From: a virus | Taxonomy: Duplodnaviria; Caudoviricetes | Virus record (IMG/VR): IMGVR_UViG_3300031951_000164 | Coordinates: 1 to 60,514 of that record | Strand: one strand, 5' to 3' | DNA: 60,514 nt | In this document: piece after piece, positions 1 to 60,514 of the stretch | Layout: every line of letters begins with the position of its first letter | Numbering within the stretch: the stretch's first letter is position 1 | Notes under the pieces: model-generated | Told to the model about the DNA's origin: nothing | Seen by the model: only the letters and a program-made list of their open reading frames with translations | Database searches by the model: none | Translations under genes and position numbers: made by a program

Positions 1-109
1 TCCTCAAGAAAGCGAAAACCCACATCAACAAAAGAAGAACGCAAGCTGGAATCAAAAGAAGCCCACTAGCCAATGCTCTCACTAGCTGATCAAAAAAACT
101 ACGTTGCAT
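1..109 (-). CDS. small membrane protein, runs off the window edge
   Basis: ATG overlaps upstream TGA (TGATG); MQRSFFDQLVRALASGLLLIPACVLLLLMWVFAFLR has one hydrophobic helix. Confidence 0.6.
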   Translation of the reverse strand, partial: MQRSFFDQLVRALASGLLLIPACVLLLLMWVFAFLR

Positions 110-498
110 CACAATTCCTCCCAGCGCATGCGCATCGCATCAACCGTTTTTTGAGGGACGCCATGGATTGATCCATAGTCTCCCTTTGCCTCAAGAATCT
201 CCAACTCTACTCCCAGTTCTTTCGCAAGTTTTCGATACGGTTCCATCTCCCACTTTCGCGTGAACGTGTTAGAGACAACAACCGAAGAACCGTTCTTAAG
301 AGCATCACGCGCTTCAGAGAAACACCAAGTATGCGCATCCTCAAGCTCAGTCGGCTCAAACCTGTAGTTGCCAGAAGCATCCACAAAATACTGATCAGCC
401 TCGAAGTGATACAAAGAGGGATCAGCCTCAACCATCGCTTTCGCCATGGTAGACTTTCCAGCCCCAGGAAGACCGCGAATCAACATCAGCTTCGGCAT
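109..498 (-). CDS. P-loop kinase (AAA_33 / polynucleotide-kinase-like)
   Basis: RGLPGAGKST Walker A, EADQYF, VVVSNTF and HGVP motifs. Confidence 0.85.
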   Translation of the reverse strand: MPKLMLIRGLPGAGKSTMAKAMVEADPSLYHFEADQYFVDASGNYRFEPTELEDAHTWCFSEARDALKNGSSVVVSNTFTRKWEMEPYRKLAKELGVELEILEAKGDYGSIHGVPQKTVDAMRMRWEEL

Positions 499-525
499 AC
501 ACAGTTCCTCTCAATCAAGGCAATC

Positions 526-554
526 ATTATACACTAGAGGCAGTTGAAAGTAAA
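526..554 (-). promoter_or_regulatory. sigma70-type early promoter
   Basis: TTTACT-17 bp-TATAAT upstream of the kinase. Confidence 0.75.
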
Positions 555-727
555 GCTGAATTTTGCTCCAAGTCATCAGCCACATTGTCATCATACAAAT
601 ACGCCAAAGTGTTCCACACGCTGGCACGAACACTGTATTCCTTGCGGAAGGTTGAGTACCAATCGCGGAACCAGATTCCATCACCATTGGATTCTGCGTA
701 GTCTTCGGCTCGAGTCAAGAAGTTCAT
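527..727 (-). CDS. hypothetical protein
   Basis: 66 aa ORF, TAATG coupling to upstream gene. Confidence 0.6.
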   Translation of the reverse strand: MNFLTRAEDYAESNGDGIWFRDWYSTFRKEYSVRASVWNTLAYLYDDNVADDLEQNSALLSTASSV

Positions 728-966
728 TACACTACATCTCCCTTGAATTTAATGGGTTTGATATCATTGCGATGCACCAGCTCCCACCTGCCGTCTTCCG
801 GTATCTCAACCAGATACTGTTCGTCGAAACAGTTGTAGTCGCGGATTCGCACCGTTGTCTCGTCGGTGTGATATCGACCATCATAGTCCACCCAGATAGC
901 CAATGCACCCTTCTCGAGGATGATCGGGGTAATAACAACCTTGGCTTTCGTTTTCGTCTTTTTCAT
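727..966 (-). CDS. hypothetical protein
   Basis: 79 aa ORF in a packed early operon. Confidence 0.6.
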   Translation of the reverse strand: MKKTKTKAKVVITPIILEKGALAIWVDYDGRYHTDETTVRIRDYNCFDEQYLVEIPEDGRWELVHRNDIKPIKFKGDVV

Positions 967-967
967 C

Positions 968-1048
968 TTATTTCACCATCTGATAAGGTTTGTTCCAATC
1001 GCCGATACGGATGTCGTTGTACCAGCCCACATCGAAGTAGTCGGTCAT
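968..1048 (-). pseudogene. 26 aa mini-ORF, probable C-terminal remnant of a conserved phage protein
   Basis: MTDYFDVGWYNDIRIGDWNKPYQMVK, in frame after the TGA of 1061..1249. Confidence 0.45.
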
Positions 1049-1060
1049 CTCACAAAACCC

Positions 1061-1249
1061 TCAGCGATTATACAGTTCGCAATCTTTGCCATTCTTACCC
1101 ATAGTGATCATATCATACCAAACGATTTCCCAATCGTCCGATACAATCTTCGCTCTAGCATCCGCCAACTTCTTGGTAGGATAGACGCCGCAGATCACGC
1201 TCTCAGGCGCACCACGATTCTCAGCGCGGACGATATACATTTTGCTCAT
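1061..1249 (-). CDS. hypothetical protein
   Basis: 62 aa ORF with GVYPTKKLA motif typical of small phage proteins. Confidence 0.65.
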   Translation of the reverse strand: MSKMYIVRAENRGAPESVICGVYPTKKLADARAKIVSDDWEIVWYDMITMGKNGKDCELYNR

Positions 1250-1250
1250 C

Positions 1251-1559
1251 TTACATGCTCCAGTAGGTTTCGGACGAAGGATCGCAGCAAAGGGGAGTGT
1301 CAGACGCGATCTCCACCTCTTTGCCGCTCATCAGGTTAACAACCTTGCGCGTCTTCGGCTTGACCCGCTTCTCGAGGCTGTCGAGGAACAGCTGACGCTT
1401 GCCGACGGGCAGCAGCTCCAGCGCATTCACCAGCGCCGACTGCAGATAGCCAGCCGTGTAGGCGTAGTTGTCGTCGCGACCAGTGTCTTTGATCAACAAG
1501 TCAGCAATAGCAGTCACGCGGGATTCGGTCGAGCGAGGGTCAATCTTTACACGAGCCAT
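1251..1559 (-). CDS. conserved hypothetical early protein
   Basis: C-terminal VVNLMSGKEVEI...TPLCCDPSSETYWSM; GGAG SD; first gene after promoter cassette 1. Confidence 0.8.
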   Translation of the reverse strand: MARVKIDPRSTESRVTAIADLLIKDTGRDDNYAYTAGYLQSALVNALELLPVGKRQLFLDSLEKRVKPKTRKVVNLMSGKEVEIASDTPLCCDPSSETYWSM

Positions 1560-1591
1560 TTCAGTCTCCAGTTCATCAAGTCAACGAGGGT

Positions 1592-1856
1592 AGTATGACG
1601 GAGTTGGACCAAGATGTAAAGAAAAATGATTCTAGGAAAATCAATGACTTAACAGAGGGTTCGCCTAAGTCATTGATTTGTAAGGGGATGTGTGAATCGG
1701 TAATTTTACGCTTTTTGCTACGGCAAGATCCAGTGGGTAATTCCCGCCATCAGCCTGCAGTTTTTAAGTGAATTTGCATAAGTCATTGATTTGTATAGAG
1801 AAAGTCTTGCAAGTGAACATAAGAAGGATGTTGCTAAGTCATTGATTCATAAGGAA
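1592..1856 (-). repeat. promoter/IHF-site cassette, copy 1 (full)
   Basis: TTTACA-17-CATACT promoter (1592-1620); WATCAANNNNTTR sites at 1639, 1666, 1779, 1835; CGGTAATTTTACGCTTTT box at 1698. Confidence 0.85.
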
Positions 1857-1859
1857 ATT

Positions 1860-1935
1860 TGGTGGGGCTGACAGGACTTGAACCTGTAACCTGCCGATTA
1901 TGAGTCGGAAGCTCTGACCATTGAGCTACAGCCCC
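1860..1935 (-). tRNA. tRNA with CAT anticodon, most likely Ile2 (lysidine, reads AUA)
   Basis: 76 nt cloverleaf GGGGCTG...CAGCCCCACCA; anticodon arm CCGACTCATAATCGG resembles bacterial Ile2; encoded CCA. Confidence 0.85.
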
Positions 1936-1942
1936 GTGACTC

Positions 1943-2545
1943 TTATTTGTAGTACCAGTCATCCCAACGGGAGACGCGAATATCAAACCTCTTGTATCCC
2001 TTCTCCGTCAAGAACCGATAAATCTGCTCTCGCTCAGGCAACCAGTTGTGTTCAACAGTGATCGTGTCTACTTGGTACTTGTTCCAGTCTAAGCTCTTGA
2101 GAATTTCATACTCGCCGCCTTCGGTATCAACGCTCATGTATTCTATGTGGTTGGGGGCGTTGTACAGCTCAAGAAGATCATTAAGAGAGATGGACATAAC
2201 TTTGAAGGAGTTCTGATATGAAGCGCTCTCGCTCTTGTATTGTTCAATGCAAGAAACAAGACCAATGTCAACATCACCTGAATCCAGGAACGTTAAGAGC
2301 TTGCCAGTTTCTGGTGTAACGCACTGAGTGTTTATGTGACAGTTTCGTTGGTTGAACAGAGTCTTATGATGTTTGACCAACGGCTCGCACAAAATACCAT
2401 TCCAACCAAACTCTCGCTCTAGGAGGCAAGTGTTCGAGAATGTTGTACCATCGCTGGCACCAAACTCCACAAAGAATCCATTTCTTTTGTTGTTGAGTTG
2501 TCCCAGAACCCACAAGTCCTGTTTAATCTGTGCATAACTTTCCAT
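1943..2545 (-). CDS. FkbM-family (Methyltransf_21) SAM methyltransferase
   Basis: FFVEFGASDG..SNT, WNGILCEP, YMSVDTEGGE and TVEHN motifs. Confidence 0.85.
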   Translation of the reverse strand: MESYAQIKQDLWVLGQLNNKRNGFFVEFGASDGTTFSNTCLLEREFGWNGILCEPLVKHHKTLFNQRNCHINTQCVTPETGKLLTFLDSGDVDIGLVSCIEQYKSESASYQNSFKVMSISLNDLLELYNAPNHIEYMSVDTEGGEYEILKSLDWNKYQVDTITVEHNWLPEREQIYRFLTEKGYKRFDIRVSRWDDWYYK

Positions 2546-2564
2546 AACATTCTCCCTTAGTTGT

Positions 2565-2649
2565 TGGTGCGAGTGGCGGGACTTGAACCCGCAAGCCCGA
2601 GGGCGGCAAATTTTAAGTCTGCAGTGTATACCGATTCCACCACACTCGC
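2565..2649 (-). tRNA. tRNA-Leu(TAA)
   Basis: 85 nt, long variable arm, anticodon loop CTTAAAA, GTTCAAGTC T-loop, CCA. Confidence 0.92.
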
Positions 2650-2653
2650 TGAT

Positions 2654-2730
2654 TGGCGATCCTGGAGGGATTCGAACCCCCGACCATCTGCTTAGAAGGC
2701 AGATGCTCTATCCTACTGAGCTACAGGATC
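2654..2730 (-). tRNA. tRNA-Arg(TCT)
   Basis: 77 nt GATCCTG...CAGGATCGCCA, anticodon loop CTTCTAA. Confidence 0.92.
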
Positions 2731-2899
2731 AACGATCGTCTTCTTTAACATCATACTTGCCGTTCTTATATGCGGCGCGAGTGTTCGGTTGAAACGTGTT
2801 AGCCTGTCTCGGCTTCTGTTTCTTCTTAGAGGTCTTGTACTCATCACGACCCCACTCATCATACTCGTAAGATTCCCTCTGGTCCTTACGTTTCGCCAT
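2729..2899 (-). CDS. small charged hypothetical protein (56 aa, not in ORF track)
   Basis: MAKRKDQRESYEYDEWGRDEYK...EDDR; TGA overlaps the first bases of tRNA-Arg. Confidence 0.55.
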   Translation of the reverse strand: MAKRKDQRESYEYDEWGRDEYKTSKKKQKPRQANTFQPNTRAAYKNGKYDVKEDDR

Positions 2900-2922
2900 C
2901 GCACTTCTCTCTTCTTCTTAGG

Positions 2923-4005
2923 TTACTTAACAACACGGAGTATCACCGTGTCACCATTCATCCTGCCATTCAGCAAAGATTCTTTCGAATTGATTTCGGT
3001 CATCAGCTTCCGAAGCTCAACCTTGCCAGCGCCAAGCACCTGACTCAGAACCTTCTCTGGCTTTCTGAGCGTCTTGGCTATTGATGCTGCTTCAGAGTAA
3101 TTAGTCAGGCTGCTGCCCTTGATACCGATACCCGCAGGGCTGTTTGTGTGATAAACTCCCAGCTTGCGCGTCTTGGTGTTGTAGACCCAGACCTGCGAAG
3201 CACCAAGAACGTTGGTCGGCTCTACGGACTTGATCTTCAGCTTGTCATCAGATTGCTTATACTTCAACTTGCTGACAACCTTATCAGCCGAAACAGTCTT
3301 CTTGGCTCGCGGCTTTCGAGCTGCCTTCTGATTGGTCATCAGGCGTTCGGCATCTTTGATGATGTTAGCCATGAAAGCAATAAGACCACGAAGACGAGTC
3401 TTGCTGTACGTTGAGTATGCTTCAGCGAGTTCTTCGTCTTTACCACTCTCCGCGATCAGCGGTTCGCGGACTTTTTCGCGGAAATACTCGGAGATGGCTT
3501 TGGCATGAGCTGGTTTCACGCCCACAGTTTGCATCCAATCATAAGGATTGAACTTGTCTTCACTCTTAGGTGTCAGAACGTAATCGTCAATGGCTCCCTC
3601 AAGCTCAGAGATAAAATAATCAATGCGATTCTTGATGCCTTCTTCGATCTTGGCTCGAGTTTCAGCAGGAGTCTGTGATACAGCAGCAGGAATAATTCGC
3701 CCGACTCTTGCATTGAAGTCGTCTTGCATTTTCTGAATGGAGTTCAGATGTTTCTCAGAATGTTTGAACCCGCGAGCAATCATTCGTTTGGCAGCAGCCA
3801 GAGTCTGGTAGAACTGAGCGATATTGGGTTCGCAGTTCAACACCTTAGCCGCCCACTTATTATCAGTGTGAGTGTTGTACCAATTGAGCGTATTCATAAT
3901 AATGAGCTCTGGCGTAAGCTCTTCAGAATTCCAAGAAGGTTCATACTTCTTGGCTTCATTCATCTTGGCGCGAACAGCGTCTTTACGAGTCTTCTTCTCA
4001 GTCAT
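2923..4005 (-). CDS. conserved hypothetical protein of T4-like phages
   Basis: 360 aa, has its own early promoter, basic C-terminal VWVYNTKTRKLG...KTLRKPE domain. Confidence 0.75.
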   Translation of the reverse strand: MTEKKTRKDAVRAKMNEAKKYEPSWNSEELTPELIIMNTLNWYNTHTDNKWAAKVLNCEPNIAQFYQTLAAAKRMIARGFKHSEKHLNSIQKMQDDFNARVGRIIPAAVSQTPAETRAKIEEGIKNRIDYFISELEGAIDDYVLTPKSEDKFNPYDWMQTVGVKPAHAKAISEYFREKVREPLIAESGKDEELAEAYSTYSKTRLRGLIAFMANIIKDAERLMTNQKAARKPRAKKTVSADKVVSKLKYKQSDDKLKIKSVEPTNVLGASQVWVYNTKTRKLGVYHTNSPAGIGIKGSSLTNYSEAASIAKTLRKPEKVLSQVLGAGKVELRKLMTEINSKESLLNGRMNGDTVILRVVK

Positions 4006-4036
4006 GATATGCTCGGAAGTTCAAGTCAATGAGGAT

Positions 4037-4065
4037 ATGATACGCTCATAGAAGTTGAAAGTAAA
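4037..4065 (-). promoter_or_regulatory. sigma70-type early promoter
   Basis: TTTACT-17-TATCAT. Confidence 0.7.
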
Positions 4066-4079
4066 GTTGAATTTTCAAC

Positions 4080-4361
4080 TTAACCCCAAAGGACCTGTTT
4101 TGCGGCTTGCAGGTGAGCTGGAGCGAATTCAATGAGCGAGTCAACACGGAAAGACCGCCATGCGTTCACATCAAGATCCCAAACCGAAACGTTGTTGCGT
4201 TCTACTTCATTAAGAAGCATGCCCTTGCCCTGATAGTCCTCAGGGAGATAGTGATCGATCAGCGTACAGCGCATGACTCGCTCCGAGCCATCTGCTTTCT
4301 TGAACTTTGCTATGCAGACGCTGTTCTTAAGATCTTGAATAACTTCATTCACATTATACAT
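4080..4361 (-). CDS. WYL_2 / SH3-like beta-barrel protein
   Basis: FKKADGSERVMRCTL...VWDLDVNAWRSFR motif; AAGGAG SD before ATG at 4361. Confidence 0.75.
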   Translation of the reverse strand: MYNVNEVIQDLKNSVCIAKFKKADGSERVMRCTLIDHYLPEDYQGKGMLLNEVERNNVSVWDLDVNAWRSFRVDSLIEFAPAHLQAAKQVLWG

Positions 4362-4734
4362 TTGGAATTTCTCCTTTCGTAAAAATCTTCTGATAAAGTT
4401 CAACCAACTTCGACCCCCACTCGGAAGTCTTCACAACACAACCCATTTCTCTTGCGCGCATACAATTGTTCACATATGTGACTGGATCGCCAAGGATCGC
4501 TTCAAATATAGAGACGTCTAAGTTTTCATTGAGCACGCATATTGTATATTTACATCCAAGTTCTTTCTCTTGAAATGTGACGTCGTCTGGTGCCGTAAAG
4601 AAGTTCAATGACCAAACATCTGTTCGTTCTCCATTTTCTTTTTTTATGTCAGAAATAAAGAAGGTGACTGCATCGAAACCTCCTCCAATTTTGTCTGTCT
4701 CGATTCCGCCATAGTGGATCGTGTCTTTTGTCAT
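4354..4734 (-). CDS. hypothetical protein
   Basis: ORF with GGGAGG SD before ATG at 4734. Confidence 0.65.
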   Translation of the reverse strand: MTKDTIHYGGIETDKIGGGFDAVTFFISDIKKENGERTDVWSLNFFTAPDDVTFQEKELGCKYTICVLNENLDVSIFEAILGDPVTYVNNCMRAREMGCVVKTSEWGSKLVELYQKIFTKGEIPNV

Positions 4735-4809
4735 TTTTCCTCCCAACAACAGCAACTATTATAGTCGCGATGATGATGAAAATAAAGTTGTTTTTCTTGA
4801 AAGTTTCAC

Positions 4810-4856
4810 TTTACTTTGTCAACCAACTTCGGTATAATCATACTGTCGGTTTAAGG
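4810..4856 (+). promoter_or_regulatory. plus-strand sigma70-type promoter antisense to the RuvC-like gene
   Basis: TTTACT-17-TATAAT then CATACTGTCGGTTTAAGG; near-identical block at 53497-53525. Confidence 0.65.
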
Positions 4857-5411
4857 ATTATTATAATTATAGAGTGCAAGATAATATGCATCAACAATAT
4901 CAGAGACAGGATTACCGATGCTCGCTTTCTTTGGGCTGATAATTTTGTTGATGTCTGGGTTACCTGCTGCTAGGAAAGAAGCATACATAGCATCTTTGTT
5001 TGAATTACCTTTTCCAGTAGCGAACTTCTTCAGAACAGTAGGAGCTATGGTATTAAATATATATTTGTTCTCCCAGAGCTTATGCTTCAGCAACCCGCAG
5101 TTCTCGGCTAAGTTAAAGACCCTACCTTTTGAACCAAATGAATAATCTTCGAGGGTGATATGAAAGCTACAATCTTCTGCCAATTCTTTCAACAGCTTCA
5201 TGAAATGATTGCTTATATGATCATGCCGTTCTTGGTCTACTATGTAATCAGAATGTAGATCTCCCCTGACATTAGGAAGTAACATTCCAGTGTTGCGCTT
5301 TTCAGATGTGAGAAAATAAAAGGAAGAACCCTCAAACGAAGGTTCTTCCATCAGACACATGCATGGCGATGTAAGAGAGTAGTCGATTCCGACGTTAATC
5401 TTCTTCTTCAA
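4851..5411 (-). CDS. RuvC-like Holliday junction resolvase
   Basis: GIDYSLTSP, LEDYSFG, PTVLKKFATGKGNSNK and DIVDAYY acidic motifs. Confidence 0.85.
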   Translation of the reverse strand: MKKKINVGIDYSLTSPCMCLMEEPSFEGSSFYFLTSEKRNTGMLLPNVRGDLHSDYIVDQERHDHISNHFMKLLKELAEDCSFHITLEDYSFGSKGRVFNLAENCGLLKHKLWENKYIFNTIAPTVLKKFATGKGNSNKDAMYASFLAAGNPDINKIISPKKASIGNPVSDIVDAYYLALYNYNNP

Positions 5412-5598
5412 TGTTGAACTCTTTTATATAATCCTCTAGTTCTTCGAACTCATCCTTTTCAAAAACTCTTACATCCTCAAGTGGCTGAGAACAAAACGGG
5501 CAAACCTCGGGCATACCTGCTTCCTCTGTGTAGAACAATTGTACATCTATTGCGTCACAGAAGTCACATGATATTGATGCGCGTTTGTCGTATTTCAT
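5395..5598 (-). CDS. zinc-ribbon protein with acidic tail
   Basis: CDFC...CPFC. Confidence 0.7.
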   Translation of the reverse strand: MKYDKRASISCDFCDAIDVQLFYTEEAGMPEVCPFCSQPLEDVRVFEKDEFEELEDYIKEFNIEEED

Positions 5599-5617
5599 CT
5601 TTCTAACCTCTATATAG

Positions 5618-7471
5618 TTACTTTACTTCGCACGCACCTCCAGCGCATGCTGCTTGGTCTGTTAATGCTGTATTGTCATCATACTCATGAACGACAGACA
5701 GATCGATATCATGAAGGTGTTGCACCATCCCGTCGAATGTTTCCTTCGTGCAATCCTCGAACGGAGCCTGCACATATGTTCCACCATCATAAGGAAGAAC
5801 TGAGATACCAGTGTAATTATCTTGGTTGTCCCACATCCATTCGCCGACAGATTCCCATTCCTCTTCTCTAAGAGATATAGTACAAGAGACGTTATGAAAG
5901 TTATCACCAGAACGATGACCAGTGCGCACCCACTCTAGGTTGAATTTCTTCACGCGCTCGAGAAGATCCATTGCGCTTTCATTACGCAGGATGGCTCCTT
6001 CTGGCGCTTTCTGAGGAATAGAAAGAACAGCTTCAAGGTGCGGCTTGAATACACAATCCTCCACTAGGGTTGGGAAGTTCTGTTTGATGTAACCATACAT
6101 TGCTTCATTTTTACCAACGCGCATACGACGAATGTAATAATCATTGTGCCAGGCATGAATACCAGAAGAAGAACCAACAACAAGCGAAGTAGTTCCTGAA
6201 GGTTTGATCGTGGTCGTTCTTGCGGCTGGATTAATTCCGAGCGCCTTAGCGAGATCTTCATTGGTTTTCTTAACAACTTCAGCAGCCTCGACCAGATCCA
6301 AAGAAAGAACAGCGGCACTAGCAATACCTGTCTGACCAACGCCGATAAGTGCTTCGGCTTCGGTTGTTTCTCTCCAAATGCTACGAAGATAGTGGAAGTC
6401 AGTATATCCAGCCTGAAGCGTACCAATGAATGCAGCAGCTGCAGAACGACTATTCAGATCCTCCTGATCAACGACGTCTGATACGTTGATTTCTGTTAAA
6501 TTGCAGAACTGGTGAGGTTTGAGAGATATCTCGGCGCAGGGGTTGGTGAACAAATCGTAGTCATTAGTCCAGAATATTCCTGGTTCGCCCGCACCTGACA
6601 TTCTCACTAGATCCCAGATGTGCTCGAATTGTTCTTTGGTAACTTCACCACGCTTGAGTACAACGCTGTTGTTTGCTCTTCCGCGCTGCGGCGCAGTTTC
6701 CCACCACGCTCCAGACTTGCATGAAAGCATATCGTAATCGTCGATATCGAAGCCAGCAATCATAGCGGCGCGGCGAATGCCTCCAGCGAGAACAGCATCA
6801 GCAATAAAGCAATTAATGTCGTGGACTTCGATGGGCTTGAGCTTACGCCCGATTGCATTGTTGAGAACCTGACGAATTTGATCGAGGCAAATACGAAGAG
6901 GGTCGGGACCAGGAGCCTTGCCGCCGCTGGTAACAAGGAGTGCGCCTTTCGGACGAATATCGCGGAAGTCGAATACTGGATCAGATTTACCTGTCGTGTA
7001 TGCCTTTATAAGGATCTTGACTGCATCAGCCCAGCCTTCAATTGAGTCGCCAACGAGAAACCTTCTTGTCTTTTCTGTCGGACCAACAACTACAGGCAAT
7101 TTGTCTACATGTCGTTTCTGTACCGAGTAGCCAACGCCAGTGCCACCAAGAAGAAGAAACATTAACTCAGCAAAAGCAAATGGATGTTCCATAGGCATAT
7201 ATGCACAGTTGAAGACGCGCGAGTTAGACAGTTCAATAGGCATTCCAGCAAATTGCATAGAACGCATGGATGGAAGAACTTTTTTATTATAAACGAAATT
7301 CTTGTATACGTTACGAATCTGACTCTTTATCTCTGGATATCTGCGAACGTGCATAGCCATGTTACGATCGCAGAGCTCTTCCCAAGTTTCTCTACGTTGA
7401 ATCTCTGGAATGAATTTGGCATACTTATTGAAAACGACGATGTCTGACAAAATAGACTGAGTTACATCCAT
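5618..7471 (-). CDS. nrdJ: class II (adenosylcobalamin-dependent) ribonucleotide reductase
   Basis: LPSMR, RRAA, TNPCAEISL, CNLTE, KPSGT and C-terminal CAGGAC; no beta-subunit gene nearby. Confidence 0.92.
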   Translation of the reverse strand: MDVTQSILSDIVVFNKYAKFIPEIQRRETWEELCDRNMAMHVRRYPEIKSQIRNVYKNFVYNKKVLPSMRSMQFAGMPIELSNSRVFNCAYMPMEHPFAFAELMFLLLGGTGVGYSVQKRHVDKLPVVVGPTEKTRRFLVGDSIEGWADAVKILIKAYTTGKSDPVFDFRDIRPKGALLVTSGGKAPGPDPLRICLDQIRQVLNNAIGRKLKPIEVHDINCFIADAVLAGGIRRAAMIAGFDIDDYDMLSCKSGAWWETAPQRGRANNSVVLKRGEVTKEQFEHIWDLVRMSGAGEPGIFWTNDYDLFTNPCAEISLKPHQFCNLTEINVSDVVDQEDLNSRSAAAAFIGTLQAGYTDFHYLRSIWRETTEAEALIGVGQTGIASAAVLSLDLVEAAEVVKKTNEDLAKALGINPAARTTTIKPSGTTSLVVGSSSGIHAWHNDYYIRRMRVGKNEAMYGYIKQNFPTLVEDCVFKPHLEAVLSIPQKAPEGAILRNESAMDLLERVKKFNLEWVRTGHRSGDNFHNVSCTISLREEEWESVGEWMWDNQDNYTGISVLPYDGGTYVQAPFEDCTKETFDGMVQHLHDIDLSVVHEYDDNTALTDQAACAGGACEVK

Positions 7472-7485
7472 ACCATTCTCCTTAA

Positions 7486-7866
7486 TTAATTGTTGATTAT
7501 TGATGCGATGTCGGGCGGAGAATAGGTTTCTGGCTTTTGTACTTTACCGTCGGCTCTCTTCAACACTTTCCCGTTTTCCGAAATTTTAGACATGTTGCTG
7601 CGCGCAACTTCATCCCAGACTTTTTGCTGAGGAATCCCCAGCGTATGATTAAGACCTTGAATAACCCAGATTAAATCGGCGCAAGCGTCAGCGATTTCAA
7701 CGAGATCGGATTTACGCCAACCTTCCGAAAGCTCAGCGAACTCTTCGGCGATCAGCTTCATGTATAGCTCAGCTTGCTTTTCAGTCCATTCGTTCAAACA
7801 TGGCGTATCGATCACTTGTTGACTACAAGCAATCATAAAATTCTTCACATCATCTCGGGTGTTCAT
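7486..7866 (-). CDS. MazG-like nucleotide pyrophosphohydrolase (PRA-PH family)
   Basis: LIAEEFAEL, EIADACAD, EVARSNMSK and DGKVQKP motifs. Confidence 0.88.
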   Translation of the reverse strand: MNTRDDVKNFMIACSQQVIDTPCLNEWTEKQAELYMKLIAEEFAELSEGWRKSDLVEIADACADLIWVIQGLNHTLGIPQQKVWDEVARSNMSKISENGKVLKRADGKVQKPETYSPPDIASIINN

Positions 7867-7868
7867 AT

Positions 7869-8564
7869 TTAGTCTCCAACAAGGTCTTTTATCAACGGGA
7901 AAACAGGTTCTAATACCTTGGCGCACTCTTTGGCGATATCCATATGCTCAAGCTGCGTTCCATTTTCGCTTCTCAACTGTATGTAGTGTACCCACGAACG
8001 CAGACTGCCAGCCATGTACATACGCGAAGGAGTCAACCCTTCAGGCAAAATAGCTCGCGCTTGCTCTTTAGCGATACCGTTAGATAGTGCCCACTTGTAC
8101 AGCTTCTTAGTGTTTCTGAGAAGAGTCATCTGTTCCATTCTGAACATCTCAGCCAGTTCCCTTTGTTCGGGGTCAGTTCTGTCGATGTCGATGGAATTCT
8201 GTCTGTTAAATTCATCTTGCAATCTGGCTTCGCGAACTTCAAATTCCATTTGAGTTGGATCAGCATATCGCTGAGAGAATTCTTGAAAAGAGAAGCTGCG
8301 ATGGCGAAGTATCTGCCTGGCGATATCTCGAGTCGTATTGATCTCGAGAGTAGCATGAGTCATCTCCAAAGGACTCCAATGCTTGTTGTTAATCAGATAC
8401 TTGATGAGCTTTCTTGACGTCTGTGTATTCATCTGATTAGATGGATTGGAAACTCTGGCGAAGTATGCAGTCAATTCTTCCATCGTTCCCATCCCAGTTT
8501 CTTTAAAAAATTCAGCCGTTGGTTGGCTAAAACAAATCAATCGCACGTTCATATTTTTCTCCAT
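7869..8564 (-). CDS. thyX: flavin-dependent thymidylate synthase
   Basis: HWSPLE, RQILRHRSFSFQEFSQRY and EQARAILP motifs. Confidence 0.95.
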   Translation of the reverse strand: MEKNMNVRLICFSQPTAEFFKETGMGTMEELTAYFARVSNPSNQMNTQTSRKLIKYLINNKHWSPLEMTHATLEINTTRDIARQILRHRSFSFQEFSQRYADPTQMEFEVREARLQDEFNRQNSIDIDRTDPEQRELAEMFRMEQMTLLRNTKKLYKWALSNGIAKEQARAILPEGLTPSRMYMAGSLRSWVHYIQLRSENGTQLEHMDIAKECAKVLEPVFPLIKDLVGD

Positions 8565-9640
8565 GCTGTAAGGTTGAGTTCGGCTTTTAAACCAGCAAAT
8601 GTATTTTCATCAACAATTTTTTCTATCTCCTCTGGTGAGTATCCTCCCATCACCATATCATTTATATCCTTGTACGCAACGGTCTTTGGAAACAACGATA
8701 TGGCATAACCTTCCTTGATTGCTCTGTACATCTGTTTGATGTTGTTGGCATTTCTATCTTCATTGTCATAGACAAGAATGATGTTATGCTTGCTGCCCCT
8801 CAGAGAGAATAGATAGTCGCCAGTTCCGATAAGGTTTGAGTCTCCAGAAGCAACGCAGTTAGGAAGGAAGAAACTATCGAATTGCCCTTCTACAACATAG
8901 ATAGTCTTCTTCAAATCTACTCTTTCGAGTCCGAAGACTTTCTTTTCCTCGCCAACCTTGATAGTGATGTATCGAAGTCGCGGATCATCTTTAACAAGAG
9001 ATCGCCCCGCAACATTCGTAATAGTGCCGCTTCGGTTTCGATAGAATAGTACAAGTCGCGGGTCATTATTAATGAGATCTTTTCCGTGGTCAGGGAAATT
9101 TTGATCCATAAAAATCTTAAAGTCTTCAGCATAGTAGATGTCCTTCCAGAATATTTCCGGGATCATTCTGTTTTGTATGTATTCGCGAGCTGGATGTTTT
9201 TTATTTAATTTGTCTATGGAATCTAAGTTTTTTATTACTGATGGATGATTTTTATTAGATTCTTCTCCTGAATCAATTTTAAATTGATCGGAAAACTTCT
9301 GATGCGGCGACTGCCCGATCAGAACGACGTTGTTGGATTGCCTCGGTTGAGCAGGTTTCTTGGATGTTTCGCCGTATCGCTCGAGAAGATATGATTTGTA
9401 TTGAGTCGGCTCAGTCTCGCGGAGGAACTTAGCGAAGCCCATCGAGACCTGACAGTTGTGGCACATGTAGAAATAGCGATCTGCCTTTCGGAAGACATAT
9501 CCTCGTGCTTTCAACTTGTTGGTTGCTGAATCGCCACAGAAGTTGCAGGAGAAGTTGTATAGATCATTCCCCTTGTCCTTGAAATTTCTCAACTTCGAAG
9601 AGACAAGGAGAAGATACTTTCGATCGATGAAAACTGACAT
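8549..9640 (-). CDS. 61: DNA primase (T4 gp61-like)
   Basis: Zn finger CNFCGDS...CHNC; Toprim EGQFDS, YDNE and KDINDM. Confidence 0.93.
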   Translation of the reverse strand: MSVFIDRKYLLLVSSKLRNFKDKGNDLYNFSCNFCGDSATNKLKARGYVFRKADRYFYMCHNCQVSMGFAKFLRETEPTQYKSYLLERYGETSKKPAQPRQSNNVVLIGQSPHQKFSDQFKIDSGEESNKNHPSVIKNLDSIDKLNKKHPAREYIQNRMIPEIFWKDIYYAEDFKIFMDQNFPDHGKDLINNDPRLVLFYRNRSGTITNVAGRSLVKDDPRLRYITIKVGEEKKVFGLERVDLKKTIYVVEGQFDSFFLPNCVASGDSNLIGTGDYLFSLRGSKHNIILVYDNEDRNANNIKQMYRAIKEGYAISLFPKTVAYKDINDMVMGGYSPEEIEKIVDENTFAGLKAELNLTAWRKI

Positions 9641-9666
9641 AATGAAAACTCAAATCACACAAGCAT

Positions 9667-9695
9667 ATTATACCTCATGATGAGGTGAAAGAAAA
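9667..9695 (-). promoter_or_regulatory. sigma70-type early promoter for the primase operon
   Basis: TTTTCT-17-TATAAT. Confidence 0.6.
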
Positions 9696-9701
9696 GCTGA
9701 A

Positions 9702-10016
9702 TCAGCAGTTCCAACGGCGAAGCGACATGGCTTTTCTGGTTGGTCTTCCTTTTTCATCTTTCATCGGACCCTTGACTCCACTCATTCTGGCGCAGAACGA
9801 CTTACGACGTTTGGCTGCTTTGCTGCCAGCTTTGAGTTTAGAAGGCGGAGTTGTAACAGCCGTGCTCAACTTGGATCCTGGATTCTTACGGCGATATGCC
9901 ATAACGCCTTTTCTTGTAAGACCAGCTCCAGACTCAGTTGATCTTTTATGACCTGCAGAGTCTGCTCCACGCTCAAGAACAAGTTCTTCTTTTATGAATT
10001 CTTTGAATGAGATCAT
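9702..10016 (-). CDS. basic putative internal head protein
   Basis: N-terminal MISFKEFIKEE capsid-targeting-like peptide; RRKSFCARM...RRWNC motif. Confidence 0.7.
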   Translation of the reverse strand: MISFKEFIKEELVLERGADSAGHKRSTESGAGLTRKGVMAYRRKNPGSKLSTAVTTPPSKLKAGSKAAKRRKSFCARMSGVKGPMKDEKGRPTRKAMSLRRWNC

Positions 10017-10027
10017 GCATTCCTCTT

Positions 10028-11233
10028 TTACCTTTCATCTATTTTTAAATTTAAAGTCCTCATCCTTCCCCCACTCATTCCCTTTGGTTTCGCTATTCTT
10101 GGTGGAGGACCGCTCCAATCAACTTTATCGACGTGTTGTATTGAAACCGCTTTTTTCCCAGCAGCAGATTTCACGATATATGATGCTGCATTGGGAGAAT
10201 GTTCTCCAAACTTAGCTCTGCCAGTTGCTGCTTCTTTTCGTAAGAAAGAATTAAATTCCGGATATTTTTTATGAATTCTTGAGCTGGCTTCTTGAGCTTT
10301 TTTCTTTAGAGATTCTAACTCTGAATCACTTTTGGCATCTCTCGCATTCTCTGAGTATCTTGAGATTTCTTTTGAGTGCTGCATAATTTCTGAGTGGATT
10401 CTCTTTTTCTCCTGCTGCGAAAGATTTGCATATTTTAGATGTTTTGCCAACATTTCATCTGCAGCGGCATGATGCATTGCATTACTTTCCTCTGGTCCGG
10501 CTGATGCTAGCTGAGAACCCGCTCCTTTCTTTAAAGAAATTTTTATTCCTCTCGCTTTTTTTGAATTTACATTTTCAATTGCAATGTCAGTTTTGGATGT
10601 AGCTCCTTTTGTTGCACCATATCTTTTCCACAGCTCAGAGACTTCTCCTCTTCCACCACCAGTTACTCTGGCTCTGTGTCTATTAGTAACAGCGTTCTTG
10701 AAATCTGGATGATTTGCAAATCCATGAACTGTATGAATGGCATTTTCTAGTTCTTCGTGATAAGATGCTTTGTGAGCTTCAGTCCTTCTTCCGCCCGTAA
10801 ATCCTTCTTGACTTATGTTGTTAAAATGCAGAGGGTGCTTTTTATCTTTCTTTATTCTTTCAAGCTCTCTCATCATTGCATCTTTGTCATGAGCAATTCC
10901 TATATCAGTCATATGATTCCAAATATGCACGTGCGCGTGTTCATCATTATAGGAAGCAGCTTTTCCAGAAGGTTTGTTTATTTTAGATAAAGGGACAGAA
11001 TGCCTTTCCCCTCTATTGCCAGAAGAGACTATTGCATAATGTTTCCCATCATGAACCTCATGTCCGTGTATTGTTAGAGGCGATCCAGCTTCCAAATCAC
11101 CGTGCGCAATTTTAAGAGTATGAGTTTCTTTTTGACCGATATATGGCTTTATGTATTTTTCTGCATGCCTTTGAGCGTCCGGTCCGGAACTTTTCATTAC
11201 TGCTTCTGAGATAAATTGTTTAAAATTATACAT
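10028..11233 (-). CDS. putative capsid-targeted PD-(D/E)xK-like nuclease
   Basis: MYNFKQFISEA N-terminus; TSKTDI...KISLKK motif; His-rich. Confidence 0.5.
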   Translation of the reverse strand: MYNFKQFISEAVMKSSGPDAQRHAEKYIKPYIGQKETHTLKIAHGDLEAGSPLTIHGHEVHDGKHYAIVSSGNRGERHSVPLSKINKPSGKAASYNDEHAHVHIWNHMTDIGIAHDKDAMMRELERIKKDKKHPLHFNNISQEGFTGGRRTEAHKASYHEELENAIHTVHGFANHPDFKNAVTNRHRARVTGGGRGEVSELWKRYGATKGATSKTDIAIENVNSKKARGIKISLKKGAGSQLASAGPEESNAMHHAAADEMLAKHLKYANLSQQEKKRIHSEIMQHSKEISRYSENARDAKSDSELESLKKKAQEASSRIHKKYPEFNSFLRKEAATGRAKFGEHSPNAASYIVKSAAGKKAVSIQHVDKVDWSGPPPRIAKPKGMSGGRMRTLNLKIDER

Positions 11234-11260
11234 TAGTAGAACTCTCTCCGCCTATTTTAC

Positions 11261-11267
11261 TATTTAT
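11261..11267 (-). promoter_or_regulatory. T4-type late promoter
   Basis: ATAAATA about 30 bp upstream of 11233. Confidence 0.55.
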
Positions 11268-12838
11268 TCATTTAACCAAATTAAACTTGCAGTGGCTCGA
11301 GATATCTGCGCACTACTTTTTATAGCAATACTTATTATGTTGTTTGGTGGACAGTTCAATGAAAGTTGTTCAAGGTCTATAATTGACGATCCATTAATAG
11401 GTAGCACATATGTTGCAACAGGTGCTTCAGATGATAAAGTATAAGTTCCATCTATAGTAGAATATGCAACTGCAGTTTGTGTGACATTATTCCATATGTG
11501 GATTCCACTAAACGTTGTTGGGTTATAAAAAACATAAATTTCGGCTGGATCTTGCCCCTGCATAGCAACGCTCATCTTTTTTGCATTAGTGCCATTCAGG
11601 TTAATTTTATTATTAAATATCAGCTGGCTGCGTATTGAAAGTAGGTGATGAGTTTGGTCTTGGGATAATGATGCCTTTGTGCCACTGCTAGCTGAGTTGG
11701 TATATTTTGATGTTCCAACAATACCTTCAATCGCACCCATCATCGATGCACCAATAACAGAAACGTTATTGCTTGTGCCCGCGCCAAGATTAGCTGCCAG
11801 ATATCCAATTTTAAGACTTGGATTATCCAAATGCGGAACAGTGTGTCTGTTTGAATAGTGATAATGGTGGAAGAATATCATGTCACCATTATTGGGATCT
11901 TCAATGGCAAATCTAATCTCACCAGCACCTAACCAGCGATAATTTATTTGGTAGATGTTAAGTTTATCTGGTTCTAATAATACACCAGATGGGTTAGTCG
12001 TATTTGCTGATCCATCTAATCTATCGAAGTTCCATTGATTTTGATATATCCACTCACCCGCATTGGCTATACCAGCCTGTCTTGAGTTCATTGATGCTAA
12101 TGCAGCTCCAGTAGAAGAAAAGCTAAATGTTCCATTCTTTGGTCCAAGAGAAGCAGAAAGAAAGAACACAGAGTTACCAACCTGATCTACAACATAACCT
12201 GGGTATCCGCCTGATCTGTTTGCGATTGCTGCGGCTGTTTGTTGAGCCGTGCCCGATGTTAATGGCACGGTATATGATACTCCATTTAAAGTGACGTTTC
12301 CAGTTTCTGATCCGCCAGCGCCAGTGGTTACATTAAGTTCTCGTATGTCTGCTTTTCCTCCATTCTGAATGAATATACCAAACTGTTCGCCATTATATCC
12401 TACAGTCAATGATTGCTCTTGAGCAAACAACCCTGCTCGGTGAGTTGTATTGGCGTGCGGAGTAGAAAATGCTGCAGTGAATCTACAAAGAGCTCCCTGA
12501 CCTGGGCGATATCTGATTAATTTTCTGCTTCGTAGAACGCCATATGATCCAGCAGAAGTTCCGCTTTCTACATTAAATACAATTTTTTTTGTATTTGCAA
12601 CGCCATTACCAGAAGAATAAATCTCAAAATCTCTATCAGGTAATCCATAGATTCCATCTAATTGAATTACTGGAGTTAATTGCGTTGCAAGAGGCTCACC
12701 GAATGCAGAGTATGCAGTGGCTCCTTTCATTTCAACTTCAAATGTTCCTCCAGAAGAAGTTACAGGAAATGGATTTGTCGTCGATACAACAACATTGTTG
12801 TTCTGTACATTTACATTCTTGTTATACAAATATGACAT
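11264..12838 (-). CDS. probable virion structural protein (beta-rich)
   Basis: 524 aa Gly/Ser/Thr/Asn-rich, RYRPGQG and WLGAG motifs, late region. Confidence 0.55.
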   Translation of the reverse strand: MSYLYNKNVNVQNNNVVVSTTNPFPVTSSGGTFEVEMKGATAYSAFGEPLATQLTPVIQLDGIYGLPDRDFEIYSSGNGVANTKKIVFNVESGTSAGSYGVLRSRKLIRYRPGQGALCRFTAAFSTPHANTTHRAGLFAQEQSLTVGYNGEQFGIFIQNGGKADIRELNVTTGAGGSETGNVTLNGVSYTVPLTSGTAQQTAAAIANRSGGYPGYVVDQVGNSVFFLSASLGPKNGTFSFSSTGAALASMNSRQAGIANAGEWIYQNQWNFDRLDGSANTTNPSGVLLEPDKLNIYQINYRWLGAGEIRFAIEDPNNGDMIFFHHYHYSNRHTVPHLDNPSLKIGYLAANLGAGTSNNVSVIGASMMGAIEGIVGTSKYTNSASSGTKASLSQDQTHHLLSIRSQLIFNNKINLNGTNAKKMSVAMQGQDPAEIYVFYNPTTFSGIHIWNNVTQTAVAYSTIDGTYTLSSEAPVATYVLPINGSSIIDLEQLSLNCPPNNIISIAIKSSAQISRATASLIWLNE

Positions 12839-13662
12839 TAGATAATTCTCCAGCCATCTCTAAAGATGAGATCGATTGCACCGTTGTTAAGTTGTAATAT
12901 TGCTCCGCCGACATCATTGTCTATTGTACCTAAAATAGTAATTGCATTGTTCTCGCAATTACCTGATTCGTCTTTTATGATTAAGTTTCTTCCTGACGTC
13001 GAGCTGGCTGGCAAAGTAATAGTAACAGGACCAGCATAGTTGACACCGATATAATAGTCGCCTGATTGCGCTATATATGTCGGCGACGTTACCAACGTTG
13101 TGTTGTATAATACTTCGTTGGTGTTTACGTCGTCCATGTAGAACATTCCGTTGTTCCAAGTCATATACTTGCCAGGACCAACAGAAGATGGTATGAAGTC
13201 CGACATGTCGCGAATCAGAACAGATCCGCCACCACCAGACCCCCATGCTAACGTAGAATATCTTTTCTTTATTTCTTCTATTTCTCTACGAATTGCTCTT
13301 AATTCTGTTTCTCGCAGAGGTTCCGTACCAGGAGTTTTAGACTTAGAAATGGCTTCTACAGACTTAGATACAAGATCTTTAGCAGTCGGCGGATCTGGAT
13401 CTATAGGAAACGGCGAAGGAGGCTGAGGAGGAGCGGCTTCTTCAAGAACAACTGGTTCTGGCTCTTTTTCTTCAACGATTTCTTCGACAACTTCTTCTAC
13501 TAGCTGTTGCTGAGTCGCGAACAGCATTGCATCAAGTTCTTCTTCGATGCGAATGGATTCTATTAATGCAGGATCAACTGGTTGACCCAGAGCGTGCATC
13601 ATTGATACGAGAAGTTTCTTTTCAGCTAAATTCTTCATATATGCACGGATTCGCTCTTCCAT
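12838..13662 (-). CDS. hypothetical virion-associated protein
   Basis: Glu/Pro-rich linker, GSGGGGSV, C-terminal DYYIGVN...TITLP...IIKDESG beta domain. Confidence 0.6.
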   Translation of the reverse strand: MEERIRAYMKNLAEKKLLVSMMHALGQPVDPALIESIRIEEELDAMLFATQQQLVEEVVEEIVEEKEPEPVVLEEAAPPQPPSPFPIDPDPPTAKDLVSKSVEAISKSKTPGTEPLRETELRAIRREIEEIKKRYSTLAWGSGGGGSVLIRDMSDFIPSSVGPGKYMTWNNGMFYMDDVNTNEVLYNTTLVTSPTYIAQSGDYYIGVNYAGPVTITLPASSTSGRNLIIKDESGNCENNAITILGTIDNDVGGAILQLNNGAIDLIFRDGWRII

Positions 13663-14020
13663 AGTTGCGAAGCATTATACCTGCCTCGCTGTTTGCTTCA
13701 TTCTCAAATGCGCTTCCTGTTTCTCCTGCCATCTCGACGCCTTCAAATCTACCGTCCATGTCTTGCTTGTAGTGTACAAGCTCATGAGCCAGAGTTCTCA
13801 GACAATCAGCAAGATGTCTCCCCCCAACGTTCAAATCGATTTTGTTACGCCCAGGATAGTACCCACCGAAGCTGGCATTTTCCTGAGCGACTTTCTTATC
13901 GTCGATAATATTAATGTGAGGAGGTTCGTCCAGACCTAAGTGTTTGCATGCATACGCCACAAAAGTATTGATCTTTTGGTCTCTTTCTTCTTCAGCCAGA
14001 TATTGCTTAAATGTCTTCAT
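13622..14020 (-). CDS. zincin-like metallopeptidase with capsid-targeting-like N-terminus
   Basis: RTLAHELVHYKQ (HExxH) plus ENEAN third ligand; MKTFKQYLAEE. Confidence 0.75.
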   Translation of the reverse strand: MKTFKQYLAEEERDQKINTFVAYACKHLGLDEPPHINIIDDKKVAQENASFGGYYPGRNKIDLNVGGRHLADCLRTLAHELVHYKQDMDGRFEGVEMAGETGSAFENEANSEAGIMLRNYGRANPCIYEEFS

Positions 14021-14409
14021 TTTAACAATTCGGAAAATTGCGCCAGCGCCCAGCTAACTATTGCTGCCGCACCAACAACGATCCAACGCCACTTATCTAA
14101 GTCTGCTATCTTCTTTCTTTCTTCTTCGTGTTGTTTCTTCATGTCTTCGCGCATTGCATGCATTTCATCCATGATCTTAGTTTCAACTTCTGTAATTTTA
14201 CTATACACGTCCTTTAAGTCGTGATTAGTTTCGTTTCTCCTATCCTCCATCATCTTCTGAACCTTGTCTAGTGTGTCATCGAACTTTTGATAGATGACAT
14301 TGAAGAATGAAATTTTCTCCTTCATTGCACTGACTTCGACTTCAAGTCTATTTAACTTGGAGTCGTACATACGGCGATCATAATCAGAATGGTTATTTTC
14401 AGTTGGCAT
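14017..14409 (-). CDS. coiled-coil protein with C-terminal transmembrane helix (lysis-associated?)
   Basis: long heptad region then KWRWIVVGAAAIVSWAL; adjacent to spanins. Confidence 0.6.
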   Translation of the reverse strand: MPTENNHSDYDRRMYDSKLNRLEVEVSAMKEKISFFNVIYQKFDDTLDKVQKMMEDRRNETNHDLKDVYSKITEVETKIMDEMHAMREDMKKQHEEERKKIADLDKWRWIVVGAAAIVSWALAQFSELLK

Positions 14410-14929
14410 TGGCAGACTCCACAATGGCGCTCTGCTCACGAATCCATTTCTGTAAAGATTTCAGCTGTTCTTTGGTTTCGTGGCAGGTTCCGTAGTTTTC
14501 GACGATTCCTCCGAGGGCTTCAGAGGTGTTAATTCCGCTGGGGGTTCCATCAGCAGCGGAGGTGGTGTCGGCATGTAAACCCTTTGCACTGGAGTTGTGG
14601 ATGTGCACCCAACCGCTAGGAAGATCACACACAGTATGAATAGGGATTTCGTCAATGACACTAACATTCCTTTCTCTCCATTTTGTTATATAAACTTTCT
14701 TTTCGACATACTCCGTTATGATTTGAATGTCTACTTTGTTCTTCTTGATCAGCAGCTCGTTGTACTTCTTTTCACTATCTGCGAGGAACTTAGATTTCTC
14801 GAGTTCATATTTATTCTCAGCATGCGCGTATCCCTTAACATACGAAAATCCAGCAACGGCTGCAACGAGAAGAGCCATTGCAAGGATCCTATACGGGAGT
14901 GGTACTACTGAGCCGAGAAATGGTATCAT
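14399..14929 (-). CDS. inner-membrane spanin (Rz-like)
   Basis: N-terminal TM, coiled coil, C-terminal NYGTC...QLKSLQKWI; contains a nested lipoprotein gene. Confidence 0.8.
   Translation of the reverse strand: MIPFLGSVVPLPYRILAMALLVAAVAGFSYVKGYAHAENKYELEKSKFLADSEKKYNELLIKKNKVDIQIITEYVEKKVYITKWRERNVSVIDEIPIHTVCDLPSGWVHIHNSSAKGLHADTTSAADGTPSGINTSEALGGIVENYGTCHETKEQLKSLQKWIREQSAIVESANAN
14461..14667 (-). CDS. outer-membrane spanin lipoprotein (Rz1-like), fully nested
   Basis: lipobox LAVGC, Pro-rich PTPPPLLMEPP, purine-rich SD. Confidence 0.8.
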   Translation of the reverse strand: MLVSLTKSLFILCVIFLAVGCTSTTPVQRVYMPTPPPLLMEPPAELTPLKPSEESSKTTEPATKPKNS

Positions 14930-15159
14930 TGTTTATCCTCAGGTTCCGTTTTTCCTTTTAAACCAAGGGCTGCTCCACCAGCGGCAAGCAGAGTTGACAG
15001 ACCAGTGCCATAAGCAATATAGTCTGTGGGTTTGTCCATGTAAAGACCAAGAAAAGCGAACACAATAAAACTTAATACAGACATGAACCAAATAATTCGA
15101 CCAACGTCAAGGCTTCTGTTATCCTTACCTGTGAATAGAGTTATCCATAGGCTTCTCAT
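14926..15159 (-). CDS. putative holin
   Basis: 77 aa, two TM segments, charged C-terminus, directly upstream of spanins. Confidence 0.6.
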   Translation of the reverse strand: MRSLWITLFTGKDNRSLDVGRIIWFMSVLSFIVFAFLGLYMDKPTDYIAYGTGLSTLLAAGGAALGLKGKTEPEDKQ

Positions 15160-15845
15160 ACTGGCTTCTTCCTCCTAAGCATGTTCATCTTTTTCTTTAG
15201 TTGCGCTGCATAATTCGTTGTCGGATCAGTAATCGTCGGAACAGCGCCGCCAGCAACAGAAACAGCAGGAGCTTCCTCTTTGTTTAGCCTTGCAGTTATT
15301 TTTCCCATAATTCTATCTTGTTGGTTTCTCTTAGTTCCAAAATATGGGTGCTTGCCGTATAACTGTTGGTTCTTTATAGAACCTTTAAGCGTTCTCAGCT
15401 GTCGCTCGCGCTTTTGCGATAATTCTTCATAAACGGAAGAAGATTCTGGTATTGTTCTGTTTCCAAATTTATTGTCTACGGCAGCTTTAAAATAAGATGT
15501 GCCGCTGAGTTTAGCCTTCAGCGACTTGGTTTTAGCCTCTGATGATTTTATTTGCTGTTTCAGCTTTTCTTTTCTTTGCCTTTCTTTTTTCACGCGATCA
15601 ACCGCACCTCCTGGTCTGGTTGCTGCCCTGTATCCCAGTGCCCCAGCTGCTGCACCTAATGCCAATGTCCCCAGCAATTCATTGAGCTTCTTTTTCGGTC
15701 TATCGTGCATTCCTGTTGGGGCTGTAGTCAACTCATGAGAAACGTGTGGCTCGCGCCGATGAGTTGCGGCGTGTCTGCTAGGATATTTCTTCCCAGATCC
15801 CAACCTTATTGACTGTTCTCTTAGTTCTCTAAAGCTCTTAGGCAT
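15156..15845 (-). CDS. basic modular putative internal head protein
   Basis: MPKSFRELREQ start; LNE, YEELS and KEEAP Glu sites. Confidence 0.6.
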   Translation of the reverse strand: MPKSFRELREQSIRLGSGKKYPSRHAATHRREPHVSHELTTAPTGMHDRPKKKLNELLGTLALGAAAGALGYRAATRPGGAVDRVKKERQRKEKLKQQIKSSEAKTKSLKAKLSGTSYFKAAVDNKFGNRTIPESSSVYEELSQKRERQLRTLKGSIKNQQLYGKHPYFGTKRNQQDRIMGKITARLNKEEAPAVSVAGGAVPTITDPTTNYAAQLKKKMNMLRRKKPV

Positions 15846-16216
15846 TTAACTATTTCCTCGTCTAGAGATATTTCTGATGACAGTATATCTACACCATCTA
15901 TTCCATATACTGCATCAGGCATAAAATTCAACAATATCAAAAAAGGTTTTAGCAACGGGTAGTGTTCTTCTTTTAGGTGAAAGAACAGCAATCTCGTGGC
16001 TCCTTCTGATCCGAACACATTATATACAATAACGATATGGTTCAGAATCAGTCTAGTATTCAACTCCGAATTGTTCAGATACTTTGTAAACAACTTCTTC
16101 AACAAATAGATTCGACTATAATCCTCATGAAATTCTGACATGACGCAATTTGGTGTATCATAACACTTAATTGCATACATCAGCAAGTTTTCATCATTTA
16201 GATTACCAAACATCAA
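15821..16216 (-). CDS. conserved T4-like phage protein of unknown function
   Basis: LNDENLLMYAIKCYDTPNC...RLILNHIVIVYNVFG motif. Confidence 0.75.
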   Translation of the reverse strand: MMFGNLNDENLLMYAIKCYDTPNCVMSEFHEDYSRIYLLKKLFTKYLNNSELNTRLILNHIVIVYNVFGSEGATRLLFFHLKEEHYPLLKPFLILLNFMPDAVYGIDGVDILSSEISLDEEIVKCLRALEN

Positions 16217-16581
16217 TCGTCAGCCGAATGTCTCACTCTCGTTAGGAAATCACTATCAGAAGACCCTTCAGTATATTCCAAAACGTCAATTCCACCTTGT
16301 ATTTCGATGATGTCTTCTTGTTGAAGAATCTGAGCAAACATGGAATATCCAACAGGCTCCTCGTCTATTACCACATACAGAAAGAGGTCGTCTTCGCCCT
16401 CTATTTTGTATATTGTGTCTTCATCAACACTCAGTCCGCCAGGAAACTGTATTTCGTGATCCGTGAAGATCGAATGCAGTATAGTTTCAATGGCGTCGAC
16501 TGAGCTAAAGTGTCTGTGAGAAAGCTCATCCAATTTTTCGTTTATGATTTCTATTGTAGCATAATCTACTTCTTCGTTCAT
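16213..16581 (-). CDS. acidic hypothetical protein
   Basis: 122 aa, ATGA-type overlaps with neighbours. Confidence 0.65.
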   Translation of the reverse strand: MNEEVDYATIEIINEKLDELSHRHFSSVDAIETILHSIFTDHEIQFPGGLSVDEDTIYKIEGEDDLFLYVVIDEEPVGYSMFAQILQQEDIIEIQGGIDVLEYTEGSSDSDFLTRVRHSADD

Positions 16582-18770
16582 ATTCCCCTCACTCCGCCTC
16601 TATTGGCGTCTAAACTAATTACAGGATCAATTTCTATTTTAGCAGCACGGCTACCAGTTGCAGTTTTCCCGTTGGCTTGATTTGTTCCCTGCTTGTCGAC
16701 TGCTTTGCGAATCACTTCACGAATAATATTTCTTGTTTCGCTGACAGTCTTGGCTTTGGTATCAGGATTCATTTTGCTAACGAGCTTCTCAACGCCAGCT
16801 TTCGGTTGCTGTATGGGAGCAGCTTCCGAGAGGTTTCTATACTTCCACTTGCCGTCTTCATGATCGGCAATCGCAAGCGTCTTGCCTGTCTCATGGTGAA
16901 TCATATGAAGGGAAACTTTCTTGCCCGTCTTCTTGGCTATGTTCGCCGCATGTCTGCCCGCATCTTGCGCACCCTTCTCGCCCGCGCCCATACGATCACC
17001 AGCCTTGTAGTGCCGCCCATCTACATGGATCTGAGTGTGATAGCCTTGATAATCACGGCTCTTGCTTCTCTCTTCATGTTCTTTGGCTCTTGACATAGCC
17101 ACATGATGAGGAACACCCTGCGCTCTCAGGTCTTTGTATACATCCTCACCAGTTGCTTCTTCCAACTTCGCCTTCGACTTCTTCTTGGTCACAAGCAATC
17201 CAGCTTTGTTGCGTTTTGCATTTCCACCAGCCTTCTTTATTCTTGCGATAAGCTGTTTGGTTGCATCCCTACCAACAGATTCTTTAACTGGATGCACTCT
17301 CTTCGCAATCACTCTAGCGATTTGTCTGTCCTTTTCTTTTTCATCATCAGAGAGACCGCCATACGCACCAGTCAACTTAGAGCGTCTTTCTTTTTGCTCT
17401 GGGCTTTGGTTTGTGCTGGTTAAAGCGTGGTGAGACCAACCGCGAGACTTCCCACCATAATCAGCCGGAGATCCATGAATGGCTTTTGATATGGTTTCGA
17501 TGTGCTCAGGATCGTGTGGGTTTCCGCCAGCCTTTTTGATTGCTCTGGCAGCACGCAATCCAGCAACTGCGGAAGAGCGAGTTGCACCAGCACCAAAATT
17601 AGTCTTTGGATCTACAGAAGGATCATGTGGACCATATGATGGATTTGCTGCATGACTTGCTGCAGTTATTTTATATGCGAGACCTTTGGGATTTGAAGAT
17701 TTCATTTCATCCATCTGGTCGGATTCTTCATTCACAGAATGAATGAACGACAGGTCTTTATGAACTTTATATCCAGCGTTTCTATAATGCTTCTCTGCCG
17801 TCTCTATAGCCTTTTGTTGACTTGATGCGTTTACGTTGACTCTTACGTCTTTCTTATCACCACTCGCTACATCACGATGAGATATTGTCAAGCCAACCTT
17901 ATATCTTTTTCTACCGACAGCTTCTTCCTTCATCGTATCGCAATCGCACTGACCAGGAGTGTCTTTCTTGTACCTCTTGGTCAGCTTCGTGGTTCCCCAC
18001 TCTCTGTCCTTTGGTTCATTGCTTTCTTCTTTTACATGAATCATTCTTTTCTTCTTCCCCTTGGTGTGGTCAATTATGGAGAGATGTTTTCCAGACTTCA
18101 CCTCTCCGCTTGAAACTTCCCAATGACCATCCTTGATTTTTTGCATAACATGTTTCATGGAATGAGCTGGAAGACCGTAGTTCTCTTTTTCTTCCTTAAT
18201 TTCTTTAGCACTCCAATTGGTACTTCCAAGACCGCTTGAATTCATAAGTTCAGCTGCATGTTGAGAACTTTTAGCTTTTTTGATAATATTTGCAACAAGC
18301 CTTTCTCTTTCGGAATTGCTTCCGTTGTGCTTATATGCATGTTGCGCGGGGCTTATATTGACCCCAGCATGACTGGCAAAAACATGACCTTTGGGGGTTC
18401 GGTATATATGATGAACATTTCCTAAAGAGTCTTTTAATGTTATATGAAGTTTCTCAACTTCTTCCTTAACGTATGCGTGTACGGATATTTTGTCGGCGTC
18501 ATATCCCTTACTCTTAAGGCGTCTTCGATGTTCCCCTGCATGAGCAATTGCTTCTTCATATGAATCGTGTTTGGAAACATCACGCCCGTTGTTCAGAACT
18601 CGGTAATGTGAGACATCGTGTTTGGTTCTATGGGAAAGCGGAATTTCTCTTTCCTCATTGGCAGGAACACAATTCGGAACCTTTCTTCCATTCTTCATCT
18701 TCATGCCGACAGCTGTATAGCCTTTCCAGCATGCTTTCTTCAGACCACCAGTGGGTTCTTTGACTGCCAT
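16578..18770 (-). CDS. His/Lys-rich modular putative internal head polyprotein
   Basis: CWKGY..VPNCVP and REWGT..TPGQ motifs, RyR-like YGGLSDDEKEKDR, modules separated by xxEE linkers. Confidence 0.65.
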   Translation of the reverse strand: MAVKEPTGGLKKACWKGYTAVGMKMKNGRKVPNCVPANEEREIPLSHRTKHDVSHYRVLNNGRDVSKHDSYEEAIAHAGEHRRRLKSKGYDADKISVHAYVKEEVEKLHITLKDSLGNVHHIYRTPKGHVFASHAGVNISPAQHAYKHNGSNSERERLVANIIKKAKSSQHAAELMNSSGLGSTNWSAKEIKEEKENYGLPAHSMKHVMQKIKDGHWEVSSGEVKSGKHLSIIDHTKGKKKRMIHVKEESNEPKDREWGTTKLTKRYKKDTPGQCDCDTMKEEAVGRKRYKVGLTISHRDVASGDKKDVRVNVNASSQQKAIETAEKHYRNAGYKVHKDLSFIHSVNEESDQMDEMKSSNPKGLAYKITAASHAANPSYGPHDPSVDPKTNFGAGATRSSAVAGLRAARAIKKAGGNPHDPEHIETISKAIHGSPADYGGKSRGWSHHALTSTNQSPEQKERRSKLTGAYGGLSDDEKEKDRQIARVIAKRVHPVKESVGRDATKQLIARIKKAGGNAKRNKAGLLVTKKKSKAKLEEATGEDVYKDLRAQGVPHHVAMSRAKEHEERSKSRDYQGYHTQIHVDGRHYKAGDRMGAGEKGAQDAGRHAANIAKKTGKKVSLHMIHHETGKTLAIADHEDGKWKYRNLSEAAPIQQPKAGVEKLVSKMNPDTKAKTVSETRNIIREVIRKAVDKQGTNQANGKTATGSRAAKIEIDPVISLDANRGGVRGI

Positions 18771-18771
18771 C

Positions 18772-21024
18772 TTATGCTCCTTTTGACACCGACTTGATCA
18801 TCCAGCCCAGTTTCTTGTGAGCATCGATCTTGTCTTGGAGGAAGTTTGAGAGACCAATCTCACCAGCAGCCTCTGCTACTTTGTAGCCATTCGTCAGACC
18901 AGCAAGAATCTTGCTATTGTCAGCAAGCAGAGAACCGAACATCTCGGCTGGAGTTTGTACTGACGAATCGTCAATAGAAGTAGATCCCTTGAGTTCGGTC
19001 AGCGAACGCGGAGCATACTCGCCCAGAGCACGAATCTCTTCGGCGATTGGATCAATCGTATCGAACAGCTGCTCATAGACATCGCCAAAAAACTTGTGAT
19101 ACTCAGGGAAGTTGGCTCCTTCGACATTCCAGTGGAACGTGTGCGCCTTGAAGTACATATGGAACGCATCAGCAAGGATAGCCTTCATCGCAGCAGAAAG
19201 AGCTGGTGTTGCTTCTTCTGCCAGATAGCTTTCTTTCATCATCTTCGACTTCTTACGAAGAAGTTTGAAGTCATGAGCATCAATCTTGCCATTCTCGTTG
19301 GCATCAATTCTACGCTGCCTGCCGAGCAGACGCTCGGCGATATGGCTGGTTTCTTCTTCCATCTTATCAGACTTAGAGGGTATGCTTACGCCAGCCCATT
19401 TAGCTTGTCTAGCTCTTCTCTGTTCAATTCTTTCTTGGGCATCTTTAAATGCTTTGGCTAGTTTTGGGTCAGCACGAAGCATCCAGCCTGGTTTGTGGTT
19501 CCCTTTGCCCATATATGGGGCTTCGTCAATCTGCTCGACTTCTTCATTTGTTTTCTTTTTGCCAATCCTACTAGCACGCTCGGCTCTGAGCATTGCAAGC
19601 TGATCGTGCGTTACTCTATGAGGCATATTTGGGTTTTTCTGTTTAAATTCTTCCCAACCAGCTATCCTCTTTTCAATTTCAGCATTTGTCATAGATGCAA
19701 TATGTTTTGCAGCATCGTATTTTTTGCCGTAGTTGCCACCTTCATCAATCTGCTCGACTTCTTCTTTCTTTAACTTTTTATCCCAAGCCTTATCCGTCTT
19801 GATATTATATTCTTTTCCACCAGGACCAATATCTGCAATTTTATAACCTATAGGCTCATTTGTTTTGACTACAACTTTTTTCTTAGCTTCTTCTGGAAGG
19901 TTCGGTTTGGGTTGCTTATTCGCTAAGTTGCCCCGTATTCTTCCCTTCAGAGAAGTATTGGACGCTTTCGTTGTCTTGCCAGTCTTAGCAACAACCTGAG
20001 CTTTTTTTCTATTTTCTAATGAAGAATGATTGTATTCGCCGCCTGTGTCACCACGCTTATCAGACGTTGCTCTCATTCCACCAGTTGATCTAGGGCTACG
20101 GTCCCAGTCGTGGTCGGGGTCAGGTTTGGCAGCACTTGAACTTCTCCACTTGGCTTTCTCTGCAATCTGCTCGGCTTCTTCTGGAAGATGCGAACCATAT
20201 CCTCTGGAGTTCTTCAGATCTGCTATTCTAGCTCTTGCATCAGCTTTTCTGTCTCCAGTCTGCTTCGGACCAGTGTCTGCTTTTTGAATCTTTCTTCCAG
20301 CAGCAACGCGATCTGCTACTGCACGCTGAGAAAGTGGAGCGGCTCCTGGCTTATGTCCACCGCCAGCTTTAAATTGTAGTGACTTTGCTTTCATTCTGTT
20401 TACCATACCAACCATGCCACGCTCATCAATCTGCTGAAATTCTTCGTACATATATCTGTCTAATATATCCAAAGCATGTTTTGGAATCTTTTGTCCTTTA
20501 TGAGAATTTTTACCTTCGTCCGCACTAGCTCCAGCGGCACGGAGATCCATTCCCTTTTGCTTTGCCTGCTTAAGAGCCTCTTCTGCTTTGTCTGCGTGAT
20601 GCTTCGGTACCTCGATTTCACCAGCCTCCTCTCTCGACCCGCCATAATTTGCTTCGACGGTGCCATGCATGAATTCATGAAGATGCGGACGGGCATTTAT
20701 TTTCACATGCTCTTCTTGGGCTTCAAAAATATTGCGCCCTTCGTCAAGTTTTTCCCACTTGTCTGTATATACATGTTTTTCACCAGTCGCATTATGAGTG
20801 AGAACAGCCTCATGTCCTTCTGGGAATTTACCTGAATCCTCTAATTTGTTTATATGGGCAGCAGCTTCGGCTTTTGATGCAAAACTTCCTAGCTTTTTCT
20901 TTCTGTCGTCCTTCTCGGGATGAACTGCATGAAGAGTGTAGCTTTCGCTCAATGTTTGCTCCATCACCTTTCTCGCGGCTTCAGCAACTGCCTTGTTGAT
21001 TTTGTCGTTGAATGGATTGTTCAT
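18772..21024 (-). CDS. modular putative internal head polyprotein with EF-hand and C-terminal Dps ferritin domain
   Basis: KAHTFHWNVEG..YHKFF..DPIAEEIR..HKKLGWM Dps motifs in 18772-19212; DANENGKIDAHDF EF-hand; EEVEQIDE linkers. Confidence 0.8.
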   Translation of the reverse strand: MNNPFNDKINKAVAEAARKVMEQTLSESYTLHAVHPEKDDRKKKLGSFASKAEAAAHINKLEDSGKFPEGHEAVLTHNATGEKHVYTDKWEKLDEGRNIFEAQEEHVKINARPHLHEFMHGTVEANYGGSREEAGEIEVPKHHADKAEEALKQAKQKGMDLRAAGASADEGKNSHKGQKIPKHALDILDRYMYEEFQQIDERGMVGMVNRMKAKSLQFKAGGGHKPGAAPLSQRAVADRVAAGRKIQKADTGPKQTGDRKADARARIADLKNSRGYGSHLPEEAEQIAEKAKWRSSSAAKPDPDHDWDRSPRSTGGMRATSDKRGDTGGEYNHSSLENRKKAQVVAKTGKTTKASNTSLKGRIRGNLANKQPKPNLPEEAKKKVVVKTNEPIGYKIADIGPGGKEYNIKTDKAWDKKLKKEEVEQIDEGGNYGKKYDAAKHIASMTNAEIEKRIAGWEEFKQKNPNMPHRVTHDQLAMLRAERASRIGKKKTNEEVEQIDEAPYMGKGNHKPGWMLRADPKLAKAFKDAQERIEQRRARQAKWAGVSIPSKSDKMEEETSHIAERLLGRQRRIDANENGKIDAHDFKLLRKKSKMMKESYLAEEATPALSAAMKAILADAFHMYFKAHTFHWNVEGANFPEYHKFFGDVYEQLFDTIDPIAEEIRALGEYAPRSLTELKGSTSIDDSSVQTPAEMFGSLLADNSKILAGLTNGYKVAEAAGEIGLSNFLQDKIDAHKKLGWMIKSVSKGA
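19522..20445 (-). repeat. four dispersed 24 bp linker repeats encoding EE(V/A/F)(E/Q)QI(D/A)E
   Basis: copies at 19522-19545, 19741-19764, 20158-20181, 20422-20445; consensus GAAGAAGTCGAGCAGATTGAYGAA. Confidence 0.85.
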
Positions 21025-22058
21025 TTAGATGTCTCCGTTATTTTTCTGAAGTTAGAGAAAGATTTCTTTTCGGCAACTGAGTATGCGGTGAGTCCAATCC
21101 CACCAGAAGGAACAGCACCTATTCTGGAGTCAAAGTATTTACCAGGATTCACGGCTGGCTTTTTGTGGACTTTTTTGCCCTTGCTTGTGTCTGCCTCGGC
21201 TTCTTTGGCTTCGGCGGCGACGACTCGCTCGGCTCTGTTGTCGGAAGACTTGGGGATTCCTCCTTCTCTCGGGTCGTTTTGGATCGCTCCTTTCTTAATG
21301 GCTCCTCTAGCGGCTCTGCCCAAAACAGCTTTTTCAGTAACTGTAGAATCTTCATTGCTTTCTCCGATGATTTCCTCAAAGAGTTGATTGATGTTTGTTG
21401 TGTCTATTTTGCCGCTCTCGACCAGCCATTTGATTGATGATGGATTGGTTGGAGCTGATGAGATGAAATTGGAAACTCCCTCAAAGAGTTCCTCAGTCCA
21501 GCCGATGATTTCCTTTCTGACCTTTTCATTCGCACGCTTGAAGTCGCGTGAGTTATCGAACAGGAAAAAGCTAGAGAAATCCTCAGAGAACGTTTTCATG
21601 TTCTTGATTGCTGAATTATACTTCATCAGTCTGGTTTGCTCAGAGAAGGTTTTGGCTCCGCTAGAAATGCGTACATCATTCCTTCTCTTTGACTCAGAGT
21701 TTTCCGTATAGACGAACACCATGGAAGTATCATATCCCATGTGCTCAAGAACTGTACGGCAAACGTTGATTTTGTTGTAGTCGTCTGCATTGCCATTGAT
21801 GAAGATGGAACGAAATGTGTCCAGTTCTCTCAATGAAGATTTTTCGACGATTGTCTTGTGTAATTTGTCGAGGCTAATCTCAGCCATTCCTGACTCTTGT
21901 AGCCCCGACTTGATAAGAATGTCTTTTCCACTGCCAGGTCCTCCCACAAGAAAGAGAGCCTTGAAGTGTTTCTGCGTGGACTCTAAAGACAATGCGCTTT
22001 TTGGCGCATGATTGATTTGTTTGAGCTGTCGTTCTTTTGTTTTCATATATTCCCACAC
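21021..22058 (-). CDS. P-loop kinase (zeta-toxin/AAA_33-like) with basic C-terminal tail
   Basis: ALFLVGGPGSGKD Walker A, MVFVYT..SKRRNDVR lid. Confidence 0.7.
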   Translation of the reverse strand: MWEYMKTKERQLKQINHAPKSALSLESTQKHFKALFLVGGPGSGKDILIKSGLQESGMAEISLDKLHKTIVEKSSLRELDTFRSIFINGNADDYNKINVCRTVLEHMGYDTSMVFVYTENSESKRRNDVRISSGAKTFSEQTRLMKYNSAIKNMKTFSEDFSSFFLFDNSRDFKRANEKVRKEIIGWTEELFEGVSNFISSAPTNPSSIKWLVESGKIDTTNINQLFEEIIGESNEDSTVTEKAVLGRAARGAIKKGAIQNDPREGGIPKSSDNRAERVVAAEAKEAEADTSKGKKVHKKPAVNPGKYFDSRIGAVPSGGIGLTAYSVAEKKSFSNFRKITETSK

Positions 22059-22076
22059 TTTGGGGTTATTTTGGAG

Positions 22077-22084
22077 TATTTATA
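22077..22084 (-). promoter_or_regulatory. T4-type late promoter
   Basis: perfect TATAAATA 19 bp upstream of 22058. Confidence 0.75.
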
Positions 22085-23575
22085 TTATTTTCGTTTTATC
22101 ACTATTTCCCCGGAAGCCAATCCACGCTTAAATTTATTCATATGCTCTAGGGCTTCCCCACGAGTAAAGTTCGGTCCAAGGTGTCTATGAAACTCTTCAA
22201 TGTTACTATCACGAGCCGCAGTTCTCATTGCAGTTCCTGAGAATCCATGCGATCTATTTTCGTCTGTCGGATAATGAACGTGAATCTCGTGGAATTTCTC
22301 CCCGTTCATTTCTTTTATCTTTCCAGATTCTAGAGATGACTTCAGACGTTCGGCGAAATCTTTTCTGTCGTGACCGAAATGCAAATGTAGAATTCTTCGA
22401 CCTGTTTTTGGCATGCTGTGAAATGCATGAGCGACTACTTCTCCAGCTGAAGGGGAAACGCGAAATTTGGCTTTTCCACCCCACTGCCGTTCTCCAATTT
22501 TCTCTCTTTGGGAATCTGAGTATAGGTCTGTTTTCCCAGAAAGACCAACTACGATCTTTCCTTTTTTAGACCTTGACATAGAACCACCAATATCTTCATA
22601 ATGTCCTTGGTGAGTTATCGGAGAAGCGCCCATATATGTTACATGAACGTGATGTTCCTTTTCTGTTGCACTCTCGGATACTGTATCTTTTACTCCCAAC
22701 GTAGTTCTAAGATGCTCCAGAGCAGCAGTATGATCCATCTTTTTATTGCCAGCAACCGCTGCCTTGAATCTATCATATACTTCTTGATGGCGTTCTTTCA
22801 ATATATGACGTTTAATAAGATCTGATACTCCATGGAAAGAATGAATTTTATTTTCGTCGGCTTCACTACCAAAGATCCTGTGTGTAACTTCTGATGGTTC
22901 CTTGGAAGATTTTTCAGAGGGATCAGTTCTTGATGTTGCTCCATTTGCTATTGAGAATTTGTACCTATCCAGTCCAGCAGTATTTAAAAGAATTTTATGG
23001 TGCGCGCCTTTAATTCCTTTTTTAGTGTCTTCCCAATCTGAACTTTTTACGAATTTTTCTGCTTCGGTCGGCTCATCATTCTCGTACTTAGAGGCAACAA
23101 AATCCATTTGGTGAATATGTCCAGTTTCATTATGTCGCATAAGAAGAGTAGATTCGGTTCCATGTCTCTTTTTACCAACAACAGTAAACTTGCCGAATTT
23201 GCTTCCCTCCCTTGCATGATCATAGAGAGCATCTTTATGTTCTGCAGGAATCAGCATGTCAAAATCACCAACTTCCTTTTTATGGTGTTGGAATTCTTGA
23301 TGACTCAATGAACTGTCCATGAAATGTCTAGTCGAGCCAACATAGGTGGACTTGTTGTTTATTGCTTTGCCATGGATGCCAAACAGATGTCCGCCAGTTG
23401 CTTGGCGAAACGAATGATGAAGCTGGTGAAGAGCTTCAGGAAGATCTCTTTGAAGGGATTCTCTAATCTTCGGCGTTACCTTAAAAGGAGCTGGAGAGAC
23501 TTGTTCTCCTGATTCCGTTTTGGCTTTTACGTTTCCGCCTTCTCGTAAGAAAAACTTAAATGCCTTAAATGACAC
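22085..23575 (-). CDS. fusion of Pol-beta-like nucleotidyltransferase and HIGH-type cytidylyltransferase-like domain
   Basis: YVGST..GDFD..QMDF; PITHQGH, GHDR, SGTAMRTAA; probable GTG start at 23575 with GAGG SD (MSFKAFKFFLREGG). Confidence 0.65.
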   Translation of the reverse strand: MSFKAFKFFLREGGNVKAKTESGEQVSPAPFKVTPKIRESLQRDLPEALHQLHHSFRQATGGHLFGIHGKAINNKSTYVGSTRHFMDSSLSHQEFQHHKKEVGDFDMLIPAEHKDALYDHAREGSKFGKFTVVGKKRHGTESTLLMRHNETGHIHQMDFVASKYENDEPTEAEKFVKSSDWEDTKKGIKGAHHKILLNTAGLDRYKFSIANGATSRTDPSEKSSKEPSEVTHRIFGSEADENKIHSFHGVSDLIKRHILKERHQEVYDRFKAAVAGNKKMDHTAALEHLRTTLGVKDTVSESATEKEHHVHVTYMGASPITHQGHYEDIGGSMSRSKKGKIVVGLSGKTDLYSDSQREKIGERQWGGKAKFRVSPSAGEVVAHAFHSMPKTGRRILHLHFGHDRKDFAERLKSSLESGKIKEMNGEKFHEIHVHYPTDENRSHGFSGTAMRTAARDSNIEEFHRHLGPNFTRGEALEHMNKFKRGLASGEIVIKRK

Positions 23576-23576
23576 G

Positions 23577-24548
23577 TTACCCTCTCCCATTCTGGGGGAC
23601 GTTTCTACTTTTAAACGCTTCTTTATTGGATGGATCAGCCTTATATGCTCTGAAGGTATCGGAAGTAACCTTAAATCTGGGAGCATTTGGGTTTCTGTTG
23701 GATGGATGGACTACAATCCCCTCGGAACCAGATCCCCATTTTGGTGTCAAATTCATTCTTTTAACGTGAGTATCAACTTTATCAGAAACAGATTTCTTTA
23801 TTTTGTTGAACTTTTCTATTTCAGCCATCTTGGCTTCTTTGTTTTTGTTTGTCGTTCTGCTACCAAGAAGTTCGTGGTCCAAACGATGGAATTGTTCTCT
23901 TTCGTCTGAGACGTCTACATGCATGTGTTTATGTGGAATCTTGTCATCATCAAAGTTAATTTCGTCATTGGAGGCGAATTTCTTTAAATCCTCAACATTG
24001 TGATCTCTGTTTTCTGGTAGCTTTGTATGAACAACATATTTTCCTACTGATCCCATATGAGAAGGATCATAAGAAGTTCCCACGAATTTAATCTCGTTGG
24101 CTCTTTCTTCGGATTGCCTGCCGAAAGGGCGATAGAACATTTCTCCTCTGAGTTTTACTTCTTGTCCGGTTCTATTGTGGTGGTGTTGAAGGTAATGTTG
24201 AAGACCTTCGTTTTTAGCTAGGGTATCATGAACGTGCCCAAACGCCATGGCAGAAGTTAGATCCACTGGCTTATTGGTCTCATTGGCTCTTCGAATGGCT
24301 CTATTGTGAAAATCTTGTGAGCTTCTCATTTTTTCGGAGCCAGAACCAGAGCTTTGAGTATAAAACCCGTGCTCATCCCAACCCATCATATGGGTCATTC
24401 CATCGGTCTTTTCAGTTATATCGTGGAGATGAACTTTCCCATCACCAGTAAGAGCGCCAAATTGATTATGGTCCATTGTTGTGATATGAGGAAGACCCTG
24501 CCTAATTCCAGCCTCAGAAAGGATTCTTTTAATTTTATCGAGTCTCAC
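23577..24548 (-). CDS. ATP-dependent ligase/capping-superfamily nucleotidyltransferase (RNA-ligase-like)
   Basis: motif I TEKTDG, III RGEMF, IV SEGIVV, V RFKV. Confidence 0.6.
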   Translation of the reverse strand: MRLDKIKRILSEAGIRQGLPHITTMDHNQFGALTGDGKVHLHDITEKTDGMTHMMGWDEHGFYTQSSGSGSEKMRSSQDFHNRAIRRANETNKPVDLTSAMAFGHVHDTLAKNEGLQHYLQHHHNRTGQEVKLRGEMFYRPFGRQSEERANEIKFVGTSYDPSHMGSVGKYVVHTKLPENRDHNVEDLKKFASNDEINFDDDKIPHKHMHVDVSDEREQFHRLDHELLGSRTTNKNKEAKMAEIEKFNKIKKSVSDKVDTHVKRMNLTPKWGSGSEGIVVHPSNRNPNAPRFKVTSDTFRAYKADPSNKEAFKSRNVPQNGRG

Positions 24549-24581
24549 AAGAATCAGCCTCCAAACGATATGATATTCTCT

Positions 24582-24588
24582 TATTTAG
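24582..24588 (-). promoter_or_regulatory. T4-type late promoter variant
   Basis: CTAAATA overlapping the gp41 stop, upstream of the cargo operon. Confidence 0.55.
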
Positions 24589-25985
24589 TCAAAAGAAAAG
24601 TTCTTGAATTTCTCGTATTTGTCTCCATGACCATTCATCATAGGTTTGTATGATTGCTGCGGTGGCGGTTCGTCCTGCCCTGAGTCGGCGATCTGAGTCT
24701 GAGCCACATCATACAGCCTCATTCTGGCTCGGTCGATCCCAAGAACGAACCTCTTATTACTGGATGGATCAGAGAATCGATTCTTGAGTTGTTTCACAAG
24801 GATCTGATTGACGGCATCAAGCTGTTCGGTTGCAACGATGGAGATCATAAAGTCAACGGTTGCCGCAGTTCCAAAGCTCTCGGAGATATCTTCCATTCCT
24901 GGGTCAGAGTTGGAGAAACCAGAACGAGTCGTTTGAGTTGCAGTTACAACAGGAACATCAAACTCAACCGCAAGTCCACGAAGCTCCTCGGCAATTGCTT
25001 TGATGTAGGAATAGCTGTTAACGTTCGCTCCATGCTTCAAACGAGAAGAGGCGCAGATGTTCATGTAATCGATGAAGATTATATCTGGAACAAAGTTACG
25101 CTTGAGCGCCAGATCATTCAACAATGCACGGAAGTGAGCCGATGACGCCGAAGCTGTAGGATATTCCTTGATGATCAGCTTACCCTTGGTCTTCGACTCA
25201 AGGTTGCGTATCTTCTTCAGATAGATATCCTTCGGCATCGTTTCCAACTCGTCGACACGAACGTTCAATAGATTGGCGTCAATCCGCTCGGCGATACGTT
25301 CTTCTGCCATTTCCATAGTGATGTACAGAACGTTTTGATTCTCAGTCAATGCTGACGCCGCCATATGACACATGAACAGAGACTTACCGACACCTGTACC
25401 TGCAAGAATACAAGAAAGAGTTTTCCTAGGCAATCCACCGCGAGTGATCTTGTTCATGTACTCAAGATCAAACGGAATGCGTTTCTCCGTTCGATGATAA
25501 AACTCATATCGCTTTTCCGCGTTGTCGATATAGTCGTGACCGACGTAAGGATCAAAGGAAACTGATAGCGCATCAGTCAACAGAGAGGGAATTGCTCCCT
25601 TGCTGAACTGTTTGTTAGATCCATCAAGAATATGAATGGACTCTAGGATGGCATTGTGAATGGCTTTCTCTTGGCAGAACTTCTCGGAAGATTCAAGAAG
25701 CCATTGATCGTCGCTAACATCATCGTTTGTTTTGACTTCATCAATGATGTCAATGGCTTCTTGAAACTCATCAGCAATCAATCCTGGACGATTACTGAGT
25801 TCAACTCTGATCGATTCATACGAAGGGATCTTGTTGTACTTATGAATGAACTTCGATACTTCCTGTAGAACTGTTCGTTCTGTTTTATCGTGGAAGTAAT
25901 CTTCTTTAATGAACGGCAGAATCTTTCGAGCGAACTGTTCGTTTTGGAACAGGTTCTTCAATATAATCTTCTCTATGCTCATCAT
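24585..25985 (-). CDS. 41: replicative DnaB-like helicase (T4 gp41)
   Basis: AGTGVGKS, TMEMAEERIAERID, IDYMNI and QLKNR motifs. Confidence 0.95.
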   Translation of the reverse strand: MMSIEKIILKNLFQNEQFARKILPFIKEDYFHDKTERTVLQEVSKFIHKYNKIPSYESIRVELSNRPGLIADEFQEAIDIIDEVKTNDDVSDDQWLLESSEKFCQEKAIHNAILESIHILDGSNKQFSKGAIPSLLTDALSVSFDPYVGHDYIDNAEKRYEFYHRTEKRIPFDLEYMNKITRGGLPRKTLSCILAGTGVGKSLFMCHMAASALTENQNVLYITMEMAEERIAERIDANLLNVRVDELETMPKDIYLKKIRNLESKTKGKLIIKEYPTASASSAHFRALLNDLALKRNFVPDIIFIDYMNICASSRLKHGANVNSYSYIKAIAEELRGLAVEFDVPVVTATQTTRSGFSNSDPGMEDISESFGTAATVDFMISIVATEQLDAVNQILVKQLKNRFSDPSSNKRFVLGIDRARMRLYDVAQTQIADSGQDEPPPQQSYKPMMNGHGDKYEKFKNFSFD

Positions 25986-26364
25986 TTGGTTTCTGTTCCT
26001 TTCTCTCTTTGTCATACTCAATGGTTTGCCAGAAAATTGACAGAAGAATGTTTCCCACGGTTTTTAGGAACTTCTTATCTTGATAGAAGTCTTTCCTGAG
26101 CTTGTCAGTAAACTGGATCACCTCAATATTATACGTTGCATCTGCCGTGCCGTCAACGTTTTCGTCGCCAATTTTTATAGTGTCATAGCAGTACACAACT
26201 CCAGCATATCTGCCTTTCCGAATGCGAATTGGAAGAGTCTGAGATTTTTCGACAGAAACGTCAATCGCATATTCGTAGAAGTCATCAGGGGCATAGTATT
26301 TGTTCCTGTATGCTATACCCAGCTTCTCAATTTTACTCTGTATCCACTTCATCATCTTCGTCAT
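25906..26364 (-). CDS. hypothetical protein in the T4 gp40 position
   Basis: between uvsX and 41; IRIRKGRYAGVVYCY..VGNIL. Confidence 0.55.
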   Translation of the reverse strand: MTKMMKWIQSKIEKLGIAYRNKYYAPDDFYEYAIDVSVEKSQTLPIRIRKGRYAGVVYCYDTIKIGDENVDGTADATYNIEVIQFTDKLRKDFYQDKKFLKTVGNILLSIFWQTIEYDKERKEQKPNDEHREDYIEEPVPKRTVRSKDSAVH

Positions 26365-27397
26365 CTCCTGCTATGCCAAGAATGGGAGTGCTTGATACCA
26401 TGTAGGTCTTCTTCACATATTCTTGAAATTGTTTCGAGTTTAGTATAGGGTTCCAGAAAGATTCAGTGTCAGTATCCTTCAGACGATACTTCTTGTCTTC
26501 CATAGCACCAGTCGTAAGATCAGTTTTGGCATACCATCCATTAGAAGGTTTCTGTACAAATCCACCCTCCAAAGCAATGTCAAGCAACCCCGACCATTTA
26601 CTTATACCACCCTCAAACGACACAGATACAGGGATCTTGGACTTCTCGCGAACGTAACGAGACTTCTCCACGTTGATGATGAAGTTGTAACCAACGATTT
26701 CAGTTCCTTCTTTTTCTTGCTGACGACCAAGGATGAAAATGTTATCAGCAGAATAGTAAGAACCAGTGCCGCCACCAACGATATCTTTAGGATAAAGACC
26801 AATTTCCTTGTAGGTGTGATTCACAACAACCATCGGAATGTCTTTCATCGTCAGGTGGGGCGTGATCATACGGAACAACGATTTGATTTGTTTTGCGCGA
26901 CTCATATCCGCAACGGACTTTTGATCCAGCGCATCTTCTACTTCTTTCTTCGAAGCAAGGTTGCCGATCGAATCAATCACGATGATGAGTTTATCAGTAC
27001 GATCAACGTTTGTCAGCTGCTGCATGATATCAAACTTGAGTTGCTCAACATCAGTGATAGGAGTATGAAGAACTCGATCCTGATCAATACCAAACGAAGT
27101 GAAGTACGATTGCGGAGTACCAAACTCAGAATCATAGAACAACAAAGCAGAGTCAGGATACTTGTCAAGATATGCTTTTGCCATCAGCAACGAGAAGCAA
27201 GTCTTGAAGTGTTTTGATGGACCAGCCCACATGGTCAGACCTGGAGTGAGTCCGCCGTCAAGACGACCAGACAACGCAACGTTGATAACGGGAACCGAAG
27301 TTGTAATCATATCCTTGTCAGTGAAGAACTTCGACTTCGCCAGAATAGCAGATTCTTTGATTGTAGAATTTTTCTTAATCTTATCCAAAATACTCAT
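26333..27397 (-). CDS. uvsX: RecA-like recombinase UvsX
   Basis: AGPSKHFKT, YDSEFG, DSIGNLASKKE and GGGTGSYYSAD motifs. Confidence 0.95.
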   Translation of the reverse strand: MSILDKIKKNSTIKESAILAKSKFFTDKDMITTSVPVINVALSGRLDGGLTPGLTMWAGPSKHFKTCFSLLMAKAYLDKYPDSALLFYDSEFGTPQSYFTSFGIDQDRVLHTPITDVEQLKFDIMQQLTNVDRTDKLIIVIDSIGNLASKKEVEDALDQKSVADMSRAKQIKSLFRMITPHLTMKDIPMVVVNHTYKEIGLYPKDIVGGGTGSYYSADNIFILGRQQEKEGTEIVGYNFIINVEKSRYVREKSKIPVSVSFEGGISKWSGLLDIALEGGFVQKPSNGWYAKTDLTTGAMEDKKYRLKDTDTESFWNPILNSKQFQEYVKKTYMVSSTPILGIAGDDEDDEVDTE

Positions 27398-27408
27398 AGT
27401 ATTCTCCT

Positions 27409-29997
27409 TTATGAAAATAAATCTTCAAGCGAACTGGATTCTTCTGCCTTCCAACCAATCGAATCCAAAACAATTTGTAGAGGGTCTAGAAACGTTTTCT
27501 CGAAGAGCATATTGTAATGCACCTTGTCTTGAATATCAAACTCTTTCGGAATATCATCATGAAACGAAAGAACATTGCTGTTGAGTTTGTTCGGTTGCTT
27601 CAAATACACGAACTTAATCTTGTCGCCATCTTCGATCTTGGGGTACTTCTTCTCCAGCTTCAGAACATCAAGCATGTGATTGTAAATCAACGCACCCTTG
27701 GTGTGGATCGGTGTTCCTAATTTGTATGGCGCCTGACGTAGTGCATTGATATCACCACGCACATCCTTGAGCTTGACTCCATATTCCTTTATACCATTCA
27801 CGCCGCGAGGAAATGCAATGTCAGACAATGGGGCGCTGTTATACTCCGAGCGGAAGTCTGATATAAACTTCCGAAGATCCAATTCGCTGCCACCAAGAAT
27901 AATCTTGAATGCCTGCTTAATCTTGTTGCGGCAGATTAATGGAGTTGAAGACTTGATTGCCTCAAGACCCATGATCTTCATCTTGGGTTCTGCGTACTCA
28001 ACTCCTTCGTTGTTGTACACGTTGATGATATATCGTTTCTTCGCAGTCCAGATTGCACGATCGCCCAACGCTTCTCGCTTCATGTCCATCGTTTGGTCAA
28101 ATGCAGAAACATATTCTGCAAGTTCAGCGTAGCACTTGCTTATATAAGGTTGTATTTTATCGTTACACGCAGCGTCCATGAACTGAATAACTTTGCGTTT
28201 GTCTGATATGTTCTTACCGAATACTTTCTTGACCAACTCATCGAAACGAATGTAAACTGAGTCAGTATCCGAGGCGATCACATAATCCACATTGGTATTA
28301 AGAAGTTTGTTGAGATAATCGTTGATGCGATTCTCGATCCAACGAATTGACAACTGACCTGACAGAGTAATTCCTTCGGCGATACGAATATCATAGAACC
28401 TGAAGAATTTATTGCCACACGCACCATAAGCTGAGTTCAAACAAACCTTCTTTGCCATCTGCAGATTCTTGTATCTTGAAACTCTGTTGACAATATCTGC
28501 AACATCTTTCATTCCTGCTTTCTTGGCAGCTTCTAGTTCTTTCTCTGCTTGAGTCATGAGATTCTTATATCGTTTACGATCAGCAAACATCTGTCGCATC
28601 AGCGTGGCAAGAAATCCTTCCTTCTCTGTGCGAAATAGCTGACCATTCGGACACAGCGTCATCTTGAGATTCTTGAGCTTGTCTGTGTTTACTTCACGCG
28701 CAAGCATAGAATCGACGTTGATATTTTGAGAAATAACGCGATGCATCTCTTCGGTATATTCTGTCGGATGAACCAATGTCTCTGGTGAGATATTGTACAT
28801 CATTATCAAACTGGGATATAGAGAAGTCAAGTCAAAGGAAGCAACCCAGTCGTGCATGCCAACCTGCACATCTTTCACATATCCACCAGCATACTGAGCT
28901 GATTTCGTATGATCGTCATTCGGCGGGATGATAATTCCCTTGCTTCGCAGGTGATTGTAGATGATAACATCCCACATAAGAACCTGAGAAAATACATCAT
29001 CGAAGTTTGTCTTTGAGTCATAAGCAAGGGTCATCGCCAACTCAATCAGCTTCATCTTCTTCTCAAGATTGAAGACAAGCTCAACGTCTTTGATGTTGTA
29101 CTCGATGAACTTTTGATAGTTTGTCTTGTACAGCTCAAGAAGAGAACCATACTCAGAGTAATCCAGCTTCTTCTCGCCGAGTTCAACGCTAGCAATGTTA
29201 TCTAGACGAAATGAATCTTGGTTTGGGTTCGGCGCATACTTTCGATACAGTTCAATGTAATCAAGAGAAACGACGCCAACGATATCGTATGTCTTGGCTT
29301 CCTTGCCCTTGAATGTAGCAGTGCGCTCATTCAAACGATTCCAAGGAGACATCCTTCTGGCAATGTCATTGCCAAGAACATTTGTTATACGATTGATCAG
29401 ATAGGGAATATCGAAGAACTTACTATTCCAACCAGTGATGATGTCAGGATGACAAGATGCCCAGACCTCAACGAATTCTTTGAGCATCGAATATTCAGAA
29501 GTGAACATTCGATAGTTGACGTCATCGCGACAGTTGTTGTATTCTTGGCACCCGAATACTTGATATGTACCATTCACGAACAACGTGATGGCAGTGATTT
29601 CCTTGTTCGCTAAATCAGGTTCTGGGAACCCCTCGTCCGACGCAACCTCAATGTCGATGTAAGCGACGCAAATTTTATCAGCCTCCCATGGAATCTCTTT
29701 GGGAAATGCTTCCGAGATAAATGCGTATGGGTATCGAGTAAATCCGTAGATCTTGAAGTTCTCGATACCGTCATACTTTTTAACGAAGTCTCTCGCTTCG
29801 GAAATTGATGTGAAGGGAAGTTCCTCGAGATACTCACCCTGAAGCGTCTTCCACTCCGTTTTCTTATTCGCCTTAGTGTAGAGTTTAGGAGAATATTGAA
29901 TTTTCTTGGCGATTCGTTTGCCATTGTGCACGCCTCTGAAAAGGATGTTATCGCCAAGAACTTCGACGTTGGTATAAAACATATCTGCTCCATTCAT
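27409..29997 (-). CDS. 43: family B DNA polymerase (T4 gp43)
   Basis: DIEV exonuclease, FDLTSLYP, KVCLNSAYG, DTDS, KKRY; C-terminal SSSLEDLFS clamp motif. Confidence 0.97.
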   Translation of the reverse strand: MNGADMFYTNVEVLGDNILFRGVHNGKRIAKKIQYSPKLYTKANKKTEWKTLQGEYLEELPFTSISEARDFVKKYDGIENFKIYGFTRYPYAFISEAFPKEIPWEADKICVAYIDIEVASDEGFPEPDLANKEITAITLFVNGTYQVFGCQEYNNCRDDVNYRMFTSEYSMLKEFVEVWASCHPDIITGWNSKFFDIPYLINRITNVLGNDIARRMSPWNRLNERTATFKGKEAKTYDIVGVVSLDYIELYRKYAPNPNQDSFRLDNIASVELGEKKLDYSEYGSLLELYKTNYQKFIEYNIKDVELVFNLEKKMKLIELAMTLAYDSKTNFDDVFSQVLMWDVIIYNHLRSKGIIIPPNDDHTKSAQYAGGYVKDVQVGMHDWVASFDLTSLYPSLIMMYNISPETLVHPTEYTEEMHRVISQNINVDSMLAREVNTDKLKNLKMTLCPNGQLFRTEKEGFLATLMRQMFADRKRYKNLMTQAEKELEAAKKAGMKDVADIVNRVSRYKNLQMAKKVCLNSAYGACGNKFFRFYDIRIAEGITLSGQLSIRWIENRINDYLNKLLNTNVDYVIASDTDSVYIRFDELVKKVFGKNISDKRKVIQFMDAACNDKIQPYISKCYAELAEYVSAFDQTMDMKREALGDRAIWTAKKRYIINVYNNEGVEYAEPKMKIMGLEAIKSSTPLICRNKIKQAFKIILGGSELDLRKFISDFRSEYNSAPLSDIAFPRGVNGIKEYGVKLKDVRGDINALRQAPYKLGTPIHTKGALIYNHMLDVLKLEKKYPKIEDGDKIKFVYLKQPNKLNSNVLSFHDDIPKEFDIQDKVHYNMLFEKTFLDPLQIVLDSIGWKAEESSSLEDLFS

Positions 29998-30006
29998 GAT
30001 GAGGTT

Positions 30007-30035
30007 ATTATACTATGCGCAGATATAAAAATCAA
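30007..30035 (-). promoter_or_regulatory. sigma70-type promoter for gp43
   Basis: TTGATT-17-TATAAT. Confidence 0.6.
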
Positions 30036-30220
30036 CGTCGTTTTTTGTTTTTGATTTCCGATGCGATTTTCTTTTTGTCAGCCAACTCGCCATTGACATA
30101 GATCTGATCGAGGATCATTCCATATCTGTTCTTACCAACAACAAGACTGTGTCCGTTGAACTCTTTGATCTTGTAGCCGTATTCTAGAAACAGATCTTTC
30201 AAATCATTAAGACAGTGCAT
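30032..30220 (-). CDS. hypothetical protein
   Basis: 62 aa, TAATG coupling. Confidence 0.6.
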   Translation of the reverse strand: MHCLNDLKDLFLEYGYKIKEFNGHSLVVGKNRYGMILDQIYVNGELADKKKIASEIKNKKRR

Positions 30221-30972
30221 TAAACCACCCAGGGAAGGTTACCACCATATCTCCGCAGCATTTCGGCGTTGCCTTGAAGGAAGAACTCCTTCTGTACAGA
30301 CATAGGGTTGTTGCCTACAGTATAGTTGACCGTATGCGCGTATGTCGGAAGGAAGTTGTTGAAGTGTTGGCGTAGATTCGCGCAAAGGACGCGATCAACT
30401 TCTGGCACTCCAGGTTCTCTCGCCTTTCGATACCAAAGTGGACTGACTGAAACAGCCACGTCTTTTCTTAGGAAGTAACAGTTGACGTCAACGAAGTAAT
30501 CTTCAGGATGAAGAACGCTGGGATATACGCCAAGAGATTCGCAGTCGTCTCGGCAGATAAAGTTCTTATCTTTGTCTTGAATGTTACGGAACGAGAATGT
30601 CCAATGCTTTCCTTGCATCATCACATTCATACAAGATTGAACGTGTTCTGGATGCAGCGTGTTATCGTCGTCAAGATACATGACGAAATCGCCGTCAGCA
30701 AGATATGTTCCTGCTCCATACATTCGATGACCATTCCACCTCTCAATACCAACGGGAGTAGGAAGATCGATGACATCTAAAGAACAATGCATCTTATGCA
30801 GATATGCATCATCAATCAACTTCATCGCCTTGTCTTTATGGGCTGGACCATCGACGAAGACAAGATGCTGAATGTTTGTGTATGTCTGATTATGTACGCT
30901 CTCAATCACATCCGTGAGTAAAGGATTCGCTGACGTTGCCGTGATGACAGTTACTAGCGGACCTTGACTCAT
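30220..30972 (-). CDS. glycosyltransferase family 2 (GT-A)
   Basis: LVTVIT..SVHNQTY..VFVDG, YLDDDN DxD motif. Confidence 0.85.
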   Translation of the reverse strand: MSQGPLVTVITATSANPLLTDVIESVHNQTYTNIQHLVFVDGPAHKDKAMKLIDDAYLHKMHCSLDVIDLPTPVGIERWNGHRMYGAGTYLADGDFVMYLDDDNTLHPEHVQSCMNVMMQGKHWTFSFRNIQDKDKNFICRDDCESLGVYPSVLHPEDYFVDVNCYFLRKDVAVSVSPLWYRKAREPGVPEVDRVLCANLRQHFNNFLPTYAHTVNYTVGNNPMSVQKEFFLQGNAEMLRRYGGNLPWVV

Positions 30973-31184
30973 AGATCACCATTCTTAATGCACTTCTCGA
31001 ATGTAGAGAACAACTTATTGAACCGCAGTTCATAGATGTGTTCCATACCGATAAGAATGTTTGCTATCTGGTCTTCTGACATTGGAGTTGGTCCGTCCAT
31101 CAGCATTTCATTAAGAAGTCTGATGTCATCGACAACATTCCACGCTTTCATAATATCTTGTTCAAGATCAAATCGATTAACCAT
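30969..31184 (-). CDS. conserved hypothetical protein
   Basis: RFDLEQDIMKAWNVVDDI motif, AAGGAG SD. Confidence 0.7.
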   Translation of the reverse strand: MVNRFDLEQDIMKAWNVVDDIRLLNEMLMDGPTPMSEDQIANILIGMEHIYELRFNKLFSTFEKCIKNGDL

Positions 31185-31629
31185 TTCGACGCTTCTCCTT
31201 ACGAAATTTAAATTTAGGACCATCAACAGTGATTCTTACCATCGGGCTGTTAATGCTGGATCGAGTATAATCCCGACCACCATCAACCATGTGATTGCCT
31301 TTCACAACACAATCATGACGATATCGAGAAACGATAACCTCACCATCATCACAAAGAACACCATATATTGGTTGTGAAAATACAGGCGATGCGTTTGTTA
31401 TGTAGACAACACCATCGCGAATCAGGATTCCAAAGTAATGACTATGACCTTTGCTAAGATCAGGATTTGGAGTATAGAATACATCGATTGGTTCGTATGT
31501 CCAACCGCCACCCTTGGCAATGGTGCACCAATAGCCCATGTATTTGCCACCATATTGTTGTTCTATCTGACGAATGCCTTCCTCGCTAAGATGATAACCT
31601 TTGGTGGGAGTCTTAATATGTCTCTTCAT
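31177..31629 (-). CDS. conserved hypothetical protein
   Basis: SRYRHD..VDGGRDY motif. Confidence 0.7.
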   Translation of the reverse strand: MKRHIKTPTKGYHLSEEGIRQIEQQYGGKYMGYWCTIAKGGGWTYEPIDVFYTPNPDLSKGHSHYFGILIRDGVVYITNASPVFSQPIYGVLCDDGEVIVSRYRHDCVVKGNHMVDGGRDYTRSSINSPMVRITVDGPKFKFRKEKRRNG

Positions 31630-31974
31630 TCACAGCACCTCATTTTTTCTACCCCAACCTTTGATATCGGCGTTGGCTTCTCCTCCCACATATATGTAGT
31701 TAGACTTGTGCATCGGCGCAACGAACATCTTCTTGCGCTCGATTTCTTTCTGAGCAGTCAACTCGCGCTCAAGCATTTCACCTTCGTACCGAACAGGAAC
31801 CCTGACCTGTATTGGACGAATATCAGCAGAAGGAATGGCATCGGCTGCAGTAGCCTGCCTCGGTTTCACTATTAGTGGAGTGAATTCTGGTTTGTACTTT
31901 TGAGCGACGTTGGTCAGAACGACCTTGCGCTTCTTCTTTGGTTTGTAGGTTGGAACCTTACCGAAGACCATCAT
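31630..31974 (-). CDS. basic hypothetical protein
   Basis: APMHKSNYIY C-terminal motif. Confidence 0.65.
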   Translation of the reverse strand: MMVFGKVPTYKPKKKRKVVLTNVAQKYKPEFTPLIVKPRQATAADAIPSADIRPIQVRVPVRYEGEMLERELTAQKEIERKKMFVAPMHKSNYIYVGGEANADIKGWGRKNEVL

Positions 31975-32150
31975 TACTTTGCTTCCTCGCAGTTGTACAG
32001 CTTACCACGAATTATAATATCTTGCGCTCGTTTGTCAACTTGTTTTTCTCGTTCTTGAAAATAATGCTGAGTGAATCCAACAATCAACATTGAGAATGCA
32101 GCTGCTGCAGCAATAATTGCAAGGACGTCAATGTAATCTTTTATTCTCAT
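31974..32150 (-). CDS. small membrane protein (58 aa, not in ORF track)
   Basis: MRIKDYIDVLAIIAAAAAFSMLIVGF...; ATGA and TAATG coupling. Confidence 0.6.
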   Translation of the reverse strand: MRIKDYIDVLAIIAAAAAFSMLIVGFTQHYFQEREKQVDKRAQDIIIRGKLYNCEEAK

Positions 32151-32419
32151 TCTCGCACCTCAACTAACACGGCGCCAAGTGCGCCCTCGAGAGGAGCGAC
32201 GCTCTTGATGCGATTGCGAATGTGGAACGGGTTGCGCTTGAGCTGAGTGAACGTCCGCCCACGCTTGTCGAAGTTCTTGATGGGCTTCGGAAACCAGATC
32301 TGCTCAGTCGTACCCTGCTTGATGTAGGCATACAGCTTGTTGCCGTCAAGTAGATAGGTGTGATTGGCAGTGCGAGGCGACGCCCACTGAGTCGTTTCCT
32401 TGAAAGCCAGCAATTGCAT
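32147..32419 (-). CDS. conserved hypothetical early protein
   Basis: ETTQW..NHTYLL..FDKRGRTF; GGAG SD and its own promoter. Confidence 0.7.
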   Translation of the reverse strand: MQLLAFKETTQWASPRTANHTYLLDGNKLYAYIKQGTTEQIWFPKPIKNFDKRGRTFTQLKRNPFHIRNRIKSVAPLEGALGAVLVEVRE

Positions 32420-32442
32420 ACATGAACTCCTATTGAGCCGTT

Positions 32443-32471
32443 ATTCTACCGTGGGTCAAGTTGAAAGTCAA
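32443..32471 (-). promoter_or_regulatory. sigma70-type early promoter
   Basis: TTGACT-17-TAGAAT. Confidence 0.7.
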
Positions 32472-33040
32472 GCCGCGACCTCCACGCGCTCGAATTTGGC
32501 GCGATTGATCAGCGTCTGCTTTTCACCACGGAACTCCTGGTGAGCCTTGACCTTGGCGGTCAGGTTCACGACGTCGCCTTTCTCGACGCTGATGAAGTTC
32601 TTGGTCTTGAAGACCAGACGGTTGCCCGCCTCGTCGCGGAGCAGATACATCTCCTGGCTGTCGCGATCGTAGTAGGAGAACGAACGGGCACCGATCGTGA
32701 GAACAGCCTCAACCTTGACGTTGGTGAGGGAGATCTTGCCGCCCTCGTCGCCAACGAACGAACCGAGCGCAGCCATCTCGAGGCGCTTCGCCTCCCACTC
32801 TGCCTTCTTGGCAGCATCCCGCTCGATGCAACGCAGGACGGCATCGAACTGCTTGTCGGTCAGCTTGCCGTAGGTGACATACGAATCCAACAGGCTGGCA
32901 GCGAAATCGCCGCGAGCGCTGTAGAGCCAGTTGACAACTTCCTGAGCGCGATCGCGCTTCAGGAACGTCTTGCGAGCGTTGTTGACGATATTGCGACGCA
33001 CTGCGCGGTCATAGGCAGAGTGGTTTTCGATGTAGCTCAT
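32468..33040 (-). CDS. early protein with C-terminal OB-fold-like domain
   Basis: GKLTDKQ helix motif; DEAGNRLVF..GDVVNLTAKVKAH..GEKQTLINR; GC-rich codons. Confidence 0.6.
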   Translation of the reverse strand: MSYIENHSAYDRAVRRNIVNNARKTFLKRDRAQEVVNWLYSARGDFAASLLDSYVTYGKLTDKQFDAVLRCIERDAAKKAEWEAKRLEMAALGSFVGDEGGKISLTNVKVEAVLTIGARSFSYYDRDSQEMYLLRDEAGNRLVFKTKNFISVEKGDVVNLTAKVKAHQEFRGEKQTLINRAKFERVEVAA

Positions 33041-33071
33041 AAGAGGCTCCGAAGTTCAAGGTACAGGAGGA

Positions 33072-33333
33072 ATTATGACCGAATCCAACCAAGATGTAAA
33101 GAAAAACAATTCCTTGCAAATCAATGACTTACACAATCCCACTGCTAAGTTCTTGATTTATAAGGAGTTTATCCAATCGGTAATTTTACGCTTTTCTGCT
33201 TGCAAGAAATCGGCGGGAAATACCCACCTCGTCTCCCACTTTTAAAGCAAATTTTTGTAAGTCATTGATTTCATTAGAGAAAGTCTTGCAGGTGAACTTC
33301 AATACCCTTCTGCTAAGTCATTGATTCATAAGG
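33072..33333 (-). repeat. promoter/IHF-site cassette, copy 2 (full)
   Basis: TTTACA-17-CATAAT (33072-33100); IHF-consensus sites at 33119, 33146, 33258, 33314; box at 33178. Confidence 0.85.
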
Positions 33334-33811
33334 ACTTTTTTTCGACGACAACCCCAGCTCGCCTCAGCAGGTCGATCCCGTCCGTTCGCCGATACTCAGC
33401 CCCATACCGGACCACCCCCACTCCAGCCTGCAGTATCGCCTTGGAGCACTCAACGCAAGGCGCATGCGTTATGTACATGGTCGCGTCAAGGCAAGAATCG
33501 TGCGAGCGCGCAACTTTTAGTAGACAATTTATTTCCGAATGAATAACGAAAGGTTTCGTGACGAGCATTTCTGGTGTTATAGTTCTACTTTCGACATCGT
33601 GGTGTTCTGGTATAATTTCCTCACACTCATTTTCAAACCCTGCTGGCATACCATTCCAACCAAAGGAAATTATATTTCCGTTTTTGACTAGCACGCTTCC
33701 GACTTGCAACCTTCGAGCATATGACATTTTCGCCACCCTCTCAGCCAAATCGAAATAGAAGTCATCATATCTTTTTCGTTTTAGTTCTTCCTTCGTACCA
33801 ACCATTATCAA
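33326..33811 (-). CDS. cd: dCMP deaminase
   Basis: MSYARRLQVG, GWNGMPAG, HSE and PCVEC Zn motifs. Confidence 0.92.
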   Translation of the reverse strand: MIMVGTKEELKRKRYDDFYFDLAERVAKMSYARRLQVGSVLVKNGNIISFGWNGMPAGFENECEEIIPEHHDVESRTITPEMLVTKPFVIHSEINCLLKVARSHDSCLDATMYITHAPCVECSKAILQAGVGVVRYGAEYRRTDGIDLLRRAGVVVEKKSL

Positions 33812-34463
33812 TTTCCTCGTCTGTTCGGATCAGTTTACTATTAGTTCCATCTGTTATCCATTTTTTCTTAACCCTTTCTATTTGTCCAGTTCGAACTAAT
33901 TCCCAATATTTGTTAGATATTTTTTTACAGTGCCCATTTTCTGCATTTATTTTTCCTTGGGATTTCCCACCCAACGTACAAGATTTCAATCTTATGGTTG
34001 AGTCGAAGAAAGAATTTTTATTTTCTCTTCTGCAAGTATCTGCGCCTTTTTTGCCATACTGGATTCTTTGTTCTTTCGTTAATTCCGATTGAACTCGTTT
34101 CATATGTCCCGATTTAGAATTTATTGATCCTTGTACTCTTCCTCCGAGAGAAGCATTTGTTTTCGCTTCTTCATCAGAAACCTCTCTTCCATAAAAAAGA
34201 GAAAGCCCAACTAATCCAGATTCCTTTCTTTTTTTATTACACGCCGTTCCTCCGAGGCTAGCTCGCAATTTAACGAATTCTTCGTCTTTGTTTTTTCCAG
34301 AAAGCATAAAGTAAGCACAAAGATCTTCGAATTTACCGAATTCCTCATATAAAGACATATGCGCCTGCGCGTGTTCTTCTACAGTGAGTTCAATTAAATT
34401 AGAGGGATCGTCTGAACCTCCCATATGTTTTGGTATGATGTGGTGTTTGTGTTTCATCGACAT
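33765..34463 (-). mobile_element. free-standing HNH homing endonuclease
   Basis: HHIIPKHMGGSDDPSNLIELTVEEHAQAH; repeated LGG..QG.IN...GH units; KWITDG..GWYEGR C-terminus; AT-rich. Confidence 0.85.
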
Positions 34464-34599
34464 ACTAACTCCATTAAAATTGGGATACTTAGTATATAGT
34501 CGAGTTATTCACGCTGAGATCAATAAATTTAAAATTATTTTACAAGAGAGAGCCTTGCGACTCTCTCCGCGACATCATGATATAGAGCATCAAATTTGT

Positions 34600-35007
34600 T
34601 CAAAGGATCTCCAGCTTCCTAGTCTTACTCTCAGGAAGCACTCGGCGAAGATGAATATAAAGAATGCCATTTTCCAACTTTGTCTTATCTACTGCGACGC
34701 TGTCGGCAAGAGTGAATTTCTTGATGAACCCTCTTGATGCAAGACCGCGAAGAAGATAGTTCCTGTCTTCCTTCTCTGGTTTGTTGGCGACAATATGCAA
34801 AACATTGTCTTCTTCGAGGTTGATTTCAAGATCTTCTTTGGCGAAACCAGCGACGGCGATTTCAATAGTATAATCAACGTCAGAACTCTGGACAATATTG
34901 TACGGTGGATAACCTATAGCGGTCTTCGCCTGCACGGGATCCATATTAAAGAAGACGCGGCGAAATGAGTCTAGAGCGAGGCTGTTGAGAAAATAGTCTG
35001 TGGTCAT
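34600..35007 (-). CDS. hsp20: small heat-shock protein (Hsp20/IbpA-like)
   Basis: YPPYNI, IEIAVAGF, RGLASRGF and ENGILYI motifs; AAGGAG SD. Confidence 0.92.
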   Translation of the reverse strand: MTTDYFLNSLALDSFRRVFFNMDPVQAKTAIGYPPYNIVQSSDVDYTIEIAVAGFAKEDLEINLEEDNVLHIVANKPEKEDRNYLLRGLASRGFIKKFTLADSVAVDKTKLENGILYIHLRRVLPESKTRKLEIL

Positions 35008-35012
35008 GATGT

Positions 35013-35031
35013 TCTCCTTATATAAGCGAGA
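35013..35031 (-). promoter_or_regulatory. ROSE-like RNA thermometer hairpin sequestering the hsp20 SD
   Basis: UCUCGCUU-AUAU-AAGGAGA: UCGCU motif with bulged G pairing over the SD. Confidence 0.55.
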
Positions 35032-35108
35032 TTGTTGAAACCGACCCCAATCGGGCATCGGTGGCGAGGGAAGCCCCCCACTTCATCAGCACGCTCTAAT
35101 GAGCCGTG

Positions 35109-35522
35109 CTACTTTTTTCTTCCTATGCTGTATTTAGTCATCAGGTTGTAGTTGCCCTTATCGCGGTGACTGACAACCTTGATCTGGGACATTGGCGCTT
35201 TTGGATCAGCAGCTGCCTCTTTGTTCACGATAGCAACCAATCCCCATTCTTCTAGCAGATTGGCAATCGTGTTACGACGCGCAATGTCGGACTCGTTCAG
35301 GCTAGAAGGTTTGCCGTCCAGCTTGAACATCTCCTTGAAATGTACAATATAGTATTTGCCTCTCTTATGCAGTATATGACAAGACTGATAGAGAGTGGGC
35401 TTCTCGTTGCCGTCAGCAGTCTGCGGCTTCGACGATACGCCGATACGAGAAAGAGTTTCGGCTACTTTAAGAAAATCATCACTCTGTTGTAGTGTGACCT
35501 CGACCAATGATTCTAAATCCAT
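35109..35522 (-). CDS. regA: translational repressor RegA
   Basis: DDFLKVAETLSRIG, LYQSCHILHKRGKYYIVHFKE and RRNTIA. Confidence 0.95.
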   Translation of the reverse strand: MDLESLVEVTLQQSDDFLKVAETLSRIGVSSKPQTADGNEKPTLYQSCHILHKRGKYYIVHFKEMFKLDGKPSSLNESDIARRNTIANLLEEWGLVAIVNKEAAADPKAPMSQIKVVSHRDKGNYNLMTKYSIGRKK

Positions 35523-35554
35523 GACAAACCACCTTGTAATTATTCTACATTTTG

Positions 35555-35561
35555 TATTTAG
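35555..35561 (-). promoter_or_regulatory. T4-type late promoter variant
   Basis: CTAAATA upstream of regA. Confidence 0.45.
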
Positions 35562-35935
35562 TCAATTCGTGTTTGCTCACGAATGAACTTGAGCTGCCCT
35601 TCTGAGAGGACGCTAAGAACATCGCGAGCAGCACGCGTAGAATAACCGAAGTAGAGCTTGATCGCTTCTAGATCAGACTCCTCCTCTTTCTTGACCCACT
35701 TATTATACGAACGCTTCTTCGATCGAATGGAATGTCGAAGATAATCATACTGCATCTTGACATCGAGCATATAGTTGGCATTCATCTCATTGGCATACAG
35801 AACACAGTCTGCATGGTATGAGAGTGTCTTGTTTACTATGAACGGAAGATATGCTTTCTTTGACACACCATCGACAAGAACGTCGGTCTTGGTTTGGAGT
35901 ATACTTGGAATGATGTCTTTGAATAGATTAGTCAT
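35558..35935 (-). CDS. 62: clamp-loader small subunit (gp62)
   Basis: YLPFIVNKTLS..ANEMN..QYDY..YFGYS; synteny with regA and 44. Confidence 0.9.
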   Translation of the reverse strand: MTNLFKDIIPSILQTKTDVLVDGVSKKAYLPFIVNKTLSYHADCVLYANEMNANYMLDVKMQYDYLRHSIRSKKRSYNKWVKKEEESDLEAIKLYFGYSTRAARDVLSVLSEGQLKFIREQTRID

Positions 35936-36159
35936 CGTATAATCTCCACTTCACTTTCCGTAACAACAGCAACTCTTGCGCCACAGGGAAGCAGAGTCTT
36001 CTCGTTGCCAGAATACATCACATGACTGGGACCATGGATCTTTACTTCGTGGCAGTAGGTGTTCTTCTTACCCTGCTTTACGCTGAGAACAGGCTCATCT
36101 CTGTTATGTAGTTTATTGCCGCGAATCTTTTGTTGATTAACGTGAATGTATGTTTTCAT
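35932..36159 (-). CDS. conserved hypothetical protein
   Basis: IHVNQQKI..NTYCHEVKIHGPS..LPCGARV motif. Confidence 0.75.
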   Translation of the reverse strand: MKTYIHVNQQKIRGNKLHNRDEPVLSVKQGKKNTYCHEVKIHGPSHVMYSGNEKTLLPCGARVAVVTESEVEIIR

Positions 36160-37094
36160 TTGAACGAACACTCACACATAAGCTCGGTTACACATGCCAT
36201 CAGGTTGATCTCAGGATCAGCAACGAACGCTGCTTGATACTGATACTTCCCAAGGATAACAACGGCAATAGGAATCGTTGGCGGCTCAAGACACTCAGAC
36301 AGTCGATCATACAGCTGACGGAAGATTACGTTGGAATCGTTGTCATGATTCATCGCCACCCACTTTCGCGCTTCGTTGAAGTTCTTGCCTTTCAATGCAG
36401 CCATCAAGTCGGCAAACTTCACATCAGCATTATTGGCAAGAATACCAGAGTCAATCCTACCACGAACCGAATACCTCTGCAACTCATTCAGAGTTCTACG
36501 ATTATCTGGGAAGAACTTTGTGATGACCTCGGCAACAACCTTGGGGTCATACTCAATCTTCTCGCGATCAAGAATCTGCTGGCAACGCTTCATGAACGCA
36601 GATGCCATCTTCGCCTTGTCGCCGTTCTTGAGTTTGAAATCAATAACAGCACACCGAGAATGCAACGGTTCAATGATACGGTTTTTGTAGTTACAAGTAA
36701 AGATGAACGAACAGTTTGTAGAGAACTCTTCAATCACTCCACGGAACGCTGGCTGAGTGGAGTTGGGGTTTAGATAGTCAGCCTCATCGATAATGATAAC
36801 CTTGCGACCACCATAAAGTGAAACTGACGAGGCGAATCCTTTCACCTTTGTTCGCAGCGTATCAATACCAGTCTCGTCTGAACCATTGATGAGAATATAG
36901 TCTAGACCAATCTCATCACACAACGCTCGGGCAACGGTGGTTTTGCCAACTCCTGCTCCACCAGCAAACAACATGTTCGGAACTGTCTTGTCGTCAACAT
37001 ACTTTTGAAAGTCTGCTTTCAACGATTCTGGAAGAATGCATTCCTGAATGGTGTGAGGACGATACCTCTCCACCCACAATATTTCATCACTCAT
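36156..37094 (-). CDS. 44: clamp-loader large subunit (gp44)
   Basis: LWVERYRP, GAGVGKTT, IDEAD and SRC motifs. Confidence 0.95.
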   Translation of the reverse strand: MSDEILWVERYRPHTIQECILPESLKADFQKYVDDKTVPNMLFAGGAGVGKTTVARALCDEIGLDYILINGSDETGIDTLRTKVKGFASSVSLYGGRKVIIIDEADYLNPNSTQPAFRGVIEEFSTNCSFIFTCNYKNRIIEPLHSRCAVIDFKLKNGDKAKMASAFMKRCQQILDREKIEYDPKVVAEVITKFFPDNRRTLNELQRYSVRGRIDSGILANNADVKFADLMAALKGKNFNEARKWVAMNHDNDSNVIFRQLYDRLSECLEPPTIPIAVVILGKYQYQAAFVADPEINLMACVTELMCECSFK

Positions 37095-37111
37095 AATATA
37101 GAACTCCAAGT

Positions 37112-37369
37112 TTACATGCTAGGGAACACTTCAGAATATGTTTCTTGAAACTCCTCCTCTTCTGCTACCATTTGCTGGTATGCTTGTTTGTGGTATGCTT
37201 TGGCAAGACGCCGAGCGATCTTCGGATGCATCTCGAACTCTTCCTTGAGGTCTTGGTAGATTTCCTTCATATGATCGCGCTCGGCTTCGATGCGCGTCAT
37301 CGAGTTGCTAAGTTCAATGAACTTGTTCTTGAGATCTTTCTTTTGTTCGGAAGTCAGTGTCGTCAACAT
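37112..37369 (-). CDS. dsbA: dsDNA-binding protein DsbA-like
   Basis: ELSNSMTRIEAERD..RRLAKAYHKQ motif. Confidence 0.75.
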   Translation of the reverse strand: MLTTLTSEQKKDLKNKFIELSNSMTRIEAERDHMKEIYQDLKEEFEMHPKIARRLAKAYHKQAYQQMVAEEEEFQETYSEVFPSM

Positions 37370-37377
37370 GTCACACC

Positions 37378-38037
37378 TCAAAACTTGGTTGCATCTTTTT
37401 CGACGGCAACGAAGTAATGCACTTTCTTCGTTGTGTTCTCGAACTTCGACACTTTGGAGCAGAGCTTCACTTTGTAGTCACCGCCGAGGAGCTTGAGATT
37501 TTCGACCTTGATGGCAGTTTGAAACTCAACGTCAGTTTCGCCAACAGTGGTGGCTGCATCATCAACGATCTCGCCTTTCACATCCATGGCTGCAATTTCA
37601 ATCTTGCTACCGACGCTGCGAATCACAATGTTCGGAGTCTTGAGAACCGAAGACACAGAGAAGATCCAGTCCAGCTTGTCTGAAGGAAGATCGAACTCAA
37701 CATCATAGTTCGATACATTGATGCTCTTGTCTGGCGGAGAAAGAATGAGATTAGAAGGCGAATAACGCTGGCGAACTTTTCCTTGCGGATGGCTGATGGT
37801 CACATACTCCCCACCAAGTTCAATCTGGTTGTCCTTCGACATCGAAAGAAGACCCAGGAACTTGTGAAGATCATAGATGCCAAACTCTCGGTCGAATGAT
37901 TCAGAGATGGTCGCTTCCGCCATCAATGCCCTACTAGAGCTGATGGTGCGAAGTTGACTTCCCTCCTTAATGACTAGACCTTGGTTGATCGAAGCATAGT
38001 TCTTCAGGATCTCAACCGTTTCTTTAGACAATTGCAT
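37378..38037 (-). CDS. 45: sliding clamp (gp45)
   Basis: MQLSKETVEILKNYASINQG, FGIYDL and YFVAVE. Confidence 0.93.
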   Translation of the reverse strand: MQLSKETVEILKNYASINQGLVIKEGSQLRTISSSRALMAEATISESFDREFGIYDLHKFLGLLSMSKDNQIELGGEYVTISHPQGKVRQRYSPSNLILSPPDKSINVSNYDVEFDLPSDKLDWIFSVSSVLKTPNIVIRSVGSKIEIAAMDVKGEIVDDAATTVGETDVEFQTAIKVENLKLLGGDYKVKLCSKVSKFENTTKKVHYFVAVEKDATKF

Positions 38038-38070
38038 AATTTACACTCCATTCAGTAGAAACACAAGGAT

Positions 38071-38099
38071 ATTATAAACCATTGTACCGTTGAAGTAAA
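38071..38099 (-). promoter_or_regulatory. sigma70-type promoter for the gp45 operon
   Basis: TTTACT-17-TATAAT. Confidence 0.7.
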
Positions 38100-38115
38100 A
38101 TGGTTTCACCATGCC

Positions 38116-38211
38116 TCAGTCTTCGTTGAGGCGACAAGAATCAACAGCATCAAGGATGCCAGTGAAAAATATAAAAGAAGCGATAATCGCGCAGTACACT
38201 GTTAAAAACAT
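38116..38211 (-). CDS. small hydrophobic peptide (31 aa)
   Basis: MFLTVYCAIIASFIFFTGILDAVDSCRLNED with GAGG SD. Confidence 0.4.
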   Translation of the reverse strand: MFLTVYCAIIASFIFFTGILDAVDSCRLNED

Positions 38212-38218
38212 AAGACCC

Positions 38219-39550
38219 TCAGTTGAATAAATCTTCTAGACTTGATGATACGGAGTAGGCTCCGGGATGATATTTAGTGACTATATCTCTTCCCAGGCGA
38301 GCTTCTAGGTAATTATACCATTCTTTGTCTTCCCACATATTAGCTGAAACCCCATTCCATAAAGGTTTCCAGAGAGGGTGTTCTTGATTCAATCTGCGGC
38401 TCTCTACAAAGTTGAATCGGCAGTCTTCGTACTCTTTAGAACCAAGCTCGAGCATATTCTCTCTAAAATAGCAAACAAGAGAGATACGTTCGGCGCTCGG
38501 GTTCTTGAGTTTGATAGGAGTATTACCATGAATCACTTCATGGTTGTTGATGAGGAGAAGATCTCCTGGTCTAACATCGATCGCAATACGATATTCTGGA
38601 GCAACAAGGTATGCGCCCTCATACTCTCCACCATTAGAAACAACCAGAAGATTAGACAGACCATCGGAAAAGTCTCCTGCGTCAAGATGCGCTGCTGTTC
38701 TGAAATTCTTGTTCACAGTAATAGTCGTGAAGACGGTTTCTGGAACAAGGAACTGTGGATCAAGTTTATCTGCTGCCTTTCGTTGGTTGCTCCAACGCCA
38801 AGGAACAAGGTCTCGGAATCCTTCGTTCAGCCGCTGAAGGAAAGGAAATGACTTTTGAAAGAGATCAAAATAATCACGAGTGTAGGAAGTGGCTCGACCA
38901 TACGGAATGCGAGGATAACGATCATACCACCCAGCGATACCAGAAAAGACTGGCATGGCATACGTTGTAGCAGAGATCATTTCTTTGCTAACGACCCATG
39001 CTTCTGCTTGAGCCTGATCTTTGTTTTTCTTTACAGCATCAACCCATTTGTTGAACTCAAATCCATCTTCACACCCAGTTAGAGTTTCACCAACAGCCTT
39101 GAGTTTGCGCGCCAACCAAACCATACCTCGAGCAGATTCCAATGGCATCTTTCTGTAATGCGCACGAATGTCTTCGATTGGATCAGAACCGAATAGGTTG
39201 TCTTCAGGTTTCATCATATACTGGAGAATGTCCAGATGCTCATCCGAAACCCACTCGCGATTCTGTAACTTTCCTCCCTTCGGTCCAGCAGCCATTCCTC
39301 TGTTCTGACTTTCCCTAGCAGCTAGACGCAACCCTTCATATGCATCATCTTGATGTTGTTTCGTGAAGAAGTTCTTACGAAACTTGAAAATGACTTTGCG
39401 TTCGTCTGCCGTTGAATCAGAATCAAACCCAGAAGGCATGTATGCATCACAGTCTTCTGTGATCAACGTATCATAATTCCTTTCGTCAAGGAACTGACCG
39501 ATGAGGTGTGTTGAATCTATTTTTTTATCCGCAACAATAACTCGCACCAT
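38219..39550 (-). CDS. TET/JBP-family 2-oxoglutarate/Fe(II) dioxygenase
   Basis: SGIAGWYDR, TVFTTITVNKNFRTAAHLDAGD (HxD), IHGNT (H), ERISLVCYFRE (R). Confidence 0.85.
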   Translation of the reverse strand: MVRVIVADKKIDSTHLIGQFLDERNYDTLITEDCDAYMPSGFDSDSTADERKVIFKFRKNFFTKQHQDDAYEGLRLAARESQNRGMAAGPKGGKLQNREWVSDEHLDILQYMMKPEDNLFGSDPIEDIRAHYRKMPLESARGMVWLARKLKAVGETLTGCEDGFEFNKWVDAVKKNKDQAQAEAWVVSKEMISATTYAMPVFSGIAGWYDRYPRIPYGRATSYTRDYFDLFQKSFPFLQRLNEGFRDLVPWRWSNQRKAADKLDPQFLVPETVFTTITVNKNFRTAAHLDAGDFSDGLSNLLVVSNGGEYEGAYLVAPEYRIAIDVRPGDLLLINNHEVIHGNTPIKLKNPSAERISLVCYFRENMLELGSKEYEDCRFNFVESRRLNQEHPLWKPLWNGVSANMWEDKEWYNYLEARLGRDIVTKYHPGAYSVSSSLEDLFN

Positions 39551-39590
39551 TTCACTAACTCCTAAGAGAACACATTATTACTTATGCAGT

Positions 39591-39619
39591 ATTGTACGTT
39601 ATTGCGAGATGAATGTAAA
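39591..39619 (-). promoter_or_regulatory. sigma70-type promoter for the TET/JBP gene
   Basis: TTTACA-17-TACAAT. Confidence 0.6.
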
Positions 39620-39623
39620 TATT

Positions 39624-40283
39624 CTATGGTATTACTGTCGCCCAAGCATCAGCCCAAGACTTGGTTTCTAAAGCTCTAACGAAAGAATAGACTTGAAGAC
39701 GAAGTTCTTCTAAGGAAGATTCGTTGTTAAACGTCTCATCAACTTCAGTTCCGATCCAAGAAAATTCACTTGCATGTACATTAGGATACATCAGAGGCAT
39801 GAGTGCTTTATCTGAATCGCCTTTGTTTTGCGCCAAGGCAACATCATACCATTCTGGTTCTGGTCCTCTCTTCACTCGAATGAGCTTTCCGCCAACAGAC
39901 TTGATCATAGAAATTTCGTTGGGGAAACGAACGTCTGTTATCACATACTTCTTATCGCGATGTAAACTACGAAGAAGAGAATATACCCAAATGTTTTCGC
40001 CAAGAACATTTCTTCCTGCTTCAGTCCCAAACCGTTGGAGAATCAATCTTGGCGTGACATTATACCCAAGATGCCTCGACCAATATGCATCAGGTCGCTC
40101 TCGCCACTCTCTGGACTCTTTAGTCGATCCCTCAAGAAGCTCTCTGTCCCAACTGAATATGATGGAAACTGCATCTTTCAATGTTGAAGCGAAGCTGGCT
40201 TTTTCATAGCCAGCCTCGATCAACATACTACCGACAGTATCTTTACCGCTTCCGGCAAAACCCAAAACACCGACGATATTCAT
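39624..40283 (-). CDS. deoxynucleoside monophosphate kinase (T4 gp1-like)
   Basis: GFAGSGKDT, TPRLILQRFGTE, ITDVRFPNE and HASE motifs. Confidence 0.9.
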   Translation of the reverse strand: MNIVGVLGFAGSGKDTVGSMLIEAGYEKASFASTLKDAVSIIFSWDRELLEGSTKESREWRERPDAYWSRHLGYNVTPRLILQRFGTEAGRNVLGENIWVYSLLRSLHRDKKYVITDVRFPNEISMIKSVGGKLIRVKRGPEPEWYDVALAQNKGDSDKALMPLMYPNVHASEFSWIGTEVDETFNNESSLEELRLQVYSFVRALETKSWADAWATVIP

Positions 40284-40301
40284 GATATAGCCTCCAACGA
40301 C

Positions 40302-41099
40302 TTAGAGAGCGCCAACGTATGCAGCAACTGCCCCCATGTCACCATGGAATGCATACGTTCCGATATGATGCGTTTTCATCCACGGGCAAAGCCAGATCTG
40401 ACCGCCCATGTTTCGCCACCACTGACAGAACATATAGTCTTCTGACAGATAGCGATCGGACTTACCATGATCAATAGCAGTGTCGAAGAACGCATGAATG
40501 TACCGCGAACCGTCGAAGTTTGCTTGACCGACATGGTCTGGCTTGTACCGAAGCTCAGGATATGCTTTCTCAAACTTCTCGAACACTTCGCGCTTGACCA
40601 TCATGAATCCAGTGCCGATTTCAAGAACTTCCAGCGGCTCACCTACGCTGAACTGACCAGTACCAGCAACAGCATTGAACACATAATCGCCAGTTACTTT
40701 CTCAACTTCGCCAGGTTCAATATTAGGATTGCGCTTGATCGCTTCAACCACTGAACCCCACTTGATAGATTTCTTAGGATACGGACCTCCGTTAATCTCT
40801 TTGTCCATAGCAAGAAGAGCGACAACGTCTCGAGGATCAAAGTGGATGTCAGAATCAATAAAAAGGAGATGGCTAAAACCAGAACGAAGGAACTCATCAA
40901 CAAGGTAGTTTCTAGCTCGTGTAATAAGACTTTCGTTAAAGATGAATGAGAATCTGATTTCAATTCCATATTGGGCACACACCGATTGGAGATCGAGGCA
41001 GGATTTGATGTACATCCCGTGAGCCATACCGCCATACATCGGGGTTGCTACGAAAAGCCTCTTCTTCTGCAGATCTTCTACTTTAATTTCTAGTTGCAT
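40302..41099 (-). CDS. phage GT-A-fold glycosyltransferase-like protein
   Basis: VATPMYGG, SLITRARN, LFIDSDI (DxD), GTGFM and YLSEDYMFC. Confidence 0.75.
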   Translation of the reverse strand: MQLEIKVEDLQKKRLFVATPMYGGMAHGMYIKSCLDLQSVCAQYGIEIRFSFIFNESLITRARNYLVDEFLRSGFSHLLFIDSDIHFDPRDVVALLAMDKEINGGPYPKKSIKWGSVVEAIKRNPNIEPGEVEKVTGDYVFNAVAGTGQFSVGEPLEVLEIGTGFMMVKREVFEKFEKAYPELRYKPDHVGQANFDGSRYIHAFFDTAIDHGKSDRYLSEDYMFCQWWRNMGGQIWLCPWMKTHHIGTYAFHGDMGAVAAYVGAL

Positions 41100-41131
41100 T
41101 TTGGTACTCCATACTGTTTGAATAAGAGAAT

Positions 41132-41154
41132 GGGTGGGTCATTGCGACCCACCC
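41132..41154 (-). other. perfect 9 bp GC-rich hairpin (terminator or mRNA stabiliser)
   Basis: GGGTGGGTC-GCAAT-GACCCACCC with only a weak U tract. Confidence 0.45.
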
Positions 41155-41219
41155 TCACCTCAAGACTACATCCTGATGCTTTTATTTTTACAGGATATAA
41201 TCTATATAGTCACCTCTTA

Positions 41220-41501
41220 TTACGCAGAAAGAGCCTGCGTATAGAGAGCAGCACGACTGCGAGCAACATGCCGCGAAGCACGATTACGCAGGAATGCGCG
41301 GTTCGGAGTACCCAGACGATAGGCAAAGGTTTCTTCGCCACGGCTGGTCGTTACACGGTTGGTGTAGATGCAGAAACCTTCGTTGCGAAGGCGATACACC
41401 AGATCAGCGACATTGCTGATTTTGAACATGGTACGAGCCTGTTTGGTCGTAACTTGTTCGCCGCGAGACAGATAGCGCAGAAGAGACATACGTGCAGACA
41501 T
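41220..41501 (-). CDS. winged helix-turn-helix DNA-binding protein
   Basis: LSRGEQVTTKQARTMFKISNVADLVYRLRNEG..YRLG. Confidence 0.75.
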   Translation of the reverse strand: MSARMSLLRYLSRGEQVTTKQARTMFKISNVADLVYRLRNEGFCIYTNRVTTSRGEETFAYRLGTPNRAFLRNRASRHVARSRAALYTQALSA

Positions 41502-41530
41502 AGTTTTCACCTCAATCAATTGCCCGCATT

Positions 41531-41576
41531 AAACAAAAGGAAGGGAGTTCGCCATGCGGGCGCAACCAACTCCCCT
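41531..41576 (-). terminator. probable intrinsic terminator after the AAA ATPase
   Basis: GGGAGTT...AACTCCC stem followed by TTCCTTTTGTTT. Confidence 0.45.
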
Positions 41577-41582
41577 CATAGA

Positions 41583-42752
41583 TTATTCTTGTTCGGCAGA
41601 AGCAGGCTCAGCATCACCGATAGAGACGTTGGCGTTTTCGTCCAGCTTCTCATACAGATCAAAGAACGCAGCCTTGGTATCCGAATCGAAACGATTCAGC
41701 GCCAGAGTGATTGCTTTCTTCTTGTTCTTGAAGATAGCATATGCTTCGGCGATACGAACCAGACGACGAGTCGAAACAATCTCATCGACCGCACCCTCTT
41801 CGAACGAACGACGAATCACCTCAGCCCAGTTTACCAGCTTGGAAGCGAAGTCGTCATCCTTGATTCCGAGGGAGTTGAAGTTGTTGAGCAGAATGCTCTC
41901 TTCTACTTTTGCCTTGGGATACTCTTGCTCTACCGTGATAGCGAAACGGTCAAGGAATGCTTCGTTCAGAACGTTGGCGCCAATGAACCGACCGTCATCG
42001 CTCCCCTTGCCTTTCGTGTTAGCAGTAGCCATGATATTGAAACCACGAGCGGGATGAATCACCTCACCAGTCTTCTTGTCGAAATACGGTTTGCCTTCGA
42101 GGATAGGCTGAAGGCACAGAAGACGCTCAGAACCATAATCAGTTTCGTCCATCAGAAGTACTGCACCACGACGCATTGCTACAAGCACCGGACCTTCGCG
42201 ACGGACCGTGTTACCGTCAATGAGTTCATAAGAACCGATAAGATCGGTTTCGTCGGTCTCCTTGGTAATGTTAACACGAATCAGTTCGCGACCGAGGTTG
42301 GCGCAGACTTGTTCGATCATCAGCGTCTTGCCGTTGCCAGACAGACCCGTAACATACACAGGATAGAAGACTTTGGAAGAAATGATCTTCTTGAGGTCAG
42401 AGTAGAAACCGAAAGGAACATAGATCGGATTCTTATCGGGAACGAACGAATCGGTAACAGTAGCAGCGCGGCGAGTGGACATTTGAATCACAGGAGCAGC
42501 CATGGCAACTTCAGATACAGCCTCAGGCTCAGGTTGAGTTTGATGGGAAACGACAGGAGCAGAACCAATATAGTACATTCCGCGATCGGCGCGGTTCTCG
42601 GGCTTGAACAAAAAGCCTGGATTCGGGTAACCATTCTTGCTGGCAAATTTGGCAATATCGCATCCGCGAAGAGCAGCCGTATTCGGGAAAGCATCACGCA
42701 GTCGCTCAAGAAACATTTCTTTGGCGCCGTCGTTAGAGAAGGTCTTCATCAT
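41583..42752 (-). CDS. MoxR/CobS-like AAA+ ATPase
   Basis: GLSGNGKT, LMDE, ATANTKGKGSDDGRFIGANVLNEAFLDRF and STRRL. Confidence 0.9.
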   Translation of the reverse strand: MMKTFSNDGAKEMFLERLRDAFPNTAALRGCDIAKFASKNGYPNPGFLFKPENRADRGMYYIGSAPVVSHQTQPEPEAVSEVAMAAPVIQMSTRRAATVTDSFVPDKNPIYVPFGFYSDLKKIISSKVFYPVYVTGLSGNGKTLMIEQVCANLGRELIRVNITKETDETDLIGSYELIDGNTVRREGPVLVAMRRGAVLLMDETDYGSERLLCLQPILEGKPYFDKKTGEVIHPARGFNIMATANTKGKGSDDGRFIGANVLNEAFLDRFAITVEQEYPKAKVEESILLNNFNSLGIKDDDFASKLVNWAEVIRRSFEEGAVDEIVSTRRLVRIAEAYAIFKNKKKAITLALNRFDSDTKAAFFDLYEKLDENANVSIGDAEPASAEQE

Positions 42753-42793
42753 GTAGTCTCCGTAGAGGTAAGTTTCAATCAATCAACACAATC

Positions 42794-42822
42794 ATTATAC
42801 GCTGGTTCAACTTGAAAGTAAA
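42794..42822 (-). promoter_or_regulatory. sigma70-type early promoter
   Basis: TTTACT-17-TATAAT. Confidence 0.75.
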
Positions 42823-42830
42823 GTGAATTT

Positions 42831-45149
42831 TCAAGCTGCCACCTGCTTAGCAAATTTCGCGAGAATGGCGCGGGAAGCGTGCTTATTGGTTTGCGACTTA
42901 GCGAACTTCTTAGCCATCTTAGAAGCATTTTCATCTTTGTCAATATGAAGACCACCAGCCCTCTTACCGAAGGCAACGTTCACGAAGTAATAAGAGTCAT
43001 ACCCCATGGACGGCATCTCAACAAATCCATCGTTGCGGAACCGAGAGCTTGCTCTTGAATATGCATCCCTATCAACGCAGCCAGAGAGATCGCGATTAGA
43101 GTTGCACAGATAAAATCCAATATGCTGCACCCCAGTCGCTTTCTTAACCAGCTCGGTCAGCAGAGTTTGCATTGGGAGTTCGCCTTTTCGATAGACTACT
43201 TTTTCGTTGCTCTTCTTTTCGCGAATGATGATTTTAGTTCCTGGTTGATGGGTCTCATACGGTCTTTCGAGATATGCAGATTGGTCGCCTGCGCCGTCGC
43301 TAACATACACAACATTGACGATATCGCTGTGATACTTGGCGCGAAACTCTTCGATCATCTTCAGTGAGCAAACGGTCGCCTCCATGAACGGAGTGGAGTT
43401 CATATCAAACCCACCATACAGTTTGTTGAAAGAAATTGAAGCATACTTCTTGATAGAAGGACTCCAGCCAGTTCCGCGATAGTAGTAATCGCCGCCGATA
43501 TATTTGCTCGCGATAAGAAGCATCTCGAATGCTTTTTTGTATTCGCGAACATTCATTTTGGATGTAATCAGTTCCTTCAGATGGAAGTGTTTGGTCTCAG
43601 CGAATTGCAGAGTTTGCCCCTGTACGGAATTGAACTTCTTCGCTGCGGTGAAGAATCGCTGGTATCCGCGAGAAGCTGAGTTGCAGAATCCGTAGACTTC
43701 AAACGGAATGTTAACAGCTTTGCAGAATGCAGTCAGAAGAAGGATCTGTTCCATGCTGGATTCAAAGTTCACCGTCATTGAACCAGACATGTCAAGATAC
43801 AGAACCATGCCGTGCGACTTACCCTTCTCGGTCGTCGTGACTTTACGGAAGATATCGTTGGTCATTTGAAACCGATGCAGCTTGCGAGTGTCCAGTTCAC
43901 CAGTGCGTGACACTCGCTCGCGGGCGTATTGGCTCGCGTTTTTGTACATCTCGAAGCTCTTGATAAGAAGAGAGATGTAAGATTTGTTTCTTGCATTGAA
44001 GTCTTGAACCATATCCTTCCCGAGCGATTCGATCGTGGTAATCTCTGGCATAACATTCTTATCGCTAAAACGACGAACGTCTTTATTGAACGAAACCAGA
44101 CTATCTCTCATCGCCTCGGAGAAATCGGAATAGGTTTCGGCGAAAGGCAGCACAATGTTTTTCATGATGGGATCAGGGAGATCGACATGAAAGATCTTGC
44201 TGTTCTTGTCTTCGATCAGTTCCTTCTCCCGCTCGCGGAAGATTTGATCGGTAACAGAATTGACTTCTTCTTGATCGCCATCGCCTTGCTGTTCGCGTTT
44301 GTTTTCGAGGATCTCTTTGATTTTCTCAGAGATTTCTTCGGAAGTAGGCTCGGTCGACTCGCCTTCGTCGGAATCAACATCGTCGTTGTAGTCGTCGCTG
44401 GATTCCATTCGGTCATATTGACCATCTTCATCGACTTCGTCACCTTCGCCCTCAGCTTCCATAGGAATGGACTGAGCCTCTTCTTCGATATCGTCGGAAC
44501 CGTCTTCGTTGAGGAAGTCCTCGAGACCATCAAGAACTTCTTTCAGATCATCCATGTTGTTGATCTTATCCTGTTCGTTGTTCTTGACATAATCGAACAG
44601 CTCTTGGCTAATGGTTACAGCATCAGCCCAATCGGTGATATTTTCAATTCGGTCGACCAGCTTCTGCTCTTCGGCAGTGAACTTGACGCCGAGCATCGAG
44701 CCAACCTTGAAGTGCAGGTTGATGCGGTCAACAAGGTTCAGGTGTTCGATAACTTCGCGGCGAGTGTTGATGCCGAAGAAGTCGCGGCGCATCAGTTCAG
44801 AATATGCAAGATAGAAGGAGCGGCGAAGACCAGGATACTTGTTCTTCTGCAGCTTCTCGATCCGCGCATCTTCGATGACGTTGAGCGTCGGCTTGAACTT
44901 GGGGTGCGCGTTGACAGTAACAGCGTCATGCCAACCTTCGGCGGGAGTATAAAGAGCATGACCCGTTTCGTGACCCATCAACAGATCGTACAGCGAACCG
45001 TCCATGTCTTGCCAGACGGGGCAGGTCAGAGTTCGGTTTTTGAGGTCGAACGACGCAGTCTGCGCTGCGGTTGAGTGAACGACATGAATATTCTCTTGAG
45101 AGAGAAGGCGAGCGAGAATCGACTTGGACTGTTTCAGGTCATGCATCAC
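42831..45149 (-). CDS. metallopeptidase-like / acidic linker / VWA protein (partner of the MoxR ATPase)
   Basis: HETGH, NVIEDARIE, long acidic tract, LDMSGSM MIDAS, VSDG. Confidence 0.85.
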   Translation of the reverse strand: MMHDLKQSKSILARLLSQENIHVVHSTAAQTASFDLKNRTLTCPVWQDMDGSLYDLLMGHETGHALYTPAEGWHDAVTVNAHPKFKPTLNVIEDARIEKLQKNKYPGLRRSFYLAYSELMRRDFFGINTRREVIEHLNLVDRINLHFKVGSMLGVKFTAEEQKLVDRIENITDWADAVTISQELFDYVKNNEQDKINNMDDLKEVLDGLEDFLNEDGSDDIEEEAQSIPMEAEGEGDEVDEDGQYDRMESSDDYNDDVDSDEGESTEPTSEEISEKIKEILENKREQQGDGDQEEVNSVTDQIFREREKELIEDKNSKIFHVDLPDPIMKNIVLPFAETYSDFSEAMRDSLVSFNKDVRRFSDKNVMPEITTIESLGKDMVQDFNARNKSYISLLIKSFEMYKNASQYARERVSRTGELDTRKLHRFQMTNDIFRKVTTTEKGKSHGMVLYLDMSGSMTVNFESSMEQILLLTAFCKAVNIPFEVYGFCNSASRGYQRFFTAAKKFNSVQGQTLQFAETKHFHLKELITSKMNVREYKKAFEMLLIASKYIGGDYYYRGTGWSPSIKKYASISFNKLYGGFDMNSTPFMEATVCSLKMIEEFRAKYHSDIVNVVYVSDGAGDQSAYLERPYETHQPGTKIIIREKKSNEKVVYRKGELPMQTLLTELVKKATGVQHIGFYLCNSNRDLSGCVDRDAYSRASSRFRNDGFVEMPSMGYDSYYFVNVAFGKRAGGLHIDKDENASKMAKKFAKSQTNKHASRAILAKFAKQVAA

Positions 45150-45172
45150 GAAGGTCTCCAGTTGATGCAGTC

Positions 45173-45201
45173 ATTATATAGGGTCTGAACTTGAAAGTAA
45201 A
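45173..45201 (-). promoter_or_regulatory. sigma70-type early promoter
   Basis: TTTACT-17-TATAAT. Confidence 0.75.
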
Positions 45202-45209
45202 GTGAAAAT

Positions 45210-45527
45210 TCAAAAGAGAACTCGATCCCAGACATCCATAAGACTTTTGTGGAATTGTGCAGTTTCAAATTTGGATAGGTTGATACATTTGAATTGAACG
45301 TATTGGTCGATGTACATGTCTCTTATCTTAGATAAGATCTTAAACGATTCAGGAGAGAATCCTTGTTTACTCGAATCAGCCTGATACGTCAGAAGCTCTT
45401 TAAAAAAGATAAGACTATCTTTCTCTGGACCCCACATTGATCGAATTCCAGCGGCAGCGCGTGGGTAGTCCGCCTGAAGCTGGTATATCAGCTCTTCTGC
45501 TTCAGGCGGAACCTTCATTATGAACAT
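45210..45527 (-). CDS. hypothetical protein
   Basis: YPR..IRSMWG..QGFSPE motif. Confidence 0.65.
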   Translation of the reverse strand: MFIMKVPPEAEELIYQLQADYPRAAAGIRSMWGPEKDSLIFFKELLTYQADSSKQGFSPESFKILSKIRDMYIDQYVQFKCINLSKFETAQFHKSLMDVWDRVLF

Positions 45528-45532
45528 GACTT

Positions 45533-45640
45533 TTACCAGACAAACCTAAAAATGCACACGGAAAATCCAACAAGGAATCCTACTGCGAAAGGAGCAGAAT
45601 AGAGGTCGAATGCTTCGTTGAAACGATCAAGGTTGCTCAT
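45533..45640 (-). CDS. small membrane protein
   Basis: MSNLDRFNEAFDLYSAPFAVGFLVGFSVCIFRFVW. Confidence 0.5.
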   Translation of the reverse strand: MSNLDRFNEAFDLYSAPFAVGFLVGFSVCIFRFVW

Positions 45641-45641
45641 T

Positions 45642-45830
45642 TCAGTTCCCGTTGTATTTGCCAGTGCCGTAACACATATAACAAGTATATAGATGACCTG
45701 ATTCTTCTTCGACTCCGTGGTCTCCCCAGCCGCCACAGCTGGTGCACTTATCCAATGCTTCGTGTTGAGATTCAAAGCACCACTCCAGCCAAGACGTAAC
45801 TGCTTCGATTCGACGATTGTATGCGTACAT
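45642..45830 (-). CDS. DnaJ-type zinc-finger miniprotein
   Basis: CTSCGGWG...CYMCYGTG. Confidence 0.7.
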   Translation of the reverse strand: MYAYNRRIEAVTSWLEWCFESQHEALDKCTSCGGWGDHGVEEESGHLYTCYMCYGTGKYNGN

Positions 45831-45922
45831 TAGTTCATCCCAAAAACAAAAAACGCAACTGATGATGCCAATAACATAGAGAGTGTTACATATCCCAAAA
45901 TAGAGAACATGAAATGTCTCAT
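45830..45922 (-). CDS. small membrane peptide (30 aa)
   Basis: MRHFMFSILGYVTLSMLLASSVAFFVFGMN, TAATG coupling. Confidence 0.45.
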   Translation of the reverse strand: MRHFMFSILGYVTLSMLLASSVAFFVFGMN

Positions 45923-45936
45923 ATCATCGCTGCGCT

Positions 45937-46122
45937 TCACATAGCCTCCTGGGCTTTCACCAACCACTCGCGGAGACGAACCCAGCGAGCTTTCTTCCCA
46001 TCGGAAAGAGTCTTGCGAGTCAGCACCACATCGACACGAGCAATCGCGTCTGAGTGAACCACCGCACCAGATTCGACCAGAGCCTTGATTTCCTTAGCAC
46101 TAGCAAGATTCAAATTACTCAT
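45937..46122 (-). CDS. hypothetical protein
   Basis: 61 aa, GGAG SD. Confidence 0.65.
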   Translation of the reverse strand: MSNLNLASAKEIKALVESGAVVHSDAIARVDVVLTRKTLSDGKKARWVRLREWLVKAQEAM

Positions 46123-46280
46123 TACACCTTCTCCTTGTCAAGATTTACGCGAGCTTCGCGAGCCTTTCGGTACGCATCCAATTTTTGACGACGCTTCTCC
46201 ATGACATCCGCAAAATTCACGGCTCCTGGGAGGCGATTGCGGCGACACACCGCCGCCAACCTGTCTTTTAAAGATTTCAC
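46122..46280 (-). CDS. small basic protein (52 aa, not in ORF track)
   Basis: GTG start overlapping upstream TGA, MKSLKDRLAAVCRRNRLPG..., TAATG coupling. Confidence 0.5.
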   Translation of the reverse strand: MKSLKDRLAAVCRRNRLPGAVNFADVMEKRRQKLDAYRKAREARVNLDKEKV

Positions 46281-46735
46281 GCTGCCTCACTCTTGTTGAA
46301 GAAACCATAGGGAAGACCGTGCTCATGGCACAGGAACTCCCAGTCGCCGTCGCAGATCGACGCGTCCATGATCCACCGCAGTGCGGTCTCACGATCGCGT
46401 GCACCATGCTCGATGGTCTTAGCGACCAGATGCTCGAACCGATCGATGGCGCGAGCATGCGCCTTACGCTCATGCTCCTGCTCCGCACGGAGCGCATCGA
46501 TCAGATCGTCCCAGATTTCCTGGCGACGCAGATCGCTCGCCTCTTCCCACATCGTCCACCAGTATTCGCCTGGGCGAAACCCGTAGGCGTCCTTGTGGAG
46601 GTCGGAAACGGTGTCAGCGTCGAAAGTGTACACGGGTGCCTCCTGGGCAGCTTGCCAATCATTGTAGGTGTCGAACGCAGCCCATTGCTGGTCCATGCGC
46701 GACATCCAGTCAGAGAACAGCGCTTCTTCGGTCAT
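46277..46735 (-). CDS. conserved hypothetical early protein
   Basis: SDLHKDAYGFRP..GARDRETALRWI..GLPYG motif; GC-rich; first gene after cassette 3. Confidence 0.75.
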   Translation of the reverse strand: MTEEALFSDWMSRMDQQWAAFDTYNDWQAAQEAPVYTFDADTVSDLHKDAYGFRPGEYWWTMWEEASDLRRQEIWDDLIDALRAEQEHERKAHARAIDRFEHLVAKTIEHGARDRETALRWIMDASICDGDWEFLCHEHGLPYGFFNKSEAA

Positions 46736-46766
46736 ATCAGACTCCGTTTTCCAAATCAACAGGGGT

Positions 46767-46890
46767 AGTATGACGGAGTTGAGTCTAGAAGTAAAGAAAA
46801 ATAACTATAGGAAAATCAATGACTTAGCATCGGGGTCGGCTAAGTCATTGATTTATAAGGAGATTCGTAAAACGGTAATTTTACGCTTTT
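46767..46890 (-). repeat. promoter/IHF-site cassette, copy 3 (short)
   Basis: TTTACT-17-CATACT (46767-46795); IHF sites at 46814 and 46841; box at 46873 overlapping the def stop codon. Confidence 0.85.
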
Positions 46891-47480
46891 TGCGCTTTTT
46901 CGAACCGTTCCAGCTTGGCTGCGTCTCTTGCCCGCCTCTTATGGATCTTGACCCGATCCTTGGCTCGCTGTAGCTTGATGGCAGGAACTCGCTTCGTGAA
47001 GCAAGTGCCGTTGAGGTGATCCATCTCATGTTGAATGATTCTTGCCGTGAACCCGTCGAAGGTTTCTTCCCTTTCGATGTTTCGCTCGTCGCGCCAACGA
47101 ACTTTTATTCTGCTTGCTCGCTTTACTCGCAAAAAGAGGTTTGGATATGTGAGGCAACCTTCTTGAATGTCATCGTTCTCGCCAGTAGTCTCAACGATCT
47201 CTGGATTGAAGAAGCAAAAGAATGTCTTGCCATGACCCATGACGAACACTCGATAAGGTAGACCGACTTGGTTAGCAGAAAGCCCCAGCCCTCCCTTCTC
47301 TGCCATAGTGTGGAGAAGAGAAGTCGCAAGTTGCGATGGGTGCATCGGCGGTCTATTGAAATCGAACTCTTGTGTTCTTTCCCAGAGAACCTTCGCGTGT
47401 GGAGGAACAAGATCATAGATCATATAGTCCATCATGTTGCCATCAACGTATTTTACAATTCGCTTACCCTTCGGTGTCAT
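46881..47480 (-). CDS. def: peptide deformylase
   Basis: GLGLSANQ, EGCL and QHEMDHLNG motifs. Confidence 0.93.
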   Translation of the reverse strand: MTPKGKRIVKYVDGNMMDYMIYDLVPPHAKVLWERTQEFDFNRPPMHPSQLATSLLHTMAEKGGLGLSANQVGLPYRVFVMGHGKTFFCFFNPEIVETTGENDDIQEGCLTYPNLFLRVKRASRIKVRWRDERNIEREETFDGFTARIIQHEMDHLNGTCFTKRVPAIKLQRAKDRVKIHKRRARDAAKLERFEKAQKA

Positions 47481-49204
47481 TATGCTATCTCCATTTGTGA
47501 GAAGTTCTTGACTTTCTCGAACTTCATTACTGTACCAAACTTATCTATCAATGCGTCAGTCTTGTGACTGATAACGAATATGTTAGAGTCTTCGCTGAGC
47601 TGATCAATCAGCTTCATCAACTCATCTGTTCCCGAAGAGTCAATCGCCCCATCGAAGATCTCATCCATGATCAACAGGTTTGTGTTGATCGAGTTTTTCA
47701 TGCGCGCAATTGCTCTGAACGTGAACAGAAGGCTCAGGTCAATTCTCATGCGCTCGCCTTCAGAGAAGTTGTCGTATGAGAAATCATCACGATGCCTAGA
47801 CTTAATCGTTTCCTTGAACTCTTCGTCCATCTCAAAGTTCACGAAGAAATCTAGCGAAGCAAGATACTTATTCACCAGCTTGTTAATGATCGGCAGATAC
47901 TGCTTAACAATACGAGCTTTGATGCCTGAGTCTTTCAACAGAATAGCCGCTGCTTCTGCGTATGCTTTCTCGTTAGAGATACGCTCACGTGTAGCAATCA
48001 GCTCCTGATACTTCGCATACAGCTCTCGCGCCAGCTTTTCTAGGTTGCCATCCATCGGCTTCTTGTTCTTGAGTTCTTCGATCTCTTTGTTCTGCTTCTC
48101 TACGTTCTTTCGCAGCTGCTTGATCGTAGCACCATATCTAGCAACCTCAGCCTGATGTTCATTGACCTTTGTAATTACATCTTGAATTTCTTTGTTTCTC
48201 GCAACCATTTTATTGAGCTGATCGTTGAGATCAACCAGACCATTGTCTATCTCTTCAACTTTCTTTTTTCGTCCAGCTGTGATGTTCTGCTTGAATGTTT
48301 GCGTTATCTCTTGAGTGCAAGTGGGACATTCGTCATGTTGCTCATAGAAGTCCAGGTCCTTCTGTATCTTCCTGCGCGTTTCGTTTATCTTGACGCTCAG
48401 TTTATTGAGAGAGCCAATCTTATCGACAACTGAATCCTTGTCGCGAATGCCATTCAGCAGCTGATCAGTATGCCGCTGTACCAACTCACACTTATGTTCA
48501 TGTTCTTCTATGTGTCGAAGGTTCTCGTCGCGGTCTTCAGTTTTCTTTTCAATCTCAGCATCAGCATTCTTCTTAGCATCTTCTATGAACTTCTTCTGTA
48601 GTTGAAGTTGCTGACTGATGCCTTCTAGAGCTGTCTTGTTTTCTACGCTTTCCAACTTGATCTGCGATAAGTTATCTTTGACGACTGAGTTCATCGAAGA
48701 AAAGATCTGTATGTCGAGGAGGTCTTCGATAATCGCTCTACGATCAGAAGCTGACAACTTCATGAATGGAACGAAAGAAGAACTGCCTAGTATGACGATC
48801 TGAGTGAACGCCTTGTAGTTGAACTTCAGAATAGAAGTTTCAAGATAACTCTGGTAGTCTTTCGTTGCTGCGTCTTGATCGATCAACTCGCCATCAAGAT
48901 ACATCTCAAACACGTTCGGTTTGATTCCGCGTCGTATCTTGTACTTCTTAGTTTGAATGGAGAACTCAAGTTCAACAAGGCAATCTTTCCCGTTGATTGA
49001 GTTGATTAGAAGAGGCTTGTTGATGTTACGAAAAGACTTGCCGAACAGAGAGAACGTCAGCGCATCAAGAACCGTTGATTTGCCTGAACCGTTCTTACCA
49101 ACAATCAGCGCGCTCTTGTGCTTGTTGAGTTGGATCTGATTCCAGCTGTTGCCAGTGGAAAGAAAGTTTTTCCACCGAACTGTCTCGAAAACAATTTGAG
49201 CCAT
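47480..49204 (-). CDS. 46: SbcC/Rad50-like recombination ATPase (gp46)
   Basis: GKNGSGKST, CPTC hook, FSEGE and MDE motifs. Confidence 0.95.
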   Translation of the reverse strand: MAQIVFETVRWKNFLSTGNSWNQIQLNKHKSALIVGKNGSGKSTVLDALTFSLFGKSFRNINKPLLINSINGKDCLVELEFSIQTKKYKIRRGIKPNVFEMYLDGELIDQDAATKDYQSYLETSILKFNYKAFTQIVILGSSSFVPFMKLSASDRRAIIEDLLDIQIFSSMNSVVKDNLSQIKLESVENKTALEGISQQLQLQKKFIEDAKKNADAEIEKKTEDRDENLRHIEEHEHKCELVQRHTDQLLNGIRDKDSVVDKIGSLNKLSVKINETRRKIQKDLDFYEQHDECPTCTQEITQTFKQNITAGRKKKVEEIDNGLVDLNDQLNKMVARNKEIQDVITKVNEHQAEVARYGATIKQLRKNVEKQNKEIEELKNKKPMDGNLEKLARELYAKYQELIATRERISNEKAYAEAAAILLKDSGIKARIVKQYLPIINKLVNKYLASLDFFVNFEMDEEFKETIKSRHRDDFSYDNFSEGERMRIDLSLLFTFRAIARMKNSINTNLLIMDEIFDGAIDSSGTDELMKLIDQLSEDSNIFVISHKTDALIDKFGTVMKFEKVKNFSQMEIA

Positions 49205-49210
49205 GTTACC

Positions 49211-50272
49211 TCATTGTCTAACGTGTGCTTCAACATACACTTCGCGCATGTATGTCTTGAGCTTTTCTTTGTCGAGATCAATTTGCAAACTATCAACATA
49301 TTTAGAAAGCGTGGTCATAGTATCGTCAGCCTGATCAATCACATCTTCGTCTGAGATCTGCGTGTAATCAGTGAAGTCTTCAACCACAGAAACATCATAT
49401 GGTTGACTCTTATACAATTTATCCATGAACACATCAAACAGATAAGGGTCAATCTTTTTAGCGACAATCACTTTCACTATCGTGTTAGTGTACTTGCTAA
49501 AGTTCTTGCTCTTAACTGTATCGACAGTTTCATGGTCGTCATTGTAAACAACCTTATGGAACATTTTAAATGGATTTTCGATGAAAGTCAACTCTCTTGT
49601 TTCTGTATCGAAGATATGGAATCCACGTTTGTCGTTGTAGTCTGACCAAGTCATTTCCCCTGGCGTTCCAACATAGTGTATGTTTCCAGAACTAGACTTG
49701 TGATGAAAGTGCCCAGAAAGAACAACATCATACTTGGCTAGAACGCTTCTGTCCATTCCCTCATGACAAATGTTTCCGCGATCCATCTCGAAACCAGCAA
49801 GCTCAAAGTGCCCCATGCAAATTTGAGAATTGCTGTTGAGAATAAACGCCATAACTTGTTGTTCGTTCTCTTCGCAAATCCATGGAATCAAGTCAACATC
49901 AACACCATCAAAAGTCATTGTCTCTGGATATGTGATGACATGAATGTTTTGATATTCACGAAGCGTCAGCTCGATGGAGTTTACCTTCAACGTGTTCTTA
50001 AAGAAGATGTCATGGTTGCCAACTAACGTTGTAAGTTGGATGTTATTAAACTCAAGCATATCAAAGAAGTATTGCTTGGACAGATACAGAGTATTGTAGT
50101 TAACATACTTCCGTCGATCGAACAAATCACCGAGCTGAATGATTTTTCTTATTCCCATTTCACGAAGAGTCGGTAATAATGTTTCCTGATAGAACTTCTT
50201 GTAGTAATTGTGGAAATGAAGCGAATCATTCCTCATGCCAAAATGTGTGTCTCCAACAATTGCTATCTTCAT
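49211..50272 (-). CDS. 47: SbcD/Mre11-like nuclease (gp47)
   Basis: GDTHFG, GDLFDRR, GNHD and SGHFH motifs. Confidence 0.95.
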   Translation of the reverse strand: MKIAIVGDTHFGMRNDSLHFHNYYKKFYQETLLPTLREMGIRKIIQLGDLFDRRKYVNYNTLYLSKQYFFDMLEFNNIQLTTLVGNHDIFFKNTLKVNSIELTLREYQNIHVITYPETMTFDGVDVDLIPWICEENEQQVMAFILNSNSQICMGHFELAGFEMDRGNICHEGMDRSVLAKYDVVLSGHFHHKSSSGNIHYVGTPGEMTWSDYNDKRGFHIFDTETRELTFIENPFKMFHKVVYNDDHETVDTVKSKNFSKYTNTIVKVIVAKKIDPYLFDVFMDKLYKSQPYDVSVVEDFTDYTQISDEDVIDQADDTMTTLSKYVDSLQIDLDKEKLKTYMREVYVEAHVRQ

Positions 50273-50470
50273 TTACGCCTCATTCGTTGTAGGAAGAGCT
50301 TTCCCATCAAAGTCTACAGTAGAATGTAGAAGTTGGTTGTCGAGGCGGAATCCTCCAATATTGTGATTTCTTACGAGATATTTTTTTCGTACAATATTCT
50401 CATCGACATACTCCACCAACACCACGCTGTTTGTTACTTTATCCCAAGCGTAATCTCCAACCTTAAACAT
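50273..50470 (-). CDS. small SH3-like hypothetical protein
   Basis: MFKVGD start, GGAGGAG SD. Confidence 0.55.
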   Translation of the reverse strand: MFKVGDYAWDKVTNSVVLVEYVDENIVRKKYLVRNHNIGGFRLDNQLLHSTVDFDGKALPTTNEA

Positions 50471-51056
50471 CTGTTTCTCCTCCAACGTCAAAAGCTACAG
50501 GATCTTCCTCGTCGAACAATAATTCTAACTTAGTTTTCTTCGCTTTACTACTCTTCAATTTGTTTTTTCTATTCGTTTCTTCATAGTTATCTATGAACTC
50601 TGAAATGTTCTCATACATCTCAAACTGTGCAGAAACCATTCCATTTTCTTCAAGATCGCTCTTTTCGTTGTCGTCTAGAACTCCGAACTGTTCATAAGAC
50701 TTATATTTTACATAGAGCTGTTTCTTTTCTTTTTGAATTCGACGAAGAAACGCATAATAGATGATCTGAGTAAAGTATGCAAACGGATTGCTTGATTTGT
50801 CTGGATCGAAGTTATGAAAGTACATAATGCAGTTTTCGATAGCATCGCCAATCATCTCATCCTTAAATGTATAAGCATAGAAGTTTGGTTTGTTAGCAAG
50901 GTTCTTTGCGATCAACATCAAACACGTTGCCATGTAATCTGGGATCTTTGGAATCGGTTTGTTCTCTGCTCGACATTCAGCGCAGATAGCCCTATAGTTT
51001 TTGATAGCCTGCAGGAACTCGGCGTTATCTACATAATGATTTTTAGCAACTTTCAT
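50463..51056 (-). CDS. 55: late sigma factor (gp55)
   Basis: HYVDNAEF, KPNFYAYT..EMIGDAIENC and NPFAYFTQIIYYAFLRRIQKEKKQ. Confidence 0.95.
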   Translation of the reverse strand: MKVAKNHYVDNAEFLQAIKNYRAICAECRAENKPIPKIPDYMATCLMLIAKNLANKPNFYAYTFKDEMIGDAIENCIMYFHNFDPDKSSNPFAYFTQIIYYAFLRRIQKEKKQLYVKYKSYEQFGVLDDNEKSDLEENGMVSAQFEMYENISEFIDNYEETNRKNKLKSSKAKKTKLELLFDEEDPVAFDVGGETDV

Positions 51057-51487
51057 TTCGGTTCCTCCGGAGTCTTAGGTTCTTTCTTCTTGATTCCAAG
51101 AGAGAATACGTTCTCGCCGATTTTCTCTGGTTTTCTTTCCTCTTCTTCATCCGCATCATAATCTGACATGTCATCTTTCATGTCTTCGATTGCTTGCAAA
51201 TAGTGCGGAATAAATGTCGGAGAAACCTCGGAGTACATGATCATGTCTTCAATGTAAACCTCAGTGGAATGACTTTTTACTACACCGACTGGGAGCCATG
51301 GTTGCATGTAGAGAATTTTTCTAGGAGGATCAACTTCTGTATCAAATATAGCATGAATTGCCATAGGTTTAGTGAGATAAAAGTCACCAATCTGATCTCC
51401 ATCATCTTCCAGAATTGACGCTTCTGAAATGACTTCTTCGCCTGATTTGAACTTCATGTATAGAACATACGGCTTCTCGTCACTCAT
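51053..51487 (-). CDS. conserved Sm-like hypothetical protein
   Basis: KFKSGEEVI..QPWLP; conserved position between uvsW and 55. Confidence 0.65.
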   Translation of the reverse strand: MSDEKPYVLYMKFKSGEEVISEASILEDDGDQIGDFYLTKPMAIHAIFDTEVDPPRKILYMQPWLPVGVVKSHSTEVYIEDMIMYSEVSPTFIPHYLQAIEDMKDDMSDYDADEEEERKPEKIGENVFSLGIKKKEPKTPEEPK

Positions 51488-52943
51488 ACTTCAACTCCAC
51501 TTTACTGTTTGATATTTTGAATTTTTCTTCGTTGTAGATTTTAACTCGTTCGACATAATGTTTCATACTAAAATTTATTCTATCCTTATGTCGTAAATCG
51601 TCAACCAAGTCATAGATGACTGCGTTGGTTTTGTTTTCGCTTAGACGCAATCCTCTTCCTATTGACTGGAGAATCTTAATCTTCGACTTACCAATATGAG
51701 CGAAGATCACGTTGTGTAGGTTCTTTATATTCACGCCAGTTGAGAATGTACCCAAACTTGCAACTATTATAGCGTCATTCTCTTTCTCAGTCAAGTGCCT
51801 TATTGTTTCTCTGTCTTCAGCATCAACACCACCATGAACGAAGAAAACTTTTCTTCCCTGAGCTTTTTCGGCTATCAGATCATGAATTATTTGACCATGC
51901 TTCTCGACATAGTTGAAGAGAACCAACGTGTTCTTTTCCATTGACAACGCAAGATCTCTAACATATTCGTTGCGTGCAGTGTTACTCACAATAAAATCAA
52001 CTTCCTGTTGATAATCCATGTTGAACGCATTCTTTTTGGCATGTTCTGGATGAGATAAGACGAGGCACTTGATTTGAAGCTGCGCAATTTGCCCTCTGTC
52101 CATTAACTCTTTAGTAGAGATGGCTCTGTAAGTTGGACCGAAGTGACCTTCGATTGATAGAAGATTCACTTGCGTATCTTTTACAGTTCCAGTCATTCCG
52201 ATACGGAACCTTGCATTATGCATGTTGTTCATTATGTAAGACAGAGACTTCGCCTTGAATGTATGAGCCTCATCGCCGATTATAAAATCGAACGGAGCGA
52301 AATACTTTGTTGGAAAATCCTGTAGACTTTGCCAAGTTGAAATTACAAGAGGCTTCGATATGTTCTTGTCGAATCCAGCATATACTCTCTGGCAATACTT
52401 TTCAGCGTTCCAGCCATATTGCTCGAAGTCGCCATACATCTGTTCGACTAGAGAAACAGTAGGAACTATCAGTATGCCTTGTTTACATTCAAACTGAAGA
52501 AGAAACCTTGCGAGCAAATATGCAACGAGTGATTTGCCTGATGCTGTTGGAGAAAGTATTAGTCTTCTGTTGGATCGAATGGCAGTAGCAAACGCAGCAA
52601 GCTGATAGTCTCTTGGCTCCATTGGTAGCTTAAGAGAATTAGCAAAGAACTCAGCATCCTTTAGCGTGAAGTTCGTTTCTTTGTTCGTTGTATTGAGGCA
52701 AGTATATCCTTTATCTCTGGCTATCTTACAGATGTAAAACGCAAGACCATGAGGTAGCTGCATATTCTTCTTGTTGAGCAGCCGTATCTTACCATCCCAG
52801 ACTTTCCGCTTATACATCGGAGAGAACTTGTAATCGTCGGCATAGAAAGTGAAGAACTCTGCCAGCTCATGAAGAATGCCAGGTTCACATTGAATTCGTA
52901 CAAACGCTTCGTTGACTTTTGTTATTGTTATGTCATAATTCAT
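51480..52943 (-). CDS. uvsW: SF2 DNA helicase UvsW
   Basis: SPTASGKS, DEAH, GMTGT and QSIGRGLR motifs. Confidence 0.95.
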   Translation of the reverse strand: MNYDITITKVNEAFVRIQCEPGILHELAEFFTFYADDYKFSPMYKRKVWDGKIRLLNKKNMQLPHGLAFYICKIARDKGYTCLNTTNKETNFTLKDAEFFANSLKLPMEPRDYQLAAFATAIRSNRRLILSPTASGKSLVAYLLARFLLQFECKQGILIVPTVSLVEQMYGDFEQYGWNAEKYCQRVYAGFDKNISKPLVISTWQSLQDFPTKYFAPFDFIIGDEAHTFKAKSLSYIMNNMHNARFRIGMTGTVKDTQVNLLSIEGHFGPTYRAISTKELMDRGQIAQLQIKCLVLSHPEHAKKNAFNMDYQQEVDFIVSNTARNEYVRDLALSMEKNTLVLFNYVEKHGQIIHDLIAEKAQGRKVFFVHGGVDAEDRETIRHLTEKENDAIIVASLGTFSTGVNIKNLHNVIFAHIGKSKIKILQSIGRGLRLSENKTNAVIYDLVDDLRHKDRINFSMKHYVERVKIYNEEKFKISNSKVELKYE

Positions 52944-53398
52944 CAATGTTGTCCTTGTATAAACTTCTCCCAGGACATATACTCTTTCAGCTGCCATGTA
53001 CGATTGTTTAGCTCTTTCAATACGGCATTACAAAACTGAACTGCTTCTTCATGAACTGATTTTTTGGCTTGGAGTTTTAATAGGTCGTCGTCGGCGTCCA
53101 TATAAACAGATATGTCTGATTTCAACAGAAACTTGAATGGTTGCCAGCCATAATTCTTAAGGTCATCATCATCCAACCTGCCGTTGTAATACTCCCACTT
53201 GATTTTACGCAACTTGCTAATCTCCATACCCCATTTCTTGGAAGAAAGCGAGTGTGCGGATAGCTGCCTAACATATTTGGCATGAATTACAGGAATACGA
53301 ATGAGTTCTGCACCAGGATCCGTCATGTTGACGACGGCATCTTTTTCCCACATATCAATCAAATTTTCAAGAGATGCTGGTTGCATAACGAAATCCAT
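52943..53398 (-). CDS. uvsY: recombination mediator UvsY
   Basis: MWEKDA..IPVIHAKY..KWEYYNG..NNRTWQLK; synteny. Confidence 0.9.
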   Translation of the reverse strand: MDFVMQPASLENLIDMWEKDAVVNMTDPGAELIRIPVIHAKYVRQLSAHSLSSKKWGMEISKLRKIKWEYYNGRLDDDDLKNYGWQPFKFLLKSDISVYMDADDDLLKLQAKKSVHEEAVQFCNAVLKELNNRTWQLKEYMSWEKFIQGQH

Positions 53399-53413
53399 AA
53401 CTAATGAGGTTCA

Positions 53414-53442
53414 ATTATAACCGACTTTTCTACAAAAGTAAA
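53414..53442 (-). promoter_or_regulatory. sigma70-type promoter for uvsY
   Basis: TTTACT-17-TATAAT. Confidence 0.7.
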
Positions 53443-53477
53443 GTATGAAAATATAAACTATACAGTAGAAAAACAAG

Positions 53478-53525
53478 TTTACAATCACGCCGAAACTCGG
53501 TATAATCATACTGTTGGTTTTAAGG
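53478..53525 (+). promoter_or_regulatory. plus-strand sigma70-type promoter antisense to gp3
   Basis: TTTACA-17-TATAAT then CATACTGTTGGTTTTAAGG; twin of 4810-4856. Confidence 0.65.
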
Positions 53526-53526
53526 T

Positions 53527-54066
53527 TTAAAGGAAGTCATAGTATATGAAAGCGAATTTGGCTGTTGCTGCAATCACTTCGTCCGCTGTCATTTTGCTAG
53601 CAAATTGTATAGGCGAAATTTCAACAGGATATAGATCCTTAAATGATATAGTAAGAGCTGGATTGTTCTTATTCGTGTAGATTGTTAGCCTTCCATCAGA
53701 ATATTGAGGCTTTTCTGATCCAGATAGATTCAATCCAGCATACATTTTTGCAGCTTGCAATGCCGATAGGTTAGTATATTCTGCAAAATTAGTTGGGAAC
53801 CCCAAACCTCGTATCCAGTCATGAACTTCTCTCCAAGGCGATAAGTTTTCATTCAATAAAAATGTTATCTCTAGAGGAGTGTACGTTATCTTATCTCCAG
53901 CTACGGTGTAATCTATAAATGGAGTTGATCTTTCGTTTTGCGAGAGCGATAACCCAGGAATATTGACTTCCGTACAAAAAAACGAAACTTCCGGAAGGCG
54001 ATCGAAGACCAGCTTGAACTTCGAACCCTGAAGTAAATTTTTGTTTAAGTCTTCGTTGCAGCTCAT
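53527..54066 (-). CDS. 3: tail tube terminator / tail completion protein (gp3)
   Basis: FFCTEVNIPG, GDKITY..FLLNENL..W, SDGRLTI and FKDLYP. Confidence 0.88.
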   Translation of the reverse strand: MSCNEDLNKNLLQGSKFKLVFDRLPEVSFFCTEVNIPGLSLSQNERSTPFIDYTVAGDKITYTPLEITFLLNENLSPWREVHDWIRGLGFPTNFAEYTNLSALQAAKMYAGLNLSGSEKPQYSDGRLTIYTNKNNPALTISFKDLYPVEISPIQFASKMTADEVIAATAKFAFIYYDFL

Positions 54067-54090
54067 TTGATTATTCCAGTGGGCACTCAG

Positions 54091-54098
54091 TATTTATA
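54091..54098 (-). promoter_or_regulatory. T4-type late promoter
   Basis: TATAAATA upstream of gp3. Confidence 0.75.
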
Positions 54099-54101
54099 TG
54101 C

Positions 54102-54131
54102 AAAAAAATGGGGAGCCATTGCGGCTCCCCA
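54102..54131 (-). terminator. intrinsic terminator after gp23
   Basis: GGGGAGCC-GCAAT-GGCTCCCC followed by ATTTTTTT. Confidence 0.85.
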
Positions 54132-54170
54132 ATACAACAACGTTTTATAGTTATTGTTATTCGACGACTA

Positions 54171-55550
54171 TCACTTCAGGTTCGTGATCATGAACTTGCG
54201 ATAGTAGATATTGCTGTTGTTATTCAGAGCACCAGCATCGACGCTCAGACCACCAGCAAACGGGTTGGCAACCATTCCATAACGAGTCTTGAAGCCGATC
54301 TTCGGCTGGAAGGTGTTAGGATCGATAGCGCGAACCATTTGGAGCGGGACGTAAGGGCAGTAGAACAGACCCGAGTCATACGCGATTGAACCCTTGTATC
54401 CAACTACAACGAAATCGTTAGAAATCGCAGAAGTAGCTGAAGTCAGCGAGTAAGGATCGGCGTATACTTTTACGCGACCGAAGAGCGTACCGCAGTATGT
54501 GCTGCCAGTATCGTCAACAGTCATTCCGTCAGTCTTACCAACCAGACCGCCAGCATAGTCCAGAAGACCGGACATAGCCAGAGCCGAAGCGACGTCAGTC
54601 GAGCAGATGATTATGTTGCCCTTGCCACGACGAGTGTCTTTGGCAATCTTGTTGGCTTCACGCTCGATTTGATAGATCAGACCCTTGTACTTCTCAACCT
54701 GCCAGCGACCATCAGTGTCACCGCCAGAAGTTGCAAGGTTGAACACGCCAAGCGTGCCAGCAGTTCTTGCGCCGATCACAGCCGTAGCGTAGATCGTACG
54801 AATAACTTCGCGGTTGATTTCAGCAAGGATTTCCGTCGAAAGGATATTCGACAGTTCCGTCTCAGCATCAAGACCATGAACAGCCTTGAGGTCTTGAGCC
54901 AGTTCCATCGTGTACTCAGCTTTCAGAGCGCGAGTCTTGGCAGTTACAGTGACCTTCTCGATCGAGAAGCCCATAGCGCCCATAGCGGGTGAGCCTGTGC
55001 CGCCAAGATCTTCACCAACTGCCGTAGCAAAACCAACGCCGATATCGGCAAGACCGAAAGCAGCAGAGATTGAAGTGTTAGCAGGGTTTACGGTGTTAGC
55101 CTGAGTTTCAGCTTGACCAGCCTTAAGACCGAACGGAGTGTGCGTGCCAGTTCCAGCGAAAGCTGTGTTAGCTTCGTTGTACAGAGCTTCGCCGAGCTGC
55201 GTCGTAGCATTCGCATACTTCGAACGCATTGCGAAGATCAGACCTGTCGGTCCAGTCATCGGCTGAACGCCGCAGACATCATAAGCCATCAGGTTGGGCA
55301 TTGAACGACGAACGAGTGAGATAAGGATCGGGTCGAAACCAGCAGTGGTTTGACCTGAAGAACCCGTGTAGCCAGTGATGTTGGCTGGTGAGGTTTCGTT
55401 CAGGATTGAGCCTTCCTTCATCAGCGCCTGCTCTTGGTTCTCAAGAATGATAGCTGTTACGGAACGCTTGTAGGGGTCAGTGACAGCGCCAAGATCCCCG
55501 TGGTCGAGGACTGGTGCCCACTTCTTTTCTAAATTTTCAGAAAGGTACAT
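54171..55550 (-). CDS. 23: major capsid protein (gp23)
   Basis: GVQPMTGPTGLIFAMR, ELAQDLKAVHGLDAE, YCPYVPL and FQPKIGFKTRYG. Confidence 0.98.
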   Translation of the reverse strand: MYLSENLEKKWAPVLDHGDLGAVTDPYKRSVTAIILENQEQALMKEGSILNETSPANITGYTGSSGQTTAGFDPILISLVRRSMPNLMAYDVCGVQPMTGPTGLIFAMRSKYANATTQLGEALYNEANTAFAGTGTHTPFGLKAGQAETQANTVNPANTSISAAFGLADIGVGFATAVGEDLGGTGSPAMGAMGFSIEKVTVTAKTRALKAEYTMELAQDLKAVHGLDAETELSNILSTEILAEINREVIRTIYATAVIGARTAGTLGVFNLATSGGDTDGRWQVEKYKGLIYQIEREANKIAKDTRRGKGNIIICSTDVASALAMSGLLDYAGGLVGKTDGMTVDDTGSTYCGTLFGRVKVYADPYSLTSATSAISNDFVVVGYKGSIAYDSGLFYCPYVPLQMVRAIDPNTFQPKIGFKTRYGMVANPFAGGLSVDAGALNNNSNIYYRKFMITNLK

Positions 55551-55564
55551 ATAAATCTCCTAAT

Positions 55565-56686
55565 TTACTTATTGAGAGTTCTAGAAATTGCTGAAACGTA
55601 TCTCTCCATCAGAGGCGAAGTCGTTGACTCCGTGTAGTCTGATGATTGCTCCGCCAGAACTTCTTTTACTGCTACTGAGGATTGAACATTTGGTTGTTTC
55701 ACCTTGTTATCGAAGTATGACTCTTTGATAAGAGCTACCTTCTCCTGATATTCACCCTCTGTGGTGAACTCTACTCCCTCTGCGAGAGCTTTTACTTTCT
55801 CGGCTTGCGTGGCGGTGAGACCCTCGCAAACAGAAGATACGATTGATTCTTTGGTGGCTTCGTTAATGGCTTCTACAAGCTCAACGTTCAGGTTCAGAGC
55901 CTTGTTCAGCTCTTCCTGAAGTTCAGCCATTTCTTCAGCCATGGCTTCTACAACATCAACTTGCTCGTCAGGGATATTGATGTTGTGCTCGACGAACAGA
56001 CCGCGAAGACCGTCGATAAACTCTTCCATGATCTCAGCCTTGAGACCAGTCTCAACAGCCAGTTGGTTCTCAGCCAGCCACTCTTTGGCAACATATGAGG
56101 CGTAGGCGCTCATTTGCTCTTCGAGGTCCGCTTTGATTTCTTCTACTGACTGAGAAGCCATCTCGAGGATTTGCTCTTCGAGTTCTTCAACAACGGTAAC
56201 GGCGCGAGCGATTACAGCGGCTTCGAAGATAGTTCTAACTTTTTCTTTGAACTCTTCTGAAAGATCCTGACCCGAGAACATGGCATCAACGTCTTCTTTG
56301 CAAGACATGCCCTTCATCTTGTCACGAATCATTTGACGCTTTTCTTCCAGCGTCATTTCCTCTTGCTCTTCGATCACTTCTTCGTCTTCGTCAACTTCTA
56401 CGTCTTCAAAATCTTCGTCATCATCGCCAGCTTCTTCGGCTACTGCACCAGCAACTTTCGTCATGGGCATCGCGCCGAGTTTCGGAGCTGGACCAGGCTT
56501 GGCAGCTTGCGATATTTTCGCAGCAGCCTGACGACCAACGTCATTGCCTTCTGGCTTTTCGATTGTTGAACCACCAAGGTCTTGGACCTCAGCACCGCCG
56601 AGCTTGTGCATCGGCTCTTTGTCTGCGCTGGATTGCGATCTTGCAAGAACGTCAGCGGCAGCTTCTGAAAGAGAACGTACTGTCAT
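55565..56686 (-). CDS. 22: prohead core scaffold (gp22)
   Basis: LSEEFKEKVRTIFEAAV, EWLAENQLAVETGLK; position between 21 and 23. Confidence 0.92.
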   Translation of the reverse strand: MTVRSLSEAAADVLARSQSSADKEPMHKLGGAEVQDLGGSTIEKPEGNDVGRQAAAKISQAAKPGPAPKLGAMPMTKVAGAVAEEAGDDDEDFEDVEVDEDEEVIEEQEEMTLEEKRQMIRDKMKGMSCKEDVDAMFSGQDLSEEFKEKVRTIFEAAVIARAVTVVEELEEQILEMASQSVEEIKADLEEQMSAYASYVAKEWLAENQLAVETGLKAEIMEEFIDGLRGLFVEHNINIPDEQVDVVEAMAEEMAELQEELNKALNLNVELVEAINEATKESIVSSVCEGLTATQAEKVKALAEGVEFTTEGEYQEKVALIKESYFDNKVKQPNVQSSVAVKEVLAEQSSDYTESTTSPLMERYVSAISRTLNK

Positions 56687-56712
56687 TGGAATACTCCTAT
56701 GGTATATACTGT

Positions 56713-56720
56713 TATTTATA
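56713..56720 (-). promoter_or_regulatory. T4-type late promoter
   Basis: TATAAATA upstream of gp22. Confidence 0.75.
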
Positions 56721-56734
56721 AAAAATGTTTTTTC

Positions 56735-57385
56735 TCAAAGTTTCTTTAAAAACTTTTCGAATAGGCGTAATTGAGTTGTTTCCAAATCTTTCTTAGATGT
56801 TTTAACCAACTCTTTTCTCATATCGGCAATTTCTGCTTCACGAATTACACCATTATCAAAGACCCATTCTTTGTTCTCATATACTGCTTGAACCCAAGCA
56901 TCATGAGCAGAAGGATCCGCCACTATATCTGCCGCTGTAGCAAGATGATAGTCGTCCTGGACGATATTTCTCCCTTCCTTGGTAGGAACGAGAGACCCCA
57001 GACCTCTAGACGAGACGCCGAGCGACGCGCCTTCGTCCATAAAATTCTTTACGATTCTTCCGTATGGCGTATCCATTACCTTGGCTTTGCCTACGAAATC
57101 AGTGCCTTCTCTATGTAGGTCAGTGATCATATGAGAAACGCGATCAAGATTTATTGATGGCGTGTCCGGATGACCCAACTCGCCAAATGCACGCTTGGTG
57201 TTAATGTAATCATTCGTGTATCTCTGAACTTCTCGTTCCATTATGGACATAGGATACATACGCTGATTGCGATTAAATTTTTCTGTCTGCAGGAATATTC
57301 CCTGAATGTAGTAGTTCTTGCTGCCGTTTTCGGAAGCTTCTACCAGATACTTTACAGACTCGTTTACTTCTGATATTAGTTTCAT
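56735..57385 (-). CDS. 21: prohead protease (gp21)
   Basis: NRNQRMYP, GELGHP, GVSSRGLGS and DIVADPSA. Confidence 0.96.
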   Translation of the reverse strand: MKLISEVNESVKYLVEASENGSKNYYIQGIFLQTEKFNRNQRMYPMSIMEREVQRYTNDYINTKRAFGELGHPDTPSINLDRVSHMITDLHREGTDFVGKAKVMDTPYGRIVKNFMDEGASLGVSSRGLGSLVPTKEGRNIVQDDYHLATAADIVADPSAHDAWVQAVYENKEWVFDNGVIREAEIADMRKELVKTSKKDLETTQLRLFEKFLKKL

Positions 57386-57387
57386 TT

Positions 57388-57663
57388 TTATAACCCCATT
57401 GCGTGTCGACGCTTCATTGTTCTTTTTCTTTTCATAATGGCTCGAGCCATTTTTGCTCTTCTCTTTACTTTGCCTTTCCTTGCCGCCATTTTTCTATGCA
57501 TACGTTCTTGTGAACTCATGCGAACAAGTTTCGTCCCTTTTAATTTGTATCCTTTTACGTTGGATACTTTCTTTCTTCTCTGAATTTTTCCACCACGTAT
57601 GCGAACTCTTACGATTTTAATTCGCGGTCCAGCTTCGGAAAGGAATTGCGAGAATGTTAACAT
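57388..57663 (-). CDS. Arg/Lys-rich prohead core protein (gp68-like)
   Basis: MLTFSQFLSEA start, extremely basic, directly upstream of 21. Confidence 0.7.
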   Translation of the reverse strand: MLTFSQFLSEAGPRIKIVRVRIRGGKIQRRKKVSNVKGYKLKGTKLVRMSSQERMHRKMAARKGKVKRRAKMARAIMKRKRTMKRRHAMGL

Positions 57664-58100
57664 TACGGTCTACCATCTCCAAACCAAGACATAGCATTAC
57701 CAAACCCTTCGGCTTTCAATAAAGTTAAGGTTACAGAGAAAGAATCGTTTTGAGCTGCATTAATAATTTGAACTTTAATATTACCAGTCGGTCCAGTTGT
57801 ATTATTCGTAACACCAAGAGGCATCGTACCAGAACCAAGACCAGCAATGAAGAAAGTAGTGTTCGTGGAACCTTCCCATTGTAGAGCGGCGACTCCTCTC
57901 ATGCTCGAATGATATTGAATTTTGTCGACTGTCACTCCACAATACTGTTGACTATTTGCATACGAAAGAGCCTTTGGATTTACGACTACAGTGTTTGCGG
58001 CAGTACATGCAGCAGTGTAGTATGCTCCAAATTCTACGATAGTCTTTTCTCCACTATCGTAAATTACTCTTGATCCTATTACGTTTGGTTGCGTAATCAT
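57663..58100 (-). CDS. conserved head-module protein
   Basis: 145 aa beta-rich ORF within the 20-21 interval. Confidence 0.6.
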   Translation of the reverse strand: MITQPNVIGSRVIYDSGEKTIVEFGAYYTAACTAANTVVVNPKALSYANSQQYCGVTVDKIQYHSSMRGVAALQWEGSTNTTFFIAGLGSGTMPLGVTNNTTGPTGNIKVQIINAAQNDSFSVTLTLLKAEGFGNAMSWFGDGRP

Positions 58101-58101
58101 T

Positions 58102-58605
58102 TTAGCTTCCTATAGTTGGTGCTGTTTGCTGAGCGAATTTTGCTATCTTCGCGAAATCTTTTGGGTTTCCATTTAACATCGACTTAATCAGCTTTTGATT
58201 TTCTGGTGTAAGCACTGAATGTAATGACAGAATATATTTAGCTGTCACAGGATGAATTGTTAGACTTGCTCCGCTTGATGTTGGAACTTGCATTTCTTTC
58301 TGCCCGTTTGCGATTGCTTCCAACCTTCTCATCATCGAATAGTCTTCTTCAACATAATCCTCTTCAAGAGATTTCGTCAGTTTGCCATATCCTTTCATTG
58401 GATTATGCAAACGCTCGCCATATGGAATTGATACGTCTACTCCCAGCTTCGAGTTCGTGTAAAGAGCAACTCTATCTCCCGTGGGAAATATGCGTATCCC
58501 TTTACGAACAAGAAGAATGGTCATTGGAAGATCGTGTTGAGATTCTTCCAAGACCTCTTCTTGTTCGCTAGAGAGTTGCTCTCTGATGTCAGAAAACTTC
58601 TTCAT
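58102..58605 (-). CDS. conserved head-module (probable core) protein
   Basis: MKKFSDIRE start; RKGIRIFPTGDRVALY motif. Confidence 0.65.
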   Translation of the reverse strand: MKKFSDIREQLSSEQEEVLEESQHDLPMTILLVRKGIRIFPTGDRVALYTNSKLGVDVSIPYGERLHNPMKGYGKLTKSLEEDYVEEDYSMMRRLEAIANGQKEMQVPTSSGASLTIHPVTAKYILSLHSVLTPENQKLIKSMLNGNPKDFAKIAKFAQQTAPTIGS

Positions 58606-58613
58606 TCGTTCTC

Positions 58614-59645
58614 TCAGTCATCATTCGTTACGACAGGTTCGCGACTTCTTTTCGCTTCAGCCTTTCTTCTTTTTGCAGATGACATTGACCCCAGATCTCT
58701 TTGTATGAATTTCTTTTGGCTCCTTTTAGCTTTACCAATTTGAATTCTACCAGCTTGATCTTCGTATTCTCTTCCAGAATATTCATGCCCTTTATCATAA
58801 GCTCTATCTGCTTTCGCATTTGCTTTGTCTATGGCACGCTGCATAAGTTTATTGCTAAGTTCAGCAATCTGCTCGACTTCTTCTGGAAGATGTTCAAGAT
58901 TACTATGATGAACGGTGGTTGAATTACCAAAATTGTCCGCACCTTTGTGCTTGGGTGCGAACTTCCACTTTCCGCTCACATACTTTCCTGGCTTGCCCAG
59001 TCGCACGCTTACCTGTCCAGTTTTCCATACATCACTTACTTTTCCTTCATGTCCGTGTGCTGGTGTTCCAGGCAAATTAACTCTCACTCGGTCTCCTACT
59101 TTAAACTTTGGTTTCTTCGCCTCAGTCATCTGCTCGACTTCTTCATCATACACTCCGAACTTTTTAGAACCGAGCTCTTTGTTACTAATTGATGTTCCGC
59201 GAGTAACCTTTGTATTTCTTTGTGATGATGTTAATCCAGCTGCATTTCTTCTAACTTTACCACTAGCTGCACCTATTTTCGCGCCTTTATTATACTTTCT
59301 ATTTGCAAGTACATCTTTAGCCAATTTATCGCGTTCATCTTGATCGGCTGGTCTCCGCATCACAGAATCTCTTTCTCTTCCAATCCAAGCTCTAACAGCC
59401 TCATTAGTAAATTCCACTTCTTCAGCCAGAGCCTCAAGCTCTTCTTCCGACAGCGAGTCGAGATATTCATCAAGCTCTTCGTCTGACGTTTCTTCTTCGA
59501 GCTGATAATCGTCGCCGAACATCGACTGAGCCACAGCAATCTTCTGCTGCTCAATTTCGTCAGCAACGGCTGATTGAATTCTCTCAAGAAACGCTTCTCT
59601 GAAAGAAGCGGCGTCTTTTTCTTGTGCAAATTTAGTGAATGACAT
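58614..59645 (-). CDS. gp67-like prohead core protein extended with linker-delimited basic modules
   Basis: N-terminal helix AFLERIQSAVADEIEQQKIAVAQSMF directly after 20; EEVEFTNE, EEVEQMTE and EEVEQIAE linkers. Confidence 0.7.
   Translation of the reverse strand: MSFTKFAQEKDAASFREAFLERIQSAVADEIEQQKIAVAQSMFGDDYQLEEETSDEELDEYLDSLSEEELEALAEEVEFTNEAVRAWIGRERDSVMRRPADQDERDKLAKDVLANRKYNKGAKIGAASGKVRRNAAGLTSSQRNTKVTRGTSISNKELGSKKFGVYDEEVEQMTEAKKPKFKVGDRVRVNLPGTPAHGHEGKVSDVWKTGQVSVRLGKPGKYVSGKWKFAPKHKGADNFGNSTTVHHSNLEHLPEEVEQIAELSNKLMQRAIDKANAKADRAYDKGHEYSGREYEDQAGRIQIGKAKRSQKKFIQRDLGSMSSAKRRKAEAKRSREPVVTNDD
58860..59144 (-). repeat. two further EEVEQ linker repeats
   Basis: 58860-58883 and 59121-59144; 58864-58892 matches 20162-20190 at 28/29 nt. 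Confidence 0.85.
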
Positions 59646-60514
59646 TATTGATCTCCCTTAGCGAGCTGTTTAACTTGATTATTTATTTGCGCAATTCGAT
59701 CATCAGATTGACTTCCTGCGCCTCCTTGCTGTTGTTGCTGTTGCCCTTGGTCTTGAGAATCATCTCCGCCCTGAGCCTGTTGTTGAGCTGCAGCAGCTGC
59801 TTCTTTCTCAGCCTGTTCCTGAGCCTCTTCGTCCATCTCTTCTTCCATCGTTTCAATCTCATCGTCGTTGAAGCGAAGAACGTTAGATTTTACCCACTTC
59901 TCAGAGAAGAAACGACCAATATATGGATCAAGAAGCTGAAGGGTTTGCATTCTGTTCTGAAGAAGCTCAGCCTCTTTTAATTCAGTGAAGTTGTTATCTT
60001 TGATGAAGTCGTAGTGAATATACTGCTTGAATTCTTGCCACTCTTCTACAGTACAAATACCCTTCAGAGCAAGTTGACGCTCGAGTAACTCATCAAACAG
60101 TGTGCTGAATCTCGAACGCAGTTTGTCAATGAACTTGTCAAACTTCAATTCGTCTCTAGTGATCTCAGAAGAACGACCAAGCGAAAATCCTTGCTGAGCT
60201 TCTAACCGAGAAACTGGAACGTTGAGTGCTCGATAGAGTTTCTTCTCAAAGTACAGCACATCTTCCATTTCACCTAGATTCTGACCAGCTGGAAGAGTGG
60301 TGATTTCCGTCGACTTCCCTTCACCTCTTCTCGGCATCCAGAAGTCTTCGAGCATTGACATGTGCTTGCGATCGTCGCGAACTTCTCCTGTCGCAGCATC
60401 GTACACCAGCTTGTTTCTAAATCGCGTCATCACATCTTTAAGATATTGCTCAGCCTTGTTGCGTGGCATATTACCAACGTCAACATAGAACACTCTTCTT
60501 TCTGGTGCTCTTGA
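59645..60514 (-). CDS. 20: portal protein (gp20), 5' part outside the window
   Basis: RAPERRVFYVDVGNMP, MLEDFWMPRR, TEITTLP and EITRDELKF. Confidence 0.97.
   Translation of the reverse strand, partial: SRAPERRVFYVDVGNMPRNKAEQYLKDVMTRFRNKLVYDAATGEVRDDRKHMSMLEDFWMPRRGEGKSTEITTLPAGQNLGEMEDVLYFEKKLYRALNVPVSRLEAQQGFSLGRSSEITRDELKFDKFIDKLRSRFSTLFDELLERQLALKGICTVEEWQEFKQYIHYDFIKDNNFTELKEAELLQNRMQTLQLLDPYIGRFFSEKWVKSNVLRFNDDEIETMEEEMDEEAQEQAEKEAAAAAQQQAQGGDDSQDQGQQQQQQGGAGSQSDDRIAQINNQVKQLAKGDQ

Follow-up and report, generated by a model that had tools for sequence, protein, structure and literature searches.

T4-type capsid-targeting leaders on mostly basic proteins, putative head cargo, encoded between gp41 and gp61 of a T4-like phage

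The window analyzed here, a stretch of 60,514 nucleotides, comes from a T4-like (Kyanoviridae-like) phage and contains a block of genes (positions 9702..24548) in the interval between helicase gp41 and primase gp61. We propose, with a probability of roughly 0.7, that this interval encodes, besides other genes, mostly basic proteins with amphipathic leaders of 10 to 13 residues, of the type of the T4 capsid targeting sequence (CTS), and that these proteins are loaded into the head, cut, and ejected with the DNA. Because T4-type tags sit on its enzymes, the phage probably carries them ready-made inside the capsid. By analogy with T4, the leader would dock the protein on the gp22/gp67/gp68 scaffolding core during prohead building, and a gp21-type prohead protease would cleave after [L/I]-x-E, releasing the mature protein within the shell; that protein would then remain with the packaged DNA and exit with it at infection. 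The putative cargo comprises an RNA-ligase-like nucleotidyltransferase (NTase; P323), a double NTase (O497), a nuclease (B401), an HExxH protein (E132), a DUF6321 protein (A104), and I229.

All nine peptides listed in the initial annotation, eight N-terminal and one C-terminal, were confirmed on the minus strand, where every feature given below with a coordinate range also lies. Translation begins at a GTG codon at both 23575 and 24548, with a GGAG-type ribosome site 5 to 8 nt before each. A strict pattern, M..[FY]..[FY][IL].E, was built from T4 IPII and IPIII (sequences from NC_000866) and matched 4 of 78 window genes (starts 10016, 11233, 14020, and 57663) but 0 of 1379 decoy ORFs, with a composition-based expectation of 0.005. 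A slightly looser pattern that also takes in the start at 23575 matched 5/78 genes versus 2/1379 decoys. Taken alone, the remaining leaders were not above chance: MRLDKIKRILSEA (24548, P323) belongs to a pattern class found in 6/78 genes and 17/1379 decoys, and MPKSFRELREQ (15845, I229) and MKKFSDIREQ (58605, h167) to one found in 2/78 and 11/1379. The leaders at 24548 and 15845 are rescued by their orthologues, which keep the leader/cut border; that at 58605 is equivocal because the closest relative, L085, has Lys in place of its Glu. Across 80 related loci (21,656 starts examined, window included), 39 further strict matches were found, all on the helicase strand and with an ATG start.

Hundreds of orthologues retain the leaders on varying cargo, and the leaders stop in [L/I]-x-E exactly where the conserved mature domain begins. 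In AlphaFold2 (AF2) models of P323 and B401, the leader forms a separate low-confidence N-terminal helix before a confident domain. Of the six block proteins with leaders, five are basic (pI 9.0 to 11.4) and E132 is acidic; the gp68 homologue of the head module is likewise basic (pI 12.0). The seven block proteins that lack any such motif range in pI from 4.05 to 8.0. Depletion of [L/I]-x-E inside the mature cargo proteins was not found, and there is thus no sign of selection against internal cuts.

P323 (23577..24548) consists of the leader MRLDKIKRILSE/A, where the slash marks the predicted cut here and below, and an RNA-ligase-like covalent nucleotidyltransferase with a KxDG motif. A strict T4-type leader was present in 62/119 homologues. 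When homologues were anchored on the conserved (S/A/G)IRQGLPH start, [L/I/V]-x-E was found 0 to 2 residues before it in 109 of 112 (L in 60, I in 48, V in 1). The AF2 model has a pLDDT of 90.6, with leader residues 4-16 below 50, and its best structural match was Naegleria RNA ligase (Z 9.9, rmsd 3.5, 181 residues), compared with Z scores of 8.8 for T4 Rnl2 and 8.6 for T4 Rnl1. Residues E46, K47, D49, G50, E276, and G277 are invariant in the family.

Directly 3' of the P323 stop, a GTG start with its own ribosome-binding site opens O497 (22085..23575), in which the leader MSFKAFKFFLRE/GGN precedes a Pol-beta-type NTase-like N domain and an HxGH (cytidylyltransferase-like) C domain. A Pfam search with the N domain gave no match. 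An atlas lead pointed to NTP_transf_2 and Pol-beta palm clusters, and the protein matched phrog_3041 (cytidyltransferase) and, weakly, PPAT; G80, S81, G103, D104, D106, and D158 are invariant in the family. Among its relatives (508 representatives, E<=1e-3), either domain can occur singly behind a leader of its own, or they follow a P323-like ligase in a fusion whose junction keeps [hydrophobic]-x-E/GGN. In 149 representatives, hydrophobic-x-E precedes 55 of 78 GGN-type domain starts, and some junctions contain a whole internal leader, e.g., ..GFKRFILE/GGN. Because the junctions of fused relatives keep the cut motif, the system may also act as a polyprotein, in which enzymes joined in larger polypeptides would be split in the head.

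The other leader-bearing block proteins include a predicted nuclease. B401 (10028..11233), a strict match, carries MYNFKQFISE/A ahead of a Tudor/SH3-like domain and an MspI/HinP1I-like restriction-endonuclease fold. Its AF2 model (pLDDT 91.7) matched MspI by Foldseek (E 7.2e-4) and, in the VIA comparison, MspI at Z 10.0 over 219 residues and HinP1I at Z 9.6 and 9.4, the next row scoring 7.6; K214, D216, S233, K235, and Q241 are invariant in the family, and 46 of 49 homologues have [LI]-x-E within the first 30 residues. E132 (13622..14020), also a strict match, is a small HExxH metallopeptidase-like protein behind MKTFKQYLAE/E, with weak matches to Tox-MPTase3 and phrog_87 and a strict leader in all 8 of its homologues in the related loci. 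In A104 (9702..10016; pI 11.4), the strict leader MISFKEFIKE/E is joined to DUF6321 (PF19846, 74.4 bits). I229 (15156..15845; pI 10.6) is a basic protein with one hydrophobic segment behind MPKSFRELRE/QSI; the leader ends in x-E/QSI in 15 of 16 homologues, several of which have a full T4-type form such as MSKTFKQFVKE/QSI.

Three further proteins, N345, M750, and L730, are less surely cargo, as a canonical N-terminal leader is not present in any of them. N345 (21021..22058) is a P-loop kinase (GGPGSGKD) with AAA_33 and Zeta_toxin matches under the Pfam cut-offs and ALSLE/S immediately before the kinase domain; homologues in six related loci (L033, L034, L035, L037, L075, and L011) begin with leaders, and the counterpart in L017 has GLKLE/S at the equivalent place within a fusion. 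Its C-terminus reads AEKKSFSNFRKITETSK; the C-terminal KKSFSNFRKITE described earlier was confirmed, with conservation in L017 alone. In M750 (18772..21024), a basic N part of low complexity, 600 residues long, contains EE[VFA][EQ]QI[DA]E motifs and is followed by SYLAEE/A and a C-terminal Dps/ferritin domain (PF00210, 71.7 bits, residues 611-745). The EE[VFA][EQ]QI[DA]E motif is also found in h343, a protein of the head module, and in relative L017, with no homology in the flanks. L730 (16578..18770; pI 9.8) combines an N-terminal CWKGY..VPNCVP Cys module, matching phrog_9737, with a long basic region of net charge +48. In relatives, the Cys module is part of large NTase-kinase proteins, placed either centrally or C-terminally, and in L029 it is preceded by DLSE/KVKEPTGG.

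The labels first given to these enzymes (ligase-like NTase, NTase fusion, kinase, Dps, peptidase, nuclease) each hold at the level of fold or motif. The description of the whole block as enzymes with leaders was overstated, as 6 of 16 genes carry one, with a seventh possible, and the leaderless remainder appears structural, membrane-associated, or of no assigned role. C524 and D274 (11264..13662) are noncargo proteins that match a virion structural protein (phrog_1645, 3.8e-25) and a tail fibre (phrog_972). F140, G176, and H77 (14017..15159) are coiled-coil or membrane proteins without leaders, with holin- or spanin-like matches (phrog_689, phrog_4952, phrog_8821; DUF7201). Also leaderless are J131, a DUF7207 protein (PF23837, 123 bits) corresponding to cyanophage core gene T4-GC198 and 41% identical to GC198 of S-SM1, and the acidic K122 (15821..16581).

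The head machinery of the window is of T4 type. It includes gp23, the gp22 scaffold, and the gp21 prohead protease (54171..57385; phrog_138, 1.4e-147; phrog_237, 1e-82; phrog_207, 3.5e-76), and GSILNE of gp23 (ILNE52/T) aligned to the T4 cut site GSFLTE65/A. The adjacent gp68-like prohead core protein (57388..57663; phrog_3503) bears the strict leader MLTFSQFLSE/A, which is retained in L085 to L088 and L090, and over its last 31 residues the protein shares 48% identity with T4 gp68 (E 0.001). Between the portal and gp68 (58102..59645) lie h167, with its equivocal MKKFSDIRE/Q, and h343, which begins MSFTKFAQE/K, contains EEVEQMTE and EEVEQIAE, and weakly matches T4 gp67 (E 0.037).

In T4, IPII and IPIII begin MKTYQEFIAE/A and IPI begins MKTFKEF...; residues 4 and 7 of the CTS are described as serving targeting and residues 8 and 10 processing (PMC9026906). 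The window leaders fix these same four residues and, like the CTS of IPI, IPII, IPIII, and Alt that gp21 removes, are about 10 residues long with aromatic residues at 4 and 7, I/L at 8, and Glu at 10. As in T4, a conserved leader is attached to unrelated, mostly basic cargo, and gp21, gp22, and gp23 with a homologous cut site are present; T4 Alt is a precedent for enzyme cargo. Unlike the T4 internal proteins, the mature window proteins, which lack sequence similarity to them, are nucleic-acid or nucleotide enzymes of 100 to 500 residues whose loading is predicted, they are encoded between gp41 and gp61 rather than at ip loci, and their leaders recur at internal junctions of fused relatives in a polyprotein-like layout. 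Giant phages (phiKZ, 201phi2-1, SPN3US) are reported to cut many head proteins after Glu with a gp21-related protease, in propeptides that may contain several cut sites, and to pack and eject enzymes such as the virion RNA polymerase (PMC9026906, PMC5694885). Their propeptides, however, mostly exceed 100 residues and have another motif, whereas the window leaders are T4-like in length and sequence.

Related observations come from cyanophage virions. In the syntenic gp41-gp61 interval of S-SM1, three adjacent genes bear a flag for detection in purified virions, and two of their products begin MKKFSAFLNE and MLSFKELQE, the former being the strict leader of a cytidylyltransferase (PMC3037559). 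The virion proteome of S-CREM2 includes a cytidylyltransferase, and kinases and cytidyltransferases are described as often detected in cyanophage virions, with the authors' caution that such enzymes could be purification carry-over (PMC10665884). The window enzymes share the neighborhood and the enzyme classes, and in the parts of these papers available to us no loading mechanism is named and contamination is left as a possibility. The kinship is at class level only, as the window NTase gave no BLAST match to the S-SM1 proteins at E<=0.01. T4-GC71, a DUF6267-like cyanophage gene, bears no proteomics flag in the spreadsheet of the S-SM1 study, and its annotated S-SM1 copy has no leader (PMC3037559); both points count against the loading reading.

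Other accounts of the leaders were weighed against loading and ejection. The leaders might bring proteins into the prohead core for assembly only, adding to its mass or balancing its charge; like gp22, gp67, and gp68 fragments, the proteins would be broken down or driven out before DNA packaging or in its course, and nothing functional would be injected. One leader does sit on the gp68 core homologue, [LI]-x-E is enriched about twofold in M750, h343, and gp22, and L730 and M750 are long, low-complexity proteins; yet confidently folded enzymes with catalytic motifs invariant across >100 homologues are hard to explain as filler, and proteins of the same classes occur in mature cyanophage virions. 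We consider this account unlikely. Less likely still is a pro-peptide role, in which the leader would hold potentially harmful enzymes (nuclease, ligase, NTases) in an inactive state until a protease removes it, or would direct them elsewhere, for late work in the infected cell and not as capsid cargo, e.g., on phage DNA or RNA. The only known [L/I]-x-E protease of this phage type is described as working inside the prohead (PMC9026906), a prohead-core protein bears the same leader, and the agreement with T4 at residues 4, 7, 8, and 10 is exact. On the other side, genes for a Tet/JBP-type dioxygenase, for glycosyltransferases, and for a dCMP deaminase are also found in the window, so DNA-modifying chemistry appears to be under way, and the published virion detections could reflect carry-over (PMC10665884).

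Very improbable, in our judgment, is that the shared start reflects A/T-rich, weakly structured 5' coding ends that favor translation initiation, or a chance amphipathic helix, with no role in sorting. In favor of this view, K, F, I, N, and E have A/T-rich codons, a short motif can easily recur, and the two loosest pattern classes do not exceed the decoy rate, but the strict form is absent from the decoys and the motif from most other window genes. Moreover, fused proteins retain the motif at internal junctions, which are not sites of initiation, and leader length ranges from 4 to 28 residues while the placement of [L/I]-x-E at the mature start does not change. Loading and ejection remain our preferred reading, against which it counts that a nuclease would be packed beside its own genome.

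As for roles in the cell, our leading guess, with the odds somewhat against it, is that the enzymes heal and seal broken RNA or DNA ends and attack host DNA. That they would act before any phage gene expression, or in counter-defence, had been suggested and is conjecture. T4 Pnkp/Rnl1 and bacterial Pnkp/Hen1 likewise pair an RNA-ligase-fold enzyme with a P-loop kinase, and a HAD phosphatase occurs in relatives; P323 matched T4 Rnl1, T4 Rnl2, Trl1-LIG, and the Pnkp ligase domain at Z 6.6 to 8.8, although sequence similarity to these systems is not detectable. T4 Pnkp and Rnl1 are early cytoplasmic enzymes and not head cargo, unlike the putative cargo described here.

Late promoters had been placed at three positions. 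Two of the three hold, and the block is putatively late; the site at 24582 reads CTAAATAA and does not match. Sites of the form NATAAATA number six, and the minus strand has all of them. T4-type late-promoter-like sites are present just upstream of the starts of N345 (TATAAATA, 22077..22084) and B401 (AATAAATA, 11261..11268).

All large open reading frames (ORFs) of the window, a record consisting of a single 60.5-kb contig, lie on the minus strand. The block at 9702-24548 is exactly the interval between the genes for primase gp61 (8549-9640) and helicase gp41 (24585-26021), and a megablast search with it against 50,697 phage records gave no match. The replication set is of T4 type (gp43, gp44/62, gp45, uvsX, gp41, gp61, gp46/47, uvsW, and uvsY), as is the head module, which comprises the portal, three small ORFs, a gp68-like protein, gp21 protease, gp22 scaffold, and gp23. 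The gp21 prohead protease was assigned by phrog_207 (3.5e-76) and the gp22 scaffold by phrog_237 (1e-82), and the major capsid protein shares 59% identity with cyanomyovirus homologues. Within gp23, GSILNE52/T (a slash marks a proposed gp21 cut) aligns with GSFLTE65/A of T4; the T4 protein is cut after Glu65, at the position aligned with ILNE52.

To avoid circularity, the pattern used to score leaders, M..[FY]..[FY][IL].E, was built from T4 itself (NC_000866), in which the internal proteins IPII and IPIII begin with MKTYQEFIAE and IPI with MKTFKEF. The strict pattern was present in 4 of 78 window genes, namely, A104, B401, and E132 of the block (genes are designated by a letter and residue count) and the gp68 homologue, compared to none of 1,379 decoy ORFs drawn from the non-coding strands of the window and 80 related loci; the expectation from composition was 0.005. 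Its core, [FY]..[FY][IL].E, was seen 8 times in 18,778 residues, where four copies start at residue 4 and one lies at the GTG start of O497. Looser patterns brought in O497 (5/78 genes versus 2/1,379 decoys), and pattern classes covering P323, I229, and the head-module ORF h167 were not above the decoy rate (6/78 versus 17/1,379 and 2/78 versus 11/1,379). PMC9026906 places the main determinants of targeting by the T4 capsid-targeting sequence (CTS) at residues 4 and 7, and those of processing at residues 8 and 10. The strict leaders in the window have a hydrophobic or aromatic residue at both targeting positions, and the leaders of O497, P323, and I229 are supported through their orthologues. 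Every peptide quoted in the initial annotation was found in the window. GTG serves as the start codon at both 23575 and 24548, each with a good ribosome site, and 23575 is located one base past the stop of the upstream gene.

The weaker leaders of O497, P323, and I229 are mostly settled by homologues, which keep the leader or the border at the cut site. Among the matches listed for P323, 62 of 119 homologues bear a strict T4-type leader, and the commonest leader length in the family is 10 residues (n = 51). A glutamate stands 0 to 2 residues before the mature start (S/A/G)IRQGLPH in 109 of the 112 homologues having that start, and the residue two places upstream of it (P3) is L in 60, I in 48, and V in 1. 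Thus placed directly before the mature protein, (L/I)-x-E corresponds to the gp21 motif and is a putative processing site; the leader of P323 in the window, MRLDKIKRILSE/AGIRQGLPH, reads as a worn copy with its cut site in register. The leader of I229 ends in x-E/QSI in 15 of its 16 homologues, several of which show the full form MSKTFKQFVKE/QSI. Strict leaders were found in all 8 E132 homologues from related loci, and [LI]-x-E occurs within the first 30 residues of 46 of 49 B401 homologues.

The O497 family (508 representatives at E ≤ 1e-3) extends these observations to internal junctions. Its two domains also stand alone, each with its own leader (MLRFKQFILE/GGNI.. and MLKFSDFIIE/QED..SHMGH), and in some relatives are fused behind a P323-like ligase. 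Among 149 representatives, hydrophobic-x-E precedes 55 of 78 GGN-type domain starts, and whole internal leaders remain at some fused junctions (SLKEFFFSLLE/GGN and GFKRFILE/GGN). We therefore ruled out a start-codon or mRNA artefact as the source of the motif, as it is retained where no translation starts.

Across the window and the 80 loci, one leader type precedes unrelated, polymorphic cargo: a ligase-like enzyme, nucleotidyltransferases (NTases), a nuclease, a peptidase-like protein, DUF6321, a kinase, and a HAD protein. AlphaFold2 (AF2) models of P323 and B401 place the leader in a short, separate, low-confidence helix ahead of a confident domain. Of the six block proteins with a leader, E132 is acidic and the other five are basic (pI 9.0-11.4); the gp68 homologue has a pI of 12.0, and the seven block proteins without such a motif have pI values of 4.05-8.0. 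The gp68 homologue, which adjoins gp21, carries one of the strict leaders, and this leader is kept in the closest relatives. Counted against are three large block proteins that carry no canonical leader, the equivocal leader of h167 (MKKFSDIRE/Q), whose Glu is replaced by Lys in the related locus L085, and the presence that a cargo reading would require of a nuclease, B401, beside the phage's own genome in the head. Exposure of mature cargo to the protease might have left it depleted in [L/I]-x-E, but no such signal was seen (observed/expected [O/E] ratios of 0 to 2.3, with control proteins equally scattered). On balance, the best-supported reading of these sequence patterns, to which we assign a probability of about 0.7, is that the leaders act as capsid-targeting signals of the T4 CTS type. 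By analogy to T4, the cargo may plausibly be ejected with the DNA and act early in counter-defence.

The AF2 model of P323 (pLDDT 90.6) predicts an adenylyltransferase-fold NTase of the ATP-dependent RNA/DNA ligase and capping-enzyme superfamily. Among the 50 Foldseek matches listed, all were ligases or capping enzymes (best E value, 2.3e-3), and VIA returned a Naegleria RNA ligase (Z 9.9, rmsd 3.5 over 181 residues), T4 Rnl2 (Z 8.8), and T4 Rnl1 (Z 8.6). Motif I, KxDG, shows no variation at K47, D49, and G50 across 40 sequences. L017, the nearest relative, and others like it have a leader-bearing DUF6267 protein, also of a ligase-like family, in the position of P323. Membership of P323 in DUF6267 was rejected: since hhalign gave a probability of 0.9% against a 9-member DUF6267 alignment and P323 had no match in Pfam, we treat it as a separate family. 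A tblastn search with P323 against the 50,697 phage records found no match.

For O497, sequence motifs point to a Pol-beta-type NTase-like domain followed by an HxGH NTase. The N domain holds the Pol-beta-type signature G-S ... D-x-D ... D, invariant in 24 sequences, and Atlas leads of 0.92-0.93; it is from this signature and lead that the Pol-beta part is drawn, as neither Pfam on 24 family members nor a PDB profile search gave a Pol-beta match. The C domain matches phrog_3041 at 6.4e-6 and PPAT at a weak E value of 0.039, and its HxGH motif reads THQGH in the window and SHMGH in relatives; Pfam CTP_transf_like matched only 1 of the 24 members. Nothing useful emerged from single-sequence PDB searches with P323, O497, and B401 or from profile searches with DUF6267, B401, and O497.

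Modeling of B401 (pLDDT 91.7) predicts a Tudor/SH3-like domain joined to an MspI/HinP1I-like restriction-endonuclease fold of PD-(D/E)xK type. MspI was matched by Foldseek (E value, 7.2e-4) and led the VIA results (Z 10.0 over 219 residues), ahead of HinP1I (9.6 and 9.4) and the next row at 7.6. Residues D216, S233, and K235 are invariant in the family alignment and are candidates for the catalytic carboxylate and the (S/Q)-x-K element. In the 50,697 phage records, P-RSM6 was the only match. The window lacks GGCC entirely (0 versus 98.4 expected from trinucleotides) and is fourfold depleted in CCGG (17 versus 67.4), while the remaining 4-base palindromes have O/E ratios of 0.79-1.01. A tie between B401 and this avoidance was not supported: GGCC is likewise absent from 14 related loci, avoidance of GGCC/CCGG is common in related loci with or without a B401 homologue in the stretch examined, and L064 has a partial B401 homologue yet avoids neither site. 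Because avoidance occurs regardless of B401, host restriction is the simpler reading.

Other block genes are of varied character. A104 consists of a leader and DUF6321, and E132 is an HExxH protein with weak metallopeptidase matches. M750 ends in a Dps/ferritin domain (residues 611-745; PF00210, 71.7 bits versus a cut-off of 24.5), with SYLAEE/A just before it. The P-loop kinase N345, assigned from matches below Pfam cut-offs, has no canonical leader and carries ALSLE/S directly before its domain; its homologues in relatives begin with leaders. No leader was seen on the virion structural protein C524, the tail-fibre-like D274, the holin- or spanin-like coiled-coil or membrane proteins F140, G176, and H77, the DUF7207 protein J131 (cyanophage core gene GC198), K122, or L730. 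The initial annotation had described an enzyme block; leader-bearing enzymes are present, but the remaining genes include structural, membrane, and leaderless ones, and the interval is therefore mixed rather than a pure enzyme operon. Of the late promoters proposed there, the sites at 22077, upstream of N345, and 11261, upstream of B401, match NATAAATA, but 24582 does not, and no other leader gene has a NATAAATA site of its own. Late timing thus rests on two sites and the analogy to T4. Predicted sigma-70-like promoters (38 versus 30.2 expected) and terminators (21 versus 13.4) in 9000-26100 were not informative.

The C-terminal leader-like peptide noted earlier for kinase N345 was borne out, as the protein ends in AEKKSFSNFRKITETSK (21021-21075, minus strand). 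This end runs into the start of M750, the Dps-fusion gene, and is conserved only in L017; it may be left over from a fusion or may be processed at the C terminus, in the manner reported for T4 Alt. A separate, lineage-specific motif, EE[VFA][EQ]QI[DA]E or EE[VF][EQ]Q[IM].E, occurs three times in M750 (18772-21024, minus strand), twice in the head-module ORF h343 (58614-59645, minus strand), where one copy has M for I, and twice in L017. Across 81 sequences translated in six frames (1.98 million residues), EE[VF][EQ]Q[IM].E occurred nowhere else, and no flanking homology was seen between copies. Ending in I-x-E, the motif may mark an internal cut or docking site. The N terminus of L730 (module placed at 16578-16700, minus strand) holds a Cys module of about 25 residues, CW.GY....G.K.K.G..VPNCVP, that lies in the middle or at the C terminus of large NTase-kinase proteins in relatives (L029, L011, L045, L004, L003, L047, L077, L041, and Melnitz L083); in L045, it directly follows a leader (MKPFKDFFEAKGPCWPGY). 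DUF6321 (..ARH.C....YW.C..W; 9702-9900, minus strand) stands alone behind its leader in the window and forms the C-terminal end of large multidomain proteins in L047, L077, L003, and L026.

Cultured phages carry similar intervals. In the Methylophilales phage Melnitz-2, genes after gp41 begin with MQGFKTFLSE, MKKFSEIIE (an HxGH NTase), MKNFKNHIAE, and more. The gp41-gp61 interval of cyanophage S-SM1 encodes GC71 (DUF6267-like), the cytidyltransferase GC190 (MKKFSAFLNE), a 473-amino-acid protein, and a 162-amino-acid protein (MLSFKELQE). Sullivan et al. (2010; PMC3037559) report GC190 from purified S-SM1 virions, and their supplementary spreadsheet flags the 473- and 162-amino-acid genes with proteomic data and leaves GC71 unflagged. 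Virion proteins of S-CREM2 include a cytidylyltransferase and two adjacently encoded hypothetical proteins, and kinases and cytidyltransferases are described as often detected in cyanophage virions, with carry-over left possible (PMC10665884). These proteins are class-level relatives of the cargo in the window. The available parts of PMC3037559 and PMC10665884 make no mention of a targeting leader. The literature searched returned only a T4 review on such leaders, with none on cyanophages or Kyanoviridae-like phages, and no papers on DUF6267, DUF6321, or DUF7207.

Should the leaders function like those of T4, marine T4-like phages, including cyanophages and relatives infecting abundant heterotrophs, would have a cassette of injected enzymes in their gp41-gp61 interval. 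Our fullest scheme, held tentatively and at well under even odds, is that the head is loaded with a working toolkit (an RNA-ligase-like sealer, two NTases, a kinase, a restriction-type nuclease, and Dps), partly as polyproteins cut by the prohead protease at leader-like junctions, and that this kit is injected with the DNA, such that tRNA/DNA end repair and attack on host DNA would precede phage gene expression. The leader would then be a portable address for effector swapping among marine T4-like phages, and the scheme would account for enzymes in cyanophage virion proteomes. New relative to the T4 CTS system would be the cargo classes, the recurrence of the motif at polyprotein junctions, and the phage family. 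Leaders working as in T4 would supply a mechanism for the cytidylyltransferases and kinases of purified cyanophage virions, where contamination remained possible; the "first-minute" effectors, known so far as small inhibitors (IPI*) and Alt, would come to include ligases, NTases, and a restriction-type nuclease; and a simple sequence rule could predict the head cargo of metagenomic phages. The T4 tag would also be readable at internal junctions, which is relevant to T4-like heads as protein-delivery vehicles.

Outside the block, the window encodes a Tet/JBP-type 2OG-Fe dioxygenase (38219-39550; PF12851, 82 bits), a GT2 glycosyltransferase (30220-30972), an Anp1-like glycosyltransferase match (40302-41099), a dCMP deaminase (33326-33811), and a dNMP kinase (39624-40283), all on the minus strand. 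As a group, they are suggestive of hypermodified cytosine in the phage DNA; the window showed no C5-methyltransferase. Also on the minus strand are Hsp20 (34600-35058), peptide deformylase (46881-47480), a CbbQ/NirQ-type AAA protein (41583-42782), and ThyX (7869-8564), auxiliary genes typical of marine T4-like phages. In L017 (1230-3796), the gp41 helicase is divided between two ORFs (1230-1868 and 2579-3796) separated by an opposite-strand ORF of 215 amino acids, and the second ORF carries an additional N-terminal stretch; the arrangement resembles that left by a mobile element insertion or an intein.

Follow-up and report, generated by a model that had tools for sequence, protein, structure and literature searches.

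Candidate prohead protease sites as linkers between exchangeable modules in polyproteins of T4-like phages

Introduction

Whether selection can act on a short repeat within a coding sequence through recombination, and not through the encoded peptide alone, is a general question that becomes directly testable if our reading of the locus described here is right. The window of our analysis, namely the whole stretch of 60,514 nt, is a fragment of a T4-like phage genome in which UvsX and a gp21-type S77 protease are encoded, and in which a 24-nt repeat recurs between unrelated protein modules. The first-pass annotation of this DNA proposed that the repeat is both a site of the prohead protease and a joint at which in-frame cargo cassettes are swapped between head-protein genes.

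Results

Linker repeats and the genes that contain them

A six-frame scan of the window with the pattern EE.[EQ]Q[ILMV].E gave exactly six matches, all in frame and on the minus strand, four of them in the 750-aa ORF o750 and two in the 343-aa ORF o343 (Table 1), at the positions named by the first-pass annotation. The encoded peptide is EE(V/A/F)(E/Q)Q(I/M)xE. The literal 24-mer of that annotation, searched for with at most three mismatches, matched three of the six copies (19522, 19741, and 58860), with 0 matches expected and none in any of 100 shuffles; the remaining three were found only with a codon-degenerate pattern (6 matches vs. 0 for the reversed-pattern control). The claimed near-identity of copies 2 and 6 and the presence of GAA GAA ... 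CAG (codons 1, 2, and 5) in all copies were borne out, as was the unrelatedness of the intervening modules, the eight of which are mutually dissimilar (best BLASTP E-value of 0.28). Directly past a seventh, degenerate linker, the nucleotide homology between the window and its relative L007 restarts.

In IMG/VR, the linker was found at no fewer than 132 sites in at least 119 stretches, and at every site it is in frame within an ORF of at least 137 aa. A search of prokaryote assemblies (596 billion bases) with the pattern yielded 57 stretches. Relatives of the window contain up to six linkers per ORF and seven per locus, with the consensus K/N-EEVEQ(I/V/L/M)-D-E.

Table 1. Positions of linkers, linker-bearing genes, and relevant enzymes in the window
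Feature	Position	Strand	Remarks
o730, 730-aa polyprotein ORF	16578-18770	-	first module CWKGY...VPNCVP
o750, 750-aa polyprotein ORF	18772-21024	-	leader, five unrelated modules, EF-hand-like module, Dps/ferritin
Degenerate seventh linker	19333-19359	-	EEETSHIAE; L007 counterpart EEVEQVSE
Linker copy 4	19522-19545	-	EEVEQIDE
Linker copy 3	19741-19767	-	K-EEVEQIDE (core 19741-19764); 27/27 nt identical to L007 linker
Linker copy 2	20158-20190	-	HLP-EEAEQIAE (core 20158-20181); 20162-20190 identical at 28/29 nt to 58864-58892
Linker copy 1	20422-20445	-	EEFQQIDE
UvsX-like recombinase	26333-27397	-	PHROG 97, E 1.4e-88
SbcCD-like gp46/47 homologs	47480-50272
Prohead protease, T4 gp21 homolog	56735-57385	-	Pfam Peptidase_S77 PF03420, E 3.8e-37; PHROG 207, E 3.5e-76
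91-aa basic protein	57388-57663		N-terminus MLTFSQFLSE, then A; T4-like
In-frame extension, 811 nt	58606-59416	-	missing in L206/L207; homology runs 60514-59417 and 58605-56000
o343, 343-aa ORF	58614-59645	-	gp67 prohead-core homolog (about 76 first codons) and three cargo modules in frame
Linker copy 6, in o343	58860-58892	-	HLP-EEVEQIAE (core 58860-58883)
Linker copy 5, in o343	59121-59144	-	EEVEQMTE
Junction linker	59400-59423	-	EEVEFTNE; L206 homology stops right past GAAGAAG

The product of o750 comprises at least seven segments without mutual similarity, i.e., many unrelated domains in one polypeptide, as described for polyvalent proteins. Its conserved N-terminal leader of 22-27 aa and its tail are common to the orthologs P0004-P0010, and its C-terminal domain (residues 611-745) matches Pfam Ferritin PF00210 (E 7.5e-20), the single Pfam domain of this protein. 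In the neighboring o730, the module joints are minimal, (V/I/M)-K/N-E-E, and a Pfam scan revealed no domain. Among ten polyproteins of relatives, two contain HicA_toxin; a peptidase domain was detected by Pfam scans neither in these ten nor in o750 or o730. The genomic context of o750 and o730 consists of replication genes, outside the head module. The internal-protein genes of T4 are likewise dispersed. The assignment of o750 as a head protein is a prediction in which the tie to the prohead core comes solely from the gp67 fusions described below, and the packaging of o750 and o730 is likewise presumed from sequence.

The gene o343 is located between the portal gene and the gene in the gp68 position. 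Its first ~76 residues are 22% identical to T4 gp67, with 17 invariant columns, and because this similarity is weak, the gp67 assignment is carried by gene position. The gp67-like part follows the portal directly and fits the description of gp67 as a protein of about 80 aa that starts with a helix and has an acidic tail; it also aligns with the 80-aa gp67 of the relative L206, which is of the same length as that of T4. The DNA flanking the 811-nt extension is 79-87% identical to that of L206 and L207, and the extension begins at a junction linker. The gp67 gene of L206 ends with GAA GAA GCC AAG CAG ATT and a stop codon, and is thus itself linker-like at its end. In L293, the gene in the gp67 position encodes 257 aa with three other modules, and in L120 a linker-bearing ORF lies directly downstream of a Pfam Portal_T4 gene. 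A single-sequence AlphaFold2 model of o343 (mean pLDDT of 52, pTM of 0.19) was too poor to judge linker disorder. An SH3-like module apparently shared by o343 and the Dps polyprotein of L007 was discounted (pairwise E 6e-4 over 26 aa).

Module exchange among related phages

The order and content of modules differ between orthologs, contrary to the invariance that would speak against exchange. In the series of Dps-polyprotein orthologs, module C is located at residue 290, 190, 33, 373 or 315, and in P0010 modules B and F occur in reversed order. The same modules were also found in different host genes, as the first-pass annotation had predicted. A module of the gp67-type protein P0013 is 91% identical to module E of the window, the Dps polyprotein P0008 contains a 70% identical copy of the module that ends the gp67-like gene of the window, and module C is present in three kinds of host genes, encoding Dps-type, CWKGY-type, and gp67-type proteins. 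An attempt to group the modules by single-linkage clustering was abandoned, as everything merged into one cluster of 248, because the segments hold further unrecognized joints.

The internal ends of nucleotide homology (n = 541) are associated with linkers: 127 (23.5%) lie no more than 6 nt from a strict linker vs. 4.6% for random positions, and with a looser linker definition the numbers are 201 (37.2%) vs. 7.1%. These ends are not independent events, because a single event recurs in several relatives. Ends at other hydrophobic-x-E sites are also enriched (25.3% vs. 9.8%), whereas those at KK are depleted (4.8% vs. 10.2%). Even with the loose definition, about half of the homology ends are located away from recognizable linkers. 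Breakpoints unrelated to linkers, an outcome that would contradict linker-associated exchange, were not what we observed.

All four junctions between the window and L007 are at linker or K-E-E sites. In o730, the homology stops at 17921, past AAG GAA GAA G, and a region of ~608 nt (~18041-18648) is missing in L007, with short NEE/KEE repeats on both sides. The L007 match of linker copy 3 lies between non-homologous modules, although the two genomes are elsewhere only 77-82% identical. The most informative pair, L011 and L096, is 95-97% identical; two modules are replaced with linkers as boundaries, and two indels each comprise exactly one module and one linker. The single EEVEQVDE linker that remains in this comparison is a chimera of both L011 copies, i.e., the crossover occurred inside the linker. 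The exchange points are thus located inside the conserved coding motifs or adjacent to them.

As concerns the enzyme, UvsX may mediate the exchange between linkers, and homologs of gp46/47 are encoded as well. For recombination driven by strand exchange, 21-27 nt is a short repeat length, and annealing or template switching would be alternative routes. An integrase, as would be expected of an integron-like array, was not found among the 33 window ORFs scanned with Pfam or PHROGs, the window representing 36% of the genome.

Conservation of the linker peptide and of its codons

Where the six window copies share a residue at positions 1-6, they also share its codon. With the codon usage of the window (GAA 0.63, GTC 0.21, GAG 0.37, CAG 0.44, and ATT 0.39), full agreement of codons 1-6 has a probability of ~1e-8 if the copies are assumed to be independent, and under the same assumption this probability is ~1e-4 with the linker-specific codon frequencies of the clade. 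Genome-wide codon bias, which the first-pass annotation had named as a possible source of the codon identity, does not account for it. Inside linkers, CAG accounts for 0.74 vs. 0.31 outside in the same ORFs, GAG at codon 4 for 0.48 vs. 0.21 elsewhere, and ATT for 0.77 vs. 0.56. Since the share of CAG in EQ and QI dipeptides elsewhere is 0.38-0.50, the context of neighboring codons is a partial explanation only. The linker codon identity is 0.737 within a locus vs. 0.654 between loci, a value that none of 1000 permutations reached, but this excess is modest and partly confounded by contig-specific codon usage.

Across the clade, EEVEQIDE is encoded by 62 distinct 24-mers among 132 sites; therefore, the peptide is the main conserved feature, and selection for the peptide alone can keep the motif. 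Accordingly, the claim that identity at synonymous positions exceeds the needs of a protease site fits the window copies but has to be tempered for the clade, where synonymous sites vary freely.

The variety of 24-mers favors an explanation in which the linker is constrained as a peptide only, either as a protease site or as a flexible acidic spacer, with sequence-independent illegitimate recombination followed by selection of linker junctions, and with DNA identity arising incidentally from common descent and the codon context. The partial dependence of CAG preference on context fits such an explanation, as do the enrichment of homology ends at minimal hydrophobic-x-E and EE sites with little repeat DNA and the fact that three of the four window/L007 junctions are at K-E-E or V-M-E and not at full linkers. 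We nevertheless consider it rather unlikely. The chimeric linker of L096, together with an indel between EEVELDE copies identical at 21 of 21 nt, bears the mark of an exchange inside the repeat itself, and a linker identical over 27 nt between non-homologous modules is difficult to reconcile with a by-product of descent, as are the agreement of codons 1-6 even under linker-specific frequencies and the higher codon identity within a locus. Nucleotide identity, beyond the peptide, may thus promote exchange.

Linkers as predicted protease sites

T4 gp21 cleaves after L/I-x-E (PMC9026906), and both the protease and the motif are present in the window: the linker ends with hydrophobic-x-Glu, all six copies ending I/M-x-E. 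A gene for the S77 protease was detected above the Pfam cut-off in each of the five largest linker-bearing contigs and in none of 14 control genomes. Among 108 EExEQ sites that are free of selection by the DNA pattern, position 6 is V, I, L or M in 103 and position 8 is Glu in 102 and Asp in one, while position 7 is variable. The maturation site of T4 gp23 (LTE, then A) aligns to ILNE, then T, in gp23 of the window. The N-termini of T4 IPIII and IPII are MKTYQEFIAE, then A, and the 91-aa basic protein encoded next to the protease begins in a similar way. None of the six linkers is an N-terminal targeting peptide of about 10 residues, all of them being internal. The gp21 homolog is presumed to cut each linker after hydrophobic-x-Glu.

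The resemblance of the linker to the T4 targeting peptide (YQEFIAE vs. EEFQQIDE) is also compatible with a motif that is not cleaved but acts as a structural or targeting element, such as a helix N-terminal cap or a capsid-targeting or scaffold-binding patch, in polyvalent proteins that remain intact. In about 40-45% of 239 linker contexts, the linker precedes one helical module with the consensus L-S-K-x-T-L-G-S, and in a low-confidence model the second linker of o343 begins a predicted helix. However, many unrelated sequences also follow the linker, including all six in the window. The strict final Glu combined with a free penultimate residue fits a Glu-specific protease and not a helix cap, and module borders are still marked where the motif is reduced to hydrophobic-K-E-E, in o730 and in other joints. 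We regard an uncleaved motif as improbable, and cleavage by gp21 remains the preferred reading.

Assembly support and search scope

A reading of the linkers as an artefact of assembly or as chance matches in acidic coding DNA of low complexity, for which one could point to the Glu-rich motif and to the occurrences of the pattern in prokaryote assemblies, can practically be dismissed in view of the empty shuffles and reversed-pattern controls, of a motif that is always in frame in long ORFs, and of contigs of other runs that bridge linkers.

Linker 19522 is bridged, with the same flanks, by record 7 of run X3, record 14 of X4, and record 20 of X6; linker 19741, with window flanks, by record 21 of X6; linker 20158, with window flanks, by record 8 of X3 and record 16 of X4; and linker 20422 by record 8 of X3 only. 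The arrangement of o750 is not a chimera of a single assembly, because contigs of other runs bridge its four linkers with the same flanks; runs X3 and X4 may stem from the campaign of the source itself. Four runs (X3, X4, X6, and X7), of which two are labeled freshwater, contained pieces at least 99% identical to the window. The runs were compared as contigs, in which stretches without cover are uninformative. Three joints in these runs, 19770->19255 (going back 516), 19550->19754 (skipping 203), and 18204->19539, match over only 21-31 nt on each side, with 85% likeness, and were rejected as recombination in this phage because their source is other organisms of higher abundance, in which the linker and the EF-hand-like module are also present. 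The relatives are all metagenome assemblies, and individual ones may contain repeat-induced misassemblies. The final k-mers used by common assemblers, however, exceed the 24 nt of the repeat.

In a tblastn search of a phage collection, only the Dps part of o750 was matched, in two records of one cyanophage, and a typical polyprotein of relatives (L114) gave matches to single modules only, in 23 records; at this sensitivity, no cultured phage in the collection has the linker-polyprotein organization. The string EEVEQIDE was not found in searched literature text (subscription journals lying outside its scope), nor was a linker-polyprotein system found among titles and abstracts of the literature on prohead proteases, ejection proteins, and T4 internal proteins.

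Discussion

The best overall explanation of our results, to which we assign a probability of about 0.6, is that gp21-cleavable linkers join swappable capsid cargo modules in polyproteins of T4-like phages. According to this explanation, the last three residues of the acidic inter-module linker would be the recognition motif of gp21, with the cut after Glu. An N-terminal carrier, which in o343 and its relatives would be the gp67 core protein itself and in o750 the conserved leader of about 22 aa, would bring the polyprotein into the prohead core. Once assembly is complete, cleavage by the protease at every linker would free the modules within the capsid, among them Dps-like, EF-hand-like, and SH3-like ones, as well as HicA in relatives. 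Because the short in-frame sequence is the same at each joint, modules would be gained, lost, replaced, and reordered at linkers, and the exchange might take place both between linker copies of one genome and between co-infecting relatives.

As to the cassette swapping proposed by the first-pass annotation, exchange at linkers and changes of module host were found, while the DNA-level part of the claim has to be tempered, since it is mainly the peptide that is conserved. A stronger version, in which the linker has a dual use and is selected both as a peptide cut site and as a portable DNA recombination joint, is a tentative possibility. The modules delivered by the head, comprising Dps-like, HicA-like, and EF-hand-like ones as well as many of unknown function, would then form a pool that co-infecting T4-like phages could share without a dedicated integrase and from which modules could be plugged in frame into any carrier gene, gp67 included.

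If the preferred explanation is true, T4-like phages of a large uncultured group, mostly from freshwater, fill their capsids with small proteins in changeable sets, following the rule of carrier, linker, module, linker, module, which would account for the diversification of proteins injected alongside phage DNA. The linker would then be a sequence tag for hundreds of candidate injected proteins, nearly all of unknown function, and a natural design for the packaging of foreign proteins in T4-type capsids, the counterpart of engineered T4 targeting fusions.

The closest known system is that of T4 internal proteins, in which a short targeting peptide ending with L/I-x-E is cut by gp21 and the cargo is released inside the capsid (PMC9026906, PMC3012670); the possibility has been raised that the targeting sequence evolved as a means of loading varied proteins (PMC9026906). 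As in the internal proteins and in engineered expression-packaging-processing fusions, a hydrophobic-x-Glu peptide is joined to diverse cargo in the linker polyproteins. However, each of the T4 cargos has a small gene of its own, with a single 10-residue peptide at the N-terminus, whereas the window linkers are internal, repeated, and join several cargos. Additionally, in some linker-bearing phages the carrier is gp67 itself, unlike in the targeting-sequence system. The T4 prohead core proteins gp67, gp68, and gp22 are cut to fragments by gp21 (PMC9026906, PMC5694885). While T4 gp67, as described there, is without cargo, the window, L293, and L120 carry at least three extra modules after gp67.

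Polyvalent proteins of phages and conjugative elements contain many unrelated domains per polypeptide and are predicted to enter the host with DNA; some are proteolytically processed, and recombinational variability has been suggested for some (Iyer et al. 2017, PMC5512222). Built-in autopeptidase domains are invoked in their case, whereas no peptidase was detected in the linker polyproteins, which thus lack this part of the repertoire. The modules of the latter are mostly tiny and unannotated, with a fixed, presumably cleavable linker at each joint, and the accessible text of PMC5512222 mentions neither 'linker' nor HicA. In the giant phages phiKZ and SPN3US, a protease related to gp21 cuts head and ejection proteins at several x-x-Glu sites (PMC5694885). 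Those extra cuts are in long propeptides that are discarded, and neither a repeated conserved linker nor module exchange is reported in the accessible parts of that source.

Recombination between conserved in-frame motifs of T-even tail-fibre adhesins was reportedly described by Tetart et al. in 1998. In the T-even gp38 adhesin, exchanges in or near conserved glycine-rich motifs that flank hypervariable segments give rise to chimeric proteins (Trojet et al. 2011, PMC3157838). The adhesin motifs, as presented in that work, form the structural core of one domain, whereas the linker separates independent modules of packaged proteins, presumably as a protease site, and occurs in several genes. Finally, PeSLs are short dispersed repeats of T4-type phages that mark the ends of insertions, deletions, and replacements (2010, PMC2839356). 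They are intergenic and regulatory and shuffle whole genes, whereas the linker is coding and shuffles in-frame protein modules.

The window and its linker-bearing genes

The window, a 60.5-kb fragment of the viral record (estimated completeness 36%), derives from a T4-like phage and carries nearly all its long ORFs on the minus strand. In addition to the genes listed in the table, it encodes DNA polymerase, a DnaB-like helicase, primase, a clamp loader and SbcCD-like nuclease subunits. Its gp23 is at most ~60% identical to the capsid proteins of cultured cyanophages. A homing-endonuclease-like ORF (33765-34463, minus strand; PHROG 655, E 1.3e-18) is located among the replication genes. In the related contig L007, the gene of DnaB-like helicase, uninterrupted in the window (25397-25399), contains an insert of ~1.15 kb (L007:1210-2361) with an opposite-strand HNH-like ORF and an in-frame intein-like sequence.

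Coordinates of the linker-bearing ORFs and of other T4-like genes in the window
Feature	Position	Remarks
o750	18772-21024	4 linkers; last 140 residues form a Dps/ferritin domain
o343	58614-59645	2 linkers; flanked by the portal gene and the gp68-position gene
Portal	59645-60493	
Prohead protease gp21	56735-57385	Peptidase_S77
Scaffold gp22	55565-56686	
Major capsid protein gp23	54171-55550	
UvsX-like recombinase	26333-27397	

The six linker repeats reported in the first-pass annotation are real, correctly located, in frame and confined to two ORFs, the Dps-ending polyprotein o750 and the gp67-like o343. The 28/29-nt identity between 20162-20190 and 58864-58892 holds as well, and the modules between the linkers are indeed unrelated (best E-value between modules 0.28). 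The window copies encode EE(V/A/F)(E/Q)Q(I/M)xE. A scan of IMG/VR with a codon-degenerate EEVEQIDE pattern matched at least 119 stretches with at least 132 sites, each within an ORF of at least 137 aa. The loci listed and the window together encode at least 153 distinct linker-bearing proteins with one to six linkers each (94, 42, 11, 3, 2 and 1 proteins, respectively, among the matches listed). Two short contigs binned in bacterial MAGs, with three (L320) and two (L327) copies of the pattern, are probably phage fragments placed in bacterial bins.

In two of four metagenome runs (X3 and X4), the summed contig depth at 18656-18809, 19118-19579 and 19734-19887 is 20-60-fold that elsewhere in the window, and this excess is far weaker in X6 and X7. 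Together, these bins span the CWKGY module, an EF-hand-like module and one linker, and their depth indicates that the same modules evidently occur in much more abundant phages of the same samples.

Module exchange at the linkers

Comparison of relatives, all of them metagenome assemblies, demonstrates at the level of sequence that modules are exchanged at linkers. The flanking genes are 77-82% identical in the window and L007. Homology within o750 stops after the leader (KVME) and restarts directly past a degenerate linker, which reads EEETSHIAE in the window and EEVEQVSE in L007; the interior is wholly different. The window linker at 19741-19767 is identical, 27/27 nt, to a linker that lies between non-homologous modules in L007. 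In o730, the polyprotein ORF starting with the CWKGY module, the window has ~608 extra nt bordered on either side by NEE/KEE repeats, and a second homology break with L007 directly follows AAG GAA GAA G. In several relatives (L209, L210, L213, L214 and L007), a cytidylyltransferase-like part, an AAA/zeta-like part and a CWKGY...VPNCVP module form one long ORF, and the same three parts are separate genes in the window (22085-23686, 21021-22058 and 16578-18770), which shows that gene fusion and fission also occur along this gene row.

Contigs L011 and L096 are 95-97% identical. In one pair of their ORFs, identity extends through the end of an EEAEQIDE linker, two whole modules differ, and identity returns within the next linker. 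In another, L011 has one module and one linker more. At its 5' end, the single linker of L096 has the variant of one L011 copy and at its 3' end that of the other, as expected if a crossover took place inside the repeat. Two EEVELDE copies identical at 21/21 nt flank another indel.

Orthologs of o750 found by protein search share its leader and its EF-hand-like/Dps tail at 84-98% identity and differ in their interiors. Module order varies: module C begins at residue 290, 286, 190, 33, 373 or 315, module A, the first in o750, is found at 176-338 in protein P0010, and module F, which comes after B in the window, comes before it in P0010. The proposal that one module may occur in different host genes is borne out by modules E, A and C and the last module of o343, each of which was found in another polyprotein type. 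Modules E and A match P0013 (91% and 73% identity), module C matches P0012 (85%) and is also present in P0006, whose first module is CWKGY, as in o730, and the last module of o343 has a counterpart in P0008, a Dps polyprotein (70% over 47 aa). The N-terminus of P0012 resembles gp67 (31% over 67 aa), and those of P0012 and P0013 resemble the gp67-position ORF of L120 (40-50%).

The EF-hand-like module (19255-19335, minus strand; consensus IDxNKNGKIDAHDF), located directly ahead of the Dps domain, is assigned to EF-hand Pfam families in the precomputed domains of relatives and falls below the cut-off in our Pfam scan. It is among the most widely reused modules, N-terminal in some proteins and internal in others. 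HicA_toxin modules above the Pfam cut-off are present in polyproteins L125:1939-6231 (minus strand) and L119:5624-7345, and HicA occurs in many further relatives, making a toxin-antitoxin nuclease a possible capsid cargo. L125 also has an intein-like insertion (below cut-off) inside another module.

Breakpoints coincide with linkers more widely. Nucleotide HSPs between different loci (at least 150 nt and 70% identity) have 541 distinct internal ends. A strict linker is at most 6 nt away from 127 of them (23.5% vs. 4.6% at random), and a looser linker definition raises this number to 201 (37.2% vs. 7.1%). In protein alignments, linkers are touched by 425 of 4207 ends (10.1% vs. 3.7%). Ends outside recognisable linkers are enriched at hydrophobic-x-E (25.3% vs. 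9.8%) and EE (10.7% vs. 4.2%) and depleted at KK (4.8% vs. 10.2%). Since these ends do not represent independent events, and a linker may terminate an alignment just by being the conserved part, the explicit pairs outweigh these statistics.

Constraint on the linker DNA

The main rival explanation is that a peptide function is kept and the linker DNA has no role of its own. The claim of DNA-level conservation holds in the window, where codons 1-6 agree wherever the residue is the same, and is mixed across the clade, where at least 62 different 24-mers among the matches listed spell EEVEQIDE. The agreement in the window involves codons that are non-preferred there (GTC, GAG, CAG and ATT); by our own arithmetic, with copies taken as independent, its chance is ~1e-8 from window codon usage and ~1e-4 from the linker-specific codon usage of the clade. 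Compared with the rest of the same ORFs, linkers prefer CAG (0.74 vs. 0.31), GAG at codon 4 (0.48 vs. 0.21), GAA at codons 1-2 (0.95-0.96 vs. 0.79) and ATT (0.77 vs. 0.56), and the context of neighbouring codons explains this preference only in part. Linkers of one locus are more alike than those of different loci (0.737 vs. 0.654; reached in 0/1000 permutations), a difference to which contig-specific codon usage adds. In our reading, the peptide is the main constraint, and copies are kept locally similar by recombination or gene conversion. The window encodes homologs of UvsX and gp46/47, but the products of UvsX-type exchange would also arise at 21-27-nt repeats by annealing or template switching.

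Putative processing and carriers

The second rival explanation is that the linker remains uncleaved. The linker logo comprises K/N, EEVEQIDE and then mainly L/I/V. In 108 EExEQ sites outside the selection of the pattern, residue 6 is V/I/L/M in 103, while at residue 8 Glu is found 102 times and Asp once; residue 7 is variable. This fits the specificity of T4 gp21, which cleaves after Glu in L/I-x-E (PMC9026906). In line with this reading, the window gp23 retains L-x-E where the T4 gp23 maturation site aligns, and all five of the largest linker-bearing contigs encode an S77 protease.

The gp68-position genes and gp21 are separated by a gene for a candidate classical internal protein, very basic and of 91 aa (57388-57663, minus strand). 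The N-terminus of this protein (MLTFSQFLSE, then A) closely resembles the capsid targeting peptide of T4 IPIII and IPII (MKTYQEFIAE, then A), hence the window phage probably also employs T4-style targeting peptides. Short N-terminal peptides ending with hydrophobic-x-E are also present on ORFs 58102-58605, 15156-15845 and 23577-24548.

The first ~76 codons of o343 encode a homolog of the prohead-core protein gp67. In contigs L206 and L207, 79-87% identical to the head module of the window at the DNA level, the gp67-position gene encodes 80 aa, as in T4. Homology halts at 59417, directly after GAAGAAG, and restarts where the next gene begins (58605), so the window has an in-frame extension of 811 nt with three modules. 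The short L206 gene ends with GAA GAA GCC AAG CAG ATT and a stop, a one-base variant of linker codons 1-6. In L293, a 257-aa gene between the portal and gp68 homologs has a canonical linker attached earlier in the acidic tail, followed by three different modules, and in the more distant L120 a linker-bearing ORF directly follows the Pfam Portal_T4 gene. These cargo genes of the window, L293 and L120 make gp67 a recurrent cargo carrier. In o750 and its orthologs, the conserved N-terminal leader of ~22-27 residues is, by analogy, a putative targeting peptide.

Chance or artefact as the source of the repeats is excluded; all four o750 linkers are spanned, with unchanged flanks, by contigs of other sequencing runs, that at 20422 by X3 record 8 only (X3 and X4 are possibly not independent of the source sample). 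Most likely, a carrier (gp67 or the leader) would take the polyprotein into the prohead core, gp21 would cleave after each hydrophobic-x-Glu to release modules within the head, and, owing to the repeated joint, modules would frequently be gained, lost and exchanged in frame. For cleavage and packaging, we infer this from the motif, the protease and the carrier.

Comparison with known systems

Each part of the proposed mechanism has precedents: T4 targeting peptides, processing by gp21, the core protein gp67, polyvalent proteins, T-even adhesin exchange at conserved coding motifs and PeSL-mediated shuffling. Their combination, a fixed, putatively cleavable linker that is repeated in polyproteins, is common to different carrier genes, including gp67, and marks exchange points, was not found in the literature searched (main texts), and the word "linker" is absent from the text of Iyer et al. 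2017 on polyvalent proteins (PMC5512222). We therefore regard the case as a variant built from known kinds.

Follow-up and report, generated by a model that had tools for sequence, protein, structure and literature searches.

A TET/JBP-family dioxygenase (TET) encoded by a T4-like phage of the class Caudoviricetes ends in the same peptide as the phage's own DNA polymerase, and this tail is probably a gp45-docking peptide of the type carried by T4 gp43, gp55 and gp33, which would tether base oxidation to the sliding clamp and so allow fast modification of phage DNA only. The DNA analysed (hereafter the window) is the complete 60,514-nt stretch of IMG/VR record IMGVR_UViG_3300031951_000164. Related phages carry the same tail on enzymes predicted to act alongside TET and, judged from their sequences, TET and these partners are probably clamp-tethered DNA-modification enzymes. 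The features on which the comparison rests are:

38219..39550, minus strand: TET/JBP-family (5mYOX) Fe(II)/2-oxoglutarate DNA dioxygenase, 443 aa, assigned with Pfam, phrog_24024, and AlphaFold2 with Foldseek
38249..38269, minus strand: variable linker PGAYSVS, joining the last helix of the TET fold (...KYHP) to the tail
38222..38248, minus strand: TET C-terminal tail SSSLEDLFN, by which the enzyme would bind gp45 (stop codon 38219-38221)
27409..29997, minus strand: gp43 family-B DNA polymerase, 862 aa (Pfam DNA_pol_B, E 2.7e-29; DNA_pol_B_exo1, E 9.3e-23)
27412..27438, minus strand: polymerase C-terminal tail SSSLEDLFS, where T4 gp43 has its own tail (ASLDFLFG)

TET terminates in ...GAYSVSSSLEDLFN (last residues SVSSSLEDLFN) and the polymerase in ...WKAEESSSLEDLFS (last residues EESSSLEDLFS), with eight identical residues in one run at equal distance to the stop codon. 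We compared the C-terminal 12-mers of 79 minus-strand ORFs in all 3081 pairs; the eight identities of the TET/polymerase pair form a single run, and the runners-up reach five. Random internal 12-mers, drawn 500 times, gave at most seven identities (in 4 of the 500 draws) and never eight. The likeness of the two tails, first pointed out by a sequence-only reading of this DNA, thus stands as the sole such pair among the 79 genes, and we conclude that it is not due to chance. All five polymerase relatives at 89-94% identity also end in S[SN]SLEDLFS.

The assignment of TET as a dioxygenase is based on family matches and a structural model. Pfam Tet_JBP (PF12851; curated cut-off 34.9 bits) matches residues 222-364 of the ORF at 82 bits (E 3.7e-23), and phrog_24024 matches it with an E-value of 1.7e-163. 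The catalytic core spans approximately residues 200-430; the N-terminal ~190 residues were assigned to no family. Alignments of 49 and 25 sequences show no variation at H288, D290, H341 and R355, and from knowledge of the family, rather than from a ligand structure, we take H-x-D...H to be the iron-binding triad and the arginine to be the 2-oxoglutarate binder. The AlphaFold2 model (pLDDT 82.5) has the double-stranded β-helix fold of solved TET enzymes, with Foldseek matches to CcTet (E 3e-10), NgTET1 (rmsd 3.8 Å over 172 columns), CMD1 and TET2. Across residues 431-443 the pLDDT falls to 62 and then 46, which fits a flexible extension. We conclude that, by sequence and model, TET is an active-looking DNA base oxidase.

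The cytosine-C5 methylase family PF00145 had no match in any of five records, including the genomes of three complete relatives, and the window itself carries genes for ThyX and a dCMP deaminase. Because the three complete relatives have no cytosine-C5 methylase, thymine appears a likelier substrate of TET than 5-methylcytosine. Phage 5mYOXs without an adjoining C5 methylase are predicted to be thymine dioxygenases in PMC13229309. A scan of positions 37900-39700 for promoters and terminators gave results no better than those for shuffled sequences.

We next consider the tail in the 120 closest TET homologues, with positions counted in 119. A hydrophobic pair stands at the C-terminal end in 119 of the 120, and the consensus is [ST]-L-[ED]-x-[FL]-F, nearly fixed at positions -5, -4, -3, -1 and 0: S or T at -5 (116/119), L at -4 (116/119), E or D at -3 (118/119) and F at 0 (119/119). 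The end reads F-F in 106 of the 119, and 39 have a Q at -7. Between the HP of the fold and the motif leucine lie six to eight residues of high positional entropy; their amino acids vary among relatives that are 77-85% identical, and the motif stays. In all 80 IMG/VR loci the TET protein closes with a motif-like pair of hydrophobic residues, and 78 of the 80 fit a stricter pattern. These counts support reading the tail as a short linear motif that is conserved under selection at the protein level.

Among 24 records that include both TET and the polymerase, the polymerase motif is present in all 24 and the strict TET tail in 22; the two variants are Cr30, whose TET ends in QTGATLF, outside the motif, and L113. 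The sequence-only reading had proposed covariation of the TET and gp43 tails across phages as a check, and this covariation proved weak: in the 24 pairs, Fisher's test, uncorrected for relatedness, gives p = 0.022 with Cr30 and a non-significant p = 0.13 without its degenerate tail. We did not use covariation as support because there is too little variation (20 of the 24 pairs are FF/FF) and because two pairs mismatch, namely those of G031 (TET STLEDLFG, polymerase ETLDCFFS) and L113 (TET STLDAFL, polymerase SSLEDFFA). The TET homologues of S-CBWM1, HTVC112P and P12024L, phages with no gp45 match, all lack the tail, and the gp45-encoding phage Melnitz-3 has a short methylase-linked TET-like protein that ends in NLNDFLGE. 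In these genomes, the presence of the tail is associated with phages that encode gp45.

The window encodes the proposed docking partner, the loader of this clamp and gp55:

37378..38037, minus strand: gp45 sliding clamp, proposed docking partner, 219 aa (Pfam gp45-slide_C, E 1.1e-7)
36156..37109, minus strand: gp44 clamp-loader large subunit (Pfam Gp44_lid, E 3.6e-18; AAA)
35558..35935, minus strand: gp62-type clamp-loader small subunit (Pfam Phage_clamp_A, E 1.1e-11)
50463-51056, minus strand: gp55 late sigma factor (phrog_234, E 1.1e-57)
50514..50531, minus strand: KLELLF in gp55, a looser relative of the tail epitope; 18 residues separate it from the C-terminus, and an acidic stretch follows it

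A gp45 profile from 62 homologues matched two solved clamps, that of RB69 (1b77 and the clamp-peptide complex 1b8h; 7.4e-41) and that of T4 (1czd; 2.7e-36). The C-terminal tails of T4 gp43, gp55 and gp33 are interchangeable gp45 ligands, according to the review PMC2988020. In the T4 record NC_000866 these tails read ASLDFLFG* (gp43), SLDFLYEAND* (gp55) and TLDFLL* (gp33). The window's two tails, SLEDLFS (polymerase) and SLEDLFN (TET), are likewise hydrophobic-acidic peptides that follow a variable linker at or near the C-terminus, and they align by position with the three T4 tails, which upholds the earlier proposal that the TET tail is of the polymerase kind. The sequence hallmarks of a T4-type clamp peptide are present, namely a motif at the extreme C-terminus, a flexible linker, a cognate motif on the polymerase, and a phage-encoded gp45 and loader. 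Unlike in T4 gp43, gp55 and gp33, the carrier is a DNA base-modifying enzyme, and it is a putative gp45 ligand by sequence likeness. The KLELLF of gp55, which the same proposal had included, is indeed there, at some distance from the C-terminus as listed above, and a segment [LV][ED]x[FLW][FLVIM] followed by acidic residues occurs in gp55 of all seven genomes examined. TET was also said to lie just upstream of gp45. This holds in the window, where the TET stop codon is 181 bases upstream of the gp45 start, and the two genes adjoin in L022 too; however, 2.3-3.5 kb separates them in L007, L008 and DLP6, and Cr30 has them in the opposite order. Because the adjacency is not conserved, we rejected it as evidence.

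The tail also occurs on other enzymes. Tail-bearing GT-B glycosyltransferase genes directly follow TET in L010, L011 and G031; among the 80 IMG/VR loci, 15 have such a GT-B gene directly after TET and five have a tail-bearing gene for a TET-associated glycosyltransferase (TAGT) there. TAGT glycosyltransferases with the tail are found in DLP6 (LSDLSSFFN) and Cr30 (ISDLSKLF), and the Dam methylase of C48C1, encoded directly after the polymerase, ends in STLDAFFG. We believe these tails on TAGT, GT-B and Dam enzymes of related T4-like phages to be new. Our literature search, which covered neither subscription journals nor bioRxiv supplements, found no paper describing a tail of this kind on phage TET or TAGT enzymes. 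When six complete genomes and the window were scanned in all six frames, the tail stood almost exclusively on the enzymes named here. The pattern was otherwise matched by a tail-tube protein of G022 (GSLKNFFG) and by small ORFs, three without annotation in the genome scans and a few others in the contig scans. Because that tail-tube protein and the small ORFs also fit, the pattern alone is not specific. The tails of TET and the adjoining glycosyltransferase share the same -1 residue in 15 of 19 loci; this agreement reflects co-inheritance as much as co-evolution, since the genes adjoin and the contigs are related. A search among TAGT relatives for T2 and T6 tails returned seven records, none of them from T-even phages. 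Two genes just upstream of TET in the window, which together (39624..41099) match Pfam DNMK, phrog_139 and phrog_1574, are:

39624-40283, minus strand: dNMP kinase (Pfam DNMK, E 3.6e-8), without the tail
40302-41099, minus strand: glycosyltransferase-like protein, without the tail

The window's own glycosyltransferase-like genes have no such tail at their C-termini.

T4 α-glucosyltransferase reportedly interacts with gp45, a finding attributed to Sommer et al. in 2004. According to PMC13216743, pull-down and co-purification confirm this interaction, which makes it a published precedent, one absent from the sequence-only reading, for a clamp-bound DNA-modifying enzyme. As proposed here for TET, a DNA-modifying enzyme of a T4-type phage would work with replication through the clamp. 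T4 α-glucosyltransferase ends in ...FKEQFDIITK, without a polymerase-type tail, whereas the enzymes described here have the canonical tail, and the pathway's first enzyme, the oxidase, is among them.

The same precedent bears on whether a clamp-bound TET would need to be coupled to replication at all. The tail might bind gp45 for another purpose: sliding in one dimension on any clamp-loaded DNA, such as nicks or recombination intermediates; setting the timing of the enzyme through competition with gp55 and gp33 for sites on the clamp; or raising the local concentration of enzyme while hardly changing the final modification. According to PMC2988020, T4 gp45 has a role in late transcription as well and can be loaded at nicks. 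The authors of PMC13216743 judge that gp45 binding by α-glucosyltransferase is not what mainly determines modification levels or the α/β ratio; the tether may therefore matter less than we propose. However, 119 of 120 TET homologues and the downstream glycosyltransferases retain the tail, which points to a strong selective advantage linked to the modification pathway. We consider a gp45-bound tail with no role in replication-coupled modification unlikely.

Short clamp-binding peptides are familiar from eukaryotes, in which the PIP box, Q-x-x-[LIVM]-x-x-[FY]-[FY], tethers DNA modifiers such as DNMT1 to PCNA. The TET tail is similar in being a short peptide proposed to bind a PCNA-like ring, and 39 of the 119 TET homologues read Q-x-S-L-E-x-F-F. 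The window's own tail, S-S-S-L-E-D-L-F, departs from the canonical PIP box, with S at the Q position and L-F in place of two aromatic residues, and the clamp would be a gp45 trimer. TET also differs from DNMT1 in being an oxidase that would make a protective modification, rather than a maintenance methylase. A second parallel is with ParB-dependent phage thymine dioxygenases, which, as described in PMC13229309, rely on a partner that may hold the enzyme on DNA. Here too a phage 5-methylpyrimidine dioxygenase would have a partner protein; in place of ParB we propose the replication clamp, which TET would engage through its terminal peptide. ParB_N had no match in five records (the window and relatives, three of them complete).

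The tail could instead dock on a different replisome component, such as gp32, the helicase loader, the clamp loader or the host β clamp. Several replisome hubs use C-terminal peptides that are acidic and hydrophobic, and the gp32 proteins of this clade have a DD[LM][AS][FY]F segment near their ends; similar peptides therefore circulate in the replisome. Against this, the polymerase tail is placed like the gp45-binding tail of T4 gp43, and tail presence tracks the phages that encode gp45. The spacing L-x-x-[FL]-F is that of the T4 tails and of PIP boxes, not the L-x-L-F of β-clamp ligands. The bacterial β-clamp-binding consensus is Q-L-[SD]-L-F, and on inspection the L-x-x-L-F spacing of the window's tail does not fit it, so we rejected a host β-clamp motif. 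Docking on a hub other than gp45 thus strikes us as improbable.

It is very doubtful that the likeness of the TET tail to the polymerase tail arose by convergence, for a function unconnected with the polymerase's. Truncation of the C-terminal extension of 5mYOX176 strongly reduced activity, even in a form of the enzyme made ParB-independent (PMC13229309), which would fit a tail needed by the dioxygenase itself. However, the peptide closes proteins whose folds are unrelated (family-B polymerase, GT-A-like TAGT, GT-B and Dam), and in TET it follows a variable linker in a region of low model confidence. As to the codons, the sequence-only reading had argued from their differences that the tails are conserved as protein, and this is borne out: the eight residues are encoded by TCA TCA AGT CTA GAA GAT TTA TTC in TET and by TCC AGT TCG CTT GAA GAT TTA TTT in the polymerase, with 15 of 24 bases identical and two serines switched between the TCN and AGY families. 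Although an 11-base stretch, GAAGATTTATT, is identical in both tails, we reject a recent copying of DNA between the two 3′ ends because of these codon differences, and since the motif is also kept in both gene families among relatives at only 45-60% identity, the chance that accident or copying explains the likeness is negligible.

We therefore return to docking on gp45 as the preferred reading, in which gp45 binding, the site bound, the substrate and the benefit to the phage are what we infer; the motif itself, how well it is conserved, its presence on several unrelated DNA-modifying enzymes and its link with gp45-encoding phages are what we observed. The TET fold ends at approximately ...KYHP, followed by a short flexible linker and the [ST]-L-[ED]-x-[FL]-F peptide. 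The gp44/62 loader would place gp45 at primer-template junctions of replicating phage DNA, and the TET tail would then take a free protomer site on gp45, or a clamp remaining on finished DNA. Held on the new phage duplex and sliding along it, TET would oxidise 5-methylpyrimidines there, most likely thymine to 5-hydroxymethyluracil. In related phages the next-acting glycosyltransferases, which bear the same tail, might use the same gp45 platform. The expected outcome would be rapid modification limited to phage DNA despite post-replicative chemistry, with both the coupling to replication and the selectivity following from the tether.

More tentatively, and with somewhat less than even confidence, we suggest that in this large clade of environmental T4-like phages the gp45 ring is a toolbelt for the whole hypermodification line, with TET, TAGT or GT-B enzymes and sometimes Dam taking turns at or behind the fork, so that modification would be effectively co-replicative and confined to phage DNA. 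The rationale for post-replicative hypermodification is called a mystery in PMC13229309. Phage TET-type enzymes act after DNA synthesis, which raises the question of how they could protect phage DNA quickly and completely and spare that of the host. A concrete mechanism, testable with peptides and purified proteins, is offered by a polymerase-type clamp tail shared between the oxidase and the glycosyltransferases that partner it. If it is correct, gp45 clients would extend past the polymerase and the late-transcription factors, in parallel with PCNA-tethered DNA methylation in eukaryotes; and a ring serving the entire line would explain why phages can afford post-replicative pathways. With the tail as a simple sequence rule, DNA-acting enzymes can also be spotted in the thousands of genomes of uncultured T4-like phages. 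Were the ring indeed shared in this way, the tail would mark further candidate DNA-modifying enzymes, such as the 259-aa protein encoded after TET in L023 and L024.

The TET/JBP dioxygenase of the window ends in ...GAYSVSSSLEDLFN and the family-B DNA polymerase gp43 in ...WKAEESSSLEDLFS. The translated C-termini bear out the sequence-only reading that the two tails have eight residues in common and are encoded by differing codons, with identity at 15 of 24 bases and two serine codons swapped between the TCN and AGY families. Among the 79 minus-strand ORFs, this ending is found in these two proteins only. When C-terminal 12-mers were scored pairwise (3081 pairs), TET/gp43 had 8 identities and the runners-up 5, and 8 identities were reached in 0 of 500 random draws of internal 12-mers. 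Given the pair scoring, the random draws and the codon differences, we conclude that the likeness is real and not due to chance. The record, a whole IMG/VR virus record of a T4-like phage with an estimated completeness of 36%, has every gene given an assignment on its minus strand.

Assigned genes of the window (coordinates, strand, product)
59645-60493, minus, portal
56735-57385, minus, prohead protease
55565-56686, minus, scaffold
54171-55550, minus, major capsid protein
52943-53398, minus, UvsY
51480-52997, minus, UvsW-like helicase
50463-51056, minus, gp55 (late sigma factor)
49211-50272, minus, gp47
47480-49204, minus, gp46
41583-42782, minus, CobS-like ATPase
40302-41099, minus, glycosyltransferase-like protein
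39624-40283, minus, dNMP kinase
38219-39550, minus, TET/JBP dioxygenase
37378-38037, minus, gp45 (sliding clamp)
37112-37381, minus, DsbA-like protein
36156-37109, minus, gp44 (clamp loader)
35558-35935, minus, gp62 (clamp loader)
35109-35522, minus, RegA
34600-35058, minus, Hsp20
33326-33811, minus, dCMP deaminase
30220-30972, minus, GT2 glycosyltransferase
27409-29997, minus, gp43
26333-27397, minus, UvsX
24585-26021, minus, gp41-like helicase
7869-8564, minus, ThyX
5618-7471, minus, class II ribonucleotide reductase

A hydrophobic pair after a fixed pattern ends 119 of the best 120 TET homologues (E below 1e-167), P0019 being the one without a tail. Across these 119, position -5 is S or T (116), -4 is L (116), -3 is E or D (118), -2 is variable, -1 is F (106), L (12) or M (1), and 0 is F throughout, with G, A, N or V, or no further residue, after it; between ...HP and the motif leucine lies a variable linker of 6-8 residues. 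The TET tail is also motif-like in 80/80 further IMG/VR loci (stricter pattern in 78). In relatives at 77-85% identity (L007, L008 and L022), the motif stays through synonymous changes and linker residues are altered, in keeping with the earlier proposal that conservation is at the protein level. In the wider family, the pattern occurs in 20 of 150 cluster representatives, nearly all from the closest clade of 430-470 residues; four further variants were spotted by eye, and the tail is absent from the short phage TETs, of roughly 300 residues, in this set. By these alignments, the TET tail qualifies as a short linear motif that has been conserved. Many of the tail-less ~300-aa phage TET-like representatives (P0240-P0363) end in E-E-L-x-R-A-K-x-R-x-x-G-D-P-L-[YW], and some in PLF; this ending may be a second conserved C-terminal docking motif.

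The window TET and gp43 tails align position by position with the C-termini of T4 gp43 (ASLDFLFG*), gp55 (SLDFLYEAND*) and gp33 (TLDFLL*). A review (PMC2988020) describes these hydrophobic and acidic T4 C-termini as interchangeable gp45 ligands and the RB69 clamp as crystallised with a polymerase 11-mer. The family profile of the window gp45 matches the clamps of both RB69 (1b77/1b8h; 7.4e-41) and T4 (2.7e-36). All polymerase relatives at 89-94% identity end in S[SN]SLEDLFS, and 52 of 66 polymerase ends in this phage group have an FF, LF or FL pair, the other 14 being left unassigned by the classifier (most are FW-type variants, e.g. TLEDFWK). The related KLELLF noted earlier in the window gp55 is present, but it lies 18 residues before the end of the protein, with an acidic stretch after it.

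Two other replication proteins have C-terminal segments of note. In the related phages DLP6, Cr30, C48C1, G022, G023 and G031, the acidic C-terminal region of gp32 contains D-D-[LM]-[AS]-[FY]-F-[EK]-K-[LI] (T4, DLDDLLNDL), which superficially resembles a clamp tail but lies 6-8 residues before the end. RNase H of Cr30, DLP6, G022, G023 and T4 ends in a conserved ...[IL]x[DEN][DE]F (T4, ...SINEF; relatives, ...IGDF, ...IEDF, ...LEDF or ...INEF), a signature that differs from the clamp tail.

TET and polymerase tails from the same record
DLP6: TET ATLGDFFV; polymerase ATLDSFFA
C48C1: TET ISLEEFFV; polymerase ATLEDFFG
Cr30: TET QTGATLF (outside motif); polymerase ADLSSLFD
Six IMG/VR contigs: TET SSLEEFF, NSLEGFF or NSLEEFFG; polymerase SSLEDFF(G) or TSLE[DS]FFG

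Fourteen more pairs were read; across all 24 same-record pairs, which include the window, the motif is on the polymerase in every case and, in its strict form, on TET in 22. Covariation of the two tails across phages, put forward earlier as a check, proved weak. At position -1, FF/FF accounts for 20 pairs and LF/LF for the window and Cr30, and two pairs are mismatched (G031, TET LF and polymerase FF; L113, TET FL and polymerase FF). Fisher p, with no correction for relatedness, is 0.022 when Cr30 is included and 0.13 when it is left out. We do not count covariation as support.

Tail-bearing ORFs in six-frame scans of six related phage genomes
DLP6: polymerase, TET, TAGT glycosyltransferase LSDLSSFFN (PF20691 E 9.9e-10)
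C48C1: polymerase, TET, Dam methylase STLDAFFG (PF02086 E 1.4e-23), one 63-aa ORF
Cr30: polymerase, TAGT-like protein ISDLSKLF, one 102-aa ORF
G022: polymerase, TET, tail-tube protein GSLKNFFG
G023: polymerase, TET
G031: polymerase, TET, GT-B glycosyltransferase, one 117-aa ORF

The Cr30 TAGT-like protein matches PF20691 below cut-off (E 8.5e-4) and phrog_842 at E 4.7e-8. In G031 the GT-B gene is directly 3' of TET and the two tails are identical (STLEDLFG); on contigs L010 and L011 a GT-B adjoining TET ends in SDLESFFG. A tail-bearing gene lies directly 3' of TET in 20 of the 80 IMG/VR loci, 15 GT-B-like (~443 aa) and 5 TAGT (~266 aa), 4 of the 20 being confirmed by Pfam and 16 assigned from length and a common N-terminus. 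The C48C1 Dam-type N6-adenine methylase (record 33480-34364; L042:14480-15364), directly 3' of the polymerase gene, is by its ending a candidate clamp-tethered methylase. Thus, the genome and contig scans show that the polymerase tail is common to DNA-acting enzymes of four unrelated folds. A 259-aa protein (L023:11296-12075 and L024:5134-5913), encoded directly 3' of TET and overlapping its stop, ends in EEKSTLDAFF and had no match in Pfam or PHROG; here the tail may flag a DNA-modifying enzyme not yet recognised as one. We set aside the G022 tail-tube ending as a chance match.

All seven tail-bearing genomes encode gp45. In three phages without a gp45 match, the TET homologues end in ...GNTNWHGK, ...NRIKHAR and ...NTGYLTL, a comparison of few cases with kinship uncorrected; S-CBWM1 has neither a gp45 nor a gp43 match. 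Melnitz-3 encodes gp45 and has the polymerase tail TTLEDFFG; its short TET-like protein (L185:952-1938), adjoining an HhaI-type C5 methylase that itself has no such tail, ends in the looser GNLNDFLGE. Taken together, the sequence comparisons argue that the tail is probably a gp45-binding peptide that would tether the oxidase to the sliding clamp, as would the tails of the enzymes that follow it in relatives.

Sommer et al. 2004 reportedly found that T4 alpha-glucosyltransferase binds gp45. In PMC13216743, this binding is confirmed by pull-down, and the authors judge that glucosylation ratios do not depend mainly on it. Unlike the tail-bearing enzymes described here, T4 alpha- and beta-glucosyltransferase lack a polymerase-type tail. 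The sections seen of papers on phage TETs and glycosyltransferases name clamp genes as neighbours only (PMC8256090; bioRxiv 2023.12.21.572611), and in those of PMC13229309 "sliding clamp" denotes ParB. We found no description of a clamp-binding tail on a phage TET, TAGT or Dam in the non-subscription papers and preprint main texts that were searched. Clamp clients are a known principle, with one precedent among phages; a polymerase-type tail common to a whole hypermodification pathway is new as far as the literature was searched.

TET matches Tet_JBP far over the cut-off, and two alignments show no variation at H288, D290, H341 or R355. Its structure model (pLDDT 82.5) is similar to the solved enzymes CcTet, CMD1, TET2 and NgTET1. 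Because model confidence falls from 90 over residues 421-430 to 62 over 431-440 and 46 over 441-443, the tail looks like a flexible extension past the fold. Neither a PF00145 cytosine-C5 methylase nor a ParB_N domain was found in five records, three of them complete genomes, control genomes being positive by the same method. The window encodes both ThyX and dCMP deaminase, and sections 5 and 12 of PMC13229309 predict thymine oxidation for phage 5mYOXs (5-methylpyrimidine dioxygenases) without a C5 methylase. Since no C5 methylase was found, these two enzymes are present and such a prediction is published, we favour thymine as the substrate, which would be oxidised to 5hmU and then glycosylated; 5mC of pre-replicative origin is a possible alternative.

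Three further genes of the window were noted. In a 750-aa protein (18772-21024, minus strand), residues 611-745 at the C-terminal end match a ferritin-like domain (PF00210 E 7.5e-20) and the 600 N-terminal residues have no assigned family; such a protein is odd in a T4-like replication and structural region. An HNH endonuclease gene (33765-34463, minus strand) shares 47 bases with the beginning of the dCMP deaminase gene and is likely a mobile homing-endonuclease insertion. An FkbM-family methyltransferase (PF05050 E 3e-15) is encoded at 1943-2545 on the minus strand; in Pelagibacter phage HTVC112P, an annotated FkbM methyltransferase gene (L187:2060-2758) lies directly 3' of TET-like and ParB-like genes, which hints at a recurring association of FkbM methyltransferases with TET pathways.
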